A stretch of 64,000 nucleotides of DNA from a virus (lineage: Duplodnaviria; Caudoviricetes), in the IMG/VR virus record IMGVR_UViG_3300023073_000003, positions 4,944 to 68,943 of that record; one strand, given 5' to 3'. The translations under genes and the position numbers were made by a program. A model generated the notes under the pieces. The model was not told where the DNA came from. It saw only the letters and a list, made by a program, of their open reading frames with translations, and did no database searches. Position 1 is the stretch's first letter. Every line of letters starts with the position of its first letter. This document shows, one piece after another, positions 1-64,000 of the stretch.

Positions 1-103
1 GACGTTCGAGGGGACGGACGAGATCGGCGCGGTGCTGGCGATCATGAAGCACTTCAAGCAGCTGGACCGGCGCAACGAGCGCAAGCGGAGGAAGGATGGA
101 TGA
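1..103 (+). CDS. 3' end of small hypothetical protein (D-x-x-x-A small-protein family)
   Basis: Frame 2 reads TFEGTDEIGAVLAIMKHFKQLDRRNERKRRKDG*; closely resembles the C-terminus of 285..500. Confidence 0.6.
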   Translation, partial: TFEGTDEIGAVLAIMKHFKQLDRRNERKRRKDG

Positions 104-285
104 CGGTCGACGACATCATCGGCGTCGAGGAGTTCGGGCCGGACGGCGCCGGCGTATGGGGCGTGGTCCTACTCGTCCGCGCACCCAATGGCACGGTCCG
201 GCTACCCTTCTTCCAGACCGATGTGCTGGGGGCCTATGCGCGCTTCCTGCAGGCGACGGAGGCGGGCGACGGGAGGAAACCATAA
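100..285 (+). CDS. small hypothetical protein (D-x-x-x-A family)
   Basis: ATGA-coupled ORF; motif TDVLGAYARF. Confidence 0.7.
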   Translation: MTVDDIIGVEEFGPDGAGVWGVVLLVRAPNGTVRLPFFQTDVLGAYARFLQATEAGDGRKP

Positions 286-500
286 TGCGTGAAATCCTCT
301 CCGTCGAGGAGAACACCACCTACTTCGGGCCGACCGCGCTGCCGGAAATCTACGGCACGCGGATCACGTTCCGCACGGTGCAGGGCTTTACCAGCTGGAA
401 GTTCTTCAGGGACGTCGACGCCATCAAGGCGCTCGCGCTGCTGATGAGGCACTTCGAGCGGCTCGACGCGCGCAACGCTAAAGGGAGGAAAAGGAAGTGA
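285..500 (+). CDS. small hypothetical protein (D-x-x-x-A family)
   Basis: TAATG coupling, GGAGG RBS; motif VDAIKALALLMRHF. Confidence 0.7.
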   Translation: MREILSVEENTTYFGPTALPEIYGTRITFRTVQGFTSWKFFRDVDAIKALALLMRHFERLDARNAKGRKRK

Positions 501-709
501 GGCGCTCCATCGTGCGCATCGTTGAGCGCTGGCGCCCCGGCAAGCGCTGGGCCGTCGTCTACTACACCAACCTTGCGGGACAGATGTCCCGCAAGGTGTT
601 CGAGAACGTGGATGCGCTAGCAGCGTACCAGCTGTTCATCGAGCACGACAAACGGCTGGACATGAGTGCAGCTAGCAAACTACAGAGAAGGAGCAAACAG
701 AATGAATAA
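497..709 (+). CDS. small hypothetical protein (D-x-x-x-A family)
   Basis: GTGA overlap; motif VDALAAYQLF. Confidence 0.7.
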   Translation: MRRSIVRIVERWRPGKRWAVVYYTNLAGQMSRKVFENVDALAAYQLFIEHDKRLDMSAASKLQRRSKQNE

Positions 710-923
710 GCCCGTAACCCTAGCAATCGGAACGTGGGGGGAGGCTGACACCCAGTACCTCTATGCGTTCTCCAACCTCCCTGCGGCGCGTGCGTTCGTC
801 GCCGCACAGACGAAGGCGCCGCACAAGGGCTGCCCGGTCACGCACTGGCACGTCTTCACGACGGGGGTGCACGACAAGGCGGCGACCGCCAACACCGAAC
901 ACACCGAATTTCTCGAAGCCTGA
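702..923 (+). CDS. hypothetical protein
   Basis: AAGGAG RBS before ATG 702; overlaps upstream stop. Confidence 0.65.
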   Translation: MNKPVTLAIGTWGEADTQYLYAFSNLPAARAFVAAQTKAPHKGCPVTHWHVFTTGVHDKAATANTEHTEFLEA

Positions 924-940
924 ACCGAAAGGAAACTAAC

Positions 941-1789
941 GTGTCTATCTCTAACGCTGCAATGCTTGTGGAAATGAACCTGTCGGTGTGGACCGCACAG
1001 AAGAACGACAAGGGCGCGACCGCCAAGGTCACGACCGACGCCAACGCGCGCTCCGATGCCGGCAACTTCAAGAAGAACCTGATGGCCGGCACCAACCGTA
1101 GAAAGGAGATCGCCGACTATGCCGCGATGTGCCGGACGTGGCACAACGGCAAGACGCTGCCGTGGTCCGACAAGGGCGTGCGGCTGCTGCCGACGTCGCT
1201 GTTCCTCGCCTACAAGAGCGAGATCAACACGCGCCGTGCCGAGTTCGACACGATGGTGGCGGCGTTCCTCGCCGAGTACCCGACGCTGGTCGCGGCCGCG
1301 CACCGGCACATGGGCTCGCTGTTCGACCCGAACGACTATCCGCATGTCGACGAGGTCGCGACCAAGTTCGGCTTCCGCACCGTGTTCTCGCCCGTGCCCG
1401 AGGCCGGCGACTTCCGGCTCGACGTGCCGAAGGCGGAGATGGCTGAGCTCAAGACGCAGTACGAGGTCGCCTATGAGGCGCGCGTCGACGACGCGATGGG
1501 CTCGGCATGGACCAAGTTCTACGAGATGCTCAAGGGTATGTCGGACAAGCTGGTCGAGCCCGAGGACGGCACCAAGGTGTTCCACGCCACCTTCACCTCG
1601 AACGCGGTCGAGCTCTGCGAGATGCTGACGCACCTCAACATCACCAAGGACCCGCACTTGGAAAAGTCGCGGCGCGATCTGGAGAAGGCCATCGCGAACG
1701 TCGACATCGCGGACATCCGCAAGGACGCTGGCACGCGGGCCGACGTCAAGGCGCAGGTCGATGCGATCCTCGATGCTTACGACTGGTAA
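941..1789 (+). CDS. DUF3150-like protein
   Basis: N-terminal LVEMNLSVWTAQK, FLAEYP and FGF...FSPVP pattern recalled from DUF3150-type proteins that accompany MoxR AAA/vWA genes. Confidence 0.6.
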   Translation: MSISNAAMLVEMNLSVWTAQKNDKGATAKVTTDANARSDAGNFKKNLMAGTNRRKEIADYAAMCRTWHNGKTLPWSDKGVRLLPTSLFLAYKSEINTRRAEFDTMVAAFLAEYPTLVAAAHRHMGSLFDPNDYPHVDEVATKFGFRTVFSPVPEAGDFRLDVPKAEMAELKTQYEVAYEARVDDAMGSAWTKFYEMLKGMSDKLVEPEDGTKVFHATFTSNAVELCEMLTHLNITKDPHLEKSRRDLEKAIANVDIADIRKDAGTRADVKAQVDAILDAYDW

Positions 1790-1979
1790 GGGCCGCGCCG
1801 AGATCGTCCGCATCGTCGTGCGCAGCGATCACACAGTGCGGGGGCTGACCCAGTTCCGGGCCTATGTCCGGGTGAACGGAGCGAGGCGGGAGCGCAAGCG
1901 CGACTGCCTCGCCACCGACATGCTGGCGGCGTTCGCCAAGACGCAGGCGGCCTACCGCATCCGAGGCTTCGAGGTGTGA
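1773..1979 (+). CDS. small hypothetical protein (D-x-x-x-A family)
   Basis: motif ATDMLAAFAK, C-terminus YRIRGFEV; start uncertain. Confidence 0.6.
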   Translation: MLTTGKGRAEIVRIVVRSDHTVRGLTQFRAYVRVNGARRERKRDCLATDMLAAFAKTQAAYRIRGFEV

Positions 1980-2152
1980 GAAAGGTCGAGATCGTCGAAG
2001 TCGAGTGCCTCGACAGGCGCGCGCTATACTTCATCGGCTTCGAGGTGGAAGGGAGCAACGAGCAGCTATGGGTGACGGTGACGGCGAAGGATGCGCTCGA
2101 CGCATTCCAGAAAGGGGTGTTGCGCCTGCGAGCGGACGGCTGGTGTATCTGA
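1976..2152 (+). CDS. small hypothetical protein, 58 aa (D-x-x-x-A family; not in ORF track)
   Basis: GTGA overlap; manual translation VRKVEIVEVE...AKDALDAFQKGVLRLRADGWCI*. Confidence 0.65.
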   Translation: MRKVEIVEVECLDRRALYFIGFEVEGSNEQLWVTVTAKDALDAFQKGVLRLRADGWCI

Positions 2153-2349
2153 GAGGCAAGCGCGCCAAGCGGAAGAAGGTCAAGCCGCTGGCGGTGATCC
2201 TGTCGATCACCTGCGATCATCATCGCTCCTTCCGGGTGGTCTTCCTTGGGCGCAACCGGGAGCAGTCGCTGTGGGTCTATGCCCTCGACGAGATCGGGGC
2301 GTTCGTCCGCGTCAGGGAGGTAATCGAGAGCAGAGGGTATCGGCTCTAA
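2143..2349 (+). CDS. small hypothetical protein (D-x-x-x-A family)
   Basis: motif ALDEIGAFVRV, C-terminus IESRGYRL; start uncertain. Confidence 0.6.
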   Translation: MYLRGKRAKRKKVKPLAVILSITCDHHRSFRVVFLGRNREQSLWVYALDEIGAFVRVREVIESRGYRL

Positions 2350-2549
2350 TGGCAAAGCACCGCGCGATGATCCTCAAGATCGAGGAGCAACCTATGTCGT
2401 ACGAGAGCGACACACCGAGGTACAAAATCTGGTTCAAGGTAATGAAGCGGGGCGGTGACGTGCGCGAAGGCGTGGTCTGGGCGCGTGATCCACTCGATGC
2501 CTTCATAGTGGCGAAGGGCTACATCAGGGGCAGGGGGTATCGCATCTGA
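2349..2549 (+). CDS. small hypothetical protein (D-x-x-x-A family)
   Basis: TAATG coupling; motif ARDPLDAFIVA, C-terminus IRGRGYRI. Confidence 0.7.
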   Translation: MAKHRAMILKIEEQPMSYESDTPRYKIWFKVMKRGGDVREGVVWARDPLDAFIVAKGYIRGRGYRI

Positions 2550-2740
2550 TGTGGTACATCAGCTTCGAGTATCGCATCAGCGATATGACCATCCACATCC
2601 GCAGCATCCGGCCCGCCACCTTAGGCCAGCCGGCATTCCGCGAGTGGTTCCTGTCCAACGCCGTCGACGAGCTCGGCGCCTATCTGGAGTTCGTGAAGCA
2701 CATACGTGAGAACACATCCTACGAAGTGAAGGAGCAATGA
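2549..2740 (+). CDS. small hypothetical protein (D-x-x-x-A family)
   Basis: TGATG coupling; motif AVDELGAYLEF. Confidence 0.7.
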   Translation: MWYISFEYRISDMTIHIRSIRPATLGQPAFREWFLSNAVDELGAYLEFVKHIRENTSYEVKEQ

Positions 2741-2741
2741 C

Positions 2742-3632
2742 ATGAAGACCAAGATCAAGATGGACCTGCCCAATACCTACCGCGAGTTCGAGATGGGCGA
2801 CGAGCTCGACGTCAACAACGTCAACCCCATAGTCGGCTACTTCATGCGGTCGCTGATCTGCCGGCTGCACCGTGAGCGTCCGGAGTGGGAGTTCCGCTCC
2901 GAGTGGGCGCATGCCGCCAAGGTGCACACTAGCAAGTCCGAGCACACCCGGTTTGAAATCTACGACGGCGACGACAAGATCGGCCGCATCTTGGCCACCA
3001 CCAAATACGTCAAGGGTACGAACGTACGTGCGTATGAGTACGAGAACCACCGCACGGCCAACGCGCGGCGGCGCGGCGGCGCGACCACCACGGTCAGCGA
3101 GAACAAGGCGTTCAGCGACATCACCAACAACTTCTATTCGCTGACCGTCCCCGAGCGCATCTCCGCTGCCGAGGGTACGCTCAACTCGCAGCTGACCAAC
3201 CACAGCAGCAAGGCGTCGCGCGCGGCGACCGAGGCCAAGGGCAAGCTCGACAAGGCGATCCTCAACTTCACCATGCGCCGCTGGAAGGAGTTCATCGGCG
3301 AGGTGGGCGATCCCGAACTGGAGGAGATCGCACGCGGCTTCCCCAAGCTGGCGCGCACCGCGCAGCAGATGGCCAAGCTTAGCATGGCCCGCACCAATGG
3401 CGAGGGCTACATCATCGTCGACCGGGGCGAGCGCTACATCGTCAAGCGCACCGGCGAGGGCACCAAGGCGCTGGTGATCCCGGCGGCCGAACTGCCCGAC
3501 GCGCTGCGCGCCGGCGTGGGGATGCTGAAGCTGATCGAGCCGAACATCCCCGTGGTCGACGTTGGCATCAAGGCGTCGACCAGTGTATATCTGATCGCCG
3601 TGCTGGGCGAGGAAGAGGAAGTGCTATCATGA
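2742..3632 (+). CDS. hypothetical protein, 296 aa
   Basis: long ORF, phage-like codon usage, AAGGAG RBS. Confidence 0.8.
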   Translation: MKTKIKMDLPNTYREFEMGDELDVNNVNPIVGYFMRSLICRLHRERPEWEFRSEWAHAAKVHTSKSEHTRFEIYDGDDKIGRILATTKYVKGTNVRAYEYENHRTANARRRGGATTTVSENKAFSDITNNFYSLTVPERISAAEGTLNSQLTNHSSKASRAATEAKGKLDKAILNFTMRRWKEFIGEVGDPELEEIARGFPKLARTAQQMAKLSMARTNGEGYIIVDRGERYIVKRTGEGTKALVIPAAELPDALRAGVGMLKLIEPNIPVVDVGIKASTSVYLIAVLGEEEEVLS

Positions 3633-3790
3633 GGCAATCGGACCGCACGGGCACCGCCATTGCCTTCATCGGTGTCGGCATGTGGCTGGGGACGTGGCTT
3701 GGCGCCACACTTGCCGAGCGTGGGCTGATCGTCGCCACCGCCGTCGCCTTTATCGGGTTCGTGATCCGGTATTGGGGGAGGAGCTACTGA
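3629..3790 (+). CDS. small membrane protein, 53 aa (two hydrophobic segments)
   Basis: Manual translation MRQSDRTGTAIAFIGVGMWLGTWLG...AVAFIGFVIRYWGRSY*; coupled at both ends. Confidence 0.55.
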   Translation: MRQSDRTGTAIAFIGVGMWLGTWLGATLAERGLIVATAVAFIGFVIRYWGRSY

Positions 3791-4011
3791 TGAGTAACAC
3801 GCTACCAGAACTAAAGAAGGAGTTGGACCGATGGCCGGGCGTAAGCTCGACCATCGACCACGGCACCCGCCATCCCCGCATCGTGCTCAAGCACAATGGC
3901 ACCACGCGCTTCGTCGTCTACAGCGGCTCGCGCGTCGGCACACGGGGGGTTCTCAACAACGTCGCCAACCTGCGCCGCGCGCTGCGCGAGATGGGCGCGA
4001 CTAGGGCTTGA
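3790..4011 (+). CDS. small basic protein, possibly HicA-like fold
   Basis: GGAG RBS; GTRHPRIVLKHNG...NNVANLRRALR resembles the HicA pattern. Confidence 0.45.
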   Translation: MSNTLPELKKELDRWPGVSSTIDHGTRHPRIVLKHNGTTRFVVYSGSRVGTRGVLNNVANLRRALREMGATRA

Positions 4012-4042
4012 CCTTACCGCTGGTAAGGTGCAGGATGCACAC

Positions 4043-4354
4043 ATGGCACGCACACCGGAGGGTCGAGTCAAGGACTATGTTGTCGACATACTCAAGAGCG
4101 AGGGGGTTTACTACTTCCTCCCCGCGACTGGTGGGTTCGGCCGATCCGGTGTGCCCGACATTGTGGCCTGCGTTGCTGGAATATTTCTCGGCATTGAATG
4201 CAAAGCGGGTCGCGGAAAAGCGACGGCGCTGCAAATGCGCGAGTTGCACCGCATTGCGGCTGCTGGAGGCGTCGGCATCGTGGTGAACGAGCACAACATG
4301 GACCGCGTGCGCAGGCTGGTCCGCAAGATCAAGAGTTGGAAGGAGGCTGCGTGA
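4043..4354 (+). CDS. VRR-NUC domain nuclease (Holliday junction resolvase-like)
   Basis: TPEGRVK, GVPDIVAC, FLGIECKAGRGKATALQ: PD-(D/E)xK VRR-NUC signature. Confidence 0.9.
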   Translation: MARTPEGRVKDYVVDILKSEGVYYFLPATGGFGRSGVPDIVACVAGIFLGIECKAGRGKATALQMRELHRIAAAGGVGIVVNEHNMDRVRRLVRKIKSWKEAA

Positions 4355-4632
4355 GCTACGCAATCGAACACGACATTCCCATCCCGCCGAAGCGTATCCA
4401 CACGCCGGCGGTGTCCAAGTACGACTTCGCCTCGCTGGAGGTGGGCGACAGCTTCGCCGTGCCGCTGGGCACCGAGCGGCGCGGCACCAACTTCCTCAAC
4501 GCGCAGCGCCTGACGGCGGCGGCGGTCAACTACAAGCAGCGCCGCCCCGGTGCGCCGGGCGTGCCGGGCTGGAACTTCACGGTCCGCACGCTCAAGGACG
4601 AAGGCGTAGCCCGCATCTGGAGGACTGCCTGA
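4351..4632 (+). CDS. conserved phage small protein (SKYDF..LEVGDSF type), possible DNA-binding protein
   Basis: HDIPIP...KYDFASLEVGDSFAVP...RIWR pattern; related to 18818..19012. Confidence 0.65.
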   Translation: MSYAIEHDIPIPPKRIHTPAVSKYDFASLEVGDSFAVPLGTERRGTNFLNAQRLTAAAVNYKQRRPGAPGVPGWNFTVRTLKDEGVARIWRTA

Positions 4633-5124
4633 ATGTCAGCCAAGCAGACCCCGGAGAGCTTCTGGGCGCGCGTCGACAAGCGCGACCCCGACGAATGCTG
4701 GCCGTGGACTGGCTCCGTTAATAATTCGGGCTACGGCACCGTCAGTTGGCACGGGATGAGCTACGTCGCGCATCGTGTGGCGGCATGGTTGTCGGGGCTC
4801 GTCGCGCAGCCGCGCATGCCGCGCAAGTCGACTGATCCGACCCATGTCCTGCACCGCTGCGATAACCCTCCGTGCTGCAACCCGGAGCACTTCTTTTTGG
4901 GCACCTACAGGGACAATATGCTCGACGCTTACGCGAAGCAGCGCAAGTTACAACCCAAGGGCGAGAAGCATAGCAACGCTAAGTTGACCGACTTACAAGC
5001 ATCGGTTATCCGTTCTCGTTATGCGGCGGGTGAGCGCCAAGTCCCGCTCGCCAAGGAGTTCGGTGTGAGCCAGTGCGCCATTAGTCTTATTGTTCGTGGG
5101 GAGACGTACAAGTGGACGTATTAG
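4633..5124 (+). CDS. HNH homing endonuclease with C-terminal HTH
   Basis: FWARVDK, ECWPWTG, AHRVA, VLHRCDNPPCCNPEH, AKLT...HTH; free-standing next to the DNA polymerase. Confidence 0.9.
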   Translation: MSAKQTPESFWARVDKRDPDECWPWTGSVNNSGYGTVSWHGMSYVAHRVAAWLSGLVAQPRMPRKSTDPTHVLHRCDNPPCCNPEHFFLGTYRDNMLDAYAKQRKLQPKGEKHSNAKLTDLQASVIRSRYAAGERQVPLAKEFGVSQCAISLIVRGETYKWTY

Positions 5125-6974
5125 TTTACGACTTCGAAACGTTCTACGACAGGGACTATTCCCTATCGAAGCTCACGACGGAGGAATATCTCCGCGACGA
5201 GCGCTATGAAACCATCGGGGTCAGCGTCAAGAAGAACAACGAGCCGGGGGAGTGGTTCACCGGCGACGAGGCCGACATCAAGCTGTGGCTGCACCGCTTC
5301 GACTGGGAGCATTCCATCGGCGTCGCGCACCACGCGCAGTTCGACGCCAGCATCCTCAACTGGAAGTTCGGCATCAAACCAAAGAAGATCGCGTGCACGC
5401 TCAGCATGGCGCGCGCCATCGACGGCCCCGATGCTGGCAACTCGCTCGCCAAGCTGGCCGAGCGGCACGGGCTGGGCGTCAAGGGCAACGACGTGATTAG
5501 CGCGCTGGGCATGCGCCGGCATATGTTCCAGCGCGGCCACATGCAGGATTACGGCCGGTACTGCGTCAACGACGGCGACCTATGCTTCGGCCTGTTCGCC
5601 AAGTTCGCGCCGCTGCTGCCAGCGAGCGAGCTCAACCTCATCGATCTTACCATCCGTATGTTTTCCGAGCCGGTGCTCGAACTCGACCACGGCATCCTCG
5701 CCGAGCATCTTGCCGCCGTGCAGCTGAAGAAGGAGAAGCTGCTCAGCCGGCTGGTGGGCCTCGACCGTTCGGTCCTGATGAGCAACCCGCAGCTGGCCGA
5801 ACTGCTCCAACTGCTGGGCGTCGACCCGCCCAAGAAGATCAGCCGCACCACCGGCAAGATAGCGTGGGCGTTCGGCAAGACTGACCCCGGCTTCAAGGAC
5901 CTGCTCGACCACGACGATTGGCGCGTGCAGGCGGTTGTGGCGGCCCGCATAGGGGTCAAGAGCACGCTGGAGGAGACACGGACCATCCGGCTCATGGATG
6001 TGGCCACACGGGGCGCGCTGCCCGTTCCGCTGCGGTATTACGCGGCGCACACCGGGCGCTGGGGCGGCGACGGCAAGCTCAACCTGCAGAACCTGCCACG
6101 CTCCGCCGCGATCAAGAAGGCGATCAAGGCGCCCAAGGGCACCAAGTACATCGACGTCGACAGCAGCCAGATCGAAGCACGCACGCTGGCGTGGCTCGCT
6201 GGCCAGTACAGCCTCGTGCAAATCTTCGAGAAGAACAACGAGGAGATCGCCGCCGGCGTGCCGAAGAAGGAGATGCAGTTCGATCCGTACCGCGTCATGG
6301 CATCGGACATCTACTACATCGCGCCCGACCAGATCGACGACGACCAGCGCTTCATGGGTAAGACCACCCTGCTGGGCTGCGGCTACGGCATGGGCGCGGC
6401 CAAGTTCCAGATGCAGCTGAAGGCGATGGGCCGCGACCTCGACCTTGAGGAGTGCAAGCGCATCGTCAATATTTACCGGCGCACCTACTCGCAAATCCCC
6501 CGGCTGTGGAAGCAGGGCGACAAGGTGCTGCAGGCGCTGATCGACGGCCAGACCACCACCTATGGCAAGGTGGGCGCGGTCAACATTGATTTGCTGGGCA
6601 TCCGCCTGCCCAATGGGCTCTACATCCGCTACGACGGCCTGCGCAACGAGCCGCACTCTAACGGCGACGCGCGCTACATCTACGACCGCGTGCGCGGTAA
6701 GTCGAAGGTGCCGACCGACCTGTGGGGCGGGACCGTCACCGAGAACGTCTGCCAAGCGCTGGCCCGCATCATCGTCGGCGAGCAGATGCTCGCGATCCGC
6801 AAGCGCTACCGCCCGGTGCTGACCGTGCACGACGCCGCCGGCATCATCGCGCCGACCGCCGAGGCGGTGCAGGCGCGGGCGTTCGCCGAGGGCTGCATGC
6901 GCATCCGGCCGAAGTGGGCCGAGGGCCTGCCACTCAACTGTGAAAGCAAGATGGGAGCCAGCTATGGCGGATGA
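5112..6974 (+). CDS. polA: family A DNA polymerase with 3'-5' exonuclease
   Basis: ExoI DFET, ExoII HAQFD, ExoIII YCVND; HTGRW; motif A DSSQIEAR; motif B RFMGKTTLLGCGYG; motif C VHD. Confidence 0.95.
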   Translation: MDVLVYDFETFYDRDYSLSKLTTEEYLRDERYETIGVSVKKNNEPGEWFTGDEADIKLWLHRFDWEHSIGVAHHAQFDASILNWKFGIKPKKIACTLSMARAIDGPDAGNSLAKLAERHGLGVKGNDVISALGMRRHMFQRGHMQDYGRYCVNDGDLCFGLFAKFAPLLPASELNLIDLTIRMFSEPVLELDHGILAEHLAAVQLKKEKLLSRLVGLDRSVLMSNPQLAELLQLLGVDPPKKISRTTGKIAWAFGKTDPGFKDLLDHDDWRVQAVVAARIGVKSTLEETRTIRLMDVATRGALPVPLRYYAAHTGRWGGDGKLNLQNLPRSAAIKKAIKAPKGTKYIDVDSSQIEARTLAWLAGQYSLVQIFEKNNEEIAAGVPKKEMQFDPYRVMASDIYYIAPDQIDDDQRFMGKTTLLGCGYGMGAAKFQMQLKAMGRDLDLEECKRIVNIYRRTYSQIPRLWKQGDKVLQALIDGQTTTYGKVGAVNIDLLGIRLPNGLYIRYDGLRNEPHSNGDARYIYDRVRGKSKVPTDLWGGTVTENVCQALARIIVGEQMLAIRKRYRPVLTVHDAAGIIAPTAEAVQARAFAEGCMRIRPKWAEGLPLNCESKMGASYGG

Positions 6975-7605
6975 ACACCCTGTGGTTACGCTGTTGATCG
7001 CACGTATGACGAGCCATCCCGAGGAGTTCTTTACTCCCCCTTTGCGGTGGGAGGTATTCGTCAACGATGCGCGCACGCACGCCACGCCCGAGGACCGGGA
7101 GAAGCTGCAGGCGGCGCTCTCGGCAGTCTGTATGGACCGCCTGCATGCCAATGTGATCGACGAGCTTCTGAATGGCGACGAGCGGCGCGCGGCGCTGGCG
7201 GAGCAGCAGCAACAGCAGGCACGCGCGGCCAGCGTGCAGAACGTCGCGCGCCAGCAGGCCAAGGCGAACGCGCTCGCGCAAGGCTATGGCAGTCAGGCAC
7301 CTCTGACGGCAATGACGGCAGCCGAACTGCAGCACCAGATGAACACGATGGGCACATCGATGCAGAACCTGTTCAATCAGGCGCAGCCATCCTTGGGTAT
7401 CGTAGATAGCCAAGGGGTACAGCAGTCGCTCACCGGCGACGACCTGCGCCAGATGAAGGGGCTGCTCGGCAAGCGCGCCGACAGGGTCATCCTCGACGAT
7501 CCGTTTGCACCGGGCGAGTGGCGCCCGCTGATGAGCGAGCCGTACCCGACGAACAAGGGCACCCTGCTCGGCTCGGTCAAGAGTTTTTTCAAAGGAGGCG
7601 TCTGA
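6964..7605 (+). CDS. hypothetical protein, Gln/Ala-rich centre
   Basis: ORF with RBS, overlapping the pol stop. Confidence 0.7.
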   Translation: MADEHPVVTLLIARMTSHPEEFFTPPLRWEVFVNDARTHATPEDREKLQAALSAVCMDRLHANVIDELLNGDERRAALAEQQQQQARAASVQNVARQQAKANALAQGYGSQAPLTAMTAAELQHQMNTMGTSMQNLFNQAQPSLGIVDSQGVQQSLTGDDLRQMKGLLGKRADRVILDDPFAPGEWRPLMSEPYPTNKGTLLGSVKSFFKGGV

Positions 7606-8621
7606 TGGTCTCGCCGCGCATGCGCAACTTCCTGAACTCGACCACGGCCGGGCAGGACAGCGTAGAAGTACCGATCAAGTTCCGCGAGATGTTCTCGCAA
7701 TCACTGCAGGAGTTGAAAGACGACGATGCTAGCGTTCTCATACTAGTCAAAGGAAGCAAGATCATGTCACATGCCTACAAGGACCGCTCCAACGGGCGTG
7801 GGTTCTACACCGACCCAGCGTCGCGACGGAACGAAGCGAAGTTGTTCTGTACACAATGCAACTTCACCGGCAAGATGCCGATGAAATCATTAATGCCCCC
7901 CGACCAGATTGATAAGAAGTTCGTGCAGCGTGGCTGGGAGCTCGATCCCAACATCTGCCCGACCTGCGTGGAGATCGCACGCAAGGCCCGTCTTACCGCG
8001 CGTAAGAACCGCATGGAAGGCACCGAGACGGACGACAATGTCGTCGACATCACTATCGCGACGGAGATCGAAGAAGTGGGCAAGCCGACATTGAAGCTGG
8101 CACTGACGCGCGGCGCACCGACGCCCAAGCCGGTCCACGAGGCCGCTGAGGCGCTGTTCAAGCCCAAGGTGCCCGAAGCTGCCTCCGAGCCGCGCAATGC
8201 CGCTGTGCCGCGTCCGCAGCCCGAACCGCAGCCTATTCCAGCACCTGCCCCCACACCGAAAGTCGAGAGCAACACCATGGCCACCACCAACGCCACCGTC
8301 CTTGAGCAAGCCGACGCCGCCACCCGGCTCAAGACCCGCCGCATGCACGCGCTGCTGCGCGAGCACTTCAACATCGACGCCGGCCGCTACGTCGGCGACT
8401 GGACCGACGCCAAGATCGGCCACGAGTGCGGCCTGCTGCCGGCCGTGATCGCGAACGAGCGCTCGCTGGGCTACGGCGACCTCAAGGAGCCGACCGAGGT
8501 GTCGGCGATCCGCGCCGAGATCGCCGGCCTGCATGAGATGGCCGACGAGGTGCACAACGCGATCATCGCGGTCGAGCGCCGGCTGGCGGACTTCGTCAAG
8601 TCGCAGGGGTTCGAGGCGTGA
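7605..8621 (+). CDS. hypothetical protein with CxxC/CxxC Zn-ribbon and C-terminal HTH-like/coiled-coil region
   Basis: CTQC and CPTC; GGAGG RBS; TGATG coupling. Confidence 0.7.
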   Translation: MVSPRMRNFLNSTTAGQDSVEVPIKFREMFSQSLQELKDDDASVLILVKGSKIMSHAYKDRSNGRGFYTDPASRRNEAKLFCTQCNFTGKMPMKSLMPPDQIDKKFVQRGWELDPNICPTCVEIARKARLTARKNRMEGTETDDNVVDITIATEIEEVGKPTLKLALTRGAPTPKPVHEAAEALFKPKVPEAASEPRNAAVPRPQPEPQPIPAPAPTPKVESNTMATTNATVLEQADAATRLKTRRMHALLREHFNIDAGRYVGDWTDAKIGHECGLLPAVIANERSLGYGDLKEPTEVSAIRAEIAGLHEMADEVHNAIIAVERRLADFVKSQGFEA

Positions 8622-8845
8622 GCGGCTGGGAGCCTATCGCCACCGCACCCAAGGAGCCCCGGCTGGGCGTGCGGGGGCCGATCATCGTCGGTGTCGACGC
8701 CACCGGCACCATCTGCCGCACGGCATGGGTCCACGAGCACCACAAGGGCTCGAACGTCTGGCTCATGTTCACCGATGAGGGCCTGATGGAGTGGGAGCCG
8801 ACGCAGTGGGTGCCGGACCCGGGCGAAGGAGGGCACCGCACATGA
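8618..8845 (+). CDS. DUF551-like small phage protein
   Basis: WEPIATAPKE start and PTQW end. Confidence 0.6.
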   Translation: MSGWEPIATAPKEPRLGVRGPIIVGVDATGTICRTAWVHEHHKGSNVWLMFTDEGLMEWEPTQWVPDPGEGGHRT

Positions 8846-9069
8846 GCCTCCCGCAGAACCCCGTCTCGGGCAGCCTCACGCTCACCAACCCCGGTTTCAA
8901 CGACCGCTGGTCGTGCCCGAACTGCTTCGCCGAGCATGCTGGGCGTTCGCAGCGCGACAGCATCATCCGCTGCGGGTGCGGGGCCACGCTCAAGCTGACG
9001 CTCGAAGATCAGCCGGTGTGCCGCGCGACCTGCATCGATCCCGACCATGTCGAGGAGGACATCGACTGA
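8842..9069 (+). CDS. small Cys-rich protein
   Basis: CPNC, CGCG; ATGA coupling. Confidence 0.65.
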   Translation: MSLPQNPVSGSLTLTNPGFNDRWSCPNCFAEHAGRSQRDSIIRCGCGATLKLTLEDQPVCRATCIDPDHVEEDID

Positions 9070-9070
9070 C

Positions 9071-9250
9071 GTGAAGAAGAACAAGCTGATCCCCAAGCGG
9101 TGCAAGCCGTGCCTGTCGCTCTCGACGAGCGGCATCAAGGGGTCGAAATATGGTCGCTGGTGCTGCCACTTCGGGGCGCCGGCGAACAAGGTGCAGGCGC
9201 AGTGCCTGCAGTCGAACGCACTGAGGATGAAGGAGCAACCGAATGTCTGA
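9071..9250 (+). CDS. small Cys-rich basic protein
   Basis: CKPC, CCHF; fills the gap between coupled genes. Confidence 0.5.
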   Translation: MKKNKLIPKRCKPCLSLSTSGIKGSKYGRWCCHFGAPANKVQAQCLQSNALRMKEQPNV

Positions 9251-9563
9251 CGAAAATCCCATCGCCGAAGTCGCCGAGCATCTGCCCGACGCCGGCATCA
9301 ACCCTGCGCACGGCATCGCGGGCATCGCGCTGAGCATGGCGCTGCGCTGGCACGACACCGGCGTCGTGAAGGACGGCGCCATGTACCAGCAGCTGCGCGT
9401 CGAGGGGAAGGAAATCCGCCCGATGGATGTGCATGACGTGCTCGACACGGCCAAGCTGTTCGAGAAGCATCTCATGGACGCACCCAACCGCCTGTCGGCG
9501 ATGGTGTTCGACGTCATCGAGCAGGTGCTGCTGGGCGAGGAGGTGCCCAACCATGTCGAGTGA
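9243..9563 (+). CDS. hypothetical protein
   Basis: AAGGAG RBS; typical codon usage. Confidence 0.7.
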   Translation: MSDENPIAEVAEHLPDAGINPAHGIAGIALSMALRWHDTGVVKDGAMYQQLRVEGKEIRPMDVHDVLDTAKLFEKHLMDAPNRLSAMVFDVIEQVLLGEEVPNHVE

Positions 9564-9840
9564 CGAGACCCCCGACGAGGTGCCGCTGGAGGACCGGCTG
9601 CGCATCGACCCCCGCATCGGCGGCGTCATTCAGGACATGCTCAAGGATATGACCGGGCGCGAGACGCACGTCATCCTGATCGCCGCGCCGTGGACGCCCA
9701 TCGACGAGGAGAACGTGCGGCTGGGCCAGCCGACGTTCATCACCAGCATGACGCCCGAGGACATGCGCGACTTCATCATCCAGATCGCGGGCTGCTTCGC
9801 CATGGGCAACCCGCTGCTGCATGCGGAAAGGCTGAACTGA
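9553..9840 (+). CDS. hypothetical protein
   Basis: GGAGG RBS; coupled. Confidence 0.65.
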   Translation: MSSDETPDEVPLEDRLRIDPRIGGVIQDMLKDMTGRETHVILIAAPWTPIDEENVRLGQPTFITSMTPEDMRDFIIQIAGCFAMGNPLLHAERLN

Positions 9841-10055
9841 TGGACATCCCCGTCGTGTCCGAGGAGGAGGCCGCCAAGGCGACATACGTCATCTGCGTCC
9901 GCAAGGCGGATGCGACGGCGATCTTCGACGACAACCTTGAGGCCCCCTGTGTGGCGTGCGCGGAGACGGTGGTCTACCGCCCGTACACGCCACCGGGTCC
10001 GGCCAAGCTGTGCATGGTGTGCTTCATCGATATGCAGGAGGCCAGCCTTCAATGA
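9840..10055 (+). CDS. small CxxC-x-CxxC protein
   Basis: CVAC, CMVC; TGATG coupling. Confidence 0.65.
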   Translation: MDIPVVSEEEAAKATYVICVRKADATAIFDDNLEAPCVACAETVVYRPYTPPGPAKLCMVCFIDMQEASLQ

Positions 10056-10735
10056 TCATCCAATTCAGCTTCTCGTCGATCAAAACCTACGAGCAGTGCC
10101 CGAAGAAATATTACCACACCAAGGTGGTGAAGGATCACGTCGATGAGGGCGGGGCCGAGGCGAACTATGGGCTGGACGTCCACGCGGCGGCCGAGGAGCA
10201 CACCAAGACCGGCGCGCCGATCCCGAAGAAGTTCGAGTACATGCGCCCGATCATGGACGTGCTCGACGCGATCCCCGGCGAGCACCATGCCGAGGTGAAG
10301 TTCGGGCTGCGCAAGAAGCTCGACGGGCGCTACGTGGCCGTCGACTTCGAGGACCCCAAGCGCTGGTATCGCGGCATCGCCGACTTGCTCGTCGTCAACG
10401 AGCCGAAGCACACCGCGTTCTGCGTCGACTACAAGACCGGCAAGTCGGCCAAGTACGCCGACCTCAAGCAGCTGGACCTGCTCGCCGGTGCGGTGTTCGT
10501 CCATTACCCGCAGGTGATGCTGGTCAAGTCGGCGCTGCTCTATGTCGTCTCGGGCGAGTTCGTGAAGAAGGATCACGTCCGCACCGACATGAGCCAGTAT
10601 CTCGGCGTGTTCGACCGCCAGCTGCGCCAGCTTGCCGTGTCGATGGATACCAACGTGTGGAATGCCAAGGAGAGTGGCCTATGTCCGTGGTGCCCGGTGA
10701 AGTCGTGCCCGCATTGGCGCCCAAAGCGTCGATGA
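10052..10735 (+). CDS. PD-(D/E)xK Cas4/RecB-like exonuclease
   Basis: SFSSIKTYEQCPKKY, RGIADLL, VDYKTGK, C-terminal LCPWCPVKSC. Confidence 0.9.
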   Translation: MIIQFSFSSIKTYEQCPKKYYHTKVVKDHVDEGGAEANYGLDVHAAAEEHTKTGAPIPKKFEYMRPIMDVLDAIPGEHHAEVKFGLRKKLDGRYVAVDFEDPKRWYRGIADLLVVNEPKHTAFCVDYKTGKSAKYADLKQLDLLAGAVFVHYPQVMLVKSALLYVVSGEFVKKDHVRTDMSQYLGVFDRQLRQLAVSMDTNVWNAKESGLCPWCPVKSCPHWRPKRR

Positions 10736-11073
10736 CCAACGGGGAAGAGCATGTCGCGCATGCGGTGATGTTCATTGCCGCATGCGATCCCGATGGGCTC
10801 GCGCCGTTCTCGCGGTGCTACGCCGTGATCCCGCATCTGATCGCGCTCAACGCGACACAGTTGGCGGGGTCGACGACGCGCAACGGCGAGCCGATGTGGT
10901 TCCAGCAGGTGCGCAACCTGCGGTCGCACCACCGCGCCGGCACGAACTATGTCGGCCTTGGCTTGCTGGAGCATGTGCCGCGCGTCGGCTACCGTATCAC
11001 GGACGAGGGCCGCGCCTATGCGCGCGACATCATCGCGTCGATGGGCTGGGGGCTGGGCGGTGCAGGAGGGTGA
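10732..11073 (+). CDS. standalone winged-helix protein resembling the Mrr N-terminal domain
   Basis: GEPMWFQQVRNL...GLLEHVPRVGYRITDEGRAY. Confidence 0.45.
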   Translation: MTNGEEHVAHAVMFIAACDPDGLAPFSRCYAVIPHLIALNATQLAGSTTRNGEPMWFQQVRNLRSHHRAGTNYVGLGLLEHVPRVGYRITDEGRAYARDIIASMGWGLGGAGG

Positions 11074-11242
11074 TTTCGTGCGCTATGTCGGGCGCGGCAT
11101 GAACCGCCACGGCTTCCTGTTCATCGTCGGCGAGCCGATGGGCGCGGACCAGCAATGGTCGCTGTTCAAGTCGGTCGCGACCGGCGAGCGGGTGATGATG
11201 AAGAACACGGACTTGGAGCCGATGCCCGATGAAGGAGGGTGA
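11060..11242 (+). CDS. small SH3/KOW-like protein, tandem copy 1
   Basis: xGDFVRY...HGFLF...KSVATGE...PDE. Confidence 0.7.
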   Translation: MQEGDFVRYVGRGMNRHGFLFIVGEPMGADQQWSLFKSVATGERVMMKNTDLEPMPDEGG

Positions 11243-11417
11243 TCTCGTGCAGCGCACGAACATTCCGCGCACGGCCTTTCGGCGCAAGCACGGGTTCCTG
11301 TTCGTCTACCTGTGGCCCGTCGATCCGGGCTGGGCGTATCTCAGGTCGCTGGCGTCGGGGGAGAAGGTGCTGATGCAGAACAACGCGTTCAAGGCGGCGC
11401 CCGATGAAGAAGGGTGA
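11229..11417 (+). CDS. small SH3/KOW-like protein, tandem copy 2
   Basis: KEGDLVQ...HGFLF...RSLASGE...PDE. Confidence 0.7.
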   Translation: MKEGDLVQRTNIPRTAFRRKHGFLFVYLWPVDPGWAYLRSLASGEKVLMQNNAFKAAPDEEG

Positions 11418-11592
11418 TCTCGTGCGCTATGTCGGCAACCGTACGAACCACCACGGCTTCCTGTTCGTCGTCAGCGTGGACCGACCAGTGAGTGAGGACC
11501 AGCAATGGGCACTGTTCAAGTCGGTCGCGACCGGCAAGCAGGTGCTGATATATAACACGGATGTGGAGGTGGTCCCCGATGAAGCGCGGTGA
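11404..11592 (+). CDS. small SH3/KOW-like protein, tandem copy 3
   Basis: KKGDLVRY...HGFLF...KSVATGK...PDE. Confidence 0.7.
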   Translation: MKKGDLVRYVGNRTNHHGFLFVVSVDRPVSEDQQWALFKSVATGKQVLIYNTDVEVVPDEAR

Positions 11593-11896
11593 TCTCATCC
11601 TACTCGACGGCGAGCTAGGCGCCCTCAGCGCCTATGTGCAGCGTCGCATCGACAAGCACGGGCGCCTGTATGTATTCATGCGGGGGAGCGCGGACGACTT
11701 GGTCGAGGCCAAGTCGCTCACGACCGGCGCCGTGGTGACGCTACTCGGACCGTGGCTCAAGGAGGCACCAGATGGCACGCAATTATCGCCGGGAGTACGA
11801 CCAGTATCAGGGCACGCCGGAGCAGATCAAGAAGCGCGCTCAGCGCAACGCCGCCCGCGCGCTGATGGTCAAGGCCGGCAAGGCGAAGAAGGGTGA
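11579..11896 (+). CDS. small SH3/KOW-like protein, tandem copy 4 (extended C-terminus)
   Basis: KRGDLIL...HGRLY...KSLTTGA...APD, then reads on into the next gene. Confidence 0.55.
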   Translation: MKRGDLILLDGELGALSAYVQRRIDKHGRLYVFMRGSADDLVEAKSLTTGAVVTLLGPWLKEAPDGTQLSPGVRPVSGHAGADQEARSAQRRPRADGQGRQGEEG

Positions 11897-12023
11897 CGGC
11901 ATGGACGTGGACCATGCCAAGCCCATCGACAAGGGTGGCACCAACGCCAAGAGCAATCTGCGGATGAAGACCAAGACCGACAACCGGAACTTTCCGCGCG
12001 ATAGCAAGCGACAGCCGAAGTAG
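11772..12023 (+). CDS. small HNH-like protein
   Basis: RNYRREY...DVDHAKPIDKGGTNAKSNLR...NR; AAGGAGG RBS. Confidence 0.85.
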   Translation: MARNYRREYDQYQGTPEQIKKRAQRNAARALMVKAGKAKKGDGMDVDHAKPIDKGGTNAKSNLRMKTKTDNRNFPRDSKRQPK

Positions 12024-12031
12024 GAGCAACG

Positions 12032-13567
12032 ATGCAAACGTCCGATGACCGCGCGCTCTTGGTGCCGACAACGCACCCGGATCGCATCCTTACCGCTGTA
12101 AGAAAGAGCAAGCGAACCCCCGAGGGGGTGCTGGTGTACTGGGGCTACAACGAGGCGCGCAAGCTCGCCGCGCTCGGCTTCGACGCGCCGTCGCCGATGC
12201 TGCGCGACTATGCGTGGTGCGGCCGGCTCAAGCCGTTCGACCACCAGAAGGACACCGCCAGCTTCCTGTCGATCCGCGAGCGCGCGTTCTGCTTCAACGA
12301 GCAGGGCACGGCCAAGACCGGCTCGGTCATCGCCGCTGCCGACTATCTGATGAAGATTGGCAAGGTCACCCGCGTGCTGGTGCTGTGCCCGCTTTCTATC
12401 ATGAAGTCGGCGTGGCAGGGCGACCTGTTCAAGTTCGCGATGCACCGCAGCCACGACGTCGCGCACGGCACGGCCAAGCAGCGCAAGCGCGTGATCGAGA
12501 GCGGCGTCGAGTTCGTCATCATGAACTTCGACGGGCTCGCCATCACCGAGAAGGAGGTGCTGCACGGCGGCTTCGACCTGATCGTGGTCGACGAGTGCAA
12601 CGCCTATAAGAACCCCACGACGACGCGCTGGAAGGTGCTCAACCGCGTGGTGCATGTGCTGCAGCCCCGGCTGTGGATGCTGACCGGCACGCCGGCGGCA
12701 CACTCGCCGCTCGACGCCTTCGGTCTGGCCAAGCTGGTCAATCCGGGGGGCGTCACGCCCTACTTCGGGCAGTTCCGCGATCAGGTGATGGTCAAGGTCA
12801 GCAACTTCCGCTGGGTGCCCAAGCGCACCTCCGCCGCGACGCTGCACCGCGTGCTGCAGCCGGCCATCCGGTACGAGAAGAAGGACTGCCTTGACCTGCC
12901 GCCGGTCACGTTCATGTCGCGCGACGCGCCGCTGACCAAGATGCAGAAGGCGTACTACGTCATGCTCAAGAGCCAGCTGCTGATCGACTCGCAGGGCGAG
13001 GAAGTGAGCGCCGTGCATGCGGCAGCGAAGCTGACCAAACTGCTGCAGATCAGCGGCGGCGCCGTCTACACCGACGAGGGCAACATCCTTGAGTTCGACG
13101 TCTCCAGCCGGCTCAAGGTGATCGAGGAGGTGATCGACGAGGCCAGCCACAAGGTGCTGGTGTTCGTGCCGTTCAACCACACCATCGACCTGCTGTATGA
13201 GCACCTTACCAAGCGTAAGATAACCTGCGCCAGCATCGACGGCCGGACCAAGGCCAGCGCGCGCAACAACATCATCCGCGAGTTCCAGAACGACACCGAC
13301 CCGCAGGTGCTGATCCTGCAGCCGGCGGCGGCCGCGCACGGGCTCACGCTGACGGCGGCCGACACGATCATCTGGTACGCGCCGGTGACCAGCACGGAAA
13401 TCTATCTGCAGGCCAATGCGCGCATCGACAGGCCGGGGCAGCTGCACCCGATGACCATCGTCCACATCCGGGGCAGCCCGGTCGAGGACCGCCTCTATTC
13501 GATGCTGCAGGGGCACATCAACGACCAGTCGAAATTGATCGATCTGTACCGATCCGTGATCAAATAG
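12032..13567 (+). CDS. SNF2-family (superfamily 2) helicase
   Basis: PFDHQ, FNEQGTAKT, VVDEC, LTGTP, HGLTLT, QANARIDRPGQ. Confidence 0.92.
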   Translation: MQTSDDRALLVPTTHPDRILTAVRKSKRTPEGVLVYWGYNEARKLAALGFDAPSPMLRDYAWCGRLKPFDHQKDTASFLSIRERAFCFNEQGTAKTGSVIAAADYLMKIGKVTRVLVLCPLSIMKSAWQGDLFKFAMHRSHDVAHGTAKQRKRVIESGVEFVIMNFDGLAITEKEVLHGGFDLIVVDECNAYKNPTTTRWKVLNRVVHVLQPRLWMLTGTPAAHSPLDAFGLAKLVNPGGVTPYFGQFRDQVMVKVSNFRWVPKRTSAATLHRVLQPAIRYEKKDCLDLPPVTFMSRDAPLTKMQKAYYVMLKSQLLIDSQGEEVSAVHAAAKLTKLLQISGGAVYTDEGNILEFDVSSRLKVIEEVIDEASHKVLVFVPFNHTIDLLYEHLTKRKITCASIDGRTKASARNNIIREFQNDTDPQVLILQPAAAAHGLTLTAADTIIWYAPVTSTEIYLQANARIDRPGQLHPMTIVHIRGSPVEDRLYSMLQGHINDQSKLIDLYRSVIK

Positions 13568-13569
13568 AT

Positions 13570-13598
13570 TTGACACTGATACAAACCTGACCTACCAC
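13570..13598 (+). promoter_or_regulatory. sigma70-like promoter upstream of the SSB/primase cluster
   Basis: TTGACA-17 nt-TACCAC in an intergenic gap. Confidence 0.55.
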
Positions 13599-13622
13599 CG
13601 TTCAACCAGAAGGAGCAACATT

Positions 13623-14033
13623 ATGGCAGGGGAGGCTCTCCCGGCGGACACGCTTGTGCGTGTCTACCGCAAAATCCGTGGCGCCATCGACGCCAAGGAG
13701 GAGGCACACAAGACCGAGATCGATGGTCTCAAAGCGCAGCTGGACCTCGTCGAGAGCAAGCTGCTCGACATCTGCAACACCCAGAACATCGACAGCCTCC
13801 GCACCGCCCAAGGCACCGTCATGCGCAGCGTCCGCACGCGCTACTGGACGAGCGATTGGGAGAAGCTCTACGAGTTCATCGACAAGCACGGCGCGCCGTA
13901 CTTGCTCGAACGGCGCATCAGTTCGAGCGCCATGAAGGACTTCCTGCAGCAGAGCCCGGACATTCCGCTGCCCGAAGGTATGAACACCGATGCCAAGTAC
14001 GCGATCACCGTTCGCAAACCCACCAGCAAGTGA
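13623..14033 (+). CDS. conserved phage protein preceding the SSB
   Basis: LVRVYRKIR...GTV...RYWTSDWEKLYEFI...LLERRI; AAGGAG RBS. Confidence 0.8.
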   Translation: MAGEALPADTLVRVYRKIRGAIDAKEEAHKTEIDGLKAQLDLVESKLLDICNTQNIDSLRTAQGTVMRSVRTRYWTSDWEKLYEFIDKHGAPYLLERRISSSAMKDFLQQSPDIPLPEGMNTDAKYAITVRKPTSK

Positions 14034-14040
14034 GGAAATG

Positions 14041-15267
14041 ATGGCCAATATCTCTATCTTTACCGACCCCAACCTGCCGGCCAACGTCACCCACCGGGGC
14101 GTGTCGGCACTCACCAAGTCGATCACCAGCGGCTTGACCATGCGCCGCATCCAGACCAACACCAACGGCACGTTCCGCCGCCTCATCGGCGGCGAGCAAG
14201 TCGGCAAGGCGATCCGGGGCGAGTTCAATGGTATCATCGTGGCGCTGCTGCCCAAGGTCAGCCGCACCTTCTACGAAGAGACCTACGACCCCTCCGCCAC
14301 GCCGACGCTGCCCGACTGCTGGTCGAACGATGGTGTCACGCCTGAAGACGGCGTGCCGAACCTGCAGGCCAGCAGCTGCGCCGCGTGCCCGAACAACGTC
14401 AAGGGCTCCGGCGAGAACGGCAAGGGCCGCGCGTGCCGCTTCGTGCGCCGCGTCGCGCTGCTGCTGGATGGCGACCCCAAGGGTCTCACCTACCAGTTCA
14501 ACATCCCGTCGAAGTCGCTGTTCGGCAAGGGCGAGGGCCACACCCATCCGTTCGAGAGCTATGTCCAGTACCTGATCGCCAACGATCACGCGCTGGATTA
14601 CGTCGTTACCAAGATCGCGTACGACCTCGAAGCCGACACGATGCAGATGAACTTCACGCCGGTGCGTCCGATCACCGACGAGGAGTATGAGCTCGTGGTG
14701 GCGGCGCAGACCGACCCGGAGACGCAGCGCCTGATCCAGATCACCGTTGCCGAAGCCGATGGCGTGGTTGCCGAGCCGGCCGGCGCCGTGGCTGCCAAGG
14801 TCAAGCCGAAGGCCGACCCGACGCCCGAGCCCAAGGCGAAGGTCAAGGCCGCGCAGACGGTCAAGGAGCAGCTGAAGGCTGCTGCGCTCGCCGCACAGGA
14901 CGACGACGATGACGACGCGGTCGCCGAAGATGACGACGAGGTCGTCGAGGAGACCGACGAGGTCGCTGGGGACGATGACGACGAGGAAGTCGCCCCGCCG
15001 CCCCCGCCTGCGCCCAAGACGCGCGCCGCGCCCGCGCCGAAGCCCAAGGGTGCTCCGAAGCCCAAGGCCGAAGCCGCGCCGGCGCCCGCCAAGAAGGGCT
15101 CTGCGTTCGACGATGACGACGATGACGGCGAGGAAGCGGAGGAAGCGCCCGTTGCTGCCCCCGTGCGCCGTGCTGGGCCGAAGGCCAAGGCGCCCGCGCC
15201 GAAGCTGAAGCCCGAGCTTGCTGACGTCATCAGCGACTGGGCGTCCTCGGACGACGACGAGGACTGA
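14041..15267 (+). CDS. probable single-stranded DNA-binding/annealing protein with long acidic disordered tail
   Basis: RTFYEETYD...PDCWSNDG...CAACP...GSG..GKGRACR core; very acidic C-terminus ending DW...DDDED; replication-module context. Confidence 0.7.
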   Translation: MANISIFTDPNLPANVTHRGVSALTKSITSGLTMRRIQTNTNGTFRRLIGGEQVGKAIRGEFNGIIVALLPKVSRTFYEETYDPSATPTLPDCWSNDGVTPEDGVPNLQASSCAACPNNVKGSGENGKGRACRFVRRVALLLDGDPKGLTYQFNIPSKSLFGKGEGHTHPFESYVQYLIANDHALDYVVTKIAYDLEADTMQMNFTPVRPITDEEYELVVAAQTDPETQRLIQITVAEADGVVAEPAGAVAAKVKPKADPTPEPKAKVKAAQTVKEQLKAAALAAQDDDDDDAVAEDDDEVVEETDEVAGDDDDEEVAPPPPPAPKTRAAPAPKPKGAPKPKAEAAPAPAKKGSAFDDDDDDGEEAEEAPVAAPVRRAGPKAKAPAPKLKPELADVISDWASSDDDED

Positions 15268-15270
15268 TCC

Positions 15271-15561
15271 ATGGCAAAAGAACCGGAGCAGCCCGGAGGG
15301 CTCCGCGTCCTGCGCACGGGTCAGGTGACCGCCAAGATCGGCGTCAACGACAACGTGTTCTACGGGATGCTCGCCAAGAGGCAGTTCCCGGCTGGCTTCC
15401 AGATCGCGCCCGGTGGGCGCGCTCTGGGCTGGCTGGAAGGCACTGTCGACGAGTGGATCAAAGAGCGCGAAACGAAGGGGCTGGCGTCTATGACGCCAGC
15501 CTCCGACGATGACGTGGTCGAGGAGCCGGTCGAGTTCGAGCAGAGCGAGCAGGAGACATGA
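15271..15561 (+). CDS. AlpA-family HTH regulator / excisionase-like
   Basis: VLRTGQVTAKIG...FYGMLAKRQFP...RALGWLEGTVDEWI. Confidence 0.8.
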   Translation: MAKEPEQPGGLRVLRTGQVTAKIGVNDNVFYGMLAKRQFPAGFQIAPGGRALGWLEGTVDEWIKERETKGLASMTPASDDDVVEEPVEFEQSEQET

Positions 15562-15788
15562 GCGTCGGCTACTCATACAAGCTGTATGAGCAGAACAGGG
15601 CGGCGGCCGACGACAAGATCGGCGTCGCGCTGGGGCGGGTGTGTATCGCAAGAGACATCCCCGTCGCAGCATTGTCGGAGAGGTTCGGCGTGACGCGCGC
15701 GGCGATTTATCGGTGGTTCAGCGGGCTCTCAGACCCGCAGCCCCGGTTCGTCGCGCCGATCACGGCCTTTCTCGCTGAAATCGAGTGA
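15558..15788 (+). CDS. XRE-like HTH protein
   Basis: IPVAALSERFGVTRAAIYRWFSG. Confidence 0.8.
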   Translation: MSVGYSYKLYEQNRAAADDKIGVALGRVCIARDIPVAALSERFGVTRAAIYRWFSGLSDPQPRFVAPITAFLAEIE

Positions 15789-15861
15789 CACCCCTTGCTG
15801 GGGTGCCGGAGCACAAGAACAGCGGAGCCGCTAACCCGGCCCCCTCGATGGGTGGCTAACC

Positions 15862-18828
15862 ATGGATATGTTCGAGTTTTTGAGTGCCGTCCAGCCTGAG
15901 AAGGGCTGGACGGCGATTGTCGGCATTCGCGACGGCGTCGTCCATCAGACGCTGGTCAACACCCCCCTCGCCATCGAACAGACCGTCACCCGCATGCTGG
16001 CGCAGGGCCGCGACGTCTACTTCGGCGTCGCCAAGTTCAAGGACCGCAAGCCCCCGAACAACGGCAGGCCGCGTGGCAAGGACAATGTGCTGGCGCTGCG
16101 GTCGTTCTGGATGGACATCGACGTCGGACCCGGCAAGCCGCATGCCGACAAAGCCGAGGCGCTGCGGCTGATCCGCACCTTCTCCGAAGAGACCGGGCTC
16201 GAACGCCCGATCATCGTCGACAGCGGACGCGGCCTGCACGTCTACTGGCCGCTCAGCGAGGACGTCTCGCGCGAGGATTGGGAGCCGGTCGCGCTCGCGC
16301 TGCGCAACAAGGCCAACGAGTTCGGCCTGCGTCCCGACCCGACCTGCTTCGAGGTGGCGCGCATCCTGCGCGTGCCGGGCACCGAGAACCGCAAGGGCGA
16401 CGACGCGCTCCCGGTCCACATCATTCTTACACACGGTAAGGTCAGCAGCTACCACGCCTTCATGCTGCTGATCGGCACCGCGCAGGTGCCGGTGTCCAAG
16501 GCCACCAGCCGGCCCAAGTCCAAGGGCAACAACTCGATCTTCCCTACGGCGGCGAAACGCGGCGCGAGCCAGAGCGCGATGACGCAGGCGCTCGCCACCA
16601 GCGCCAAGACCGAGAGCTTCAAGCACATCATGATGCGCGCCAGCGCTGGCGAGGCCATGGGCTGCGCGCAGCTGGTCGCCTGCTACCGCGAGCGCGCGAC
16701 GCTCAGCGAGCCGCGCTGGTGGGGCGCGCTGTCAGTGGCGCAGAAGTGCGTCGACCGCGATAAAGCGATCCACATGCTCTCTCAGGGGCATCCGTTCTAT
16801 GATCCGGCCGACACCGAGGCCAAGGCCACGCGCACGGCTGGCCCGCAAAGCTGCGCGACGTTCGAGGCGAATAACCCCGGCGGCTGCAAGGGTTGCAAAT
16901 GGCTGGGCGCCATCACGTCGCCCATCGAGCTTGGGCACGAGCGCGCCGAGGACGAGCCGGACGAGCCCGAAGCGGAAGCCGAGGTCGAACTGATCCCGAC
17001 GACGGAGACCAAGACCGTCGCCGATTTCCAGAAGATGCGGCTGCATAAAGACTATGATCTGGACGACGACGGCATCATCCGCACCAAGGTCGATGACAAG
17101 GGCAAGCGCGCCATCGTGGTGCCGTTCCCGCTCTTGATCAAGAAGCACCTGCGCGACCCCGATGGCATACACCACATGGTGTTCTGGATGCTCAAGCCGA
17201 AAGAGGGCTTCACCATCTTCACCATCCCCGCCGCCAAGGTGAGCTCGGGGCGCGACCTCAGTTCGGCGCTCTCGGCCGCCGGCGTCTTCACGCACGGCGA
17301 TGTGCAGGCCACGCTGCTGCGCAAGTATATTCAGGTCTCCAACGCACGCCTGCAGCAACGGCAGAAGGTAGGGCAAATGCGTACGCAATTCGGCTGGGCC
17401 GATAACATGACCAAGTTCGTCGTCGGCCATCACGAGTATAGCGAGGCGGGACGCTTCCCCGCCGACCTGTCGGACGGCCTGCGCGTGCTCGCCGATAAGA
17501 TGGTGCCGAGGGGCACGTTCGAGAAATGGAAGGAGGTCATGGACCTCTATGGCGAGCCCGGCATGGAGCCGAACGCCTTCGCGGCCGCGACCGGCTTCGG
17601 CGCGCCGCTGCTCAAGCTGACCGGCCTCGACGGCGCGCTGATCAACCTGATCCACCCCGACAGCGGCACCGGCAAGACGACGGCGCTGCGCATGGCGAAC
17701 AGCATCTGGGGGCACCCGCAGGAGTTGCTGAGTGTCAAGAACGACTCGCTGGTCACGCGCATGCTGAAGCTCGGCTACCACTGCAACCTGCCGTTCTGCG
17801 TCGATGAAATGACCAATGCCGAACCCGAGGTGATCAGCGAGCTCAGCTACGCAATCACGCAGGGCGTCGGCAAGGACCGCATGAAGGCCGCGAGCAACGA
17901 GCTCCGCGCCAACACGACGCGCTGGCAGACGATGGCACTGTGCTCGTCGAACCGCTCGTTCTACGACAAGCTGGAGAGCCTCAAGGCCGCGCCCGAGGGC
18001 GAGCGCATGCGCATCCTCGAATATGAGATCGTACCCAGCCTGCTGTTCTCCACCCAATTTGCTGGGGATATGTTCGACAAGCAGCTGGTTGCGAACTATG
18101 GCCATGTCGGGCCGCTCTATGCCGCGTGGCTGGTCAAGAACCGCGCCTTCGCGCTGCAGAAGTTCAACGCGATCCGCGACCGCATCGACCGTGAGCTCAA
18201 CCTGCACCCGAGCGAGCGCTTCTGGTCGCTGGCCGTGGCGGCGAACCTGACCGGCATCTCGATTGCCATCGCCATGCGCTGGGTCGACTGGGATTATAAG
18301 GCAATCCGCGCGTGGGCCTATGGACTGATCGAGGAACTGCGCGCGGGGCGCAAGCAGGCGCCGGTGCGTGGCACGGACAATTATCTCGGCGACTTCATCA
18401 ACCTCAACCTGCACCATCTGCTGATCATCAACACGGGTGTCGACCGCCGCAGCCAGAAGCCCTCGAAGAATGCGCCACCGCAAATGGGCGCCATGCACGA
18501 AGCAGCCAAGCTGACCCCCAAGCTCGACCTGCGCATGCGCTACGAGCCCGACCAGCAGAAGCTCTACATCACCGTCGACGCATTCAAGAAATACTGCCAG
18601 CTGCGTCAGGTCGACTACACCCATGCCGTCAAGGAGATGGAGAAGTCGGGGCTGTGCACGCGCCCGAAAAAGCCCAAGTACATGACCAAGGGTATGGGCG
18701 ACGGCGTCAGCGCGCTCGGCGGGCAGGCGCGGGTGCTGGAGATCGACACCACGCACGCCAGCATGGTCGACATGGACAGCATCGACGTCGATGTGATCAA
18801 GGCGGAGGTGCCGGCCTTTGCTGATTGA
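15862..18828 (+). CDS. primase-helicase: AEP/RepB-like primase plus DUF927-like and SF3-type helicase domains
   Basis: SFWMDID, VDSGRGLHVYW, ILRVPGT; CQSCATF-type Cys cluster; Walker A SGTGKTT, Walker B FCVDE. Confidence 0.9.
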   Translation: MDMFEFLSAVQPEKGWTAIVGIRDGVVHQTLVNTPLAIEQTVTRMLAQGRDVYFGVAKFKDRKPPNNGRPRGKDNVLALRSFWMDIDVGPGKPHADKAEALRLIRTFSEETGLERPIIVDSGRGLHVYWPLSEDVSREDWEPVALALRNKANEFGLRPDPTCFEVARILRVPGTENRKGDDALPVHIILTHGKVSSYHAFMLLIGTAQVPVSKATSRPKSKGNNSIFPTAAKRGASQSAMTQALATSAKTESFKHIMMRASAGEAMGCAQLVACYRERATLSEPRWWGALSVAQKCVDRDKAIHMLSQGHPFYDPADTEAKATRTAGPQSCATFEANNPGGCKGCKWLGAITSPIELGHERAEDEPDEPEAEAEVELIPTTETKTVADFQKMRLHKDYDLDDDGIIRTKVDDKGKRAIVVPFPLLIKKHLRDPDGIHHMVFWMLKPKEGFTIFTIPAAKVSSGRDLSSALSAAGVFTHGDVQATLLRKYIQVSNARLQQRQKVGQMRTQFGWADNMTKFVVGHHEYSEAGRFPADLSDGLRVLADKMVPRGTFEKWKEVMDLYGEPGMEPNAFAAATGFGAPLLKLTGLDGALINLIHPDSGTGKTTALRMANSIWGHPQELLSVKNDSLVTRMLKLGYHCNLPFCVDEMTNAEPEVISELSYAITQGVGKDRMKAASNELRANTTRWQTMALCSSNRSFYDKLESLKAAPEGERMRILEYEIVPSLLFSTQFAGDMFDKQLVANYGHVGPLYAAWLVKNRAFALQKFNAIRDRIDRELNLHPSERFWSLAVAANLTGISIAIAMRWVDWDYKAIRAWAYGLIEELRAGRKQAPVRGTDNYLGDFINLNLHHLLIINTGVDRRSQKPSKNAPPQMGAMHEAAKLTPKLDLRMRYEPDQQKLYITVDAFKKYCQLRQVDYTHAVKEMEKSGLCTRPKKPKYMTKGMGDGVSALGGQARVLEIDTTHASMVDMDSIDVDVIKAEVPAFAD

Positions 18829-19012
18829 AGGCGTCGATTACACCGTCGACTGGCGGCGGTTCCGCAAGGGGCAGTCGGTGTTCGTGCCGTGCCAGAACGG
18901 CAAGGAGGCTAAGGCCGCCGTGCGGCAGGAGATCGTCGGCAAGGGCGTCAAGGTCCTGATGTCGCACCGCGTCGAGGAAGGCATACGCGGCTTGCGCATA
19001 TGGCGCATCTGA
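18818..19012 (+). CDS. conserved small phage protein
   Basis: VDWRRF..GQSVFVPC...GLRIWR; usual partner downstream of such primases. Confidence 0.7.
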   Translation: MLIEGVDYTVDWRRFRKGQSVFVPCQNGKEAKAAVRQEIVGKGVKVLMSHRVEEGIRGLRIWRI

Positions 19013-19066
19013 TTATATGCCGAAGGCGAGATGGGTTGCTCCTTCTCGGTGTTGGTCATCGACTGG

Positions 19067-19100
19067 CTCCCCCGCCGTGCCACCGGCGGGGGAGTTTTTT
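19067..19100 (+). terminator. Rho-independent terminator at the convergence of the two arms
   Basis: perfect 11-bp stem CTCCCCCGCCG/CGGCGGGGGAG followed by T6. Confidence 0.9.
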
Positions 19101-22100
19101 ATTCCTCCTCGTCGGCGTACTCGGGTTCGCGCCTGCGCTGCTGACCCCCGCTATCGGCCTCCATGAAGATCAGCCATTCCTCCGGCGTCATCGACACGCC
19201 GTGCTCGCTCGTAGCCTGATCGAGGATGGTTGCCTGTAGCGAGCTTGCCAAATCCTCGGGCTCGATGGCGAGCTTTGAGATCGGCGCGCCGGGCACGCCA
19301 GCGATGCTCGCGGCCGATGCTTGATAGTCGTCGTAGCGCTTGACCCACGCCTCCATCGTATCGCTCGTGCTCTCCGGGCGCAGGATGATCCGCTTGAAGT
19401 CGTCGATGACCTTCTGCCGCGCATCCCCCGCGCGCTGCTGCCAGCCCTGCTTGGCACGATTAACATCACGCTGATCGGCCAGCCGGCTCGGCGTGAAACC
19501 CACCACCTGTCCGGCAAGTTCGCCCGGCGTGAAGTCCTCCATGATCTGCTTGCCGGTCACCGGCGAGCGCTCGCCCTCGCGCGCGAGACGCTTCGCGGTG
19601 AGCACGCCCCGGAACGCCGCCGGCACCAGCTTGGCGAAGCCCCGGTCAAAGTCGCCGCGCAGGAAGTCGTCGATGCTGGACACCATGTTCGACGAGCTCG
19701 ACAGGTGCGGCGACAGGTTGGCGTCGACCCAGTTGCGCACAGTCTCGGCCCATGTGTCACCCGACTTGGCGCCGCGCAGCCACAGCTGGTTCTGCGCCAG
19801 CCGGCTGCCGATGTCCCAGCCCGTCGCCTCCGACAGCGCGCCATGCTGAGCGATGCCCGTAGCCGCACCAAAATGCTGGGGTATCCACTCGTGGCGGAAA
19901 CGGTAATCGGCATCATCGGCACCCAGCGGGTCCTCGCGGCGGCGGCGGTCGTTTTCCTCTTTCGAGAAGAGGAACGGGTAGATCAGGTTGATCGCCTGCG
20001 TGACGAACGTGTAGCCGAACACGGAACCCAGCCCCGCGCCCGCCGCCTGAAACAACATGACGCTGGCAAGCTCGCCGAACAGCTGCTTGCGCGTCGCATA
20101 GGGTGAGCCGGCCGCCAGCGCGCGCACCGTCTGCCAGTAATATTTCTGGCGCTGCATCGAGTAGTTGCGCAGGAAGCCCAGCGCGCGCTTGCCCGCCGAT
20201 CCACGGAAGATGTCCGGGCGCTCCAGCGGGGTGAAGTTGCCCACCGTCTGCTCGGTGTCACGGACCGCCGACGCGACCGCGCCCGCGAACGCCTCCTCGT
20301 CGTTCTTCCCCTGCTTCTTCAGCTTCTCATATTCGAGTTCGGCGAAGGCCATGCCGGACGCCTCGCGCGCCAGCTGGTCGGCAGCCGTGAACGGTGCCGC
20401 CATGAGGTTGGCGACCTTACTCAGCATGTGCGTGGGGCCGCCCTCGCGCAGCCCCGACAGAGGGCCGAACGTCGTCTTCCACGACTGCAGCAAGCTGTCG
20501 GTCTGCTTATGCGAGAACAGGTCGCGCTTGTCGTTGAGCTCGGCCCAGAACCGGCGCCGCAGCGGGTTCTTCTTGACGTGGTCCGTGTTGCCCATCGACG
20601 GCGAGCGCAGCCACTTCTCGCCCGTCACCGGGTCGACCTCGATGAACGCCTTGATCGCGCCGGACCTCGGGAGCGACTGCGCCATCAGCCGTAGGACGTG
20701 CCCGGTATTGTAGCGCATCATCATGCGCGGCAGCACTTGGAACGGCAGCACCAGCGGCTGCACCACCGCCGACGCCATCGACGTCATCAGCGACGTGAAG
20801 GTCACCGCGCTGAGGATGCGCTCGCCCGTGCTCTGCTGCTGGACCTCCTCGGTCTCGCGCAGCCGGCGGACATAGTCGCGCGCCAGCATGTGCGCGTTGG
20901 CGTCCTTGGTCTGGTCGGCCGACTTGATCACCGTCGCCAGCGTCTCGATCTGGCGGTCGATCTGCTTGCCGTAGACCATCTTCGGCAGCGTGTTGGCGTA
21001 CTGCTGCGCGGTCGCGCGGAACACCAGCAGCGGGTCGGCGCTGTGGCCGGGCACGAACTCGGCGTGGATCAACTGCTTGCGGATTGAGCGCTCTGGCAAC
21101 GTCAGCAGGTACGACTGCCACATCACATCCTTGAGGCGATTGCGGAAGGCAGCGATCTCCTGCGGGCTGTCGCCGGTGATCGGGATGTTGTCGATCTTGG
21201 CGTTCAAATCATTGATCAGCTTGCCGTTCGACGAGATGCTATTGCGGATGTCGTCGAGCCCGTTGAGATGCTCGAAGCGGTCGGTGATCTCCGCCTCGGT
21301 CATGCCAGCCTTGCGCGCCTCGGCCTTCTTCGCCAGCGAGAATGCGTCACGCTTCGACGGCGTGTCGAAATGATAGCGCTCGCGGACGCTGTCGGGCTTC
21401 TTCGACCCCTTGATGATCAGCGCATAATCGCCGAAGCGCCGGAACGGGAAATACTCGGTCGGCAGTTCGTCGGTGCGCATCGACGGGTATTCCTCGTCGA
21501 ACTCGCTCTCGCCCTTGCCGTCGAGACCCTTCTTGAGCTTGGCTTTCTCGGCATCGCTGATGTCCAGCATGTCGATGATCGAGTGCTGCGTCGTCTGCAG
21601 CACCGCGTACATCTCCTTGTAGAACTGGCGCACCTTCACGTACTGCTCTTGCGCGCCCGGGAACTTGCCCAGCGCGTCCCACGCATCCCACACCGCGTTG
21701 ATCTTGTCGGTGCGGCGCTTCAGCACCCCCGTGGCCACGCCCTTGGTCGTGTACTTCGGGTCGGCCAGCTTGGCGGCGTAGCGCTTCATGACGGGGTCGT
21801 TGACCAGCGCGTCCGCGCGCGACGTGAAGTCGTGCACGCTATGGCGGTTGATGCGGGCAGTGGTGGTCATCGCGTGAAAGGCTTTCATGCCCTGCACGCC
21901 GATCTTGTTCTTGACCTTCTGGAACGCTGCGACCTTGCGGCTCATCGCCTTGCGCATCTGCGTCGCCATCGCGCGCTGCTTCTCGTGCAAGACTGTGATG
22001 CGGTCGAGCACCGCGCCGGCAGGCTTCGACAGCCGGCGCACCATCTCCTTGATCTCGGAGGTCGTCGTGAACGGCACGCGCGCCTGATATTGCCGGGTCG

Positions 22101-25100
22101 TGAAGCCGCTCACGCGCGCCTTGTTCATGTCGCTGCCTAGGTCGATCCAGCCCTTGGCTGCGCCCGTGAACCCCTGCCGGAACTCCTCGGCGTCGCTCGC
22201 CTGTTGCGCGCGCTGCGTGCCACGATTGATCTGCTGCACCGCTGTAGCTACGTCACCCGGCGCCGCGTCATTCGCCTCCTTCAGCAGTTCCGCCGGCGCG
22301 TTGATGAGCTTGGTGCCGGCACCCATCACGCGGTCGAGGATCGGATCGAGGTCGCTGCTGGCGCCCACGAACTTGCGCACCGCCGCGACGACACGGCGCC
22401 ACAGCGAATGCGGGCCGATCTTCTCCTTGGTGAGATACGCACGCATGCGCGGATCGGTGAACGTCCACGTCAGCAGTTCGTCCGCGTCGGCGAAGGCGTT
22501 GTTCTTACCGTCGACGAACTCCTGTTCGAGCTCGGTCAGCGGCGCGCCGCGCGCGATCTTGGCCTGCACATGCGCAGCCACATCCTCGAACGCGCGGATC
22601 AGCGCGCGGGCGTTGCGCGCCAGCGGCGTGCCGCGCGCGCCGCCGTTGCGGATATGGTGGATACCCCCCGACGTAACTGCGTGCAGCAACTCGTGCAGCA
22701 GCAGCCCGTGCGCCATGCCGGAGCGGCCGGTGACGTCGGCGCCGTGCAGGAACAGCCGGATCGGCGCGCCGCCCAGCGGCGCGTGCACGAGCCCGCGCGA
22801 CTGCGCCAGCAGGTCGTGGATCGCCAGCGGTGCGCCCTTGGGGAGCTCGTTCTCGCCCAGCACCTTGAAGTCGAACTTGATGCCGGCCTGCTCCATCCGC
22901 GCGAGTTGTCGGTACAGGCTCTCGGCGAGCACCCGCGTGGCCTCGTCGGGCGCGTTGTCGGCGGCCCAGCGCGCGGCCTGCCGCATGGTCTTGCCCTGCA
23001 GCGCCTCCTGCATCTTCGCGCCGAACGCGGGGTCCGGGTCCTCCGTGCTCTGGCTCGCGGTCGCGCGCCCCGCGCCGCGCGCGGCGAGCATCTCATCCAT
23101 CACATCGCGAACCCGCGCGACGCGCGCCGTCAGCGCACGCTGATACGCCGTCTCGGCCTTCTTGACCTCGGCCTGCACGGCAGCCTTCGCCTCGGCACCC
23201 TTGGTGCTGTTGGCCTTCTCGTAGGCAGCGTTGAGGTTGCGCTGCGCGAGTTCCTGCTCCTCCAGCGCGGTGCGTACGTCGCCGGTGAACTTGGCGCGGT
23301 CCTCCTTGGTCTCCGGCGTGCGCAGCAACTCGTGCAGCCGCCGCACCTCGCCAGCTTCGAGCTTGCGGTTCGTGCGGTGGGCCGCGATCTCCGTGCCCAA
23401 CTCCTGCTGCGCCAGCATGCCGGCGGCGGTGGCCTTCTTCTTGGCACCCATCGCCTTGCCCTGTGAACCCTTGTTCACGGCCTTGGGCTTCTCGGGCTCC
23501 TCCTCGGGCGGCGCCGTGGTCTCGACGTCGCCAACTTTCTTCCCCGCAGCAGCCTCAGCCTCGGCCGCGTCGAACGCCGCCTTGTCCGCGTCCCGCATCC
23601 TGCGCATGGCGCTGGCCTGCTCGGTGTGCGCAGCGACGTTGACCACCGCGCGCTCGCGCTTGGCCTCCCGCTCCACCTTGGCCTTCTCCACCTTGGCGGC
23701 ATGCCTCTGCGCGGCGGTCTGCGACTGCTCGGCGATCCGCGCGCGCTCCTGCTCGATAGGCTCACCACCGAACTGCAGGCGATAGTCGACGTCCTTGATA
23801 CCCTGCGTGACGCGCACGACGCCGACGTGCTCGCCATTGTCGAGCGCCATCATGCTCGCACGGTCACCCTCGCCGAACCCCACGACCTGATGCGGGACAC
23901 CGTTGATGCGGAGCACGACCTGCTCGGCGGGCTCCCCGCCGAGTGCCCGCGCCACCTCCTGACGCACCTGACTGTTCGCCGCCGCGCGCTCGGGCGTGGT
24001 CTTGGCGTTGAAGTCCTTGGGCTTGATCTCCAGCCGCGCCTCGGGGACCGGCGGCGCTTCCTCGACGGGCGCTTCCTCCTCGACCGGGGCTGCTTCCTCC
24101 TCGATCTTACCAGCAGTAAGGGGTGGCTCAGCCGCCTCCGCGAGCGCCGCCTGCATCACTTCGGGGTTGGGCTCGGATGGCGCCAATTCCGGCGCCTCGG
24201 CCTGCACAGGCGCTGCCTCGGGCTCGGAGGGTAGTTCGGTGACCTCCGGCGCTGCAGGGGCCTCCTGAGGCTCCTCAGCCGTTTCGGTGTACTCGACAGT
24301 ATGCGTCTTGCCTGCGGACGGGAAGGCGACCTTGCTGACGTTCAGCTTCACCTTCGGGTTCGCGAACTTGATCGTGCCGTTGTCGGCGATGTCCAGCACA
24401 TCATGCAGCTTGCCGCCCACCTCGATGCGCAGGGTGCCGCCGATCAGGGCGCCCTGAAGTTCTCCAAGCACACCCTCCTTGTCGGCATGCCCTTCCTGCG
24501 TGCTGGGATACAGCTTCATGAGATCGGCATGCGTCAGCACCTGCGGCGCGGGCGCGGCGGGCTCGGGCAGGGGCTCCGGTGCTGGCGTCGGCTCGGGCTC
24601 GGGTACGGCAGCAGCCTTGCGGGCGCGCGGCGGCTTGGCTGGTACGGGCGCAGCGACAGGCGTCGGCTCGACTTCGGGCAGCGCCTGCTGTGATAGCACC
24701 TCCGCGACGCTAGGCTCTCCCTCGACGACATTCGGGGAGGGGGTGCGTGCCTCTGGCGCCGGGGCAGCGGCGATGGGCTCCAGCGGCGGGGGGACCTCGG
24801 CAACCGGCGGTGCTTCCAGCATCTCGGCGGCGACCGGGGCGACTGGCTTCTGCTTGCCGCGCTTCTTGACCACGGGCTGCTCGACAGGCGCTTCCTGCTC
24901 CTGCTGCGTGATCGGCGGCGGGGGTGCTTCCTTGAGCCGCGCGCCGGCCTGCACGCCGTGGCGCTGGAGGAACTTGTCCAATGTCGAACCGGCCTCGAAC
25001 GTGCCGGCCGCGCTCTGGCGCTCGTACTCGGCATTGGCCGCGTCGATGGCCTCGACGGGCACGGCGCCCACCTTCTTGCGCATGTTCGCCTTGACGAGCG

Positions 25101-26589
25101 CGGAGGCCGTCTCGGGCGTCGACATGACATGCGGCGCGACCGGCGGCCCGCCCGTCACTGTCGCCGGGTTGGTGAGAGGCCCGTTAATACCGGGGGCTTG
25201 CCCCGGGTCGGGCTGGACCGTCTGCGCGGTCGGCGGCGCCTCACCTGTCGTATAGGTCGGTGGCGCGGCGGCCTGCGTGCCACCAGTCATCTGCATGATG
25301 GCGTTGCGCGCGGTGTCCTGATCGAACCCGTGCGCCTGCGCGAACGCCGTGACCTTCTCCTCGAACTCCGGCCCCTGCAGCGGCTGGTCACCCGCGACGT
25401 GCGCGGTCATAGCGTCGGCAGCCTTCTGGCGCTCGATCTCGGCGTTGCGCGCTTCGACGAGCGGCGCGAGCGTAGCAGCAAGCGGCTCGTGCGGCTCCTC
25501 GCCCTCGGCCGGCGCCGGGCGGCGCTTCTCCAGTTCTTCGAGCGTCGTGCGGAACGGCTGACCACTGGGGGCGCGCGCGATGACCTCGCCCTTTTCGGTC
25601 GGCGCGCTGAGGATGTCGAACGGCTGGACGACGGTCTCGCCCTTGATCTTGCGCTCGACCTCGACGGTATGCAGCGCCGGCGCCTCGCCGAACTGCTTGC
25701 GCGCGCCAGCAGCACTGTATGCTGTAGCGCCGTGCGCGACCGTGCCGAACACGCCACCACCCAGAATACCTGCGAGACCTGCCTCAGCCGACTCCATCAG
25801 CGACTGCTTGGTCAGCGGATTGGTGTGCCCAGCGCCTTGCTCGATGACGTTCTGGAGAACCTCGGTGACGCCCTCCTCGGCGCCGGTCTTGGCGATGTGC
25901 TTGAGCGCCGCGCCCATGCCCTTCTCAAAAATCTCGAACGCCGCATGCTTGCCCAAGCCGGCTGCCTGCCCGCCCAGACCCGTGTACATATCGAACGCGG
26001 TGCTCGCCGCCGCGCCGGCAAGGGCCGTCAGCGGATCGTCGACACCCTGCGCCTTCTGGCGCTCCTTGATACCCGAATAGGACTGCGGGCCGCTGGCGAG
26101 CCCCATCACCGCCATTGCAGCGTAGGGGTTCTTGGTCAGTAGCGCCGTGCCGGCAGCCGCGACTGTTGCAGGCGCGCCCTCGGCGGCGGTCTCGGCGATG
26201 GATGCCAGCCCGCCCATGAAGCCTTGGGAGTGCGCCCAGTCGGGCGTGGCACGCTGGCCTGCCCAGTCGGTGATGCCCTTGTCCGCACCGCGCAGCGCCT
26301 CGGCGGCGGGCGCGACCATCTTCTTGGCTTCCTCGGCGCTGTAGCCGACGAGCCTCGGTGCATCCTCCAGCGGGGTCGCCAGCCCGCCGATGATGTGTCC
26401 GACACCGCGCGTGAACGCACTGCCGAGAATGGCCGGCATGCTGCGCTCGGCTGGCGCAGCTTCGCGCGGCTGGAGCAGCTGCTTGGTGTCGTAACCACCA
26501 GCATGCAGGCGCTCCAGCAAGTCTTCCTTCGTCGTGCCAGCCGGCACGTTGTGGACGACAAAGCCGCTAGGCATTGTGACGTCGGGCAT
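19099..26589 (-). CDS. large internal virion/ejection protein (polyvalent-type, with a zincin-like HExxH motif)
   Basis: 2496 aa, last gene of the virion operon; LLHELLHAV motif; acidic Pro/Glu linker; helical C-terminal region. Confidence 0.8.
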   Translation of the reverse strand: MPDVTMPSGFVVHNVPAGTTKEDLLERLHAGGYDTKQLLQPREAAPAERSMPAILGSAFTRGVGHIIGGLATPLEDAPRLVGYSAEEAKKMVAPAAEALRGADKGITDWAGQRATPDWAHSQGFMGGLASIAETAAEGAPATVAAAGTALLTKNPYAAMAVMGLASGPQSYSGIKERQKAQGVDDPLTALAGAAASTAFDMYTGLGGQAAGLGKHAAFEIFEKGMGAALKHIAKTGAEEGVTEVLQNVIEQGAGHTNPLTKQSLMESAEAGLAGILGGGVFGTVAHGATAYSAAGARKQFGEAPALHTVEVERKIKGETVVQPFDILSAPTEKGEVIARAPSGQPFRTTLEELEKRRPAPAEGEEPHEPLAATLAPLVEARNAEIERQKAADAMTAHVAGDQPLQGPEFEEKVTAFAQAHGFDQDTARNAIMQMTGGTQAAAPPTYTTGEAPPTAQTVQPDPGQAPGINGPLTNPATVTGGPPVAPHVMSTPETASALVKANMRKKVGAVPVEAIDAANAEYERQSAAGTFEAGSTLDKFLQRHGVQAGARLKEAPPPPITQQEQEAPVEQPVVKKRGKQKPVAPVAAEMLEAPPVAEVPPPLEPIAAAPAPEARTPSPNVVEGEPSVAEVLSQQALPEVEPTPVAAPVPAKPPRARKAAAVPEPEPTPAPEPLPEPAAPAPQVLTHADLMKLYPSTQEGHADKEGVLGELQGALIGGTLRIEVGGKLHDVLDIADNGTIKFANPKVKLNVSKVAFPSAGKTHTVEYTETAEEPQEAPAAPEVTELPSEPEAAPVQAEAPELAPSEPNPEVMQAALAEAAEPPLTAGKIEEEAAPVEEEAPVEEAPPVPEARLEIKPKDFNAKTTPERAAANSQVRQEVARALGGEPAEQVVLRINGVPHQVVGFGEGDRASMMALDNGEHVGVVRVTQGIKDVDYRLQFGGEPIEQERARIAEQSQTAAQRHAAKVEKAKVEREAKRERAVVNVAAHTEQASAMRRMRDADKAAFDAAEAEAAAGKKVGDVETTAPPEEEPEKPKAVNKGSQGKAMGAKKKATAAGMLAQQELGTEIAAHRTNRKLEAGEVRRLHELLRTPETKEDRAKFTGDVRTALEEQELAQRNLNAAYEKANSTKGAEAKAAVQAEVKKAETAYQRALTARVARVRDVMDEMLAARGAGRATASQSTEDPDPAFGAKMQEALQGKTMRQAARWAADNAPDEATRVLAESLYRQLARMEQAGIKFDFKVLGENELPKGAPLAIHDLLAQSRGLVHAPLGGAPIRLFLHGADVTGRSGMAHGLLLHELLHAVTSGGIHHIRNGGARGTPLARNARALIRAFEDVAAHVQAKIARGAPLTELEQEFVDGKNNAFADADELLTWTFTDPRMRAYLTKEKIGPHSLWRRVVAAVRKFVGASSDLDPILDRVMGAGTKLINAPAELLKEANDAAPGDVATAVQQINRGTQRAQQASDAEEFRQGFTGAAKGWIDLGSDMNKARVSGFTTRQYQARVPFTTTSEIKEMVRRLSKPAGAVLDRITVLHEKQRAMATQMRKAMSRKVAAFQKVKNKIGVQGMKAFHAMTTTARINRHSVHDFTSRADALVNDPVMKRYAAKLADPKYTTKGVATGVLKRRTDKINAVWDAWDALGKFPGAQEQYVKVRQFYKEMYAVLQTTQHSIIDMLDISDAEKAKLKKGLDGKGESEFDEEYPSMRTDELPTEYFPFRRFGDYALIIKGSKKPDSVRERYHFDTPSKRDAFSLAKKAEARKAGMTEAEITDRFEHLNGLDDIRNSISSNGKLINDLNAKIDNIPITGDSPQEIAAFRNRLKDVMWQSYLLTLPERSIRKQLIHAEFVPGHSADPLLVFRATAQQYANTLPKMVYGKQIDRQIETLATVIKSADQTKDANAHMLARDYVRRLRETEEVQQQSTGERILSAVTFTSLMTSMASAVVQPLVLPFQVLPRMMMRYNTGHVLRLMAQSLPRSGAIKAFIEVDPVTGEKWLRSPSMGNTDHVKKNPLRRRFWAELNDKRDLFSHKQTDSLLQSWKTTFGPLSGLREGGPTHMLSKVANLMAAPFTAADQLAREASGMAFAELEYEKLKKQGKNDEEAFAGAVASAVRDTEQTVGNFTPLERPDIFRGSAGKRALGFLRNYSMQRQKYYWQTVRALAAGSPYATRKQLFGELASVMLFQAAGAGLGSVFGYTFVTQAINLIYPFLFSKEENDRRRREDPLGADDADYRFRHEWIPQHFGAATGIAQHGALSEATGWDIGSRLAQNQLWLRGAKSGDTWAETVRNWVDANLSPHLSSSSNMVSSIDDFLRGDFDRGFAKLVPAAFRGVLTAKRLAREGERSPVTGKQIMEDFTPGELAGQVVGFTPSRLADQRDVNRAKQGWQQRAGDARQKVIDDFKRIILRPESTSDTMEAWVKRYDDYQASAASIAGVPGAPISKLAIEPEDLASSLQATILDQATSEHGVSMTPEEWLIFMEADSGGQQRRREPEYADEEE

Positions 26590-26592
26590 GGC

Positions 26593-28059
26593 CTATTTTG
26601 TCCGGCTCGGCAGGGCATCGTAGCTCACGCCGTTGGACTTGCTCGGCACTACGGGGCCACCGCCACCGCCCGGCAGAGTGCCCCGGACCCTTTCAGCAAC
26701 AGCTGCCTTCAACGGATCAGGCGGCGTGGGCGCGTACTTGAGCCCCAGCACTTCGCGGTAGTACGGTGCGAGCTTGGGGTCTCGCAGTCCGTCGACGATC
26801 TTCTCGATCTCGATCTTCTTGCCCGCACCGCCGCCAGCACTGATGCCCGCAGCGCGTGCCGAACCGGCATTCGCGAGCGCCTGCTCCTTGAGGCGCCCCT
26901 CGATCTGCATCTTCGTGATTTCCTTGTCGCTGGCGATCTTAGCCGCAGCTTCCTCGCCGCGCTGCTGGATTGCCTGCAGATTGGCCGCGACCGTGATGTC
27001 CTTGTCCCACATATTCACCATCATATTGATCTTGTCAGTGGCCTCCTTGCGGGTGCTGCCCTCCACCTCCATCAGGCCCTTGATCGCGTCGCGCTTGGCG
27101 GCCTTGCGCTCCTTGGACGACGAAGAGATACCCGGCAGCGCGCTCTGGATCGCGGTGCCCAGCGCCATCAGGAACGGTCCCTGCGTGGTCGCCAGCGTGG
27201 TGCCGATCTGGCCCAGCGCCATCCACATATCCTGCTGACGCGACTTCTTCTGCGACGCCGGGCCGAGTTCGTCCTTCAGGGACTGCGCGTACGCATCCCG
27301 CGCCTCGTGCGGCTGATCACCATACAGCTGCTCGACCATCGGCTTGTACTTCATCAGCGCGTTCGCATCGAGCATCGACGTGACCGGGCTGGTGGGCGCG
27401 GCCGGGGGCGGCGCGCCGGCGCCAGCACCGGCTGGAAGCGCTGCGAGGCCCATCGGCACGGGCGGCGCGCCGCCCGTCATGCCTGCTGCCGTAGCCATCA
27501 CAGGGTTCGGCTGCTCCTCACCGTTGATACCACCACCACCTATGAACGACACCATGCCGCCGCCAGCGAAGCCGCCGTTGCCGGGCTCGTCGTACATGCT
27601 GTCGGGGATCGGCAGCGCGTCGATACCGCCACCCATCGCCATGCCCGGTGGAAGTCCGCCCGGGGGCGGTCCCATGGGCGGCGGCCCCATCGGGGGCGGC
27701 ATGCCCATGCCCGGCGGGGGACCGCCGGGAGGACCGCCGGGGGGAGGACCCATCATCCCCGGCGGGGGTCCGCCGGGGGGAGGCCCGCCCGCGCCCGGTG
27801 GCGGCCCGCCCGGAGGGGGGCCACCCGCGCCGGGAGGTGGTGCACCGGGCGGGGGGCCGGGAGGTGCGAACACCTGCTGCGCGATACTCGGCATGCCTTG
27901 CTGCTGCGGCGGGGCACGCATTTTGTCGATGAACATGCCCGCCATCACGGCAGCGGTCGGGTCGACAACGCCCAGCTGCGCCGCGTGCATGATCTTCTGC
28001 TTGTCGCCTCCGTACTCGGAGGCGATCTTCTCCGGGGCTTGGAGCATGTACGGCTTCAT
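26593..28059 (-). CDS. internal virion/ejection protein with Gly-Pro-rich segment
   Basis: position among ejection genes; GGPPPG repeats followed by coiled-coil. Confidence 0.7.
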   Translation of the reverse strand: MKPYMLQAPEKIASEYGGDKQKIMHAAQLGVVDPTAAVMAGMFIDKMRAPPQQQGMPSIAQQVFAPPGPPPGAPPPGAGGPPPGGPPPGAGGPPPGGPPPGMMGPPPGGPPGGPPPGMGMPPPMGPPPMGPPPGGLPPGMAMGGGIDALPIPDSMYDEPGNGGFAGGGMVSFIGGGGINGEEQPNPVMATAAGMTGGAPPVPMGLAALPAGAGAGAPPPAAPTSPVTSMLDANALMKYKPMVEQLYGDQPHEARDAYAQSLKDELGPASQKKSRQQDMWMALGQIGTTLATTQGPFLMALGTAIQSALPGISSSSKERKAAKRDAIKGLMEVEGSTRKEATDKINMMVNMWDKDITVAANLQAIQQRGEEAAAKIASDKEITKMQIEGRLKEQALANAGSARAAGISAGGGAGKKIEIEKIVDGLRDPKLAPYYREVLGLKYAPTPPDPLKAAVAERVRGTLPGGGGGPVVPSKSNGVSYDALPSRTK

Positions 28060-28062
28060 GGC

Positions 28063-30750
28063 TTAGCCCCCCTGCATCATCTTGTAGGCACTGAGCGCGC
28101 CGAGCCCGGTGCCGAGGATTTGTGAACCGATGGACGGGTTCTTCGACAGGCCCGTCTCCACCGTGTTGGGCGCCACCGGCACGCCGCGCAGCACGCTGCT
28201 GTACTGCTGCAGCATTTCCAGCGGGTAGCCCTGCTGGCGCAGGTAGTCCTGATACTGCTGATCGAGGTACTGCTGCTGCATCTGCTGGTCGAGCGTGGCC
28301 GTCTGCAGCTGCTTGTCGCGCAGCGTCTGGTCGGTCTGGAACTGGCCCTGCCCGAGGTTGGCGAGCGTCTGTGCCATGTTCCCGGCCTGATTGTAGCCGG
28401 CGAGCGCATTCGACGCGCCGAACTGGCGCGACTGCTCGTTCGACTGCTGTGCCGTCTGGTACGCACCCTGATTGGCGAGCGCGGCCTTCATCGCCTGATC
28501 GGCGTTGAGCCCCTGTGTCTGGAGCTTGGCGGCGAGGTTCTGCACCGTGGCCTGCTGGCGCGCGTCGAGGTTGGCGAGCGCCATCTTCGAGCCGGTGTCG
28601 ACCTTCAACTGCTGCGCCTGATTGGCCGACGCAAGGTTCTGAACCCCGGCCTGCTGCTGGTTGCCGAGATTGGCCAGCGCGATCTGCATCGCCTGATCCG
28701 CGCCAAGGCCCTGCGTCTGGAGCCGCGAGGCGAGGTTCTGGACGTTGGCCTGCTGCGCGTTCGACAGATTGGCCAGCGCCTGCTGCGAGCCGATGTTGGC
28801 ACCCAGCTGCTGCGTCTGGAGCATCGAGGCGAGGTTCTGCTGACCGGCCGTGTTCTGGGACGACTGGTTGGCCAGCGCGATCTGCATCGCCTGATCCGCG
28901 CCAAGGCCCTGCGTCTGAAGCTGGGACGCAAGGTTCTGGACGTTGGCCTGCTGCTCGCTCGACAGGTTCGCCAGCGCCTGCTGCGAGCCGATGTTGGCGC
29001 CCAGTTGCTGCGTCTGCAGCTGCGAGGCGAGGTTCTGCTGGCCAGCGGTGTTCTGGGACTGCTGGTTCGACATTGCCACCTGCAGCGCCTGATCGGCACT
29101 GAGGCCCTGCGTCTGGAGCTTGGCGGCGAGGTTCTGGACATTCGCCTGCTGCGCACTCGACAGGTTCGCCAGCGACTGCTGCGCGCCGATGTTGGCACCC
29201 AGCGACTGGATACCCAGCTGAGCCTGCTGATTGGCGAGGTTGGTCTGCTGCCGGTTGGCGGTGTTCGACAACGCAACCTGCATCGCCTGATCGGCGCTGA
29301 GACCCTGCGTCTGCAGCTGCGCGGCGAGGTTCTGCGTGTTCGCCTGCTGCTGGCTGTTGAGGTTCGCGAGCGCGGCCTGCTGGCCGGTCGTGGTGCGCAA
29401 CTGCTGGCTCGTCAGCAGGGACTGGAGGTTGGTCTTGCCGACGTCGGTCGTGGCCGAGCGGTCGCGCTCGAACTGCTGCTGCGCGTTCTCGTACGCAGAC
29501 TGCAGGCCCTTGGTCTGGATGTCGCTAAGGTTCTGGCCCAGCGCCTGCTCGCGGTTGAGCGTGGCCAGCAGCTGACGGCTGCCGCCATAGGTGCCCTGCC
29601 GCGCCGCGCCCATGTCGGTGTTCAGCTGCGTGAGCTTGGCATCCTTGGCCGTCTCGCGCTTGGCGATGTCGGTCACCGCCTGCTGGTACGGCGACATATA
29701 CTGGTCGGCCTGCGCCTTCCCGAACTGCGCCGGCCCCGCCATCGTCAGGTCCTTGACGACAGGGTTGCCGGTCTTCGGGTCCAGCTGCGCGGCCTGCATC
29801 TGGTAGTTCTGGAGGTCGGGCTTGTAGTTGGTCTGCGCCGCCTCGGCGTTGTATTGCTGCAGCTTCGGATCGAAGTTGGCCTGCGCCGCGTCCATCTGAA
29901 AATTCTGCAGGTCCGGGCGATAATTGTTCATCGCCGCGTTCATGGAATATTGCTGCAGGTTCGGGTCGTAGTTCGACTTCGCCGCACCCATGAGGTACTG
30001 CTGCAGCTGGGGGCTGTAATTCGCCTGCGCGCCCTGCATCTGATAATTCTGCAGGTTCGGGTCATAGTTGCCCTGTGCGGCCTGCATCTGCTGGTCGTAC
30101 AGCTGGGGCTGATACCCCGACTGCGCCGCCGTCATGCCAAACTGCTGGACGTTCGGGTCGTAACCCGACTGCGCCGCGCCGGTGCCCCGGTCGGCCGCGT
30201 TCGGATTGAACTGCTGCTGATACCCCTGCGAATAAGCACCCGCCTGCGACTGCTGCGCGCCGCCGGCCTGTTGCCCGCCTTTGCCGCCGGGACTGCCCTG
30301 CGACTGCTGGCCGCCACCACCGCCACCCTGCAACAGCTGCGTGTATGCGTCCGCCTGCTGCTGGCCGAAGCCGCCGCCCATCTGAGGTGCGCCACCCCCG
30401 CCGCCCATCTGCGGCGCCTGATATTGCTGCGGGTTGATCTGCTGATAATTGAACTGGCCCGGCTGGTACTGCGCGCTCTGCAGCGAGCCGATGCCAGCCG
30501 CCGTCGCGAGGTCCGTGCCCGTCTGATACTGGCTCGGCCCCTGCGCGTTCATCTGGTTGTTCATCGCCCACTGCTGCGCGGGCGTGAAATCGGCGATGCG
30601 CTGGCCGCCATAGGGCTGGTAGGTCGAGCCGAGGGTCATCCCCTGCGCGCTCGACATCATGCTGTTGAAGTAGGGCGCAGCATAGTCAGGGAGACTGGAC
30701 GTCTCCGTCTTGACGTACTGGGTAGTGGGTTTGCTGCTACCGCCGCCCAT
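28063..30750 (-). CDS. DNA transfer/pilot-like ejection protein, Gln-rich repeats
   Basis: MGGG..K.TTQ start, C-terminal amphipathic GTGLGALSAY; internal 16-aa and 66-aa repeats. Confidence 0.75.
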   Translation of the reverse strand: MGGGSSKPTTQYVKTETSSLPDYAAPYFNSMMSSAQGMTLGSTYQPYGGQRIADFTPAQQWAMNNQMNAQGPSQYQTGTDLATAAGIGSLQSAQYQPGQFNYQQINPQQYQAPQMGGGGGAPQMGGGFGQQQADAYTQLLQGGGGGGQQSQGSPGGKGGQQAGGAQQSQAGAYSQGYQQQFNPNAADRGTGAAQSGYDPNVQQFGMTAAQSGYQPQLYDQQMQAAQGNYDPNLQNYQMQGAQANYSPQLQQYLMGAAKSNYDPNLQQYSMNAAMNNYRPDLQNFQMDAAQANFDPKLQQYNAEAAQTNYKPDLQNYQMQAAQLDPKTGNPVVKDLTMAGPAQFGKAQADQYMSPYQQAVTDIAKRETAKDAKLTQLNTDMGAARQGTYGGSRQLLATLNREQALGQNLSDIQTKGLQSAYENAQQQFERDRSATTDVGKTNLQSLLTSQQLRTTTGQQAALANLNSQQQANTQNLAAQLQTQGLSADQAMQVALSNTANRQQTNLANQQAQLGIQSLGANIGAQQSLANLSSAQQANVQNLAAKLQTQGLSADQALQVAMSNQQSQNTAGQQNLASQLQTQQLGANIGSQQALANLSSEQQANVQNLASQLQTQGLGADQAMQIALANQSSQNTAGQQNLASMLQTQQLGANIGSQQALANLSNAQQANVQNLASRLQTQGLGADQAMQIALANLGNQQQAGVQNLASANQAQQLKVDTGSKMALANLDARQQATVQNLAAKLQTQGLNADQAMKAALANQGAYQTAQQSNEQSRQFGASNALAGYNQAGNMAQTLANLGQGQFQTDQTLRDKQLQTATLDQQMQQQYLDQQYQDYLRQQGYPLEMLQQYSSVLRGVPVAPNTVETGLSKNPSIGSQILGTGLGALSAYKMMQGG
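28470..29350 (-). repeat. about 4.5 x 198-nt (66-aa = 6 x 11-aa) coding tandem repeat
   Basis: units QQANVQNLAxxLQTQGLxADQA... counted at 66 aa each. Confidence 0.9.
29794..30177 (-). repeat. 8 x 48-nt (16-aa) coding tandem repeat, AAQxNYxPxLQxYxMx
   Basis: counted directly in the translation. Confidence 0.9.
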
Positions 30751-31210
30751 TGATCATCTCCAATTCGAGCTCCGGCGCGTCGACGTCCGGCGTCTCCAGC
30801 GGAATTTCAAAGGTGTGCCAGAGGAGCTTGTGGCCCTCGGTCTCGAAAATCTTGGACCAGCCGGGGCGGCCAACACTCTCGATGCGGTCGCAGTCGTGAT
30901 CCTTCGCCCACGCCCGCAGGGTGTTGAGCATCAGATGGCTCCACTCGCGCAGCCGTTCGCCGCCCGTGAACGTCACCGTCAGCACCTTGCAACGTGGGTA
31001 CTCAGTGAAGAAGGTCGTCGTGACCCCTACCACGTCCTGCCCCTCGAAAGCGATCCACAGCTGGTACATGCCGTCGACCACGTTCTCCAGCACGTCCTCC
31101 GTGGTGAAGCGGCCGCCCGAGTGCTCGACGGCGCGCGCGATATGCCCGCGCACCTTGGGCCAGACCTGTACGCCGTACTCGGCCGGAACGAGGGAAACCT
31201 GCATGCTCAC
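30737..31210 (-). CDS. GNAT-like acetyltransferase-fold virion-associated protein
   Basis: YQLWIAF...GVTTT...LREW...WAKDHDCDRIESVGRPGW; typical position before the pilot gene. Confidence 0.7.
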   Translation of the reverse strand: MSMQVSLVPAEYGVQVWPKVRGHIARAVEHSGGRFTTEDVLENVVDGMYQLWIAFEGQDVVGVTTTFFTEYPRCKVLTVTFTGGERLREWSHLMLNTLRAWAKDHDCDRIESVGRPGWSKIFETEGHKLLWHTFEIPLETPDVDAPELELEMINGRR

Positions 31211-33249
31211 AGCCGCACCTTCTCCCCGCTACGGGTGCGCATGCGCGCCGTCTGCGCCGCCTTCATCATGGCATCGAGCTTGGCCTTGCCGCCGAGCTTG
31301 GCGACCGCCTTGGGCGGGAAATAGACTTCGCCGTTGGCGACGCGCGCCTCGTGCTGGCCGTCGATCTTCGCCTTGATGCTGTCGCTGACACCGTCGCCCT
31401 TACCCTTGATCGGGCGGCCGCCCATCTTGCGCAGCACCTTCTGGCCAGCGTCGGTGCTGCCGTTGCCGTATGTAGCTACATCGAATGCCGGCAGGATGTG
31501 ACCACCGCTCTCAAGGCTGACGATACCGCCGCCCTTGGCGCCGCGCCGCGTCATGACGGGGAGACGCTGCGCGGGGATTGACTGCATACCGTTGGCGGTC
31601 GGCACGCGCGAGCCCGACACGAACTGGCCGGTGCCTGCGAGCGGGTTCGACGCGGCCGGGACGGCATAGGTCGTGTTGCCCACCGAGACGCGCTCGCTCG
31701 AATTGGGGTTGCTCGAAATGGTCTCGGGCGTCGGCGCCACACCGGGGATCGGCGTCGGCCCCACGACAGGCGCGGGATTGGCGACCGCTCCGTTGGCTGC
31801 CGTCAGACCCGTCCCGCCGCGCGCGGCGTCGATCAGGTTGCGGACAGTCTCGGGCGTGTACGCCGGAGCCGCCGGCGCGACAGGCTTGGGTGCCGCCGCC
31901 GGACCACGCTCGCTGCTATCGAAGGCCCCGCGCGAGATGACGTTCGGCGCAGCGCCCGACATGCTCATGGTCGGTGCGTTCACCACTGGTGCTGGCATCG
32001 CGCCGCCCTCGGCGAAATTCCACTTCGGGTCTTTCCAGACCGACGACTTGTTCTGGTAATCGGCGAGCGCCTTCTGGAGCGTCTCGTTCGTCCCCGCGCC
32101 GCCGGCCGGAATGACCCCCGGCTGCGGGTTGACGACGTCGAAATACTGCTTCTCGCGACTGTCGAGTGGCGCGCGCGAGATCACCGGCGGAGGAGCCAGT
32201 GCATTGCCTGCACCCCCAGCTGGCGGCGTCCCGCCGAGCGACGGCAGACCCCCGGTCTTACCGAACGTAAGATCGCCCCCTTTATAGTCCTTGTCGAAGA
32301 TCGAGGTGCGCGGCGCCTGCGTGTACGGACCTGCGTAATCCGACTTCTTGTCTCCCTCCGGCACCTTGTACTCACCCGGCTGCATCGCGCTGGAGACGCT
32401 CTGCAGCACACCGGCGCCCGCCAGCATCGGGGCCATGCCACCGATCTTGGACAGGATGCCTGTCTTGGGGATGCCCTCGCGCGCGGCGTTGGAGAACTGC
32501 TGGAGCCCCGTCTTGAAGGTGTTGGTGAGGCCGCCGGTGAGCCCGCCAGCGCCCTGCGCGGCTGCCTGCGTCGCAACTGGTGCGGCAGCAGAGGCGACCG
32601 TGGGTGCAGCTGCTGCACCCGCGCCGCCCGCCGCGCCAGCCATTTCGGCGACGCCTGCTGCGTGCGCCGCTGCTGCATCGACAGCACCCGTCGCCGCGCC
32701 CGCCGCGCCCTGTGCACCGAGCGAGGGCAAGCCCGCGCCCAGCGAGGAGCCCGCCGCACTCGCCCCAGCCGCCGCGCCCGCCGCGCCGGTCGCCGCAGGG
32801 AGCAGCGCGCCCGCGAGGCTCGCACCACCGAATGCCTGCAGGCCCGCCATGAGCCCCTTGCCGAGGTCGCCGGTGAGCGCCGTCTGGCCGGCGGCCACGA
32901 GGCCCGCCGACAAGAGCGGCCCGACGCCCGGGATGAAGTTGAGGCCGATACCGATCAGCGTAGGGAGCAAGTTGCCCAGCCAGCCCATCTCGGTCAGGCC
33001 GGTGTCCGGGTTGGTCGAGAGGTCCCCGCCAAAGCGCTGTGCGAGCCCGCGCAGGCTGTTCACCTCCTCCGAGGTCATATGGACCAGCTGGCTGTCCTGT
33101 CCACGCCCTAGGCCCTGCACCTGCGCCGCCTGAGGGGCAGCAGGGGGCATGTACGACGACGAGGTCGGCGCCTGTGGCTGGAAGTGCGCGCCGCCGGCCG
33201 GCGTGTACGGCATCTGGCCGGGGGTCGGGTTACCGACGAGTGCTTGCAT
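31207..33249 (-). CDS. internal virion protein
   Basis: LVHM...NPDTGLTE motif, hydrophobic Gly/Ala stretch, C-terminal GDGVSDSI...ARVANGE motif. Confidence 0.75.
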   Translation of the reverse strand: MQALVGNPTPGQMPYTPAGGAHFQPQAPTSSSYMPPAAPQAAQVQGLGRGQDSQLVHMTSEEVNSLRGLAQRFGGDLSTNPDTGLTEMGWLGNLLPTLIGIGLNFIPGVGPLLSAGLVAAGQTALTGDLGKGLMAGLQAFGGASLAGALLPAATGAAGAAAGASAAGSSLGAGLPSLGAQGAAGAATGAVDAAAAHAAGVAEMAGAAGGAGAAAAPTVASAAAPVATQAAAQGAGGLTGGLTNTFKTGLQQFSNAAREGIPKTGILSKIGGMAPMLAGAGVLQSVSSAMQPGEYKVPEGDKKSDYAGPYTQAPRTSIFDKDYKGGDLTFGKTGGLPSLGGTPPAGGAGNALAPPPVISRAPLDSREKQYFDVVNPQPGVIPAGGAGTNETLQKALADYQNKSSVWKDPKWNFAEGGAMPAPVVNAPTMSMSGAAPNVISRGAFDSSERGPAAAPKPVAPAAPAYTPETVRNLIDAARGGTGLTAANGAVANPAPVVGPTPIPGVAPTPETISSNPNSSERVSVGNTTYAVPAASNPLAGTGQFVSGSRVPTANGMQSIPAQRLPVMTRRGAKGGGIVSLESGGHILPAFDVATYGNGSTDAGQKVLRKMGGRPIKGKGDGVSDSIKAKIDGQHEARVANGEVYFPPKAVAKLGGKAKLDAMMKAAQTARMRTRSGEKVRL

Positions 33250-33260
33250 GTCCTAGGCCC

Positions 33261-33554
33261 TCATGCCGAAGTGACCGTTTCCCAAGTCGCCCCGTTGTAG
33301 AGGCACAGTTTCTTGAGCGTCTTGTCGTAGATGATGGTCCCCTCCCTTACACCGGTAAGGAGGAGTTTGTCTGCGGTCGTGTAGCCGGTCGTGACGTACG
33401 AAACGGCCGTGTATTTCTCGGCGTGGTTCGGCGTGTCCGACTCCAGCTGGGAGAAGTAAACTTCGAGCACGCGGATCATCTGACGCGCCCATGTCGCGTC
33501 CCAGATGGGGGGCGGGTTGGGCAGCGGCGCCGGCTGGAATTTGTCGAGTGCCAT
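33261..33554 (-). CDS. small virion-associated protein
   Basis: true start MALDKFQPAPLP at 33554 (TGATG coupling); GTIIYD...LYNGATW. Confidence 0.7.
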   Translation of the reverse strand: MALDKFQPAPLPNPPPIWDATWARQMIRVLEVYFSQLESDTPNHAEKYTAVSYVTTGYTTADKLLLTGVREGTIIYDKTLKKLCLYNGATWETVTSA

Positions 33555-35506
33555 CAGCGCTTCCCGTCCGCGCGCGCCTCGATGCGCGGCGAGCCCAAGG
33601 CCCACTGCACGCCGAGGTTCTCCGACTTGATCTGGAATGCCATCTGGCGCGCGCGGGCGCGCATGAACACCTGCTCGGTGTAGAGCCCGACGTCGCTGTC
33701 GAACACCACCGCCTGCGTGTCCGCCGGGTCGCTGAAGCGCGCGCTGCCGGGGAAGTTGCGCGAGTACATGGTGATGGTCACGACAGGATTGCCGTGGGTG
33801 TGCGGGTCGGGGATCACGTCCGCATTGACCAGCGAGTGCGAGAAGTCGACGTCGGGGATCAGCCGCTTGAGCAGCATGTAGTGCTCGCCGTCTTCGAGGT
33901 CGAAGTCGTTTGACCGGATGTACGAGACCATCGGCTCGCCATCGTCGTCGAGCCCGATCTCGTGCTGGTAGAGCATGCCGGCATTGGTGTCGGTCGGCGT
34001 GTTGCACGCCAGCGGGTCGGGGTGCAGCGCCGTGTCGAGCCACGCGGTGCGCGGCAGCATGCCGTAATACCAGACCTGATCGAGGTGGTTATAGACGACG
34101 TAGCTGTCGTTGTAGTCCGAGTTGGCGCTGGGGTAGAACCACCAGACCTCGTTCCACTCCTCGTTGGTGCCGCAGATGATCTGATCGGCTTGGTAGCGGT
34201 TGATGTTCTGGAAGACGTGCTTGCGCAGCGTGCACGGCAGGGTCTCGACCCGGCCGGTGTAGGCGTAGAACTTGTCCTTCCCCATCCAGAAAGTGACGTT
34301 GGACGCCGAGATGCAGGCGCGCGGGCTGATGATCGAGATGTTGTCCGAATACTCCTGCAGGCCGTACACATCGGTCGTGCCGAGGAACTGCAACGTGTAG
34401 AGCGTGGTGTCGGTCCACACGAGAATTTCCTGCCGGGTCGGCAGCGCACGCACGATGCGCGAGCCGCGCGACAGGCGGATGTCGCCGGCGGTGTTCGTCA
34501 CCTCTGGGAACCACTGGCCGGGCGTGTCCTGATCGCTCCAGCGGATCAGCAGCGGGTCGAAGTCGGCCGGGTCGGTGAAGCCGAACGGCACCGCGCCGAA
34601 CGCGATCAGGTGCTTGTCCTGCTGCGACACCAGCAGCTGCATGATCTTGATCGGCACGGCGGTGGGGTCGAAGCCCTGCGCGGCTGCATAGTCGACCAGC
34701 CGGATCGCCTTGGTCGCGAGCGCGACGTCGGGCACCGACAGGATGCCGCGCTCCCACCAATAGCCCTCGCCGTTGCGGATATTCATGACGAGGTCGTTGT
34801 CGAAATTGTCAAACCACCAGTCGCGCAGCGGCAGGTAGATCGGCGTGGTCGTGCCCGAGCCCCACGCGCCGCGACCCCATGTCCCTGTGCCCCAGCCATA
34901 GCCGGCCGTGGTGATGGCATAGCCCGGCGCGATCTCGAAGCTGACCGTGATGCCCGCGCCGCCGGCGGCCGCGACTGTCGCGGTCGCCGTGGTCAGCGAC
35001 TGTATCGAGAACTTGAAGTTGTCGATCTTGGTGATCTGGTGGTTGCCGTTGATCTCCGCAGACAGGATGCCGCCGATAGGGCCGACGACACCGGAAATCT
35101 GCACGTAGCTACCGGTCTCCGCCTCGTGCACTACCGCGCCAAAGTTGAAGACGACGGTCGTGGTGCCGATGGTGGTGCTGACCGAGTTGGTGGTGGTCGG
35201 CGCGATGAACGTCGGGTCGACCGTGCGCAGCGGCGTGATGTCGAACAGGTTGCCCGCGACCTCGATATAGACCTTCACATTGGTCCCGATGGCCGTGAGA
35301 TTATCCTGAAACGTGGTCACCCAGTTCCACATCTGCCGGCAGTAGCCGATGAACGACGCGCTCAGCGCGTGCTGCCACCCGCCGAGCTTCTCGGGGAAGC
35401 CGGAGCGGAAGCGGATTTTGTCGCACTCCCACCATCCGCCCTCGCCCGAGTAATCGGTGGTGTCGCGGTTCACGCCCGGCTTGAACTGGAGCTTGATGAA
35501 CGCCAC
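33554..35506 (-). CDS. tail tubular/nozzle protein (P22 gp10-like DNA stabilization protein)
   Basis: LQFKPGVNR...EGGW.ECDKIRFRSGFPEKLGGW start, beta-propeller-like W-rich repeats, R.R.RQ...ADGKR end. Confidence 0.8.
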   Translation of the reverse strand: MAFIKLQFKPGVNRDTTDYSGEGGWWECDKIRFRSGFPEKLGGWQHALSASFIGYCRQMWNWVTTFQDNLTAIGTNVKVYIEVAGNLFDITPLRTVDPTFIAPTTTNSVSTTIGTTTVVFNFGAVVHEAETGSYVQISGVVGPIGGILSAEINGNHQITKIDNFKFSIQSLTTATATVAAAGGAGITVSFEIAPGYAITTAGYGWGTGTWGRGAWGSGTTTPIYLPLRDWWFDNFDNDLVMNIRNGEGYWWERGILSVPDVALATKAIRLVDYAAAQGFDPTAVPIKIMQLLVSQQDKHLIAFGAVPFGFTDPADFDPLLIRWSDQDTPGQWFPEVTNTAGDIRLSRGSRIVRALPTRQEILVWTDTTLYTLQFLGTTDVYGLQEYSDNISIISPRACISASNVTFWMGKDKFYAYTGRVETLPCTLRKHVFQNINRYQADQIICGTNEEWNEVWWFYPSANSDYNDSYVVYNHLDQVWYYGMLPRTAWLDTALHPDPLACNTPTDTNAGMLYQHEIGLDDDGEPMVSYIRSNDFDLEDGEHYMLLKRLIPDVDFSHSLVNADVIPDPHTHGNPVVTITMYSRNFPGSARFSDPADTQAVVFDSDVGLYTEQVFMRARARQMAFQIKSENLGVQWALGSPRIEARADGKR

Positions 35507-35518
35507 GAGTGACCTCGC

Positions 35519-35743
35519 TTACGAGAAGACCCCGGTGTCGACGAACGTCGTCACGAACGCGAGCGCGCCCGCGCTGTCAGGCGCCGCCACCGTGTAGCCG
35601 GTCTGGAACACGGTCTGCCCGCTGACCGGGTCGACGAAGATGCGCTGGCCCTGCACATCGAAGCCAATAGCCAGCCCGGTGACCGTGACCGTGCGCCGCT
35701 CGATGTTGTCGGCGATGATCTGGTCAAATTCTTCCTGCGTCAT
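35519..35743 (-). CDS. small protein downstream of the tail fibre
   Basis: GGAG RBS before ATG 35743. Confidence 0.6.
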   Translation of the reverse strand: MTQEEFDQIIADNIERRTVTVTGLAIGFDVQGQRIFVDPVSGQTVFQTGYTVAAPDSAGALAFVTTFVDTGVFS

Positions 35744-35753
35744 GGAAATTCTC

Positions 35754-37349
35754 CTAGGTGATACCAACACCGCTAATGAACCACACGTCGGCCTGCGTTA
35801 CCCGAACGATCTTAGCGTACGCTTGAATGGCGAACGTGCGCGTTCCACCGGCAGAGGACCCCGAGCCGGCCCAAAAGATCGTGACACCCGGCGCGCCCTC
35901 GATTGTCCCGACACCGGGCCAGCAGTAGAACTCAATCGTGCTGCCGACCGGCCACGCCACCGACGCTTGGGCCGGGATGACGAACTGGCTCGGCGCGCCG
36001 CCGTTGACTTGGATCAGTTGGCCACGATGCGCGAGTGTCAGGTTGAACGGCGCGCCGTTCCCACCTGTGACAGGCTGGTCGCGCAGCCATAGCTCTTGCC
36101 CCACGTACTTCGGCAGGGCGAGGAAGTTGAACCCGGCATTGGACACCTCTGCGGTGAGCACGCCTTGCGCCACGATCCCCATGATACCGGCGGACTTGCG
36201 GTAGAGGCCCGTGTTGCTCTCGCTGGTGAAACCCAAACTCGGCACCGCCAAGGTGCCATTCGGCATGTACGTGCTGCCGAGGATGTTCACGGTGGAGCGC
36301 AGCGTGGTAATGCCGGTGACGTCGATGACACCGCCAATGCCAACGCTGCCGGTGACATTCAGCGCGCTCGTGGCCGTAACATTGCCAGAGGTATCGATCA
36401 CTATGCCCTTGTTGGCGGGCTGAGCGATGAGGGTAAGCTGCGTAGCGCCAAGGACAAACGGCGCGTACGCTGCTCCGGAAGCGTTCGTGCTGTCCACGAC
36501 ATTGCCGGAAGCAGCGCTGCTGTAAAAGCGCAGCCGGTTGGTGAGGCCGGTGAACGCTGCCAAGGTGACGTTATCCACACCATTGGCGAACAAACCGTTT
36601 ACTACGGTAAGCGAGCCCTGCGCCGTCGTGTCGCCAGCGGCGTTGATGTTGATGCCCTTAGCCGGCGTAGACGCTTGCATCTGCAGCGTAGTGCCTTCGA
36701 GAACCAACGGCTGCGGTGTGGCGATGGTGTTGTCCACACCTTGAATGATCGTGTACGTCGCGAGCGGGACAATGCGCACGCCTTTGGTGAGCCCAGTCAC
36801 GACAAAGTTATTCTGGCCATCCGCCGCTGCAGCGACATGGGCAATCCCGAGCGGGTTGGTAGTCCCGACACCGAGGCGCTCGCTGACGACAAGCCGACCG
36901 TTGGGCAGCGCGACGCCCGCGAGGCCGTTGCCGACCTGCATCGTGCCAGCGAAGTTGGTGGAGAAGCTGAGGTTCACGCCGTCGCAGAACAGCAGCGCGC
37001 CCTTGAGTGAGGGAACCGTCGCCGAGTTACCTGCCCCCGTTGTGACAATGATCGGGTCGGCGCAGTTGTTGAGGACCGTGTACATTTTCGTGATCGCCGG
37101 GATCGTCAGCGTGCGCGTCGCGCCTCCCGTCGTACCCGTCAATACGAGCCGCATGTTGCGCGCCGGCTGCGGCGCGTTGCTGTTCGCCAGCGTCAACGTC
37201 ACGTCCGCGCTCGCGAACACGATGTTCGTCGAACCAGCGAGGGCCTCCTCGATAGCTTCCCAGTTGATGTTGGTGACGTCGCCCCAAGTCGTGTTGTTCT
37301 CGCCCGTCGCCATCAGCTGGAGCTTGAGGTCGCTATAGGTGCTCGGCAT
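35754..37349 (-). CDS. tail fibre / receptor-binding protein
   Basis: STYSDLKLQLMATGENNTTWGDVTN attachment domain; Gly/Thr/Asn beta-rich repeats; PSLGF..ESNTGLY motif. Confidence 0.85.
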   Translation of the reverse strand: MPSTYSDLKLQLMATGENNTTWGDVTNINWEAIEEALAGSTNIVFASADVTLTLANSNAPQPARNMRLVLTGTTGGATRTLTIPAITKMYTVLNNCADPIIVTTGAGNSATVPSLKGALLFCDGVNLSFSTNFAGTMQVGNGLAGVALPNGRLVVSERLGVGTTNPLGIAHVAAAADGQNNFVVTGLTKGVRIVPLATYTIIQGVDNTIATPQPLVLEGTTLQMQASTPAKGININAAGDTTAQGSLTVVNGLFANGVDNVTLAAFTGLTNRLRFYSSAASGNVVDSTNASGAAYAPFVLGATQLTLIAQPANKGIVIDTSGNVTATSALNVTGSVGIGGVIDVTGITTLRSTVNILGSTYMPNGTLAVPSLGFTSESNTGLYRKSAGIMGIVAQGVLTAEVSNAGFNFLALPKYVGQELWLRDQPVTGGNGAPFNLTLAHRGQLIQVNGGAPSQFVIPAQASVAWPVGSTIEFYCWPGVGTIEGAPGVTIFWAGSGSSAGGTRTFAIQAYAKIVRVTQADVWFISGVGIT

Positions 37350-37358
37350 GGTGCTTCC

Positions 37359-37988
37359 TCATGTAGGAACGTCAGCCCACGCGGTGGGCGCTGCGTCATT
37401 CACGGGGGTCCATAGGGACGGCTGGGTGTCGTCGACCGGCACCCACATACCGGGGGGCGCGGGGGACACCGAGGTCCAGATGGATGTCTGGGTGTCGTCG
37501 ACAGGCACCCAGTTTGCGGTCTGATTATCGTTGATCATCCCCCATACGAGGGTGCTGCCAACGTAACCAGACGCTTGCACTCCGCTGAGATATACCGTGG
37601 CTTTTCCGGAAACGCCAGCGTCTCCGACGCGCGCGGCCGCGCTGACGCCGGTGAGGAAAACCTTGATGCCGAACGCATAGTCCAGCACGCCGATGGCGCC
37701 GGCCGCGCCGACGCCCGTGACCGTGACGTTGGCCTTACCGCTGGTAAGAACGTCGCCGATGGCGCCGGCCGCCGACACGCCGGTCAGGGTGGCTGTGGCC
37801 TTACCGCTGGTAAGAACCGTGCCAAGCGCGCCCACCGCGCTGACGCCGGTGACCGTGACGCTGGCCTTGGCCGCGACCGTGACGGTGCCGACGCTCCCCA
37901 GCATCTGCCCGGGGAAGTCGTCCGTGCCCCACGCACCATCGCCCCAGCTGTCGCGGCCCCAGCCCCAGCCGACGATGATGCCGGCCAT
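37359..37988 (-). CDS. virion structural protein with 22-aa TGVSA.GA.G repeats and WxPVDDTQ repeats
   Basis: GWGRDSWGDGAWG start; repeats visible in the translation. Confidence 0.75.
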   Translation of the reverse strand: MAGIIVGWGWGRDSWGDGAWGTDDFPGQMLGSVGTVTVAAKASVTVTGVSAVGALGTVLTSGKATATLTGVSAAGAIGDVLTSGKANVTVTGVGAAGAIGVLDYAFGIKVFLTGVSAAARVGDAGVSGKATVYLSGVQASGYVGSTLVWGMINDNQTANWVPVDDTQTSIWTSVSPAPPGMWVPVDDTQPSLWTPVNDAAPTAWADVPT

Positions 37989-38461
37989 TAGCTGATCCGG
38001 ATGATCGCCGTCGCTGCCGCCGGCGCCGGGAAGATGATTGTGAAATCACCTGCCGTGGCGGTCTTGTCCGACCCGAAGTCGAGCACGGCCACCGCCGGGT
38101 TCACGAGCGGCGTGTTTGCGTTCGATTGTGCCGAGGGCGTCGTGTTGTAGATCAGCGCGCCGCGCGCGGTGAGCGTGACATTGGTGAACGTCAGGTCGGT
38201 GAAGTCGATGAAGCCCGTGCCGCCCGCAGGCGGCGTGTTCACCGTCGTCACGCCGAGGTTCACCAGCGCGTTGCCGCCCGCGACATAGTTGGTGCCCACG
38301 ACCTCGTTGACGGCGCTGTAAGCCGCCGTGGAGCTATCGAGCGCCGCCAGTGACGTGTAGAGCGCCAGCTTGAACGTATCGCCCCCCACGGCCCGGAAAT
38401 CGTGCACGCCGAGCATGATTTCCGCCTTGAAGTTGCTCGTCATGCTTTGCGTGATCGCCAT
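37988..38461 (-). CDS. conserved virion structural protein
   Basis: MAITQSM..SFK...DTFKLALYTS...YVAGG...ARGALIYN...AVLDFGSDK. Confidence 0.8.
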   Translation of the reverse strand: MAITQSMTSNFKAEIMLGVHDFRAVGGDTFKLALYTSLAALDSSTAAYSAVNEVVGTNYVAGGNALVNLGVTTVNTPPAGGTGFIDFTDLTFTNVTLTARGALIYNTTPSAQSNANTPLVNPAVAVLDFGSDKTATAGDFTIIFPAPAAATAIIRIS

Positions 38462-38470
38462 CGGGGCCTC

Positions 38471-38752
38471 CTAGATTTCGAGGAGCGGGAGCAGCGCTTC
38501 GTGCCCCGTCTCGGTGAATTTATAGGCGAGCGTGCGGCGGTCGGCGCGCACCATCTCCTCCATGTAGTGGACGAGCACCCGGCGGATGTTGTCCTCGAAC
38601 ATCTGCGCCTGCTCGCGGATCGGCGCCGGCGCGGTCTCGGCGACCGTGAAGATGCGCTTGAGCGCGCGCTCGGCGATCATCTCCGGCGACGCGCCGCCGC
38701 GTGTGGTGGTCTCGATCAGGATCGAGCCCAGCGTGGCTAGTCCTTCGCTCAT
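38471..38752 (-). CDS. conserved small phage protein
   Basis: TTRGGASPEMIAERAL..I...AP.PIREQA; ATG at 38752. Confidence 0.7.
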   Translation of the reverse strand: MSEGLATLGSILIETTTRGGASPEMIAERALKRIFTVAETAPAPIREQAQMFEDNIRRVLVHYMEEMVRADRRTLAYKFTETGHEALLPLLEI

Positions 38753-39411
38753 CGTTGCTTCACCCTGATCTGGCCGGAGCGGTAGCTGTCCTCGCGGTTC
38801 TTGCCTTCGCCCAGCTGTTTGAGCAGCACCATCGCGTCGTCGTAGCGCTGCTGATACTGCTTCAGCGTGTCCTCCTCGGACTTCATGAACACCGCCGCCT
38901 CGTACAGCGCGCCGTGCAGCAGCGCGCTGGAGAAGTTGGTGCCGAGCCACGAGGTGCCAGCTGTTACAATCGACTGCGGGTAGTAGAAATAATGGAGCTC
39001 GAACTCATAGCTGAGGTCGGGCGTCGGCCCCAGCAGGTAGCTGTCCTTGTCGAAGAACGCATAGTGCGTCGGCTTGCCGTTGTCGGTTGGGTCGCGAAAC
39101 GCCTCGCGGATGAAGTTGACGTCCTTGTTGAGCAGGAAGTCATAGCTCCCGTCGACCGGGTCGACCACCGCCAGCGAAAAGTTCGACAGCCAATCCGAGG
39201 GCACCGACAGATACTTGTTCCCAGCGGTGCAGGCGCCCGTGACGTTCTTGCGCAGGTCAAGGATTTGAACAGTGTTATATATCCGCTGCTCGGCCTGCTG
39301 GATGAACGTGTTCACCTGCTCGGTCGACGTCAGCCCGACAGCCGCCAGCGTCGTCGGAAAGCTGTTTTCCGCATAGGCCCGGATGGCGTTGGCGAGCTCG
39401 TTGTAATCCAT
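38749..39411 (-). CDS. head-tail connector / tail tubular-like protein
   Basis: MDYNEL..AI..Y.E...FIQQAEQRIY...LGPTPD...ELHYFYYP...ALLHGALYEA. Confidence 0.8.
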   Translation of the reverse strand: MDYNELANAIRAYAENSFPTTLAAVGLTSTEQVNTFIQQAEQRIYNTVQILDLRKNVTGACTAGNKYLSVPSDWLSNFSLAVVDPVDGSYDFLLNKDVNFIREAFRDPTDNGKPTHYAFFDKDSYLLGPTPDLSYEFELHYFYYPQSIVTAGTSWLGTNFSSALLHGALYEAAVFMKSEEDTLKQYQQRYDDAMVLLKQLGEGKNREDSYRSGQIRVKQR

Positions 39412-39587
39412 CAGTCGCTGTTCTTGCTGTAGTGGATGCCACGGTCAGCCGCGCCGTACCCGCGCATCTTCTTCGTCGCGGTATTGGGCTTCGGGTTCGG
39501 ATAGCCGCCACCGCCGCTGTCCTTGGGGACCGCGACCTTGACCGGCATTTCCTTGTTGTACTCGTTGACGTCGCTATGCTCAGCCAT
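39411..39587 (-). CDS. small basic core-like protein, 58 aa (not in ORF track)
   Basis: Manual translation ...KKMRGYGAADRGIHYSKNSD*; GGAGG RBS. Confidence 0.65.
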   Translation of the reverse strand: MAEHSDVNEYNKEMPVKVAVPKDSGGGGYPNPKPNTATKKMRGYGAADRGIHYSKNSD

Positions 39588-39596
39588 AATGCCCTC

Positions 39597-40148
39597 CTAT
39601 GGCGTGGTCGTGACATCGCCGACAGACGCGGTCCCAGATACACCATCCGGCTCGGGGACGTTAGTCACCACGACGACAGTGCCGATGACACCGAACGCCT
39701 CGTTGGACCGCGCGAAGTCGGTCGCGACGAACACGTCGCCGATGGCGCCCTTGCCCTCCAGCACATCCGGCAGGTCGATCAGCCCGAGCACGTTGTTGCG
39801 CCCGACCGGGTTCCAGCCCCACTGAATATCGCGGCTGCCGCCCGAGGGGCCGCCAAACGCTTCATCGCTGTTGGACGGCGCGGTCTTGCTGATGCGCAAG
39901 CCGGTCATGCCACCCTGCCAGTAGGTGTTGTCCGGACGCGGGTTGCGCAGCGCCTGCGGGTCGTCGACCGGGTACATGCCCAGCATCAGCTGCGGCTGGT
40001 CAGGCGTCCAGCACGAGCGGCACGCCAGAATGTTCGTGACCACCAGCTTGACGACGAGCGGCCGCAGCCGCTTGAGCGGATACTGGAAGCCGCACACATC
40101 GCAGTTCGCGATGGCCCGCTTGCCGAGCGCGAAGCGGTTGCCAGCCAC
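39597..40148 (-). CDS. conserved virion-module protein with CxxC/CxxC
   Basis: FALGKRAIANCDVCGF...CRSCW.PDQPQL. Confidence 0.75.
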   Translation of the reverse strand: MAGNRFALGKRAIANCDVCGFQYPLKRLRPLVVKLVVTNILACRSCWTPDQPQLMLGMYPVDDPQALRNPRPDNTYWQGGMTGLRISKTAPSNSDEAFGGPSGGSRDIQWGWNPVGRNNVLGLIDLPDVLEGKGAIGDVFVATDFARSNEAFGVIGTVVVVTNVPEPDGVSGTASVGDVTTTP

Positions 40149-40858
40149 TAGATGAAATACTGACGCGGCGCGATGCGCAGCGTAGCCTTCTCCCGGTCCT
40201 CATCAGCTGCCAGCGCGAACTGCTCGTCGTAAATTTCCTTGAGCGCCGGCGTGCGCTGCGCACCTTCGGGGATTTTCATGGACAAGTAATAGGCGAGGCC
40301 CGCGACCATGGCGGGCAGGAAGCGGTACGGCACATCCATCGTCCCCGCGCCGCCGGCAGCATCCTGCATGCGGCGCAGGCGCCAGTAGACGAACGTGTAA
40401 TAGTTCGGCTGGTCGGGCACCGGCCACACCGTGATCTGTGGCGGCCGCACGCCCTCGACCGGGTACTCGGCCCCGGTCCGGCGGTCGATCCACACCTGAA
40501 TGGGGCGACCCTGCGAGTTCTTGTTGGGGATCGTCGAATAGGTATCGAGCGAGATGCGCGTGATGTTGAGGTCGCTCTGGTTCTGCCCGTTGAAATTGCG
40601 GATGACGTGGTCGACGAGATCGACCGTGTCGAGCGGCAGGTCGTAGGTCGCCTGCCCCTGCACCAGCGGGATCGCACCCTCCGCGAGCGTCCACAGGTTG
40701 TAGCCCCGGTTCGACCACTCGATGGTCAGCAGGTTGAGCGAGCGGCGCGCGGTGCGCAGGTCGTAGCCCGAGCGCAGTTCGGCCCCCGCGCGCTCGAAGG
40801 CTTCCTCGACGAGCTCGTTCAGATTGAGGTTGAACCCTGTGGTTCCGCTCGTGGTCAT
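40148..40858 (-). CDS. head completion / tail tubular A-like protein
   Basis: TTSGTTGFNL.L.ELVEEAFERAG...YDLRTARRSLNLL..EW.NRG.NLW...VWPVPD. Confidence 0.8.
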   Translation of the reverse strand: MTTSGTTGFNLNLNELVEEAFERAGAELRSGYDLRTARRSLNLLTIEWSNRGYNLWTLAEGAIPLVQGQATYDLPLDTVDLVDHVIRNFNGQNQSDLNITRISLDTYSTIPNKNSQGRPIQVWIDRRTGAEYPVEGVRPPQITVWPVPDQPNYYTFVYWRLRRMQDAAGGAGTMDVPYRFLPAMVAGLAYYLSMKIPEGAQRTPALKEIYDEQFALAADEDREKATLRIAPRQYFI

Positions 40859-41253
40859 TTCTTCTTGTTAAACCCTTTCAACGTCTCTGCGAAGCGTGCC
40901 CGCTGGCCGAGCTTCCCCGGTGCCTTGGCGGCCGTCGCGAGCGCCTTGGCGGGGATTTTTTTACCAGCGGGCACTCCCATCTGCGCGTGCAGCGCACCGG
41001 GCTTCTTGATCGCAGCCGAAATATCGAGGCTCCCGCCGGCGGCATATCCTTGCGCAAACGGGTTCCCGCCCTTGGGCTTGTCCTGCTTGAACGACGGGTC
41101 CTTACCGCCGGTAAGATTGCTCGGTTTGGCCTTACCCTTGACCGGCATCGAGTTCGGATCGCGGTCGGTCGGCTTCGTGCTGCGGACGAACGGATTGGTC
41201 TTCTTGCCACCCTTCGTCACGATGCCCATGCCACGCGAACTGCGCATCAGCAC
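40855..41253 (-). CDS. small basic head/core protein
   Basis: AIKKPGALH..MGVP.GKKIP...GKLGQRARFAETL; highly basic. Confidence 0.75.
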   Translation of the reverse strand: MLMRSSRGMGIVTKGGKKTNPFVRSTKPTDRDPNSMPVKGKAKPSNLTGGKDPSFKQDKPKGGNPFAQGYAAGGSLDISAAIKKPGALHAQMGVPAGKKIPAKALATAAKAPGKLGQRARFAETLKGFNKKK

Positions 41254-41257
41254 TCTC

Positions 41258-41584
41258 CTAGTTGCCGCGCGCGCCGCCCACCTGAATGATGGTCAGAGCG
41301 ACCGAGCCGGCGCCCGCCGTCTGGTTGAGCCGGATGCCGAGCACGAAATCCTGCAGCGCGCCAAGCTGGTTCGTCGACGCGCCGACGAGCGTGGCGATGG
41401 GGCACGGGAACCACGTCACGCCCGCCGCCGGCGGACGCAGCGGGTTGTCGAGCGTCACCTCGACCGAATAAGTCGCGGCGCCCGTCACGACCGCCTGCAG
41501 CGAGACGTTCGGCCAGCCATAGTAATCGTTGGTGGCCGCCGGGCTCGCCTGAACGGCGTTGGTCCTGAGGACTGTCGGTTGCAC
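41258..41584 (-). CDS. small beta-rich virion protein
   Basis: GTG start overlapping the upstream stop; IRLNQTAGAGSVALTIIQ.G end. Confidence 0.7.
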   Translation of the reverse strand: MQPTVLRTNAVQASPAATNDYYGWPNVSLQAVVTGAATYSVEVTLDNPLRPPAAGVTWFPCPIATLVGASTNQLGALQDFVLGIRLNQTAGAGSVALTIIQVGGARGN

Positions 41585-42549
41585 TAGCGCCTCCCTGCCT
41601 TGGTGTGCCCGCGCTTGGCGCAGCCGTCGATGCTGCCGCCCTTCGCATAGCACTTGGCCTTGGTCTTGCCGCGCACCTCGACACCACCGCCCTTGGCGTA
41701 ATTCGTGGGCGGCGTGAACGCCTTGCGGAGCTCATCATCCACCCGGTCGGATGGGGAGTTGAACTTCTTGGGCGGCGCAGCAGGACCGGACTTGGGTTTG
41801 GGCCTCCGGTCGATCTGGATGCCACCCCCGCCCCATGTCGTCGGCGGCTTGGCCGCGTCCGCGAGCATATCGTCCACCCGGTCGGATGGGGAGTTGTACT
41901 TCTTGAGCGGCTTCGGCACGGCGGTCGACGACGGCGGAGCACGGCGGTCGATCTGGATACCACCCCCGCCCCACGACGTCGGCGGCTTGGCCGCGTTCGC
42001 GAGCGCGTCATCCACCCGGTCGGATGGGGAGTTGAACTTCTTGGGCGGCCCCGCCTTGGCCGGTGGCCCGCTGACCCGCTTGTCGATCTTGATGCCCCCA
42101 TCGCCGCTCTTGGGCGGCGTGAACGCCTTCGCGAGTTCCGCATCCACCCTGTCGGAAGGCGAACTGAACTTCTTGGCCGCCGCAGGCTTCGGCTTCGACG
42201 AGCTCGCCTTGACGTCCTTGACGAGCGCGATCTTCGCCTGATCGACGGGCTCGCCAAACGCCTTGTACCCCGGCGACGGCTTGCCAGCCTTGGGGCCGAG
42301 CACCGAGGCATCGGCACCACCAGAGCCCTTGAACGAGGTGCCTGCAGCCGGCTGGGGTTTCGGCTTGGGCTTCGCCTTGGGCGCGTCGGACGCCATGTTG
42401 GCCTTGAACTGCTTGCCGTTCCAGCTAAAGTTCGAGCCCTTGCCCTTGCCACCGTCGTAGGCCGCACGGAACGCCTCGGCGAAGGTCTCCTTCTTCGCCG
42501 GCGGGTCGTTCTTGACGATGTCGCCCATCCCTTGGTCGGGCTCAGCCAT
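41584..42549 (-). CDS. basic Lys/Pro-rich protein with four ~45-aa repeats
   Basis: KKFNSPSDRVDD repeats; GAGGAGG RBS before ATG 42549. Confidence 0.75.
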   Translation of the reverse strand: MAEPDQGMGDIVKNDPPAKKETFAEAFRAAYDGGKGKGSNFSWNGKQFKANMASDAPKAKPKPKPQPAAGTSFKGSGGADASVLGPKAGKPSPGYKAFGEPVDQAKIALVKDVKASSSKPKPAAAKKFSSPSDRVDAELAKAFTPPKSGDGGIKIDKRVSGPPAKAGPPKKFNSPSDRVDDALANAAKPPTSWGGGGIQIDRRAPPSSTAVPKPLKKYNSPSDRVDDMLADAAKPPTTWGGGGIQIDRRPKPKSGPAAPPKKFNSPSDRVDDELRKAFTPPTNYAKGGGVEVRGKTKAKCYAKGGSIDGCAKRGHTKAGRR

Positions 42550-42559
42550 GGCTACCTCC

Positions 42560-43036
42560 TCAGCAAATCTTGCACTTGGTCTTGCCGCGCTTGGCAACGC
42601 CATCGATGGAGCCGCCCTTGGCGAAACCACCGATCTTGCTTGGGCTCGCTTTGGGCTTCAGCTTCGTCGAAGAGAGCGGCTTGCCGCCGGTGGCACCCTT
42701 CTTGAACGGCGTGAAACCGCCCTTGTCGCCGCCAGCGCCCTTCTTGAACGGCACGAACCCGCCCTTGCGCATGCCCGGAGGCGGAGGCGGCGCGCCGGCG
42801 CCCATCGGGGGCGGCGGAGGCATGCCCGGAGGCCCACCGGGAGGCGGACCACCCGGAGGCCCACCCGGAGGCGGCGCCATGCCGCCCAGCGGAGGCGGAG
42901 GGACCGTGCCGGGGGGCATCGGGGGCTTGGGTGGCATCGGGGGCGTCGGAGGCTTCGGAGGACCTCCAGCGGCCGCCATCTCAGGCGGTGGCGCACCCGG
43001 CATACCGGGACCGGGAGGCGGGGGCGGCATCGGCAT
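42560..43036 (-). CDS. Pro/Gly-rich low-complexity basic protein
   Basis: polyproline N-terminal half; C-terminus FAKGGSIDGVAKRGKTK shared with the next gene; AAGGAG RBS. Confidence 0.7.
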   Translation of the reverse strand: MPMPPPPPGPGMPGAPPPEMAAAGGPPKPPTPPMPPKPPMPPGTVPPPPLGGMAPPPGGPPGGPPPGGPPGMPPPPPMGAGAPPPPPGMRKGGFVPFKKGAGGDKGGFTPFKKGATGGKPLSSTKLKPKASPSKIGGFAKGGSIDGVAKRGKTKCKIC

Positions 43037-43048
43037 GGAGACGGCTCC

Positions 43049-43555
43049 TTATGCGTTGGCGAAGGGCGTGATGAACGCCGGGACGCCGATCAGCAGGCCC
43101 GTGACGAGCCACTTGTTGGCGGCAACGGCCTTGATGGTGAGGCGCGAGTTGAGCGCGCCGCCCTGCGTGGTGCCGTTGAGATTGATAACGTCGTTGGTGG
43201 TGCCGTTCGGCACGAACGTCGTCGGCGAGCCGCCACCGGCCGTGGTCTGCACCTGCCCGATGAAAACGTCGCCGGGGACGTCGGTGAACGCCTTGATCTT
43301 GTATCCGCCTGCGTTGACGGTCGTGGCGAACACGATGTCATAGTTGAGGCCGATGTTGGCGTCGGGGCCGGTCGGGATGATCAGCGGCAGGGTCAGGATG
43401 CCACCGACGCCCGCATAGTTCACGAACAGCTGGCGACCGCCATAGTCGGCGGCGCTGAGCGCCACGACCGCAGTCGTGATCGGCACGACGCTGTCGGGAC
43501 CGCTGATGAAGCCTGCGAGCGAGCGGACGGGGCCGCTGAAAGTGGTCTGACCCAT
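43049..43555 (-). CDS. virion protein following the capsid gene (capsid fibre/decoration candidate)
   Basis: MGQTTFSGPVRS..GF start; CAGGAG RBS. Confidence 0.75.
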   Translation of the reverse strand: MGQTTFSGPVRSLAGFISGPDSVVPITTAVVALSAADYGGRQLFVNYAGVGGILTLPLIIPTGPDANIGLNYDIVFATTVNAGGYKIKAFTDVPGDVFIGQVQTTAGGGSPTTFVPNGTTNDVINLNGTTQGGALNSRLTIKAVAANKWLVTGLLIGVPAFITPFANA

Positions 43556-43636
43556 GATCGTCTCCTGTGTAGCAGCACATCCCCACGCCGTCTCTGCTAC
43601 GTCCGCTAGGGCGGTCGGCGCGGGTATTACCCTAGA

Positions 43637-43807
43637 TCAAACATGCACACCCAGCGAAGGCAGGCTGCGCAGCAACCAGATCAGTACGGCGACGATGACG
43701 ATGACGTAAATAATCGTCTTCACCGTCGCATCGATGGGGACCAGCTGCAGCAAGTACAGCACGGCCCCTACGATAACGAGGACGATGAGCAGCGGGATCA
43801 GTGACAT
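43637..43807 (-). CDS. 56-aa two-helix membrane protein (Thivi_2564-like; not in ORF track)
   Basis: Manual translation MSLIPLLIVLVIVGAVLYLLQLVPIDATVKTIIYVIVIVAVLIWLLRSLPSLGVHV; GGAG RBS. Confidence 0.7.
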   Translation of the reverse strand: MSLIPLLIVLVIVGAVLYLLQLVPIDATVKTIIYVIVIVAVLIWLLRSLPSLGVHV

Positions 43808-43844
43808 GGTGCTTCTCCAACACCCCCCGGTGCCCTAACGCCCA

Positions 43845-44753
43845 TCAGGCCCCGGCAGAGCCGTACATGCCGAGCGGATCGCTCCAGCCGAAGCTGTAGC
43901 GCTCGCGGCTCTTGTAGCGCACGTTGCCGGTGTCGAAGTCGCCGTCCATCGAGTTGGCGAGCGGCACGCGGTTGAAGTGCTTGAGCCCGTTCGGCACGTC
44001 CGTCGTCAGGAACCAAGCGTCCGGATCGGTGAGGAAGTGGTTGATGGCATAGCCACCCGGGATCGAGCCGTTGTTCTTCAGCGCGTTGATGTCGTTGTCG
44101 GCGGTTCCGACGCGCTGCTCGGTTTCGAGCAGCCGGGTCGCGACGAACATCAGGCTCGGCGGAAGGATCAGCTTCTTCGGCTTGGCCGCGATCAGCAGCC
44201 CGCGCTCGTCGGTCCAGCCAGCGATCTGGATGACCGCCGCTTCGAGCGACGTCTCGTTGAGGTCGGCCGGCACGGTCGGGATGTTGGCGTTCACGCCACC
44301 GCCCACGAGCGGGTGCGCGGACGAGAACAGCGGAACCGCGTCGCCGCCCGGGTAGAGCGGGTCGAAGCCGTTGTTGAGGACAGCCGCCGCCTTGGTCTGC
44401 TTGGTGTACGACATCGCGCGCGCCAGCGCCTTGGTATAGCGCGACGACAGCGTGTCGTAGAGATTGTCCTCGATGGCCTCCTCCGTGAGGGAGAAACCGA
44501 GAGCAATCGTCTCGTGGTTGTAGCGGGCGGTGAAGGCTTCCTGCGCGTTGTCATACGCGATGGCAGAGCCTTCGTTTTTGACCGGCGCAGCCGAGAAGCC
44601 CGACAGCTTGGTCTCCTCCTCGAAGGAACGCTCGGAGCTCTCCGTCTCGAAGATTTCCTTATGCTCCTCGCCGTAGCGCTTGTATTCGAGACCGAACAGC
44701 GCGTTGAGGCCGGGGAGCAGTTCCTTGAGCAGTTGTGCGCGAGAAATCGCCAT
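43845..44753 (-). CDS. major capsid protein
   Basis: MAISRAQLLKELLPGLNALFGLEY...LIVPP.L...DFDTGNVRYKSRERYSFGWSD; strongly biased codons; position. Confidence 0.92.
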   Translation of the reverse strand: MAISRAQLLKELLPGLNALFGLEYKRYGEEHKEIFETESSERSFEEETKLSGFSAAPVKNEGSAIAYDNAQEAFTARYNHETIALGFSLTEEAIEDNLYDTLSSRYTKALARAMSYTKQTKAAAVLNNGFDPLYPGGDAVPLFSSAHPLVGGGVNANIPTVPADLNETSLEAAVIQIAGWTDERGLLIAAKPKKLILPPSLMFVATRLLETEQRVGTADNDINALKNNGSIPGGYAINHFLTDPDAWFLTTDVPNGLKHFNRVPLANSMDGDFDTGNVRYKSRERYSFGWSDPLGMYGSAGA

Positions 44754-44777
44754 GGATCAGACTCCTTGAAACGCCGA

Positions 44778-45371
44778 TCAGACGCCGAGCGGGTTGTTGT
44801 ACTGGTGCATGCCGGCGTTGAACTTGCAGATCACCTCGGTGAAATTGCCCGGGGTGGCCTGCGTCTCAAGCACGACATCGACGACGCGCAGCGGCAGCGT
44901 CGCGGCGACCGCGACACCGGGGCCATTGATGCCGACCTGCGAGTTGCCGGTGGCAAGATTGACCGCATTCTGGAGGACGCCGGCGTTCTTGCCGATGGCC
45001 GAGCGCGTGACCGAGCCAACGGTGACACCCGCAGACAGCACCGCGACCTTGAACAGGATGTCCGGGTCATCGGCGACATAGGCGCGGATGTCGGCGGCGA
45101 CGGTGCCCGCCGGGAACGACTGGCGGAAGGTCTTGCCAAACACCGGGTCGGTGTACGAGCAGCCGAGGAAGATGCCGACCGGCGTCGCCGTGACGGTGCC
45201 GACGTCCTTCTCGACATTACCGGCGACGATCTTGACGATGTCGCCGAACCCGATAGTCACGCCATAGGCCGAAGCGATGGCGAAGTGCCGCACGGCACCC
45301 GCGAACACCTGCCCGCCGATCAGGTTGATCGGGATCAGACCGTAGGGGCCGTTCACAGTGGGGTATGCCAT
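44778..45371 (-). CDS. capsid decoration/cement protein
   Basis: MAYPTV..PYGLIPINLIGGQVFAG...GD.V...DDPD..F; immediately upstream of the capsid gene. Confidence 0.75.
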   Translation of the reverse strand: MAYPTVNGPYGLIPINLIGGQVFAGAVRHFAIASAYGVTIGFGDIVKIVAGNVEKDVGTVTATPVGIFLGCSYTDPVFGKTFRQSFPAGTVAADIRAYVADDPDILFKVAVLSAGVTVGSVTRSAIGKNAGVLQNAVNLATGNSQVGINGPGVAVAATLPLRVVDVVLETQATPGNFTEVICKFNAGMHQYNNPLGV

Positions 45372-45386
45372 AGTTAAGCTCCTCGC

Positions 45387-45836
45387 TTACACGCCAGTGC
45401 CGAACGTCGTCTTGGTCTTCTTCTCGCGAAAAAGAGGCATCCGAGGGTCGTTCTCGCGCATGAAATTGCTGTCGACCGACTCCATCTGGTCCTTGGTGCG
45501 GTTCGCGTAATAGGCCGCGCGCTGCGCCGTGAACTCGGTGGGGATTTTGCAGAGCAACAGCCCACCGACCTCGATGTTGTCCTTGAACCGGCTGTCGGGA
45601 TCGATCAGCAGCTTGAACTGCGGCTGATCCTCGATGCGGACCGGCTCATAGCCCTCGCGCAACTTGCCGGAGATATTGCGCGGGTCGTTCTGTCCATAGG
45701 ACGAGACGCGCACCCAGCGCAGATTATACCCCGGCATCGGCTCGGGCTCGGGGAGCGTGGACGCAGGCTGCCAGACCTTGGGGCGCTCACGCTGCTCGCG
45801 CGTGTCGTGCGCGCGGGGGATGCGTCCTTCGGTCAT
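45387..45836 (-). CDS. conserved head-module protein
   Basis: R..DTRE...W.P.S.LP...GY..RWVR...GGLLLCKIP. Confidence 0.75.
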   Translation of the reverse strand: MTEGRIPRAHDTREQRERPKVWQPASTLPEPEPMPGYNLRWVRVSSYGQNDPRNISGKLREGYEPVRIEDQPQFKLLIDPDSRFKDNIEVGGLLLCKIPTEFTAQRAAYYANRTKDQMESVDSNFMRENDPRMPLFREKKTKTTFGTGV

Positions 45837-46753
45837 GCCTTCTGCTCCAACTTGACTAGCTCCCTAGCGTATTCTTCATTGGTCAGCCCGAACTTGCGAG
45901 CGAGCGCGACCTGCGACTTGGTGAGGGTGATGCGCTTGGGGGCTTTGCTGCGAGAGGCAGGAGCCACGACCACTGCGCCGGGCTTGGAGCGGGGAGCGGG
46001 CTCGTCTTCCTCGTCCGAGAACTGCTCGGGGAAGCGCTTCCGCATGGTCTTGTCGACCGTGCTCCAATATTCGTCGGTGCCGGCGTAGGCCGTACCCCGT
46101 TCGTTGATCAGCCTCTGATGGAGGCCCAACGCGGCAGCGGTCATCTCCGGATCGTTGCCATACCACGTATTGCGTTCTTGCCACGCAGTGGCTTTGACAT
46201 CGGGGCGAACCGGCTGCTGGTACTGCTGTACCTCTTCATTTTCGACTTGTACAGTAGGGACGAAACTTTCCGTCTGCTGCTTGCGCATCGTCGCAGCCGT
46301 GAGCTTCTTGCTCGCTTCGACCATCTTATCGGTGTCGCCGGCGTCAAACGCCTCGCGGTACTCGCGCTCGGCCAGCGTGAGGTCGGCACCGGCCGACTGC
46401 TGGAACGAGGTGATGAGGGTGCGCTCGCCGTTGGCCAGCGTCTGCTTCAGGCGGCGATTTTCCTCCAGCAGGCGCTGCGCGGCGCTCACGGCCTCGTTAT
46501 TCTCGCGCTCGATGCGCTCTTTGGCGCGGCGCTCGTCATGGTAAATGCGCTTCGCCTGCTTCAGGCGCTGCTTAACTTTCTCGGAATACTCCTCGAACTC
46601 GTCGGCATCGAGGTCGTCGACGATCTCCTTGGGCATCTCCCCACGCCCACGATCCTCCTCGGGAGTATCATCCACCTCATCGACTTCGGTCGTGTCGTCG
46701 TCCTCGAAATCGAAATCGAACTCGTCGTCCTTCTTGGTCGGCTTGATGGCCAT
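45833..46753 (-). CDS. capsid scaffolding protein
   Basis: acidic N-terminus, long coiled coil, C-terminal LTKSQVALARKFGLTNEEYA; between portal and capsid. Confidence 0.8.
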   Translation of the reverse strand: MAIKPTKKDDEFDFDFEDDDTTEVDEVDDTPEEDRGRGEMPKEIVDDLDADEFEEYSEKVKQRLKQAKRIYHDERRAKERIERENNEAVSAAQRLLEENRRLKQTLANGERTLITSFQQSAGADLTLAEREYREAFDAGDTDKMVEASKKLTAATMRKQQTESFVPTVQVENEEVQQYQQPVRPDVKATAWQERNTWYGNDPEMTAAALGLHQRLINERGTAYAGTDEYWSTVDKTMRKRFPEQFSDEEDEPAPRSKPGAVVVAPASRSKAPKRITLTKSQVALARKFGLTNEEYARELVKLEQKA

Positions 46754-46763
46754 TTGTGCCTCC

Positions 46764-47303
46764 TCAGGCTTCTGCGCGGGCCGTGATGAGGCCCTCGATG
46801 ATGTTGATGTGCGCCGGACAGGTCCGATTGAACTTCCGGCGGTTGGTCACGCGGGGCAACACCTGCAGATTGGGCAGGATATGCAGCCCGCTAAGGTGTT
46901 TGGAGCGCAACGGAAGGATGTGGTCGACCTCGAACCACGGAAAGCACTGCGTGAACAGGTACAGACCGTCGATTTCGACTTGCTGCGCCGGCGTGGTGAT
47001 GTTGCGACCGGCCACAAGGCGCTTCTTGCGCGCGTAGACACGCAAAACATGAGCCTCCCGGGTGCTCCGGTAGTAATTCCGCTGTTTTTCCTGCTTTTCC
47101 GGGCGTTTTGCCTCGTAATCGGCCCTTTTTCGAGCCAATTCGGCCTCTCCAAGGCGATGGTGGCGCGCACGGTTGTACGCCCGCTTGGCTTCGAGGCGTG
47201 CGGCGTCGTTTTCGGCCTGCCGAAGGAGCAATTTCTCGCGGTTTTCGGCGTAATAGGCGCGCATGTAGTCGCGCTTACGCACCAAGTCGCGCTTCTCAGG
47301 CAC
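46764..47303 (-). CDS. HNH homing endonuclease
   Basis: basic Y-x-x-x-N/R repeat helix, then FEVDHILPL...GLHILPNLQVL..N..K.N; probable GTG start at 47303. Confidence 0.85.
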   Translation of the reverse strand: MPEKRDLVRKRDYMRAYYAENREKLLLRQAENDAARLEAKRAYNRARHHRLGEAELARKRADYEAKRPEKQEKQRNYYRSTREAHVLRVYARKKRLVAGRNITTPAQQVEIDGLYLFTQCFPWFEVDHILPLRSKHLSGLHILPNLQVLPRVTNRRKFNRTCPAHINIIEGLITARAEA

Positions 47304-47673
47304 GCGAAATCCCCCTCGGATCTTCGACGACAGCTTCGACGCTGTCGTCATTTATCAGACGGAACAGCTGGCCGTGGATTTTGACCTTCGTGCCCGCATG
47401 GGCGCGCACAAGGACAAAATCCCCCTCCTTACACCACGGCCCACCCGGAAAACGGGTCTTGTCCGCGTAGCAATCAGGCCCCATCCGCATCACGAACAGC
47501 ACGGCTGCGAGCAGCGTCTCGTTTTCGACCGTGATGTCGGCCTTGTGGATGCCGCCGGCGGTCACTTTCTCGACCTCGGGGATGGCACACAGGATGCGGT
47601 AGCCCGATGGGGTCGGCAGCTGCGTTCCATAGCGCGGAGTTTCGTCCTCCGCGCACTCGTCAATCAGGTCCAT
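47296..47673 (-). CDS. groES: GroES/Cpn10-like co-chaperonin
   Basis: P.GYRIL....EVEKVTAGGIH...MGPDCY...WCKEGDFVL...GTK.KI.GQ.FRLINDD.VEAVV. Confidence 0.85.
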   Translation of the reverse strand: MDLIDECAEDETPRYGTQLPTPSGYRILCAIPEVEKVTAGGIHKADITVENETLLAAVLFVMRMGPDCYADKTRFPGGPWCKEGDFVLVRAHAGTKVKIHGQLFRLINDDSVEAVVEDPRGISRA

Positions 47674-47854
47674 CCGTCTCTTCCTCCTCGACTATGTCCT
47701 GCATGATGCCCTTCGCCATGCGGAGGCCGCGATAGACCCCGCAGGTGAACTTGTAGGCGTTGAAATCGGCCGCTGTGCCGGCCGCCAGATCGCCTTCGAT
47801 GTTGGTCAGCGTCTCATCGATCTTGGCGATGATCAGCTGCAAGGCTTGGCTCAT
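47660..47854 (-). CDS. small conserved protein downstream of portal
   Basis: LAAGTA.DF..YKF.CGVYRGL..A pattern. Confidence 0.75.
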   Translation of the reverse strand: MSQALQLIIAKIDETLTNIEGDLAAGTAADFNAYKFTCGVYRGLRMAKGIMQDIVEEEETDGPD

Positions 47855-50412
47855 ACAGGCGCTCCCTCAGGCGGTGCCGGGGGTTCCGCCCCGGGCTCGG
47901 ATTGCCCCTCAGCGCCCGCCTGCGGGGCGCTGGCGGCCATCTGGTGCAGCGTGGCCACTTCCTGCGGTTGAGGCGCGCCACCCGCCTGTGCGGCCTCGCG
48001 GGCGATCTCGACGCCCATCTTGAGCCCCGCCTCCTGCTGCTTCGCGCTGAGCTCGGCCTTCGACGTCGCGAGCTTGGCCCCGACCTGCAGTCCGGCGATG
48101 CGCTCGGCCGACGCGATCTTGGCACCAGCGAGGTCGTGCTGGTCGGCCTTTGCCGCCGAGTCGACCTTGAACTGCTGCTCCTTGAGCGAAACCTCGCGGT
48201 CCTTGAGCTCCAGTTCCTTCTGCTGCATCTGGACGATGGGGTCCTTCGCCATCTCCTCGTTCTTCTTACCTTCGGCTTCGCCCTTGTTCTTCTCCAGCAG
48301 CTGCTTGGCAGCGGCGGCCGCGAGGCGGCTGACGGCGACCTCGGTCTCGGGCGACATCGGCTGATCGGGCAGCGGCAGCGGCACGCCGGCCTGCTCCTCG
48401 ATCTGCTTGCGGTAGCTGAACGCGAGGTGCTCCATGACGTGCGCCGCGCCGGCGCCCATGATGGTCTGCGCGGCCGGGTTCTGGCCGATGAGCTCCATCA
48501 GCTTGGGGTCCTGCATCGCAGCGGTGTGCACGGCCAGATGCGCCTCGTGGTCCTGTTCGAGGAACGCCTTCACCGGCTTGCCATTCATGATGTTCATGTT
48601 CTCGCTGACCGGGTCGGTCGGCTTCATGTCGTCGCCATCCTTGAGCGGCACGAGCTTGGAAGCGTTCTTGATACCCAGCACCTCCAGCATCTGGCGGTGG
48701 AGGAACGGCATGTCGTAAATCTGCGGCGCGGTCTGCGCCAGCTGGATGACGGCTTGGTACTGGACGATCTTCTGCGCCATGGTGGCGGCGTTGGGATCGC
48801 TGACCGGCAGCACCTCGGTGCTGTCGTAATCCTTCTTCTTCGCCTTGCGGCCGCCCTCCTCGGGGTCGTAGCTGTAGCTGTCGGGGGTGTAGTCGCGGAT
48901 GATACCCTTGAGGAGCTTGAACTCCTGCTTCATCGAATAGTGGACGCGCGCCTGCACGGCGGACATGAGCTTCAGCGCGCGCTCAAGGATCGCGAGCGTG
49001 GTGCCCACGGGGGCCTGCGCGCTCATGTCGCTGATCTTCAGGTCACCGGCGCCGGCGAGCTTGCGGCCCTCCTCGACGATGTTCTGCAGCAGCGCGAACA
49101 GGACTTGGCTCGGTTCCTTGTACGGCAGCGGCATGATGTTGTCGCGCATCGTGCCGCTGGCTACGTCGACGTCGCGCCACTCGGCCGGGCCGATGGGCGT
49201 GTCGTCACCCTTGACGCGCAGCCCCTTGGTCTTGAACCCACCGGGCAGGTTCGACAGGGTGCCAGCATCGACCAGCTGGCGGATCAGCGCCGTGCCGCTT
49301 TTCGCGAACGCACCGACGATGTGGATCCGGCCGAAGGCGTAGAAGCCGAAACCGGGGATGTAGGCGTAATGGACAAAGTGCGAGCGCTTGCGCTTGAGGT
49401 CGTCGTCGGGCTGCCAATTGCGACGGATCGCGAGGACTTCCTGCGTCTCCTTCTCAATCGTGACGATATACGGCAGGCCCACGCCATCGTCCGTGCCCTT
49501 GCGGAACTCATCGTCATCGATGATGAGGTCGACCTGCATCTCCAGCAGCTTGTACCGGTTGTCGGTGGTGGCATCGAACCCCTGCTTCTCGGCGATCTTC
49601 TTCTCGATCTCCTCCAGCGTGTTGGTCGGCTCCGGCAGGTCGACGTCAGCGTAGAACCCCGCCACCATGAGCTTCTTGAGCTCGTTCGCGGTCTTGCGCA
49701 TGACATGCGTCACCCGCTCCGCCGTCTCGATGTTTGACGCGCCGTACGGCACCACGACGTCCTCGGCGGTGACGTACATCGCCGTCTGGCGGCCGAGGTT
49801 GGGGTCGAAATAGACCTTCTTGAAAGCGTTGCCGCTGAGGCCCAGCCCCCACAGCATGCGCTCGTGCTCCGGGCGATATTCGGGCATCGCCTCGGTCAGC
49901 TGGTAGTTCATATCCTCTTCGACACGCAGCGCGGCGGCGCGCTTCTCCGGGGTCTCCTTGCCGATGATCTTGGTGCGGACCGGCCCCTGCGCGGGGAAGG
50001 TCTCGGTCATCGTCTCGGCTTGGAACTTGACCAGCGCTTCGGCCAGCAGCGGGTGGTAGACGCCACAGGCGCCGGGCCACGGCTCGGTGCGATCCTCGAT
50101 GGACAGGCCCAGCAGTTCGATACCATCGGCGAAGGTGTTGATCCACTCGCGCCGCGCGTTGGTGTCCTCCTCAAAGTCGAAGCAGAGCTCGCTGGCGATG
50201 GTGGTCAGCTGGCTGCCTTCAAGCTCGTCGACGAGGTTATCGTCGAAGCCTTTGGGGGTGGGTTTCTCGGGGGTCTCGGTGCCGTCGCGATCCTCATCGT
50301 CCTCAACGTCGACGATGAGGTCGGCTTCGTCGTCCTCGTTGGCTGGGTACGGACTTAGGCCCAGCGGGGCTTGGCTGATCGCCTTGTCGACGTTGGACGG
50401 AGACGTTGCCAT
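47851..50412 (-). CDS. portal protein (P22-like)
   Basis: 853 aa after TerL; R.EW...GIELLG...EPWPGACGV.HP; LSNLPGGFK; coiled-coil C-terminal barrel. Confidence 0.92.
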   Translation of the reverse strand: MATSPSNVDKAISQAPLGLSPYPANEDDEADLIVDVEDDEDRDGTETPEKPTPKGFDDNLVDELEGSQLTTIASELCFDFEEDTNARREWINTFADGIELLGLSIEDRTEPWPGACGVYHPLLAEALVKFQAETMTETFPAQGPVRTKIIGKETPEKRAAALRVEEDMNYQLTEAMPEYRPEHERMLWGLGLSGNAFKKVYFDPNLGRQTAMYVTAEDVVVPYGASNIETAERVTHVMRKTANELKKLMVAGFYADVDLPEPTNTLEEIEKKIAEKQGFDATTDNRYKLLEMQVDLIIDDDEFRKGTDDGVGLPYIVTIEKETQEVLAIRRNWQPDDDLKRKRSHFVHYAYIPGFGFYAFGRIHIVGAFAKSGTALIRQLVDAGTLSNLPGGFKTKGLRVKGDDTPIGPAEWRDVDVASGTMRDNIMPLPYKEPSQVLFALLQNIVEEGRKLAGAGDLKISDMSAQAPVGTTLAILERALKLMSAVQARVHYSMKQEFKLLKGIIRDYTPDSYSYDPEEGGRKAKKKDYDSTEVLPVSDPNAATMAQKIVQYQAVIQLAQTAPQIYDMPFLHRQMLEVLGIKNASKLVPLKDGDDMKPTDPVSENMNIMNGKPVKAFLEQDHEAHLAVHTAAMQDPKLMELIGQNPAAQTIMGAGAAHVMEHLAFSYRKQIEEQAGVPLPLPDQPMSPETEVAVSRLAAAAAKQLLEKNKGEAEGKKNEEMAKDPIVQMQQKELELKDREVSLKEQQFKVDSAAKADQHDLAGAKIASAERIAGLQVGAKLATSKAELSAKQQEAGLKMGVEIAREAAQAGGAPQPQEVATLHQMAASAPQAGAEGQSEPGAEPPAPPEGAPV

Positions 50413-50502
50413 AGGACAAACCCTTAGGTTATAGGTGCGGGCAGGGACCGCGTTACGAGCGCCATCCCTGCCCTGACACGCCCAGCTTTCGAGGAGCCGG
50501 AT

Positions 50503-51018
50503 ATGCCTAGCAAACCATTACCCTCCCCTGCGTACCTGCACAAGCGGCTGCGCTATGAGCCGTCGACGGGCAAGCTGTACTGGCGCGCGTATGCCGGCAT
50601 GCCACAGAAGTGGATCACGAAGTGGGCCGGCAAGGAAGCGCTCGCCTGCAACAAAGCCGGCTATCGATGCGGGAGGATCGACAACGTTCTCGTGCGCGCA
50701 CACCGTGTCATTTGGGCGATGGTGACGGGGGCGTGGCCGGCAGGCGAGGTTGACCATCAGGATCACGACCGCGCGAACAACCGCATCCGCAACCTGCGCG
50801 TCACTGATGACGTAGGCACAGCCCGTAACCAAACGCGCCATAAGGATAATACCAGCGGTGTGATGGGGGTCGACTACGTCAAGCGGGATCAGCTGTGGCG
50901 CGCGCGGATCGGTAGGAGGACCTGCCTTGGCACTTTCCATACCTTCAGTGAAGCCGTGGTGGCCCGCCGCGCCGCCGAGCGCGCGCACGGCTACCACCCG
51001 AACCACGGCACTCAGTAG
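50503..51018 (+). CDS. HNH-AP2 homing endonuclease, antisense insertion between terL and portal
   Basis: LRYEPSTGKLYW, AHRVIW, VDHQDHDRANNRIRNLR, NTSGVMGV...WRARI. Confidence 0.9.
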   Translation: MPSKPLPSPAYLHKRLRYEPSTGKLYWRAYAGMPQKWITKWAGKEALACNKAGYRCGRIDNVLVRAHRVIWAMVTGAWPAGEVDHQDHDRANNRIRNLRVTDDVGTARNQTRHKDNTSGVMGVDYVKRDQLWRARIGRRTCLGTFHTFSEAVVARRAAERAHGYHPNHGTQ

Positions 51019-52535
51019 TAACCCCGAGACCGGTTCGAACGAAAGTACTCAATCTCCTCCGGCTCATCCATGGTTGTGCCGACATACCCGCCCTGCCGGA
51101 AGCGATGCAGGGCCATGGACACACAGTCCACCATGTCGTCATGACGCCCTGCCGGAAACTCCGCGACCTCGTCCATGACTTCCTCGGCCCAGCGGGTGGG
51201 CGGCGCCCACACGCGGCCGCTGGCGAAGATGTCTGCGACCGCATTGAGCCGGCTAATCTTGTCGTTGCCACGTACTGGGGTGAAGCTGGACACCGGGATG
51301 CCTGCCGCACGCATCTCGTAGATGAGCGGCGCGCCGCTGGCCTTGGCCTCCACGATCATCGCATCCGGCGCCCACTCGCGATACTCCTCCATCGCGCGCT
51401 GTTTCAGCTGCGGGAACTCCATGCGGTCGCGAAAGGCATTGAGTAGGATGATATTCGCCACCTTGAGGCCGGTGGTCTCGTCGTCACGATAGAACACGCC
51501 CCACGTCAGGAAAGCGCTATAGTCGGCGCGGTTATGTTTCTCGAACGCGGTGTCGAGGGTCATCAGGATGAACTCGCACGCCGGCGGGTCGCGCTTCTCC
51601 CACATCTGCCACCACTCGCGCTTGACGATGGCCGCGCTGTCGCTCGTCGGGTCCTGTTGGTACTGCGCCATCCACTTGGAATTAGGGATGTCGCGCTTGA
51701 CCTTGAGGAGCTCCTCCACACTCCAAAATGCAGGCCAAACAGGGTTGCCGCTCGGCAGGATCGCCGGGAACTGGATGACCTCCCACTCGTCGATACTGTC
51801 GTTCTGGATCGCATCGTCGAGAATGCGGCCCACGATGTCGCGCTTACTCCAGCGTGTGCAGACGATGATGATGGCCCCGCCCGGCTGCAAGCGCTGGCGC
51901 GGGCCGGAGGTGTACCACTCGAACGTCTTGTCGAACACATCCGGATTGCTCTCGGCGAGCGCCGCTTCTTGCTCACTGTGCGCGTCATCGATGATCAGCA
52001 GGTCCGCGCCCTTGCCGCTGACGGCACCACCGACGCCGATGGCGAAGTAGGTGCCTTCCTTGCTGGTATTCCAGCGACCGGCGGCCTTGCTATCGGTCGC
52101 GAGCGCAAGGTTCGGGAAGATGTCGTGGTAACCGGGCGTGTCGACCAAGTTCCTAACTTTGCGGCCAAACCCGACTGCGAGCTCGGCGGTGTGGCTGGCC
52201 TGAATGACCTTCTTGTCGGGAAACTGCCCGAGGAACCAAGCAGGGAGCAAGTAGCTGGCGAACTCCGACTTCGTGTGGCGCGGGGGCATACACACGATCA
52301 AGCGCTTGAGCTCGCCACGCGCCACGCGCTCGAACGCCTCCGCGATTTTCAAATGGTGGCGCCCCGAGATGAAGCTCGGCCACATCGCCTCGACGAACAG
52401 GATGAACGAGCGCCGCGCGCCCTCGCGGCGCTTGAGCTCCTCCAGCTTCGCCAGTTCCGCGAGCAGGAACTCCTGCTCGGCTGGGGACAAGCGGTGGAGT
52501 ATCTTGGGGATGTCCTTGAGGGACAGATCAGCCAT
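51012..52535 (-). CDS. terL: terminase large subunit
   Basis: RLIVCMPPRHTKS, LLIIDD, YQQDP, DTAF.K...DYSA, HDDMVD. Confidence 0.95.
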   Translation of the reverse strand: MADLSLKDIPKILHRLSPAEQEFLLAELAKLEELKRREGARRSFILFVEAMWPSFISGRHHLKIAEAFERVARGELKRLIVCMPPRHTKSEFASYLLPAWFLGQFPDKKVIQASHTAELAVGFGRKVRNLVDTPGYHDIFPNLALATDSKAAGRWNTSKEGTYFAIGVGGAVSGKGADLLIIDDAHSEQEAALAESNPDVFDKTFEWYTSGPRQRLQPGGAIIIVCTRWSKRDIVGRILDDAIQNDSIDEWEVIQFPAILPSGNPVWPAFWSVEELLKVKRDIPNSKWMAQYQQDPTSDSAAIVKREWWQMWEKRDPPACEFILMTLDTAFEKHNRADYSAFLTWGVFYRDDETTGLKVANIILLNAFRDRMEFPQLKQRAMEEYREWAPDAMIVEAKASGAPLIYEMRAAGIPVSSFTPVRGNDKISRLNAVADIFASGRVWAPPTRWAEEVMDEVAEFPAGRHDDMVDCVSMALHRFRQGGYVGTTMDEPEEIEYFRSNRSRGYY

Positions 52536-52797
52536 GGTTGATCGGGTCGCGCATCAGCAGGATGATCTCCTGCAGCAGCCCGACCTGCGCGAACGACTTG
52601 AAGCTGCCGGCCTGCATGTAGCCCGTGGTCGAACCCTTCAAGCTGTCCTCATCATCGCTGTAGACGATGATGAGATGCTTGGGGCTGATCTCGCCCGACT
52701 TGAGGCGCTGGAGGAATATCTCGACGGCATCGACGGGGGCATGGCTGGACGGCTTGCCGTCGCTCTTTTCCCAGCGCTTGCGAGCGATGTCATTCAT
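52528..52797 (-). CDS. small hypothetical protein between terS and terL
   Basis: ATG 52797 overlapping the upstream stop region. Confidence 0.6.
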   Translation of the reverse strand: MNDIARKRWEKSDGKPSSHAPVDAVEIFLQRLKSGEISPKHLIIVYSDDEDSLKGSTTGYMQAGSFKSFAQVGLLQEIILLMRDPINHG

Positions 52798-53527
52798 CGA
52801 AGGGGGAGCTCCAGTCGAAGTCGGGGCTGTCGTCGGGGTCTTCTTCGACACCCTCGCAGAGCTCGGGCGGTTCCTGCCAGACGGCAAGGTCCTGCGCCGG
52901 CGCCGGCGGGGGCACGTCGACGTAACTCGCGAGCTCGATCTCCTCCTCATCGTCGTCATCGTCGGGGAACACCATCTCCTCCGACGCGACATGGGTCAGG
53001 GAGAGCAGGCGCTTGACGCGCTCCTTGATCGCCTGCTCCAAGCCTTCGCTCGTCGTGTAGTTGATGTTGATCTCGCTGCGCTCGGTGAACAGGCTGATGT
53101 CCGAGTGCTTGCCTAGGAGTTCGATGGCCTTGAGCTCGTAGCGCGCGTCGCCGCAGTCGGCGAGCTCAATCAGCTTGTTGGTCAGCGCGGTGCGGACTTG
53201 GACGACGTCCATGGCGAGGGAGGAGCCGTATGTGGCGAGGAAGGACGACACCGCGCGCGCCGCGACCGGGTGGTGGGCGAGCGGGCTGATCTTACCGCTG
53301 GTAAGGGCGTCCTTGAGGATGCGCTTCTCCTCGTCGAAATCCTCTTGGCTCATGTCCGGCGGCGGGCGCTTGCGTTTGAGGAACTCGGTGGCGTGCGCGG
53401 TGGCGCTGGTCACGGAGAGCTCATCGAGGGTGGAGGTGGGCTCGCGGGCGCGCGCGTCGCCTTCCGGGTCGTACGGCAGCGGATGGTCGCTGGTCGGCTT
53501 GAGCTTGACGGTGCGCTGGCGGGCCAT
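52790..53527 (-). CDS. terS: probable terminase small subunit
   Basis: position upstream of terL; ELKAIELLGKHSDISLFTERSEI motif; start at 53527. Confidence 0.65.
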   Translation of the reverse strand: MARQRTVKLKPTSDHPLPYDPEGDARAREPTSTLDELSVTSATAHATEFLKRKRPPPDMSQEDFDEEKRILKDALTSGKISPLAHHPVAARAVSSFLATYGSSLAMDVVQVRTALTNKLIELADCGDARYELKAIELLGKHSDISLFTERSEININYTTSEGLEQAIKERVKRLLSLTHVASEEMVFPDDDDDEEEIELASYVDVPPPAPAQDLAVWQEPPELCEGVEEDPDDSPDFDWSSPFDE

Positions 53528-53545
53528 AGAGGGCGTGTGTAGCTC

Positions 53546-53577
53546 AAAAAAATCCCCGCCGGAAGACCGGCGGGGAT
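53546..53577 (-). terminator. Rho-independent terminator closing the tRNA/PEP-CTERM cassette
   Basis: stem ATCCCCGCCGG/CCGGCGGGGAT followed by T7 on the - strand. Confidence 0.9.
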
Positions 53578-53613
53578 CAGGCTCATGCGCGGCAGCGCAT
53601 GGATTGGCTTGCC

Positions 53614-54159
53614 TTACGGACGCGCCAGCCGGCTTGCGCTCGGGCGCGAGCGCGTCCGTGCAAAGGCGCCGGCGGCACCGAAGCCGACCAGCATGAGCGC
53701 CCAAGTCGCTGGTTCCGGCACGGGCGGCGTGTTGACACTGAGGATGCTGATCTCGGCGGCGCTGAACGGTCCGGCATTGTTCACCTGAGAGGCGACCGCA
53801 CCGATGGAGAAGGGCGTCGGCGGAAAGACAGCCGACCAGTCGAGCCCGGTCGTGAAGTCCAAGGTGAACGAGCCGAAATCCAGATCGAAGCCCGTGCCGC
53901 TGAAACTGTTGGCGATGGGCGTACTGGCCACGGGGATGGCGTTGATGCTGGCGCTGAACGTGTTCAGGATCGGCTGCGTGGGGGACAGCGCGTTGAAGCT
54001 GAAGCTAAGCACGCGGTTCGAGCCACTGAGGGCCGTGCCGAACGTACCGGGCGCCCACGTCAGGATGCCGGAGATGATGAAGGTCTTGGTCGCGGCCGCC
54101 GGCGCGGAGGCAAGCGCTAGGCTCGCGAGCGCGGCAAGGGCAAGGAAGAATTTGCGCAT
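53614..54159 (-). CDS. secreted PEPxxWA-CTERM (exosortase-sorted) surface protein
   Basis: signal peptide MRKFFLALAALASLALASAPAAA; C-terminal VPEPATWALMLVGFGAAGAFARTRSR; GAGGG RBS. Confidence 0.9.
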   Translation of the reverse strand: MRKFFLALAALASLALASAPAAATKTFIISGILTWAPGTFGTALSGSNRVLSFSFNALSPTQPILNTFSASINAIPVASTPIANSFSGTGFDLDFGSFTLDFTTGLDWSAVFPPTPFSIGAVASQVNNAGPFSAAEISILSVNTPPVPEPATWALMLVGFGAAGAFARTRSRPSASRLARP

Positions 54160-54268
54160 GGTGTTGGTCCCCTCGTTGGTACTGCGGCCAGCATTTGGGA
54201 CTGGGGGTCGGGCGGGCCGACCGCAGCAGCCGTGCATAACACGACCGCTGCGGTGCAGCTAGAGACGC

Positions 54269-54415
54269 TTATTCGGCGTCGTCGGTTGCGTCACCCTCTT
54301 CGGTGTCGTCGGCCGGCGCATCGGCATCGGGCTCGGGCGTGGGCTCCGGGTCGATCTGCGCGGTTGCGGCAACGGCATCTTCGGCTTCGACAGCAGTGTT
54401 CTCGGTCTCGCCCAT
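54269..54415 (-). CDS. 48-aa hyper-acidic peptide (not in ORF track)
   Basis: GGAGG RBS; MGETENTAVEAEDAVAATAQIDPEPTPEPDADAPADDTEEGDATDDAE*. Confidence 0.7.
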   Translation of the reverse strand: MGETENTAVEAEDAVAATAQIDPEPTPEPDADAPADDTEEGDATDDAE

Positions 54416-54504
54416 GATCAGGTCCTCCGTGGGGTTTGAACGCCTCGAATGAAGCGCGGTCCGGCATGTGTTGCATGGGCGCGGGGTGGGCGCAAGGGGG
54501 TCCG

Positions 54505-54581
54505 TGGCGGCCCTGACAGGACTCGAACCTGTGGCCCTCAGTTTAGGAAACTGTCGCTCTGTCCTGCTGAGCTACAGGGTC
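54505..54581 (-). tRNA. tRNA-Arg(CCT)
   Basis: 77 nt; TAGCTCAG...GGA D-arm with A20, anticodon loop TT-CCT-AA, GGTTCGAGTCC T-arm, encoded CCA; mismatches at 2:71 and 27:43. Confidence 0.92.
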
Positions 54582-54594
54582 GTGCCACGAACTG

Positions 54595-54626
54595 AAAAGG
54601 GGTCGGACGCTTGCACGCCCGACCCC
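54595..54626 (-). terminator. hairpin with GCAA tetraloop and TTTT just upstream of the tRNA
   Basis: - strand GGGGTCGGGCGT-GCAA-GCGTCCGACCCC-TTTT. Confidence 0.6.
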
Positions 54627-54801
54627 TCCATTAGCCGGTTCAAGCGAGACCCCCGGAGGAGATGAAGCTGAGCGCTGCCAATAACCCCTAGTGGCATAGC
54701 CGTTTGAGGCTGGTCAATAGGGAAAATTTCGCTAGGGTGGCGGGGCAGGTAGCGTGTCGAGCGCCGGCCTGCCCCTAGCATGGTCTCAGGAGGACCCGCC
54801 T

Positions 54802-55323
54802 ATGAAACCCTTACCCTCGCCCGCGTACCTGCACAAGCGCCTGCGTTATGTGCCGTCGACCGGCAAGCTCTACTGGAAGCACTACCCACCGCACGGGGTG
54901 TCGTGGAACGCGCGCTGCGCGGGCAAGGAGGTGTGCTGCACCTTCAACAGCAACGGATACCCGTGCCTCAAGATCGACCGCGTGAAGCGCCCGATGCACC
55001 GCATCATCTGGGCGATGGTCACCGGCCGCTGGACGGTGAAGCCGCTCGACCATCAGGACCACGACAAGTCGAACAATCGCATCCGCAACCTACGGGTCAC
55101 CACGCACCTCGGCAATGTCCGTAACCAGAAGCTGAATGTGGCCAACACGAGCGGCGTGTCGGGGGTCGTTTGGCATGCCCGTGACCAACGGTGGTTTGCC
55201 CGCATCGGGAACGGGAAAGAGGTGATCCACCTTGGGTCCTACGTGCGCTTCGAGGACGCGGTCGCTAGGCGCCGGCGCGCTGAGGTGAAATACGGATACC
55301 ACGAGAACCACGGGTCCTCCTAG
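54802..55323 (+). CDS. HNH-AP2 homing endonuclease (paralog of 50503..51018)
   Basis: KPLPSPAYLHKRLRY.PSTGKLYW shared; MHRIIW, LDHQDHDKSNNRIRNLR, NTSGVSGV; GGAGG RBS. Confidence 0.9.
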   Translation: MKPLPSPAYLHKRLRYVPSTGKLYWKHYPPHGVSWNARCAGKEVCCTFNSNGYPCLKIDRVKRPMHRIIWAMVTGRWTVKPLDHQDHDKSNNRIRNLRVTTHLGNVRNQKLNVANTSGVSGVVWHARDQRWFARIGNGKEVIHLGSYVRFEDAVARRRRAEVKYGYHENHGSS

Positions 55324-55668
55324 GTTCCATTGACGGGGGGTCTCCCTAATAGCGGAGGGGTAGTATCCCCGGATTTATAATAATGATCATCGAATGTGCA
55401 AAACACTAATAAGGGGGCGCGCGCGGGAACCTAACTCACAGCTGCCCCCCTGCCCCCCGGTGGGTTGCGCAGCCTTACCGACGGTAAGGACCCCCTCCCC
55501 CCTCCTAGCCTATTGAAAACACACGATAATTCTACCCCTCTTGCTATTAGTAACGTATCTATAGCAGAGAAGGGTTGCCGGAAGGGAGACATCCTTCCGG
55601 TAGCGGGATTTCCCCGCAACCCTCCCTCCGCCTAGCGGACCGGGTTTTGACATCGTTGGAGAAGTGAA
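55324..55668. promoter_or_regulatory. non-coding divergence region between the arms (possible genome end/pac and early promoters)
   Basis: 345-nt gap with AT-rich patches, G/C runs, inverted repeats and one CTTAC-N5-GTAAG site. Confidence 0.55.
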
Positions 55669-56532
55669 ATGGCTACCAAGCCAACACCTAAGCTCTCGTC
55701 AAAGACTGACGCGAACTACAAGACTTTGCTTGTTGCGCAGGCAAAGATCGAAGCCCAAATTGCGGCTGCAGCTGAGAAGCTGGAAGCCGAGGGCAAGGGC
55801 GAGACTGAGACTGTCTCGCCGGTCGACGCCAAGGCGGCCAAGGCCAAGGCTGCGGCCAAGGTCAAGGCGGAAGATGCGGCCGCAAAAGCGGCGCGCAAGG
55901 ATGCCGACGCCAAGGCCAAGGCGGCCAAGGATGAGGTCGCCAAATCCGAGGAGCAGCGCGAGCGCGACATGGATGAGGCGGAAGTCTCGGAAATGCGCGA
56001 CATGGCGCGCAAGCTGAATAGCTTGAGCAAGGCCATGGCGAACTACGCGGCCGATACCAAGCGGACGCTGATGAGCCGGGGTGCGTTGGGCGTCATGCTC
56101 AACAACGACCTCTCGCCACAGCTGAAGGCAATCCCGCGCCTCGCGGGGCTGCACTGGACGGACGTCAATTCCAAGAATGCCGATTGCGAGGCGATGAAGG
56201 TCCTCCTGACCAACATCGAGAACCATCGCAAGGCATACGTGGACATCTACGTCACTCCGCAGGAGGACATCGGCTACAAGGGTGGCACGAAGAATGCCAG
56301 CTACAAGTCGTGGTCCGACATGCGGACGCTCGCCAAGAAGCTGGACGGGTTCGCCCCTCCGCCGCGCGATCCGAAGCCGCTCGTGACCAAGGTCAAGGTC
56401 GACCTGACCAAGCTGTATCGGGCAGGGCAGGTCGCAGGGTTAAGCCCCAAGATCGACAAGGCGATTGCCGACATCGGCAAAATCCTTCGGGACCTTGGCG
56501 TCGACCTCAGCGAGTTGACCAAGAGCGTCTGA
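55669..56532 (+). CDS. first early gene; Lys/Ala-rich hypothetical protein
   Basis: GGAGA RBS; KAAKAKAAAK segment; own terminator. Confidence 0.8.
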   Translation: MATKPTPKLSSKTDANYKTLLVAQAKIEAQIAAAAEKLEAEGKGETETVSPVDAKAAKAKAAAKVKAEDAAAKAARKDADAKAKAAKDEVAKSEEQRERDMDEAEVSEMRDMARKLNSLSKAMANYAADTKRTLMSRGALGVMLNNDLSPQLKAIPRLAGLHWTDVNSKNADCEAMKVLLTNIENHRKAYVDIYVTPQEDIGYKGGTKNASYKSWSDMRTLAKKLDGFAPPPRDPKPLVTKVKVDLTKLYRAGQVAGLSPKIDKAIADIGKILRDLGVDLSELTKSV

Positions 56533-56538
56533 CCTAAA

Positions 56539-56570
56539 GGGAGGCTGGCACATTGCCAGCCTCCCCCTTC
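56539..56570 (+). terminator. terminator-like hairpin
   Basis: 12-bp stem GGGAGGCTGGCA/TGCCAGCCTCCC; weak U-tract. Confidence 0.65.
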
Positions 56571-56581
56571 GGAGAATACCA

Positions 56582-56827
56582 ATGGACGCTAGAGTAATGA
56601 GACAGCTGCACATACTAGGCGAGGAACGCGACGCGCGTCGCGCCGAAGCCGAGCAGCGCAACGAGGCGCGTGCTACGTTAGCAATCCTACTGACTGGTAT
56701 TGCGCGAATGAAACAGGCGGTGCCGGCTGGCAAGCTAGGTCCCGCGCATGCACGCTACTACAACGCACGTAGGGACGTACGCGCGTTCGCGGCTGCCTAC
56801 CAGCTTACCCTGCCTTCTGACTTCTAA
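56582..56827 (+). CDS. small Arg/Ala-rich hypothetical protein
   Basis: GGAGA RBS; atypical codon usage. Confidence 0.6.
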   Translation: MDARVMRQLHILGEERDARRAEAEQRNEARATLAILLTGIARMKQAVPAGKLGPAHARYYNARRDVRAFAAAYQLTLPSDF

Positions 56828-56832
56828 CGTAT

Positions 56833-56860
56833 CCGCCGCCCGATTTCGGGCGGCGGGTTT
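56833..56860 (+). terminator. Rho-independent terminator
   Basis: 10-bp stem CCGCCGCCCG/CGGGCGGCGG followed by GTTT. Confidence 0.7.
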
Positions 56861-57446
56861 CGTGATAGTGATTTATGTGTGTGCGCGTCTCGTTCACCAC
56901 GTTACCAGCGTAGCACCAAGGGTGTAGCTACCTTACTAGTGGTAAGACATACCTACATACGTATCAGGAGGTAGCGGCCCCTGAGACCCCCCTGATGTCT
57001 GTGTGTGACTATGATGCCGGTTTATAATTATACAAAAGTGTTACCTTACGTCAGTAAGGATCACGTAAGTTATTGATCTAGGGCGCTATATACACTGTAA
57101 ATTATACAATTACACAAAAGGGGGTCTGGAATTACACGAGGTAAGTTATTGATATACATACAATAGATCAATTATACGCGCGTAGCACGAAAAACAACAA
57201 ACCCCCGTTGTGATCGGGTGTGTTCGCGGGTTCCGGCATCTCTCTCGCGCATGCGCGCGCACATGGGGGTGTATGTTTTTTTTTGCGTATAATTGTATGT
57301 TTGTATAAATAGATAGATAAGAGTAGAAGAAGAAAGGATTTTCCCGACACCAGCTTATACGCTCGTAACAAATTCTGTAAAATTACCCCCATGTTCTTCC
57401 GCGTAACCCGTTGTATGGTAAGCAAAACACTTTGTCTAATTATCCC
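56861..57446. other. AT-rich non-coding region, candidate replication origin
   Basis: marked GC drop; repeated AATTAYAC, two GTAAGTTATTGAT copies, T9 run. Confidence 0.55.
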
Positions 57447-57476
57447 TTGACCCTCCACCCTCTCCTGTGCTACTCC
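57447..57476 (+). promoter_or_regulatory. sigma70-like promoter, probably leaderless, for the RHH gene
   Basis: TTGACC...GCTACTCC a few nt before ATG 57483, no RBS. Confidence 0.5.
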
Positions 57477-57482
57477 GCGCCT

Positions 57483-57878
57483 ATGAAACAGGTGAACATC
57501 CGCATCGAACCTGCTGACTACCTCCGGTGGGGCGCGCACGCTACCGCTGCTGGGCTCAGTGTCCCGGCATTCGTTCGGCAGCTTGTCGAGCAACACCTCG
57601 CCACGGCTCCGCCTCCATCCCTGCGCATCGTCGTGCACTCCCAAACCCCCGAGGGTCAACGCCGCGCCGCCCGTGCCGAGGCACGCGCCGTGCGCAAGGC
57701 TGCCGAGCGTGCCGAGGCACGGGCGGCGCGCAACACCGCCAAGGAGCAGGTCCGCCACAAGCGCGCACTCGCCCAAGCCCAAGTGGAGCAGGCCCGCGAC
57801 GCCGCACGCCGCGCGCGCACGCGCGCACGAGCGCGCGCTCGCCGCAACCCGAACTACGTGCCCGGCTGGGATGACTAG
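57483..57878 (+). CDS. ribbon-helix-helix (CopG/Arc-like) DNA-binding protein with Arg/Ala-rich tail
   Basis: MKQVNIRIEPADYLRW..HA.AAGLSVPAFVRQLVEQHL. Confidence 0.75.
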   Translation: MKQVNIRIEPADYLRWGAHATAAGLSVPAFVRQLVEQHLATAPPPSLRIVVHSQTPEGQRRAARAEARAVRKAAERAEARAARNTAKEQVRHKRALAQAQVEQARDAARRARTRARARARRNPNYVPGWDD

Positions 57879-57964
57879 CTCCTTACGTTGGTAAGGATAC
57901 TCATGATAGCACTCGTCGGCCCAAGACCAAATCCGCGCGTTCTGCAAACGCCGACCTAGATCAC

Positions 57965-57992
57965 TTGAACAGTGCACCTACTCTGCTATACT
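57965..57992 (+). promoter_or_regulatory. sigma70-like early promoter
   Basis: TTGAAC-16 nt-TATACT (GCTATACT), followed by AAGGA RBS. Confidence 0.75.
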
Positions 57993-58017
57993 TAAAGCTC
58001 AGAGAAAGGACACGCAC

Positions 58018-58746
58018 ATGCAGACGTACACGACCGGCCGCCTAGTCAGCACGCCAGACACCGACGAATATCTTACGTTAGTAAGGGAACGCTTCCTCCC
58101 GCAGGGTATCCTCCGCGCCGAGGCCGAGCAGTCCCGCACCACCGGCAAGTTCTTCGTGCGCTTCACCTTGCGCGACGGCACGACCTGCCTGCACCACACG
58201 CGCATGCGGTTCGACCGGATGATCGAGGCGATGGAGTTCGCTCACGCCTGCGTGCAGGGCCAGCATCAACCCGCCATCCTGCAGAAGCTGCCGGCCCGCC
58301 ACACCAACACGACCGCCAGAGGCACACCTCTCGCTCTTACCACTAGTAAGATAAGCCCAACCCTCGACGAGCTCATCACCTCACACGGCCCGCGCCGCGC
58401 ATGGGCCTCAGAGGTGAAGCGCCTCACCCGCGCCGCGTTCGACTGCAGAGACCCCAAGCAGCGCTCCTACACGATGCGCTTGCTCACCCACGCCCGTCAG
58501 CAAGCCGACGCCTATGAGTTCGACCTGCCGCCCGTGCCCGTCCACCAGATCGTCGAGCCCGAGTTCGTCCGGCCGCTGCACCGCACCGTGCGCCGCTCGC
58601 GGCCGAGCATGGAGCTCACCGCCGACGACGTCATCAACCTCGCCCTTGCCGAAGCCCACGAAGAGGAAGCCCACGACATCGACACCGAGATCGCAGCCAA
58701 CCGCCTCATCCGCCAACTCCTGCAGGAAGCGCACGCCCATGTATAA
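58018..58746 (+). CDS. hypothetical early protein
   Basis: ORF downstream of promoter and RBS. Confidence 0.75.
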   Translation: MQTYTTGRLVSTPDTDEYLTLVRERFLPQGILRAEAEQSRTTGKFFVRFTLRDGTTCLHHTRMRFDRMIEAMEFAHACVQGQHQPAILQKLPARHTNTTARGTPLALTTSKISPTLDELITSHGPRRAWASEVKRLTRAAFDCRDPKQRSYTMRLLTHARQQADAYEFDLPPVPVHQIVEPEFVRPLHRTVRRSRPSMELTADDVINLALAEAHEEEAHDIDTEIAANRLIRQLLQEAHAHV

Positions 58747-58924
58747 GCCTGTCTTCGACATCCTCCCGCCCGAGCCGGCACCCGTGCCGCTCCTCATCGA
58801 TCCCGACGTCGTCGAGGTCTTGACCGAGCTCGCCGACACCACCAGCCATGCAGTCCGCCGCACCATCACCGTCAGCGAGATCATACGTCAGCTGCTGGAC
58901 CGCTGTGGCCACTACTACTCGTAA
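58739..58924 (+). CDS. small RHH-like protein
   Basis: VPLLIDPDVVEVLTELA...TVSEIIRQLLD. Confidence 0.5.
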   Translation: MYKPVFDILPPEPAPVPLLIDPDVVEVLTELADTTSHAVRRTITVSEIIRQLLDRCGHYYS

Positions 58925-58940
58925 GAAGGAGACCGACACC

Positions 58941-59531
58941 GTGAAGAAGTATCTCAAGAACCTGCCGAGCGCGCAGCGCCCGAAGAAGTCCGTCCGCAAG
59001 GCATGGAAGCGCTGGCTGCGCGGGCAAGCGCCCGTCATCCTCCTGTACGACGAGCATGCGCCCGGCCTACCTGTCCCGGCGCGCGCGCTGCGCGCCCTCG
59101 ATGAGATGCTGTCCGTGCCACGCGGCTGGGACGAAGTGCCGGCTGGCACCGAGCACATGGACGGTCCTGCCGTGTGCCGCATGGGTGAACCCACGCCCAC
59201 CGAGGACGACCTCCACGCCTACAAGCCCATCTCGAACAAGCTCGTGCGCGAAGCCAACCGTGCCGTCCGCGCGCTGATCGCGCACGACGAACTCTACGCG
59301 CAGCACTTCGTCACCCACTGGCACGATGAACTCCTGTCCGCGCTCCCGCCCGAGGTCGTCGCCGAAGAGGAGGCCAACGCCGACCACTTGGCCGCCGTCG
59401 ACGCGCTCAGCCGCGCCTGTGCCGAGCAGCTGGCCGACCTGCGCGCCCTCGGCTTGGATGCCGTCATCCACTTCCTCGCCGTCGAGCTCGCGGGCTACCG
59501 CGAGGAGCAGGCGACGGGCGCGCCGAACTGA
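58941..59531 (+). CDS. hypothetical early protein
   Basis: AAGGAG RBS, GTG start. Confidence 0.7.
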   Translation: MKKYLKNLPSAQRPKKSVRKAWKRWLRGQAPVILLYDEHAPGLPVPARALRALDEMLSVPRGWDEVPAGTEHMDGPAVCRMGEPTPTEDDLHAYKPISNKLVREANRAVRALIAHDELYAQHFVTHWHDELLSALPPEVVAEEEANADHLAAVDALSRACAEQLADLRALGLDAVIHFLAVELAGYREEQATGAPN

Positions 59532-59725
59532 TGCCGCGCGCTCGCACCCGCCCACCCGTCCTGATCAAGGGCCAGACCCTGCAGGCATGGCGCGACTGGC
59601 TCACCGATGAGCTCACGCCGCCCATCGTCGCCAAGCCCGAGACCAAGTATGTTCTCGAAGCCATGCTCGAACTGATCGAGCTTACCATCCGTAAGAAGGA
59701 GACCACACCCGATGCCAACATCTGA
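59531..59725 (+). CDS. small hypothetical protein
   Basis: TGATG coupling. Confidence 0.65.
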   Translation: MPRARTRPPVLIKGQTLQAWRDWLTDELTPPIVAKPETKYVLEAMLELIELTIRKKETTPDANI

Positions 59726-59897
59726 CCACACCTCCGCCGAGCGGCGCGCGGCGGCGATCATCGTCGCCAACCGCGCCATCGAGCGCCTCGCCGAGGAGGA
59801 CATCTATGCCGCCTGCGCATTCGTCGCCGAGTGGTACTCCACCCTCCACGCGCGGCTGCCCAAGCTGATCGAAGAGGTTCCGCACCACCATGTCTAA
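59712..59897 (+). CDS. small hypothetical protein
   Basis: AAGGAG RBS. Confidence 0.65.
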   Translation: MPTSDHTSAERRAAAIIVANRAIERLAEEDIYAACAFVAEWYSTLHARLPKLIEEVPHHHV

Positions 59898-60066
59898 GGA
59901 ACTGCTCGCCGGCATGTCCGTGCTGCTGTTCGCCTACACCGGCATCAGTGCGCTCATGGCCATGCACGCCGCCCACCGCCACCACAAGCGCGACACCATC
60001 GGCTTCACCTGCCTGACGTTCGCCTTGGGTGTGCTCACGCTCGTAGCGAAAGGAATGTCCCAGTGA
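59890..60066 (+). CDS. 58-aa two-helix membrane protein (not in ORF track)
   Basis: MSKELLAGMSVLLFAYTGISALMAM...TIGFTCLTFALGVLTLVAKGMSQ*. Confidence 0.55.
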   Translation: MSKELLAGMSVLLFAYTGISALMAMHAAHRHHKRDTIGFTCLTFALGVLTLVAKGMSQ

Positions 60067-60321
60067 CCCATTTGCAACCGCCCCGTCCGCAACACGACCG
60101 GGGCTATCTGCGCACGCTCAGCAACGACGTGCTTCGGCAGATCGCCAACACCCACCCCATCGAGCCGGCATTGGCACAGGAACTCTGCGTCGTGCTGGCC
60201 GAACGTCTGGGCCGCTACTGATGACAAGCGATGGCTGGATCGCCCTCGCCCTCATCATCATCGGGCTCGTGCTGAGCATAGCAGCTGCCCTCGACGGCAA
60301 CACATAAGGAGTACACGACCA

Positions 60322-61209
60322 ATGTCACTGAAGTGGAACACGTTAAGGGCAATGCCCTCGCTCCCCAACTATGCGCGCGCCGCCGCGTACGAGGCCGGCG
60401 TCAAGCCGATGCGCGGCCGCAAGCTCAAGCCGCTGGGCCGGCGCACGCACACCCACCAGACCATCGAGCGCTTGGCCGATGGCTCGATCTGCATCTGCAT
60501 CCCCCTCTGGAACGGCCACGTCTCTCCACCCGGCGGCCCGCCCAAGGACACGCTGATCCACTACCGCGTCGACGGCACCATCGTCCTTGCTGGCACGCAC
60601 GGCAGCGCGCGAGCGACCGAGTGCGAGATCATCGATCATGTGCTGGGCTGGAACGTACACTCGAAGCACGGCAAGATGTGGGTCGAGACGACACAGGGAG
60701 CCGTTCCTGTGGCCTCCGGCCTGTCGACGGCCTTCCGGCCTAACTCGGCGCGCTACTGCAAGCCTGACCCCCTGCAGCCGCACGTCATGCAGGTCCACGC
60801 CATCGACCGCAAGGGTATTGCCGTGGCCCGCGCGCGCTACGGCAACTTCCTCAAGTTCGCGCGCGGTATGTCCAAGCTGCGCAACCTCGCCGACAACCCG
60901 CTCACCCACGACGAGCTCGTCAATATGTTCGGCACCAACAAGTACGGTTATGTCGCCGTGCCCGCATGCCCCGGCGACTGGAACTGGAAGCGCAGCGACC
61001 TGCTCACCATCCAAGCACATATGCTGAGCGACGAGCCGGTCGACCAGATGTGGGCCTACATGCTGTTCGCGCGCCACGGCAAGAACATGGCCACGCGGTT
61101 GACGAATGCTATCATAGCTCTGCACCCCGATGAGGCGCTCAAGCTCGTCGAGCATACCGATGGTAAGGTCCGCAAGGATAACTACCTTTGGGTGTTTAAG
61201 CAGAATTGA
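60322..61209 (+). CDS. hypothetical early protein, 295 aa
   Basis: TAAGGAG RBS; long ORF. Confidence 0.8.
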   Translation: MSLKWNTLRAMPSLPNYARAAAYEAGVKPMRGRKLKPLGRRTHTHQTIERLADGSICICIPLWNGHVSPPGGPPKDTLIHYRVDGTIVLAGTHGSARATECEIIDHVLGWNVHSKHGKMWVETTQGAVPVASGLSTAFRPNSARYCKPDPLQPHVMQVHAIDRKGIAVARARYGNFLKFARGMSKLRNLADNPLTHDELVNMFGTNKYGYVAVPACPGDWNWKRSDLLTIQAHMLSDEPVDQMWAYMLFARHGKNMATRLTNAIIALHPDEALKLVEHTDGKVRKDNYLWVFKQN

Positions 61210-61220
61210 GCTTAAACGGC

Positions 61221-61248
61221 TTGAATAGGTGTATTCACCTGCTACAAT
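61221..61248 (+). promoter_or_regulatory. sigma70-like promoter
   Basis: TTGAAT-16 nt-TACAAT (GCTACAAT); same style as 57965; spacer contains the inverted repeat AGGTG-tatt-CACCT. Confidence 0.75.
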
Positions 61249-61393
61249 AAGAAGATAAGAAGTGTGCACCAAAGCACACCCAAGACCAACCACCGAACCT
61301 TACTGGAGTAAGATCACCATGGACACCACCCACTTCGCCGCCCGTCCGGGCGGCGGCATTGACATGCGAGCCGTTTGAGGTAAGTTCACCCAC

Positions 61394-61882
61394 ATGAAAC
61401 ACGGCATGGCACCGCGTAACCAAGCGCGGCACTGGACCTATCGGCGCTGGCAGCACATGATCCAGCGCTGCCACAACCCCAACGACAATGACTATGCCCG
61501 CTACGGCGGCAAGGGCGTGCGCGTGTGTGACCGCTGGCGTTTCGGTGAGGGCAACATCTCTGGATACACGCTATTCATGGAGGACATCGGTAAGTATGCC
61601 AGCCGTAAACTCTCACTCGACCGCGTAGATAACAAGCGTGGGTATGAGCCCGGCAACGTGCGCTGGACAACTATGAAGGAGCAAGCAAACAACCGCCGCA
61701 ACACGCGCGTCCTAGTCGTGAGCGGCGTTACTAGGCCATTGTCCGAATGGTGTGTGATTTATAATATCGGACCTAAGACTGTACTGTATCGGCTACGTAT
61801 TGGTATGTCAGATGAGGCAGCCCTGCTGACGCCGGTCGCACCACGAAAACCACAAACAAGGAGCAACCAACACCATGGCTAA
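61394..61882 (+). CDS. HNH homing endonuclease
   Basis: TYRRWQHMIQRCHNP...YGGKGVRVCDRW...LSLDRVDNKRGYEPGNVRW.T..EQANN. Confidence 0.9.
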   Translation: MKHGMAPRNQARHWTYRRWQHMIQRCHNPNDNDYARYGGKGVRVCDRWRFGEGNISGYTLFMEDIGKYASRKLSLDRVDNKRGYEPGNVRWTTMKEQANNRRNTRVLVVSGVTRPLSEWCVIYNIGPKTVLYRLRIGMSDEAALLTPVAPRKPQTRSNQHHG

Positions 61883-62954
61883 TACACATATCAGCTTCGG
61901 CAGCACGCTGGACCTAGAAGAGACCGCGCAACTCATTGCCGTGTGCGGCGACGTCAACAAGTTTTTCCTACGTGGAGAACCAGGCATAGGCAAGTCCAGC
62001 ATCATGCGCACGCTCAAGGAAATCCTCGGCGAGCGCTACGCCTATGCCTATATCGACGTGTCGACGCTCGACTTGGGCGACATCGGTTTCCCCGGCATCA
62101 ACCATGACGAGCGCGTCGCCGAGTTCTTCCCGAACGTGCGCTTCGCGATCCACCGCAACATGCCGGTCGTGATCATGCTCGACGAGTTCACCAAGGGCAT
62201 GCAGCCGGTGCAGAACATGCTCCACCCGCTGCTCGAAGCCGACAACCCCCGGCTCGGCGACAAGCCGCTGCCGCCCGGCAGCATCGTGTTCCTGACCGGC
62301 AACCTCGGCAGCGACGGCGTCGGCGATACGCTCAAGGCGCACAGCATCGGGCGCATCACCGTGATCGACGTGCGCAAGCCCAATGCCGAACTGTGGCTGG
62401 GCTGGGCCGTCAACAACGACATCGACCCGGTCATCATGGCGTGGGTCAATCAGTTCCCGCATTGCCTTGAGAGCTACACCAGCGGCGATCAGGAGGGGAA
62501 CCCGTACATCTTCAACCCGAAGAAGCCGAACCGCTCCTACGTCTCGCCGCGCTCGCTGGCGCGGGCGAGCAATCCGGTCAGCCGGCGCGATCAGATCACG
62601 CCCAACGCACTGGTCGCCAGCCTGATTGGCACGCTCGGCGAGGCGGCCGCGCGCGACCTCCACGCCTATGTCGACTACCAAGACCAGTTGCCATTGTGGA
62701 GTGAGGTAGTTAAGAACCCTACCAAGGCGAAGCTGCCTGAGGCGCCCGGGGCTTGCGCGGTTATGATCTTTGGCGCAGTAACCAAGGTCACGGGCGAGAC
62801 CATCGACCCATGGATGACGTATATTGCTAGGATGGAACCGGAATGGCAAGCCGTGTTCGCCGTGAGCATTGCCAAGAACCCGCAGAAGCAGGGCGTCGCG
62901 TTCATGAGCCGTGCGTTCCGCGATTGGGTTTTGAAAAACGAAGACATACTTTAG
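61875..62954 (+). CDS. MoxR/AAA_5-like ATPase
   Basis: Walker A GEPGIGKS, Walker B IMLDEF, LTGNL.SDGVGD, SPRS. Confidence 0.88.
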   Translation: MANTHISFGSTLDLEETAQLIAVCGDVNKFFLRGEPGIGKSSIMRTLKEILGERYAYAYIDVSTLDLGDIGFPGINHDERVAEFFPNVRFAIHRNMPVVIMLDEFTKGMQPVQNMLHPLLEADNPRLGDKPLPPGSIVFLTGNLGSDGVGDTLKAHSIGRITVIDVRKPNAELWLGWAVNNDIDPVIMAWVNQFPHCLESYTSGDQEGNPYIFNPKKPNRSYVSPRSLARASNPVSRRDQITPNALVASLIGTLGEAAARDLHAYVDYQDQLPLWSEVVKNPTKAKLPEAPGACAVMIFGAVTKVTGETIDPWMTYIARMEPEWQAVFAVSIAKNPQKQGVAFMSRAFRDWVLKNEDIL

Positions 62955-63014
62955 GTTTTGGGTTGTTGCTTCCCTTCCGGATATGGGTTATGCCTTTGTC
63001 CGGAAGGAAACGCA

Positions 63015-63632
63015 ATGACTAGCTACCATGAGTATGAAGGCAAGCTCCTTACCCTGCGGCAGATATCGGCGGCCACGGGCTTGCCTTACTCCACCCTGTG
63101 GGGGCGCGCGCGCAACGGGCAGCCGCTGACCGAGAAACCGTACAACCACGGCGTTGCCGATGCTAACCGCCGGCGCACCAAGCACGGCGCGACGGTCGAC
63201 GCGCGCCAAGGGAAATCCGACCGTCTCTATAGCGTGTGGTGCGTGATGAAGGATCGGTGCAGCAACCCGAACAACGTCGCGTATCACCGCTATGGTGGGC
63301 GCGGGATCAAGGTCTGCGACGAATGGGTCAACGACTTCGCGGCGTTTCGTGCTGCAGTCGGGACGTGCCCTGCGAAAGGTATGACCTTGGATCGCATCGA
63401 CAATGACGAAGACTACGCGCCCGGCAACATGCGCTGGGCCACGCGCAAGGAGCAGGCGAACAACCGATATACCAACGTGCGTATCACGTACAACGGTATG
63501 ACCAAGACCCTCGCCGAGTGGGCCGAGCATTTCGGCTGGGCCTATTCGGTGTTGGGCAACCGCTGGAAGAACGGCGAGCGCGAGATCGCCCGCCTGATGC
63601 GGCCCCCGTTTTCGCGGGCTGAGAACTACTGA
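63015..63632 (+). CDS. HNH homing endonuclease (paralog of 61394..61882)
   Basis: LYSVWCVMKDRCSNP...YGGRGIKVCDEW...TLDRIDNDEDYAPGNMRWATRKEQANN; start at ATG 63015. Confidence 0.9.
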   Translation: MTSYHEYEGKLLTLRQISAATGLPYSTLWGRARNGQPLTEKPYNHGVADANRRRTKHGATVDARQGKSDRLYSVWCVMKDRCSNPNNVAYHRYGGRGIKVCDEWVNDFAAFRAAVGTCPAKGMTLDRIDNDEDYAPGNMRWATRKEQANNRYTNVRITYNGMTKTLAEWAEHFGWAYSVLGNRWKNGEREIARLMRPPFSRAENY

Positions 63633-63639
63633 TCTTCAA

Positions 63640-63659
63640 GCGGGGGCGAAAGCCCCCGC
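63640..63659 (+). terminator. GAAA-tetraloop hairpin (terminator or processing site)
   Basis: GCGGGGGC-GAAA-GCCCCCGC, no U-tract. Confidence 0.45.
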
Positions 63660-63682
63660 CCAACCTTACGAAAAGGTAAGGC

Positions 63683-63907
63683 ATGCAACCCGGAACCTTA
63701 ATCCGCGTCAAGCGCGCCGCGCTGCGCGACGAGCATTGCATCGACGACGGCCCCCTGTGGGTCACCTGCGCCGTGCCTGACGATGAGCATGCGCGCAAGC
63801 AGACGCAGCCGACCGACGTCTGGGCCAAGGCGCTGGCCACCGGCGCGGTGCACCGCTGGTACGAGCACGAGATACAGGTGGAGGCGGTATGCGAGCCGGC
63901 ACCCTGA
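63683..63907 (+). CDS. small SH3/KOW-like protein (distant relative of the 11.06-11.8 kb array)
   Basis: MQPGTLIRV...AKALATGAVH motif. Confidence 0.6.
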   Translation: MQPGTLIRVKRAALRDEHCIDDGPLWVTCAVPDDEHARKQTQPTDVWAKALATGAVHRWYEHEIQVEAVCEPAP

Positions 63908-64000
63908 TCCGCATCGTCACTCCCGAGGGCAAATCGGCATACGCCTGCACCGAGACGGACGGCACGCTGTGGGTTGTCGAGCGCAATGCGTCAGGCGGTA
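63889..64000 (+). CDS. 5' part of another SH3/KOW-like paralog
   Basis: MRAGTLIRIV...TLWVV; runs off the window end; GGAGG RBS. Confidence 0.55.
   Translation, partial: MRAGTLIRIVTPEGKSAYACTETDGTLWVVERNASGG

Follow-up and report, generated by a model that had tools for sequence, protein, structure and literature searches.

Does a soil phage that carries copies of a short palindrome even in its protein-coding genes use these copies as recognition sites, and if so, which factor reads them? A first-pass annotation of a 64,000-nucleotide stretch of this phage (the window, bases 4944-68943 of the 68,943-bp virus record IMGVR_UViG_3300023073_000003; coordinates are those of the window unless stated otherwise) had listed 22 perfect copies of CTTAC-N(4-6)-GTAAG, written into genes with rare codons. 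We confirmed this observation. Exact searches gave 15 copies with an N5 spacer, 6 with N4 and 1 with N6, at the positions listed, whereas dinucleotide-preserving shuffles led us to expect 0.00-0.01 copies per spacer length. The whole record contained 24 copies, and a control pattern, reversed but not complemented, gave 1. Of the 42 CTTAC and 38 GTAAG pentamers of the genome, 24 of each sit in the palindromes, so the pair is the unit. The arms extend by one selected position, Y before CTTAC in 22/24 copies and R after GTAAG in 24/24, which gives YCTTAC-N4-6-GTAAGR. Three near-matches that had also been listed, at 5646, 57131 and 61153, exist, but one-mismatch copies were not enriched (5 seen, against 6.35 in codon shuffles), nor was there an excess of compensatory stem variants. 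The sixth arm position is Y or R on each side independently and not base-paired (10 complementary pairs, against 11.25 expected). The pattern is all-or-none, and these are features of two separately read half-sites.

Further evidence that selection acts on the nucleic acid was obtained from the coding copies. The claim that they use rare codons held: CTT makes up 5.5% of Leu codons, GGT 15% of Gly codons, CGT 8% and AGG/AGA 6%/1.6% of Arg codons, AGT 4.5% of Ser codons and GTA 4.3% of Val codons. All 13 LTx[GRSC]K peptides are encoded by the motif, against 1.05 such peptides expected, an about 12-fold over-representation. Codon-preserving shuffles had been proposed beforehand as a test of the idea; in 1000 synonymous-codon shuffles the mean number of copies inside genes was 0.59 and the maximum 3, against 16 observed. 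Where homologues could be aligned, the coding copies were ungapped substitutions, not insertions. The element is selected against codon usage and even against protein sequence.

The copies lie in unrelated genes. Copies with an N5 spacer were found at 1776-1790, overlapping the TAA stop of a conserved 282-aa early gene (941-1789) and codons 2-6 (LTTGK) of a small ORF starting at ATG 1773; at 4013-4027, intergenic, 13 nt before a VRR-NUC-like gene (ATG 4041) and in the same syntenic place as the last early-arm copy of the related phages G002 and G003; and at 7992-8006, in frame (LTARK) in ORF 7518-8621. The helicase gene has an N4 copy at 12089-12102, in codons 20-24 (LTAVR, with the rare GTA and AGA), and an N5 copy at 13205-13219 (LTKRK), which aligns without gaps to LEKEG, LEKAG and LDKHG in relatives. 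An N5 copy at 16426-16440 lies in the primase-helicase gene (LTHGK). Genes on the minus strand carry N5 copies at 24106-24120 (giant 2496-aa virion protein, LTAGK), 32257-32271 (680-aa late protein, LTFGK), 37734-37748 and 37800-37814 (209-aa repeat protein, LTSGK twice; at the first, relatives have TETGK or NVAGK), 41101-41115 (132-aa late protein, LTGGK) and 53291-53305 (304-aa first gene of the late arm, LTSGK; relatives differ, ungapped). An N4 copy at 33346-33359 is intergenic in the late arm, and on the minus strand its 3' arm runs into a GGAGG ribosome-binding site.

As had been claimed, density peaks at 55.4-63.7 kb (10 copies). Overlaps with stop codons, ribosome-binding sites and start codons (1776, 4013, 57882, 59681, 61299, 63665) are also real. 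In this region N5 copies lie at 55474-55488 (intergenic, about 180 nt upstream of the first early gene, described below) and 56932-56946 (in an AT-rich 650-bp intergenic region, downstream of a classic terminator at about 56835-56860), and an N4 copy at 57045-57058, 16 nt downstream of a TATAAT hexamer (57023-57028). An N4 copy at 57882-57895 starts 3 nt after the stop codon of RHH1 (57483-57878, plus strand), a ribbon-helix-helix-like protein. ORF 58018-58746 contains an N4 copy at 58072-58085 (LTLVR) and an N5 copy at 58336-58350 (LTTSK). RHH2 (58739-58924, plus strand) is a second small ORF that looks RHH-like by eye only. The N5 copy at 59681-59695, at the end of ORF 59531-59725 (LTIRK), is directly followed by AAGGAG and the next start at 59712. 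The N4 copy at 61299-61312 is intergenic, as is the N6 copy at 63665-63680, 2 nt before ATG 63683, in which a ribbon of AAGG/TAAGG serves as ribosome-binding site.

Comparison with relatives changed the picture. Roughly 60 related environmental podophages, with portal proteins 56-71% identical to that of this phage, each carry 5-21 copies of a perfect palindrome that is specific to the genome; cultured HTVC023P-type and Caulobacter RW-type phages are only 31-41% identical and lie outside this group. About 14 of the 80 portal loci examined showed such a palindrome, as did 48 of 80 further early arms. In these relatives the palindrome is confined to the roughly 10-kb early arm, mostly in the 5' leader or intercistronic space just before the ribosome-binding site and typically about 22 nt before start codons. 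Within a genome the arms are invariant and the spacers variable, and we found no orientation bias of the spacers in the four relatives G001, G002, G003 and G005. Two close relatives, L166 and L164, share backbone genes that are 80-99% identical and near-identical intergenic flanks, but every palindrome is swapped. Two others, L129 and L118, carry a 27-bp cassette that is cleanly absent in L124.

We next asked which protein changes together with the motif. Conserved early proteins did not. The primase does not track it, its identity being 53, 59 and 53% for G001-G002, G001-G003 and G002-G003. The recognition helix of the XRE protein is nearly the same in phages with different motifs, and the RHH family that relatives carry is 98% identical between two phages with different palindromes. 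In contrast, the positionally conserved first early gene (E1; here 55669-56532, plus strand, 287 aa) falls into families that match the motif classes: family A with [C/G]T[A/T]AC arms, family B with xxTAC-N4 arms, family C with CTTAAC, and a separate family for CCTGATAC. Both critical pairs of close relatives differ in E1, although a few small accessory ORFs also differ in both. The E1 of this phage is a distant family-A member. Contigs retrieved through new family-A homologues all carried CCTAACA-N-TGTTAGG, with one copy about 150 nt before and one about 40 nt after the E1 gene, but these contigs are close kin of the set from which the association was derived.

We therefore favour, tentatively and at less than even confidence, the view that the palindrome is the recognition site of a phage-encoded, sequence-specific factor that evolves together with it, and that E1 is the best candidate for this factor. 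The sites, their selection, the pattern across the group, the concerted turnover and the covariation with E1 follow from the sequence comparisons, whereas binding by E1, DNA as its target and the regulatory outcome are inferred. In this view E1, being made first, could act on the whole early arm at once, most likely by binding of a dimer or oligomer to duplex DNA as a roadblock or operator that times or shuts off early expression; we favour DNA over RNA-hairpin recognition only slightly. E1 proteins of different families start with Lys-rich tails (in this phage the N-terminal ~100 aa are rich in Lys, Ala and Glu), which is typical of nucleic-acid binders. However, searches assigned E1 to no Pfam or PHROG family and revealed no recognisable DNA- or RNA-binding domain, and no reliable structure could be obtained for it. 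The covariation is partly confounded by linkage and shared ancestry. Two contigs, L142 and L138, share the CTTAC-N4-GTAAG arms with this phage but have a family-B E1 with no detectable similarity to its E1. Spacers of 4, 5 and 6 within one genome are unusual for a rigid dimer on duplex DNA and fit a hairpin loop better. The determinant could also be encoded outside the loci examined.

The alternative that survives best, though we consider it unlikely, is an RNA-level operator. The transcribed palindrome would fold into a 5-7-bp hairpin just upstream of, or around, the ribosome-binding site, and an early protein (E1 or another) would read it to repress or time translation, in the manner of T4 RegA or an RNA-phage coat protein, or to direct mRNA processing or protection; copies inside genes would act on mRNA stability or ribosome passage. 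In relatives the distance between palindrome and start codon has a mode of 21-23 nt, and about 38% of sites lie within 30 nt, against 23% of random positions. Some copies enclose the ribosome-binding site (in the relative L044) or the ATG itself (G001 44907, 46880 and 49625; genome position 2913 in this phage). Where a TATAAT box is visible it lies 30-35 nt upstream, so the palindrome is transcribed as leader. The variable loop length (4-6) is tolerated, and RNA hairpins are moderately stable (-3 to -10.6 kcal/mol, median -5.8). On the other hand, stems are invariant and loops free, the opposite of most RNA hairpin-protein recognition; no G-U or compensatory variants were seen; and the flanking Y/R positions are selected but not paired. 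In this phage the geometry relative to starts is not fixed (from -12 to +16 nt), and many copies lie deep inside long genes.

The first-pass interpretation was only partly supported. It treated the element as a site under selection at the DNA level, and the element does behave like a recognition site for a sequence-specific factor. Of its three models, that of matS/parS-like landmarks is not excluded, although doubtful. Sites of this kind, read on DNA for a purpose other than transcription and resembling those of matS/MatP, Noc or SlmA, parS, or the distal KorB operators of plasmid RK2, could mark the genome or its early arm for stepwise entry, compaction, protection from nucleases, replication or packaging. 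The copies are exact and all-or-none, many lie inside genes and far from any promoter, and they are restricted to one genome domain in relatives but span the genome here. Against this, no ParB-, MatP- or SlmA-like protein was found among the early proteins scanned, and the preferred position just before start codons in relatives suggests a link to gene expression.

A second model, stoperator-like operators of an RHH repressor (RHH1 or RHH2) that silences the genome, as in mycobacteriophage L5, is not supported and appears improbable. RHH1 is preceded by two copies plus a near-copy in its promoter region and followed by a copy, its beta strand (KQVNIRI, Q-x-N-x-R) resembles by eye that of Arc, it has an Arg-rich tail, and half-site centres lie 9-11 bp apart, as for RHH dimer-of-dimers operators; a profile match to NikA (E 0.0011) was below the cut-off. 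In G001 and G002 an RHH gene also ends next to a palindrome. But RHH1 and RHH2 have no homologue in any relative, including L138 and L142, which share the same arms, and, as described above, the RHH family of relatives does not follow the motif. No integrase or partition gene turned up in the ORFs scanned (about 35 of roughly 85), and stoperators are asymmetric and oriented, which these sites are not.

It is very unlikely that there is no sequence-specific reader and that the element is a structural hairpin in a small regulatory cassette, spread and homogenised by recombination between similar leaders. Intergenic copies do behave as discrete cassettes with their own few flanking bases, as shown by the 27-bp presence/absence and the precise swaps, leaders next to the sites are similar within a genome, and the phages encode an exonuclease and a Gam-like protein. 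However, spacers differ between copies while arms are invariant, coding copies in this phage share only the arms and arose by substitution without flanking homology, and compensatory stem variants are lacking. Similarly unlikely is a host protein whose different sites were adopted by related phages on different hosts: no conserved phage protein tracks the motif and close relatives can differ in it, but the motif does track E1, and we know of no precedent for hijacking a host factor at 10-20 early sites. The weakest model, also proposed in the first-pass annotation, is that of single-strand DNA hairpins priming the primase, which is not supported because, although the phage encodes a large primase-helicase (PrimPol-like N-terminus plus DUF927), spacing of 2-4 kb in the replication arm is compatible and a palindrome gives a hairpin on both strands, the sites of relatives lie only in the early arm, the primase does not follow the motif, gaps of 8-12 kb occur in the late arm, ssDNA hairpins are weak (median -3.5 kcal/mol) and compensatory variation is absent.

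The suggestion that such an element was undescribed is only partly right. The closest case is the 17-bp palindrome of Cluster O mycobacteriophages (TGTTCGG-NNN-CCGAACA; PMC4351075), with tens of copies in a roughly 70-kb, apparently lytic phage genome, invariant arms, a variable centre, no orientation relative to transcription, greater density toward one genome end and a third or more of the copies inside coding regions. Its function is unknown, a dimeric DNA-binding protein being predicted but not identified, and its authors reached a conclusion similar to the landmark idea. The lineage, host and sequence are unrelated; here the spacer length varies (4-6), coding copies demonstrably bend protein sequence, relatives show a genome-specific motif limited to the early arm, and a covarying candidate gene is identified. 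Stoperators of Cluster A mycobacteriophages (L5 gp71; PMC6550527, PMC9283540) are likewise phage-specific sites dispersed in about 24-36 copies, many in short intergenic spaces and acting away from promoters, that co-evolve with a phage protein, but they are 13-mers bound by a monomer, oriented with transcription, and belong to temperate phages with an immunity repressor, while no lysogeny genes were found among the ORFs scanned here. KorB operators (OB) of the IncP plasmid RK2 are about a dozen perfect 13-bp palindromes on a 60-kb replicon, some at promoters and some far from any promoter or inside genes, read by one global regulator; KorB is a ParB-family CTPase, no such protein was detected among the proteins scanned here, and this is a virus, not a plasmid. 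The promoter-stem-loop (PeSL) cassettes of T4-type phages are short repeats with a stem-loop in front of many early genes in a plastic early region, with cassette-like gain and loss, but they contain an early promoter and are not exact palindromes, while here the cassette holds no promoter hexamers, arms are invariant with variable spacers, and one genome has copies inside conserved genes.

Taken together, the finding that each related phage carries its own palindrome, which changes together with the first early gene, indicates that this is probably an uncharacterised protein-and-site control system. In our reading, this group of podophages places such sites in its early arm, and this high-GC phage has uniquely expanded the set beyond it into replication and structural genes, by point substitutions that changed amino acids, which would put the whole genome under the reach of the factor.

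Exact searches confirmed the palindrome CTTAC-N4-6-GTAAG reported in the first-pass annotation: we found the N5 form 15 times, the N4 form 6 times and the N6 form once, at the positions that it had listed, whereas dinucleotide-preserving shuffles expect 0.00-0.01 copies per spacer length. The observation itself therefore held. The complete 68,943-bp IMG/VR virus record (rated complete, and of which the searched stretch is bases 4944-68943) contained 24 copies, while the non-complemented reversed control pattern gave one. The arms of the 24 exact copies are invariant and enclose 18 different spacers. Of the 42 CTTAC and 38 GTAAG pentamers of the genome, 24 of each are paired, indicating that the palindrome, not the half-site, is what is enriched. 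The base preceding CTTAC is C or T in 22 of 24 copies, and the base following GTAAG is G or A in all 24. These two bases are complementary in only 10 copies, against 11.25 expected if they are independent, so that the sixth position is selected on each side separately rather than as a base pair.

To determine at which level selection acts, we called genes by third-position GC, a crude procedure whose result nevertheless agrees with the two-arm layout of the genome. Every coding N5 copy then reads CTT-ACN-NNN-NGT-AAG in frame. All 13 LTx[GRSC]K peptides of the proteome are encoded by the motif, though CTT represents only 5.5% of Leu codons, and GGT, CGT and AGT 15%, 8% and 4.5% of theirs, and the peptide itself occurs 13 times against 1.05 expected from composition. 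By these gene calls, 16 copies lie fully inside ORFs, while in 1000 shuffles of synonymous codons within genes the mean number of copies inside genes was 0.59 (maximum 3). In the helicase, the primase, a 209-aa repeat protein and the 304-aa first late gene, the LTxGK stretch aligns without gaps to different residues in homologues (e.g., LTKRK with LEKEG, LEKAG and LDKHG). Thus, these copies arose by substitutions that changed the protein, not by insertion. One-mismatch copies were at background (5, against 6.35 in the shuffles), and variants that keep pairing but change one stem pair numbered 2. The element is all-or-none, with no sign of selection for pairing alone. We also noted, at 54505-54581 on the - strand, a tRNA-Arg with anticodon CCT, which reads AGG, a rare codon here (6% of Arg). 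It lies in the early region on the strand opposite to the surrounding genes, and the N4 in-frame form of the palindrome needs AGR codons.

The phage encodes DNA polymerase A, a helicase, a PrimPol/DUF927 primase-helicase, an exonuclease, portal and TerL. Genes run on the + strand from about 53.8 kb through the end of the record to 18.8 kb of the window (early and replication genes), and on the - strand from 53.7 kb down to 19.1 kb (virion genes). Ten of the 24 copies lie within 8.2 kb of the early region. An AAA_5 (MoxR-like) ATPase (61875-62954) and a DUF2201 metallopeptidase-like/VWA protein (genome bases 3552-4832) form a conserved early pair in all relatives, and in two relatives (G001 and G002) both genes carry a palindrome copy at the same internal position. 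An AT-rich 650-bp non-coding stretch (56860-57480), which follows a classic terminator, holds several TATAAT-like boxes and a repeated GTAAGTTATTGAT unit (57066 and 57143) that begins with a half-site. It may be the main early control region or an origin. No cultured phage is close: megablast against cultured phages gave no match, and portal identity is at most 41% to Synechococcus, Planktothrix, pelagiphage HTVC023P-type, Roseobacter CRP and Caulobacter RW phages. IMG/VR, in contrast, holds hundreds of relatives with portals 56-71% identical, and relatives in IMG/VR and metagenomes number roughly 480-600. The first 50 kb of HTVC023P (of 60.9 kb) contain no such palindrome, and Caulobacter phage RW has only five to six copies of TGCAA-N8-TTGCA in its early region. 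Literature searches found no description of this element in the HTVC023P-type papers. Among sequencing runs, the phage was found only in assembled contigs of two or three soil or leaf-litter DNA runs, with no RNA run listed, and these contigs showed the same sequence and no informative variants, ends or nicks.

Four complete relatives and one 78%-complete relative (G001 to G005; the present genome is G000) lack the CTTAC motif, but most have a palindrome of their own: CTAACA-N-TGTTAG in 13 copies in G001, CTAAC-N3-GTTAG in 10 copies in G002, TTAGTGAC-WW-GTCACTAA in 9 copies in G003 and GGTTAAGTC-N-GACTTAACC in 8 copies in G005, while G004 shows only a weak signal, 4-5 copies of CCCAC(G)..(C)GTGGG. 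Except for the weak and more scattered set of G004, all copies lie in the roughly 10-kb early arm between the TerS-like gene and the DNA-polymerase region. About 14 of the 80 portal-centred loci showed the same pattern, and so did 48 of 80 further early arms fetched with an alignment of a conserved 282-aa early protein, with up to 20-21 copies per arm. One 13-kb contig (L012, also fetched as L142) and a further fetched locus, L138, share the CTTAC/GTAAG arms, with a fixed N4 spacer. Within a genome the arms are invariant while the spacers differ, without consistent orientation. In relatives the 3' end of the palindrome lies most often 21-23 nt before a start codon, the layout being palindrome, about 10 A-rich nt, ribosome-binding site, then ATG, and it sometimes encloses the ribosome-binding site or the ATG. 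Where a TATAAT box is visible, it lies 30-35 nt upstream of the palindrome. The site is therefore in the leader, not part of a promoter. The last copy of the arm precedes a classic terminator and the VRR-NUC gene in G002 and G003, and the G000 copy at 4013 is in the same place. By eye, this copy follows a 73-aa HicA-like small protein (3791-4011) and precedes a VRR-NUC-type nuclease (4041-4354; YFFPATGGFGRSGVPD...ECK motif), which is conserved in nearly all relatives. Only G000 carries copies throughout the replication and virion genes and mixes spacer lengths. It also has the highest GC content (64.5% against 39-61%).

Comparison of close relatives showed that the sites turn over together. 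L166 and L164, two fetched early-arm loci, have backbone genes 80-99% identical, and at homologous intergenic places their flanks are nearly identical, but CCTAACAATGTTAGG is replaced by CCTGATACGTATCAGG at every site. Upstream of the AAA gene, L129 and L118 carry a 27-bp cassette holding CTTAACTGTAGTTAAG, which is cleanly absent from L124 between identical flanks. So all copies of a genome change together on a short timescale, and this, combined with invariant arms and variable spacers, argues for a trans-acting reader of the arm sequence.

We then asked which gene tracks the motif. Several early proteins were excluded because near-identical proteins go with different motifs: the 282-aa family (99-100% identity), the RHH family of relatives (98%, between L164 and L166), a TraR/DksA-like zinc-ribbon protein (100%), the AAA ATPase (97%) and VRR-NUC (97%). 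The primase does not follow the motif, and neither does the XRE protein (15558), whose recognition helix is nearly the same in G001, G002 and G003 despite their different motifs. AlpA (15271) has no homologue in relatives. The conserved early proteins of 295 aa (60322-61209) and 296 aa (2742-3632) were also rejected, because the 295-aa family is absent from L166 and the 296-aa family is only 30% identical between L166 and L159, which have the same motif. Both gave confident AlphaFold models (pLDDT 90), but no convincing match among solved structures (Foldseek E > 0.1; best VIA Z 6.2, for a frataxin-like subdomain, and 3.5), and they may be new folds. Between L166 (9256-10131) and L164 (11251-12108) the 296-aa family protein is identical except for three short hypervariable patches (residues about 28-45, 60-78 and 137-170), which suggests diversifying selection on a surface. 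An association of the presence of protein families with the CTAAC class of motifs was discarded as confounded by ancestry.

The gene that does follow the motif is the first gene of the early arm (E1), which starts 100-150 nt after the first palindrome. Its products fall into unrelated or barely related families that match the motif classes: family A with CTAACA, CTAAC and GTAACC arms; family B with CATAC, CCTAC, CTTAC, CGTAC and CGTAG arms, mostly with N4 spacers; family C with CTTAAC; and a further family with CCTGATAC. Both close-relative pairs with different motifs differ in E1, although a few small accessory ORFs differ as well. The G000 counterpart (55669-56532, 287 aa) is a distant family-A member (hmmsearch E 5.6e-5), which shares the C-terminal AL..LGVDL motif and carries an extra Lys/Ala/Glu-rich N-terminus. 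Family-A homologues found in a search of 5.8 billion proteins are unnamed and carry no Pfam domains. The three that we traced to contigs all lie as first early gene, and all are flanked by CCTAACA-N-TGTTAGG, with one copy about 150 nt upstream and one about 40 nt downstream, and 6-13 copies per locus; these contigs are kin of the set from which the association was derived, so that this test is only partly independent. A family-B profile retrieved nothing from PDB, ESM Atlas look-ups for E1 and for the 295-aa protein gave only unnamed viral clusters and poor models, and a homodimer prediction for E1 gave no verdict.

Taken together, the data best fit a phage-encoded reader, tentatively E1, that recognises two half-sites. 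The sites, their selection, their concerted replacement and their covariation with E1 rest on the sequence comparisons, whereas binding by E1 and the nature of its target are inferred, and the function is inferred from position and timing only: it could be gating or shut-off of the early programme or, in G000, control or marking of the whole genome. The invariant arms with free spacers, the independent Y/R flanks, the absence of wobble or compensatory variants and the lack of orientation favour duplex DNA. On the other hand, the tolerance of N4-N6 in one genome and of different spacers between genomes, the leader position close to translation starts and the moderate hairpin stability favour a hairpin (RNA or extruded DNA). 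We place duplex DNA only slightly ahead. The interpretation offered in the first-pass annotation, which proposed operators of an RHH repressor, priming hairpins for the primase or landmark sites, was only partly supported.

Landmark sites of the ParB/KorB-parS/OB or MatP-matS type are not excluded, although we found no Pfam or PHROG hit to the ParB, KorB or MatP family among the proteins scanned, which did not include all ORFs. The KorB operators of RK2 share the perfect-palindrome, promoter-distal layout, but need such a ParB-family protein. A stoperator system read by an RHH protein is less well supported. RHH1 (57483-57878) is NikA-like with an E of 0.0011, below the Pfam cut-off, and the RHH pattern of RHH1 and RHH2 (58739-58924) was read by eye. 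Neither has a counterpart in L138 and L142, which share the arms, and the RHH family that relatives do carry does not track the palindrome. The stoperators of Cluster A phages share the dispersal and, if the inferred binding by E1 holds, the co-evolution with a phage-encoded binder, but they are asymmetric, oriented with transcription and belong to temperate phages, while the present site is a palindrome whose spacers show no consistent orientation. No integrase or ParAB hit was obtained among the roughly 35 ORFs scanned with Pfam or PHROGs, which left out about half of the small ORFs. A purely structural mobile cassette is less well supported too. T4-type PeSL cassettes contain an early promoter plus stem-loop, and there are no conserved promoter hexamers in or beside the present repeat, the TATAAT boxes lying outside the repeated unit. 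A host-factor site is likewise less well supported. By eye, relatives encode a GcrA-like protein (L164, 16588-16929; an alphaproteobacterial cell-cycle regulator motif) and a TraR/DksA-type C4 zinc-ribbon protein (L164, 5076-5408), which hints at alphaproteobacterial hosts and at direct action on host RNA polymerase. The alphaproteobacterial, Sphingomonadales-like signals are only tentative leads to the host. N4-like hairpin promoters, which would be read by a giant virion RNA polymerase, were dropped, though not formally excluded, because the 2496-aa virion protein (19099-26589, - strand) resembles, over residues about 1700-2490 only, 'DarB-like antirestriction' giant proteins of PEp14-, Skulduggery- and Atu_ph08-type podophages and not a known virion RNA polymerase; its first 1700 residues match nothing, and it has no Pfam or PDB sequence match. 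Priming signals of the ssi/RepB' type (RSF1010), which are strand-specific single-strand hairpins at an origin, recognised by a cognate primase, are the least likely, since the 24 copies are symmetric and genome-wide, the sites of relatives lie in the early arm only, and the primase does not covary and matched PHROG primase families and DUF927 only.

The closest described phenomenon, a resemblance in kind and not a homologous family, is the 17-bp palindrome of Cluster O mycobacteriophages, which has 34 invariant-arm copies, a third or more in genes, and is denser at one end, its function being unknown (PMC4351075). The present element has likewise tens of copies with invariant inverted arms and a variable centre, is spread throughout the genome with a higher density at one end and a substantial share inside coding regions, and is not oriented with transcription. 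Its sequence is different, and the phage belongs to another lineage, a podovirus-like genome related to IMG/VR viral contigs and, distantly (portal 31-41%), to HTVC023P-type and Caulobacter RW-type phages. What is new here is the family-wide diversification of the motif, the concerted swaps, a covarying first-early gene, and one genome in which the site has been written into conserved genes. A more far-reaching reading, which is not excluded but which we consider rather unlikely, is that a widespread group of environmental podophages uses a previously undescribed two-part system, consisting of a fast-evolving first-early protein (E1) of no known fold family and a genome-specific palindrome placed before most early genes. 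In this view, protein and sites would be replaced in concert between close relatives, in the manner of an immunity or specificity switch, and in this soil phage the system would have been extended to the whole genome by rewriting codons and amino acids in replication and virion genes.

Dispersed exact palindromes in apparently lytic phages, reported for Cluster O in 2015, have had no explanation and no candidate reader. The present group of phages offers a comparative handle, with dozens of natural 'specificity swaps', clean cassette gains and losses, and one gene, the first to be expressed, that changes with the site, which makes the question directly testable. If E1 is the reader, it would define a new nucleic-acid-binding family and a new way for lytic phages to gate their early programme, and it may also set cross-immunity between related phages. 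The G000 case shows how strongly such a system can shape coding sequence, with a 12-fold excess of one pentapeptide.

Follow-up and report, generated by a model that had tools for sequence, protein, structure and literature searches.

A phage-encoded PEPxxWA-CTERM protein as a candidate substrate of a host exosortase

A gene for a 181-aa protein (P0001) with a PEPxxWA-CTERM sorting tail is carried inside a genuine, complete phage genome. The window, that is, the whole stretch of 64,000 nucleotides that was analysed, corresponds to bases 4944-68943 of an IMG/VR virus record; this record is 68,943 bp long and, according to CheckV, 100% complete. In agreement with the preliminary description, no exosortase was found in the complete phage genome (no match to PF09721), and because the phage lacks this enzyme, processing of the protein would need that of the host. 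With moderate confidence, we read the product as a functional phage accessory protein: Sec would export it, its C-terminal helix would anchor it, and the host exosortase V (XrtV), the only enzyme known to read this tag, would pass it to the cell surface or the exopolysaccharide (EPS) layer. The most likely host of the phage is an alphaproteobacterium with XrtV, either from the Sphingomonadales or of the Phenylobacterium type.

Table. Features of the PEP-gene locus, in positions of the window
Feature	Position	Strand	Basis
Large terminase (TerL)	51012..52535	-	2,740 matching phage records, annotated terminase large subunit
245-aa gene, downstream boundary, small-terminase position	52790..53527	-	tblastn hits in L002-L012; no PHROG match
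Intrinsic terminator: 12-bp stem (9 G-C), 4-nt loop, run of T's	53546..53578	-	Terminator scan
CDS, PEPxxWA-CTERM protein P0001 (stop codon included)	53614..54159	-	ORF list and translation; NF035944 44.8 bits; PF07589 31.3 bits; GC3 0.846
Sorting tail, residues 147-181: VPEPATWA, TM helix LMLVGFGAAGAFA, basic cluster RTRSR...R	53617..53721	-	NF035944, AF2
Passenger, residues 24-146, Ser/Thr/Phe-rich, all-beta, predicted small meander beta-barrel	53722..54090	-	AF2
Signal peptide, residues 1-23 (MRK, hydrophobic core, APAAA/TK)	54091..54159	-	Sequence reading; AF2 helix 2-15
Shine-Dalgarno GAGGGGA	54168..54174	-	Sequence reading; last G of the GAGGGG core 9 nt upstream of ATG
Long hairpin, 16 + 4 bp, in the 109-nt leader between acidic mini-ORF and PEP gene	54216..54259	-	RNA fold
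Hyper-acidic 48-aa ORF, cargo island, upstream of PEP gene	54269..54415	-	ORF list; no PHROG match
tRNA-Arg(CCT), cargo island, upstream of PEP gene	54505..54581	-	ARAGORN; Rfam RF00005 58 bits
HNH(-AP2) homing-type endonuclease, divergent, cargo island	54754..55323	+	phrog_99 E 3e-53

The protein is the exact translation of the listed reading frame, as had been described at the outset; the span then given for the locus, 53546-54159, is right for the protein, but its lower bound also covers the 3' UTR and the terminator. A longer ORF on the minus strand (54237..53614) holds an internal ATG at 54159, which is the start of the 181-aa protein, and the same N-terminal start is found in 30 of 30 aligned homologues. 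The frame is coding, since its GC3 falls in the range of the phage's other genes (0.78-0.92 in the confirmed ones), and its codon adaptation to the confirmed genes is ordinary and does not distinguish it from phage genes. The N-terminus, read by eye, consists of MRK, 15 hydrophobic residues and APAAA followed by TK, and by inspection it has the appearance of a type-I signal peptide, consistent with the Sec signal peptide recognized earlier and with a helix at residues 2-15 of the AlphaFold2 model. The composition of the protein is A31 S23 F17 L17 P16 T16; the passenger is rich in Ser, Thr and Phe, as in the preliminary description, and is all-beta, with nine strands in the model.

Assignment of the tail, for which a check against profile models had been proposed, is confirmed by these models. 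NF035944 (PEPxxWA-CTERM) matches residues 147-170 over all 24 model positions with an E-value of 8e-12, its score exceeding the curated cut-off of 35 bits, and the scores of PF07589 (gathering cut-off 20.7) and of TIGR02595 (19.6 bits, cut-off 16) are likewise above threshold. In a six-frame scan of the whole 69-kb genome, NF035944 recovered the PEP gene as the only site (47.3 bits, E 2e-13), and in none of 14 control genomes scanned in the same way did it exceed its cut-off. The PEP motif lies 34 residues before the stop, within the range of 25-45 seen in 81 other tails, and is followed by the transmembrane helix and then by the RTRSR basic cluster at the extreme C-terminus. In alignment A1, P148, E149, P150, W153, G159 and G164 are invariant. 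The protein does not belong to the FxDxF family, as NF038126 gave 27.3 bits of the 50 needed with an alignment limited to the tail (residues 141-170), and the passenger motif is FDLDF/FTLDF, not FxDxF.

Bacterial tails of this kind were located by back-translated tail patterns, and the best 80 of hundreds of genome sites were distributed among Sphingomonadales (46), Phenylobacterium/Caulobacteraceae (20), unclassified (alpha)proteobacteria (11) and other groups (3); thus, the expectation that such tails occur mainly in Sphingomonadales and Caulobacterales holds for 66 of these best 80 matches. An exosortase is present in all five tested genomes with similar tails, and in the four classified ones (Sphingomonas metalli, Sphingobium boeckii, Phenylobacterium sp. 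Root700 and Glacieibacterium frigidum) exosortase V (NF035943) was found with 338-387 bits against a cut-off of 313. The distribution of XrtV is sporadic: among 61 evenly sampled genomes of the Sphingomonas order, five have a match at E<=1e-60, and three are above the cut-off. Because the tails span two orders and XrtV is sporadic, the tail points to an XrtV-positive alphaproteobacterial genotype in either of two orders and not to one order, so that the original proposal that it predicts the host order cannot be maintained. The complete tRNA-Arg of the phage was also considered for host assignment and set aside, since its best identity among 401 sampled alphaproteobacterial genomes is 88%, which gives no host signal; two of the sampled genomes (G087 and G287) are unpublished, and none of the present claims depends on them.

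Tails of this type are not peculiar to this phage. A strict DNA pattern, PEPxxWA[ML][ML]xxGFG, occurs in at least 119 IMG/VR stretches, and 80 of these, when fetched, yielded 81 matching ORFs, every one with a true C-terminal tail; a signal-peptide-like start is present in 67 of 82 tailed proteins (the 81 ORFs and L001). Of 42 larger records, six have direct terminal repeats (DTRs) and are 100% complete. PHROG matches identify three of the DTR records as phages: G010 encodes a virion protein and an ejection protein, G011 a DNA polymerase and a helicase, and G033 portal, TerL and head closure proteins; PF05065 and PF03354 had no match in 11 IMG/VR records, a result that is uninformative, since PHROGs show that G010, G011 and G033 are phages. 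The passengers of the other phage-borne tails are all unrelated to that of the 181-aa protein. Thus, it is the signal and the architecture that recur across phages, not the gene, and the presence of the same architecture in complete DTR phage genomes of unrelated lineages argues for selection. The preliminary description had considered such proteins atypical of phages; with at least 119 IMG/VR stretches and six complete DTR genomes, their rarity was overstated. No paper with phage-encoded PEP-CTERM proteins as its topic was found in the literature, apart from one passing mention in a preprint on Dehalococcoides mobile elements, and phage carriage of PEPxxWA genes is under-described in print and common in viral metagenomes, and not unique.

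One of these phages, G011 (IMGVR_UViG_3300044982_000010, a 64-kb DTR genome), has a distantly related replication module in the same order (loci L307-L310), with identities to the present phage of 36% for the polymerase, 35% for the helicase, 23% for the primase and 26% for the exonuclease. Two of its proteins exceed 2,100 aa, and its own PEPxxWA gene, with an unrelated passenger, is situated where the plus- and minus-strand modules meet.

The combination of a cleaved signal peptide, a beta domain, a transmembrane helix and a basic tail would by default give a type-I membrane protein, and the tail could be a mere C-terminal anchor that holds a periplasmic protein in the inner membrane independently of any exosortase, for example, to block DNA injection by other phages or to modulate lysis. 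We consider this unlikely, even though the phage encodes no exosortase and XrtV occurs in a minority of the sampled Sphingomonas-order genomes. The XrtV-associated model is matched at every position, including PEP, W, A and GFG, whereas a generic anchor would need none of these to be conserved, and the recurrence of the identical tail type on many phage genes with unrelated passengers suggests that the signal itself is selected.

The PEP gene is a separate unit, with its own Shine-Dalgarno site and a strong terminator, beginning 36 nt past the stop codon, that insulates it from the terminase operon. At the position of the terminator, Rfam gave sub-threshold matches to terminator-bearing sRNAs; above threshold, only the tRNA was found. 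For the 126-nt stretch with the leader, the RNA fold has an energy of -51.1 kcal/mol (z -3.0), equalled by 1 of 200 shuffles, and the long hairpin of the leader, which has no T-run behind it, could act in processing, stability or attenuation. A scan of 52400-55800 for sigma-70 consensus promoters found none, and no sigma-54 element is visible by eye upstream of the PEP gene. Two further elements upstream of the tRNA-Arg were seen by eye and not listed by the consensus scan: a terminator-like hairpin just upstream of it (54595-54626 on the minus strand, 11-bp stem followed by TTTT) and, roughly 65 nt beyond it in the same direction, a promoter-like TTGACC-N11-GCTATGCC of the Caulobacter type (54717-54693 on the minus strand), which is only a lead.

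On its downstream side, the PEP gene is bordered by the 245-aa gene. In the nearest relatives this gene is conserved next to TerL, on the upstream side, and it therefore occupies the small-terminase position; its tblastn homologues in L002-L012 always lie directly 5' of TerL. L002 (71%), the closest of the TerL relatives that extend far enough upstream, shows neither a PEP-CTERM gene nor a tRNA nor a detected HNH homologue ahead of its terS-like gene, about 130 nt upstream of which a divergent gene starts. Moreover, a PEP-CTERM tail was found in none of 80 TerL-related IMG/VR loci, which is partial evidence, as many of these loci are short. From these two observations, we interpret the region 53528-55668 as a cargo island of 2.1 kb that is specific to this phage and contains the tRNA-Arg, the acidic mini-ORF, the PEP gene and the HNH gene. 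With its own terminator and its absence at the same position in the related phage L002, the PEP gene is built like a moron. Another HNH(-AP2) endonuclease ORF lies antisense between portal and TerL (50503-51018, plus strand), and these two HNH ORFs are possibly homing cassettes that help to move cargo. The 254-nt gap between the 245-aa gene and TerL is covered by the C-terminal approximately 89 aa of ORF 52528-52992 (region 52528-52797, minus strand), an ORF that shares 8 nt with the start of TerL; its C-terminal part is probably a small gene that is translationally coupled to TerL.

Sequence relatives of the passenger are very few. Among 1.84 billion representatives, only P0038 (179 aa; E 7e-32) is strongly related over the full length, with 49% identity, and it is accompanied by the fragment P0039; both stem from JGI metagenomes, and a passenger-only search returned just these two as significant. 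P0038, when scanned against viral, metagenome and genome collections, gave matches at the level of the tail only. Several hundred proteins of about 180 aa, for example, the PEPxxWA-CTERM protein WP_221714231.1 of Sphingobium xanthum, align end to end with 30-40% identity, the significant signal being confined to the signal peptide and the tail. Passenger matches of phmmer to the giant proteins P0073 and P0040 were rejected as summed weak 25% matches to VCBS/cadherin-like tandem repeats. In GenBank phages, tblastn with the whole protein or the tail alone found no match, in a search in which the low-complexity filter may mask the tail and which therefore speaks only weakly for absence. The exact 181-aa protein is on record from two contigs and several sources.

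The gene might be neutral or decaying cargo, a recently acquired host PEPxxWA gene of which the phage makes no use. It was found in none of the 80 TerL relatives, it shares its island with a homing endonuclease and a tRNA, and its passenger has no known function, all of which would fit such an origin. Nevertheless, this reading is quite improbable: the ORF, the signal peptide, the tail, the Shine-Dalgarno site and the terminator are all intact, and the phage-like codon use indicates that the capture was not very recent or that donor and phage were alike in composition. Furthermore, libraries of 5.8 billion and 1.84 billion proteins contain no near-identical bacterial donor, the best match being 49% identical.

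A model of the protein obtained with AlphaFold2 from a 48-sequence alignment has a pLDDT of 85.9 and a pTM of 0.71, with a pLDDT of about 90 across residues 30-110 of the passenger. The nine strands span residues 26-142, and the transmembrane helix spans residues 150-169. Foldseek found no match to the model at E<=0.001 in PDB or BFVD, and the ESM Atlas returned PEP-CTERM clusters only, together with a low-confidence model. The best VIA-align hits (Z 7.8; AttH C-terminal barrel, de novo barrels and the OmpA transmembrane domain) are at the background level of that tool and were discarded. The predicted passenger thus resembles a generic small meander beta-barrel without an assignable fold family. 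A small and otherwise featureless passenger behind a canonical tail is also what would be expected of a decoy, an abundant phage substrate that saturates XrtV and thereby blocks maturation of the host's PEPxxWA surface proteins. This is very unlikely, since the passenger is predicted to fold confidently and is 49% conserved with P0038, and a pure decoy would need neither.

The gene content of the genome is that of a phage. Between 19.1 and 53.5 kb, the minus strand has the genes for the large terminase and portal, for a capsid/protease-like protein, for a virion structural protein and for a protein of 2,496 aa. On the plus strand are those for DNA polymerase, exonuclease, helicase and primase-helicase, together with genes for an ATPase and for HNH endonucleases. 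The pelagiphages HTVC023P/027P, Planktothrix phage Pag-Yong1 and phage DSL-LC04 have TerL proteins with about 50% identity to that of the present phage. Neither a tyrosine integrase nor a serine recombinase/resolvase was found in the complete genome, and the phage looks virulent.

Several observations on the record itself may be added. The 2,496-aa protein (19099-26589, minus strand) matches only the C-terminal part of phrog_11358, which has 3,431 positions and unknown function (E 1e-13). The long ORF 41247-42467 on the minus strand has a GC2 of 0.80 and a GC3 of 0.575, the reverse of real genes, and is probably not the coding frame; the overlapping 41584-42630 on the same strand may be the real gene. 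Both contig ends (bases 1-200 and 68744-68943) lie within arrays of small paralogous genes, and the last four bases of the contig, GGTA, equal the first four, with no terminal repeat found. The record may be a circularly permuted genome that was cut at an arbitrary point.

An assembly artefact or a piece of host DNA, introduced by a chimeric join or at a prophage edge, is highly improbable as the source of the gene. The record is classed in IMG/VR as linear without end repeats, and a tRNA lies 350 bp away, tRNAs being common attachment sites; yet phage genes occur within 100-600 bp on both sides of the PEP gene (the terS-position gene and TerL on one side, HNH on the other), and beyond the HNH gene there are a further 10 kb of phage genes, including the ATPase and a second HNH gene. 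Throughout the locus, GC content and codon use stay uniform, the genome is complete and lacks an integrase or resolvase, and the complete tRNA is at most 88% identical to any of the 401 sampled genomes. The chimera or host-DNA reading, raised at the outset as what would overturn the assignment, was therefore rejected because of the uniform GC and codon use, the flanking phage genes and the record of the exact protein on two contigs. The unimolecular spanin of phage T1, gp11, has an N-terminal export signal, a beta-rich periplasmic domain and a C-terminal transmembrane helix, and a lysis protein of this kind, to which the overall topology of the 181-aa protein is similar, can be excluded because the protein has no cysteine and thus neither a lipobox nor an outer-membrane lipid anchor, in addition to which no lysis genes are adjacent and the tail is a specific exosortase signal.

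To our knowledge, exosortase-mediated cleavage has been demonstrated biochemically for no PEPxxWA protein. In the reading that we prefer, a phage accessory protein handed to the host's sorting machinery, the domain architecture suggests that Sec would export the product, that the signal peptide would be cut after Ala23, and that the C-terminal helix would then hold the protein in the inner membrane with its basic tail in the cytoplasm. According to the PEP-CTERM/exosortase model (PMC1569441), host exosortase V, assumed to be present, would recognize VPEPATWA and remove the anchor, and the beta-barrel passenger of roughly 120 residues would be passed to the cell surface or the exopolysaccharide layer. 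The likeliest benefit, which is the most speculative step, might be an altered envelope of the infected cell, by analogy with T5 Llp; this would block further adsorption (superinfection exclusion or protection of progeny from debris) or change aggregation. Surface remodelling or superinfection exclusion by the 181-aa protein is something that we purely infer. Since the phage has no integrase, any benefit must arise during lytic growth, which leaves less time for remodelling of the envelope to matter.

If host XrtV does process the protein, a phage protein would enter the surface or EPS of a Sphingomonas- or Phenylobacterium-type cell by means of an enzyme that the phage does not carry. Exosortases would then join Sec, lipoprotein and sortase pathways as host sorting routes exploited by phages, and the protein would offer a small, portable test substrate for the poorly understood exosortase V system. 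The tag would narrow the host of an uncultured phage to the XrtV-carrying minority of alphaproteobacteria. What gives the finding its value is the class and not this single locus, because IMG/VR has at least 100 others. A wider proposal, which we put forward as a tentative and still doubtful one, is that phages of exosortase-bearing bacteria routinely deliver interchangeable small passengers to the surface or slime layer via a host-matched C-terminal tag; no description of such a general use of host exosortases by phages was found in the literature. If it were true, the tag would be a mechanism of envelope takeover in lytic infection and, in addition, a marker of host genotype that can be read from sequence.

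Several known systems are instructive for comparison. The lipoproteins Llp of T5 and Cor are phage envelope proteins that block receptors by way of host sorting signals. Like them, the 181-aa protein is a small accessory product of a phage and bears a sorting signal of the host type, and the two could serve as a functional analogy for a role in exclusion or progeny protection; similarity in sequence and fold is absent, and they use a lipobox and the Lol pathway, whereas the present protein uses an exosortase signal. PepA of Zoogloea, to which further PEP-CTERM floc proteins are related, is, according to the citation in PMC12642866, an exosortase-dependent small secreted protein that is tied to EPS and aggregation. 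The 181-aa protein is not a member of this flocculation protein family, since NF033554 gave 19.3 bits against a cut-off of 80, and the exosortase class is also different.

Another is the PEP-CTERM/EpsH exosortase system described by Haft et al. in 2006 (PMC1569441), as a model that is itself unproven biochemically. Its substrates share with the phage protein the C-terminal PEP motif, transmembrane helix and basic cluster, the N-terminal signal peptide and a passenger that is diverse and shows little homology, and also the organization as a single-gene unit behind a sizeable intergenic leader; the differences are that no sigma-54-type element is seen by eye here and that the gene resides in a virus instead of an EPS locus. 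The bacterial NF035944 proteins that occur with XrtV, such as WP_221714231.1, have the same signal peptide, small all-beta passenger and VPEPxxWAxMLxGFG tail with basic cluster, are about 180 aa in size and in many cases are 30-35% identical to the 181-aa protein over the full length. In contrast to them, the gene described here is encoded by a phage without an exosortase, and its passenger is significantly related to two metagenomic proteins only.

Other phage-borne PEPxxWA genes in IMG/VR have the same signal-plus-tail build and encode small proteins (median about 214 aa); those of G010, G011 and G033 reside in complete phage genomes that carry portal, TerL, ejection-protein or DNA-polymerase genes. 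While 18 of the 42 larger tail-bearing records have an integrase and 10 are proviruses, the present phage has no integrase.
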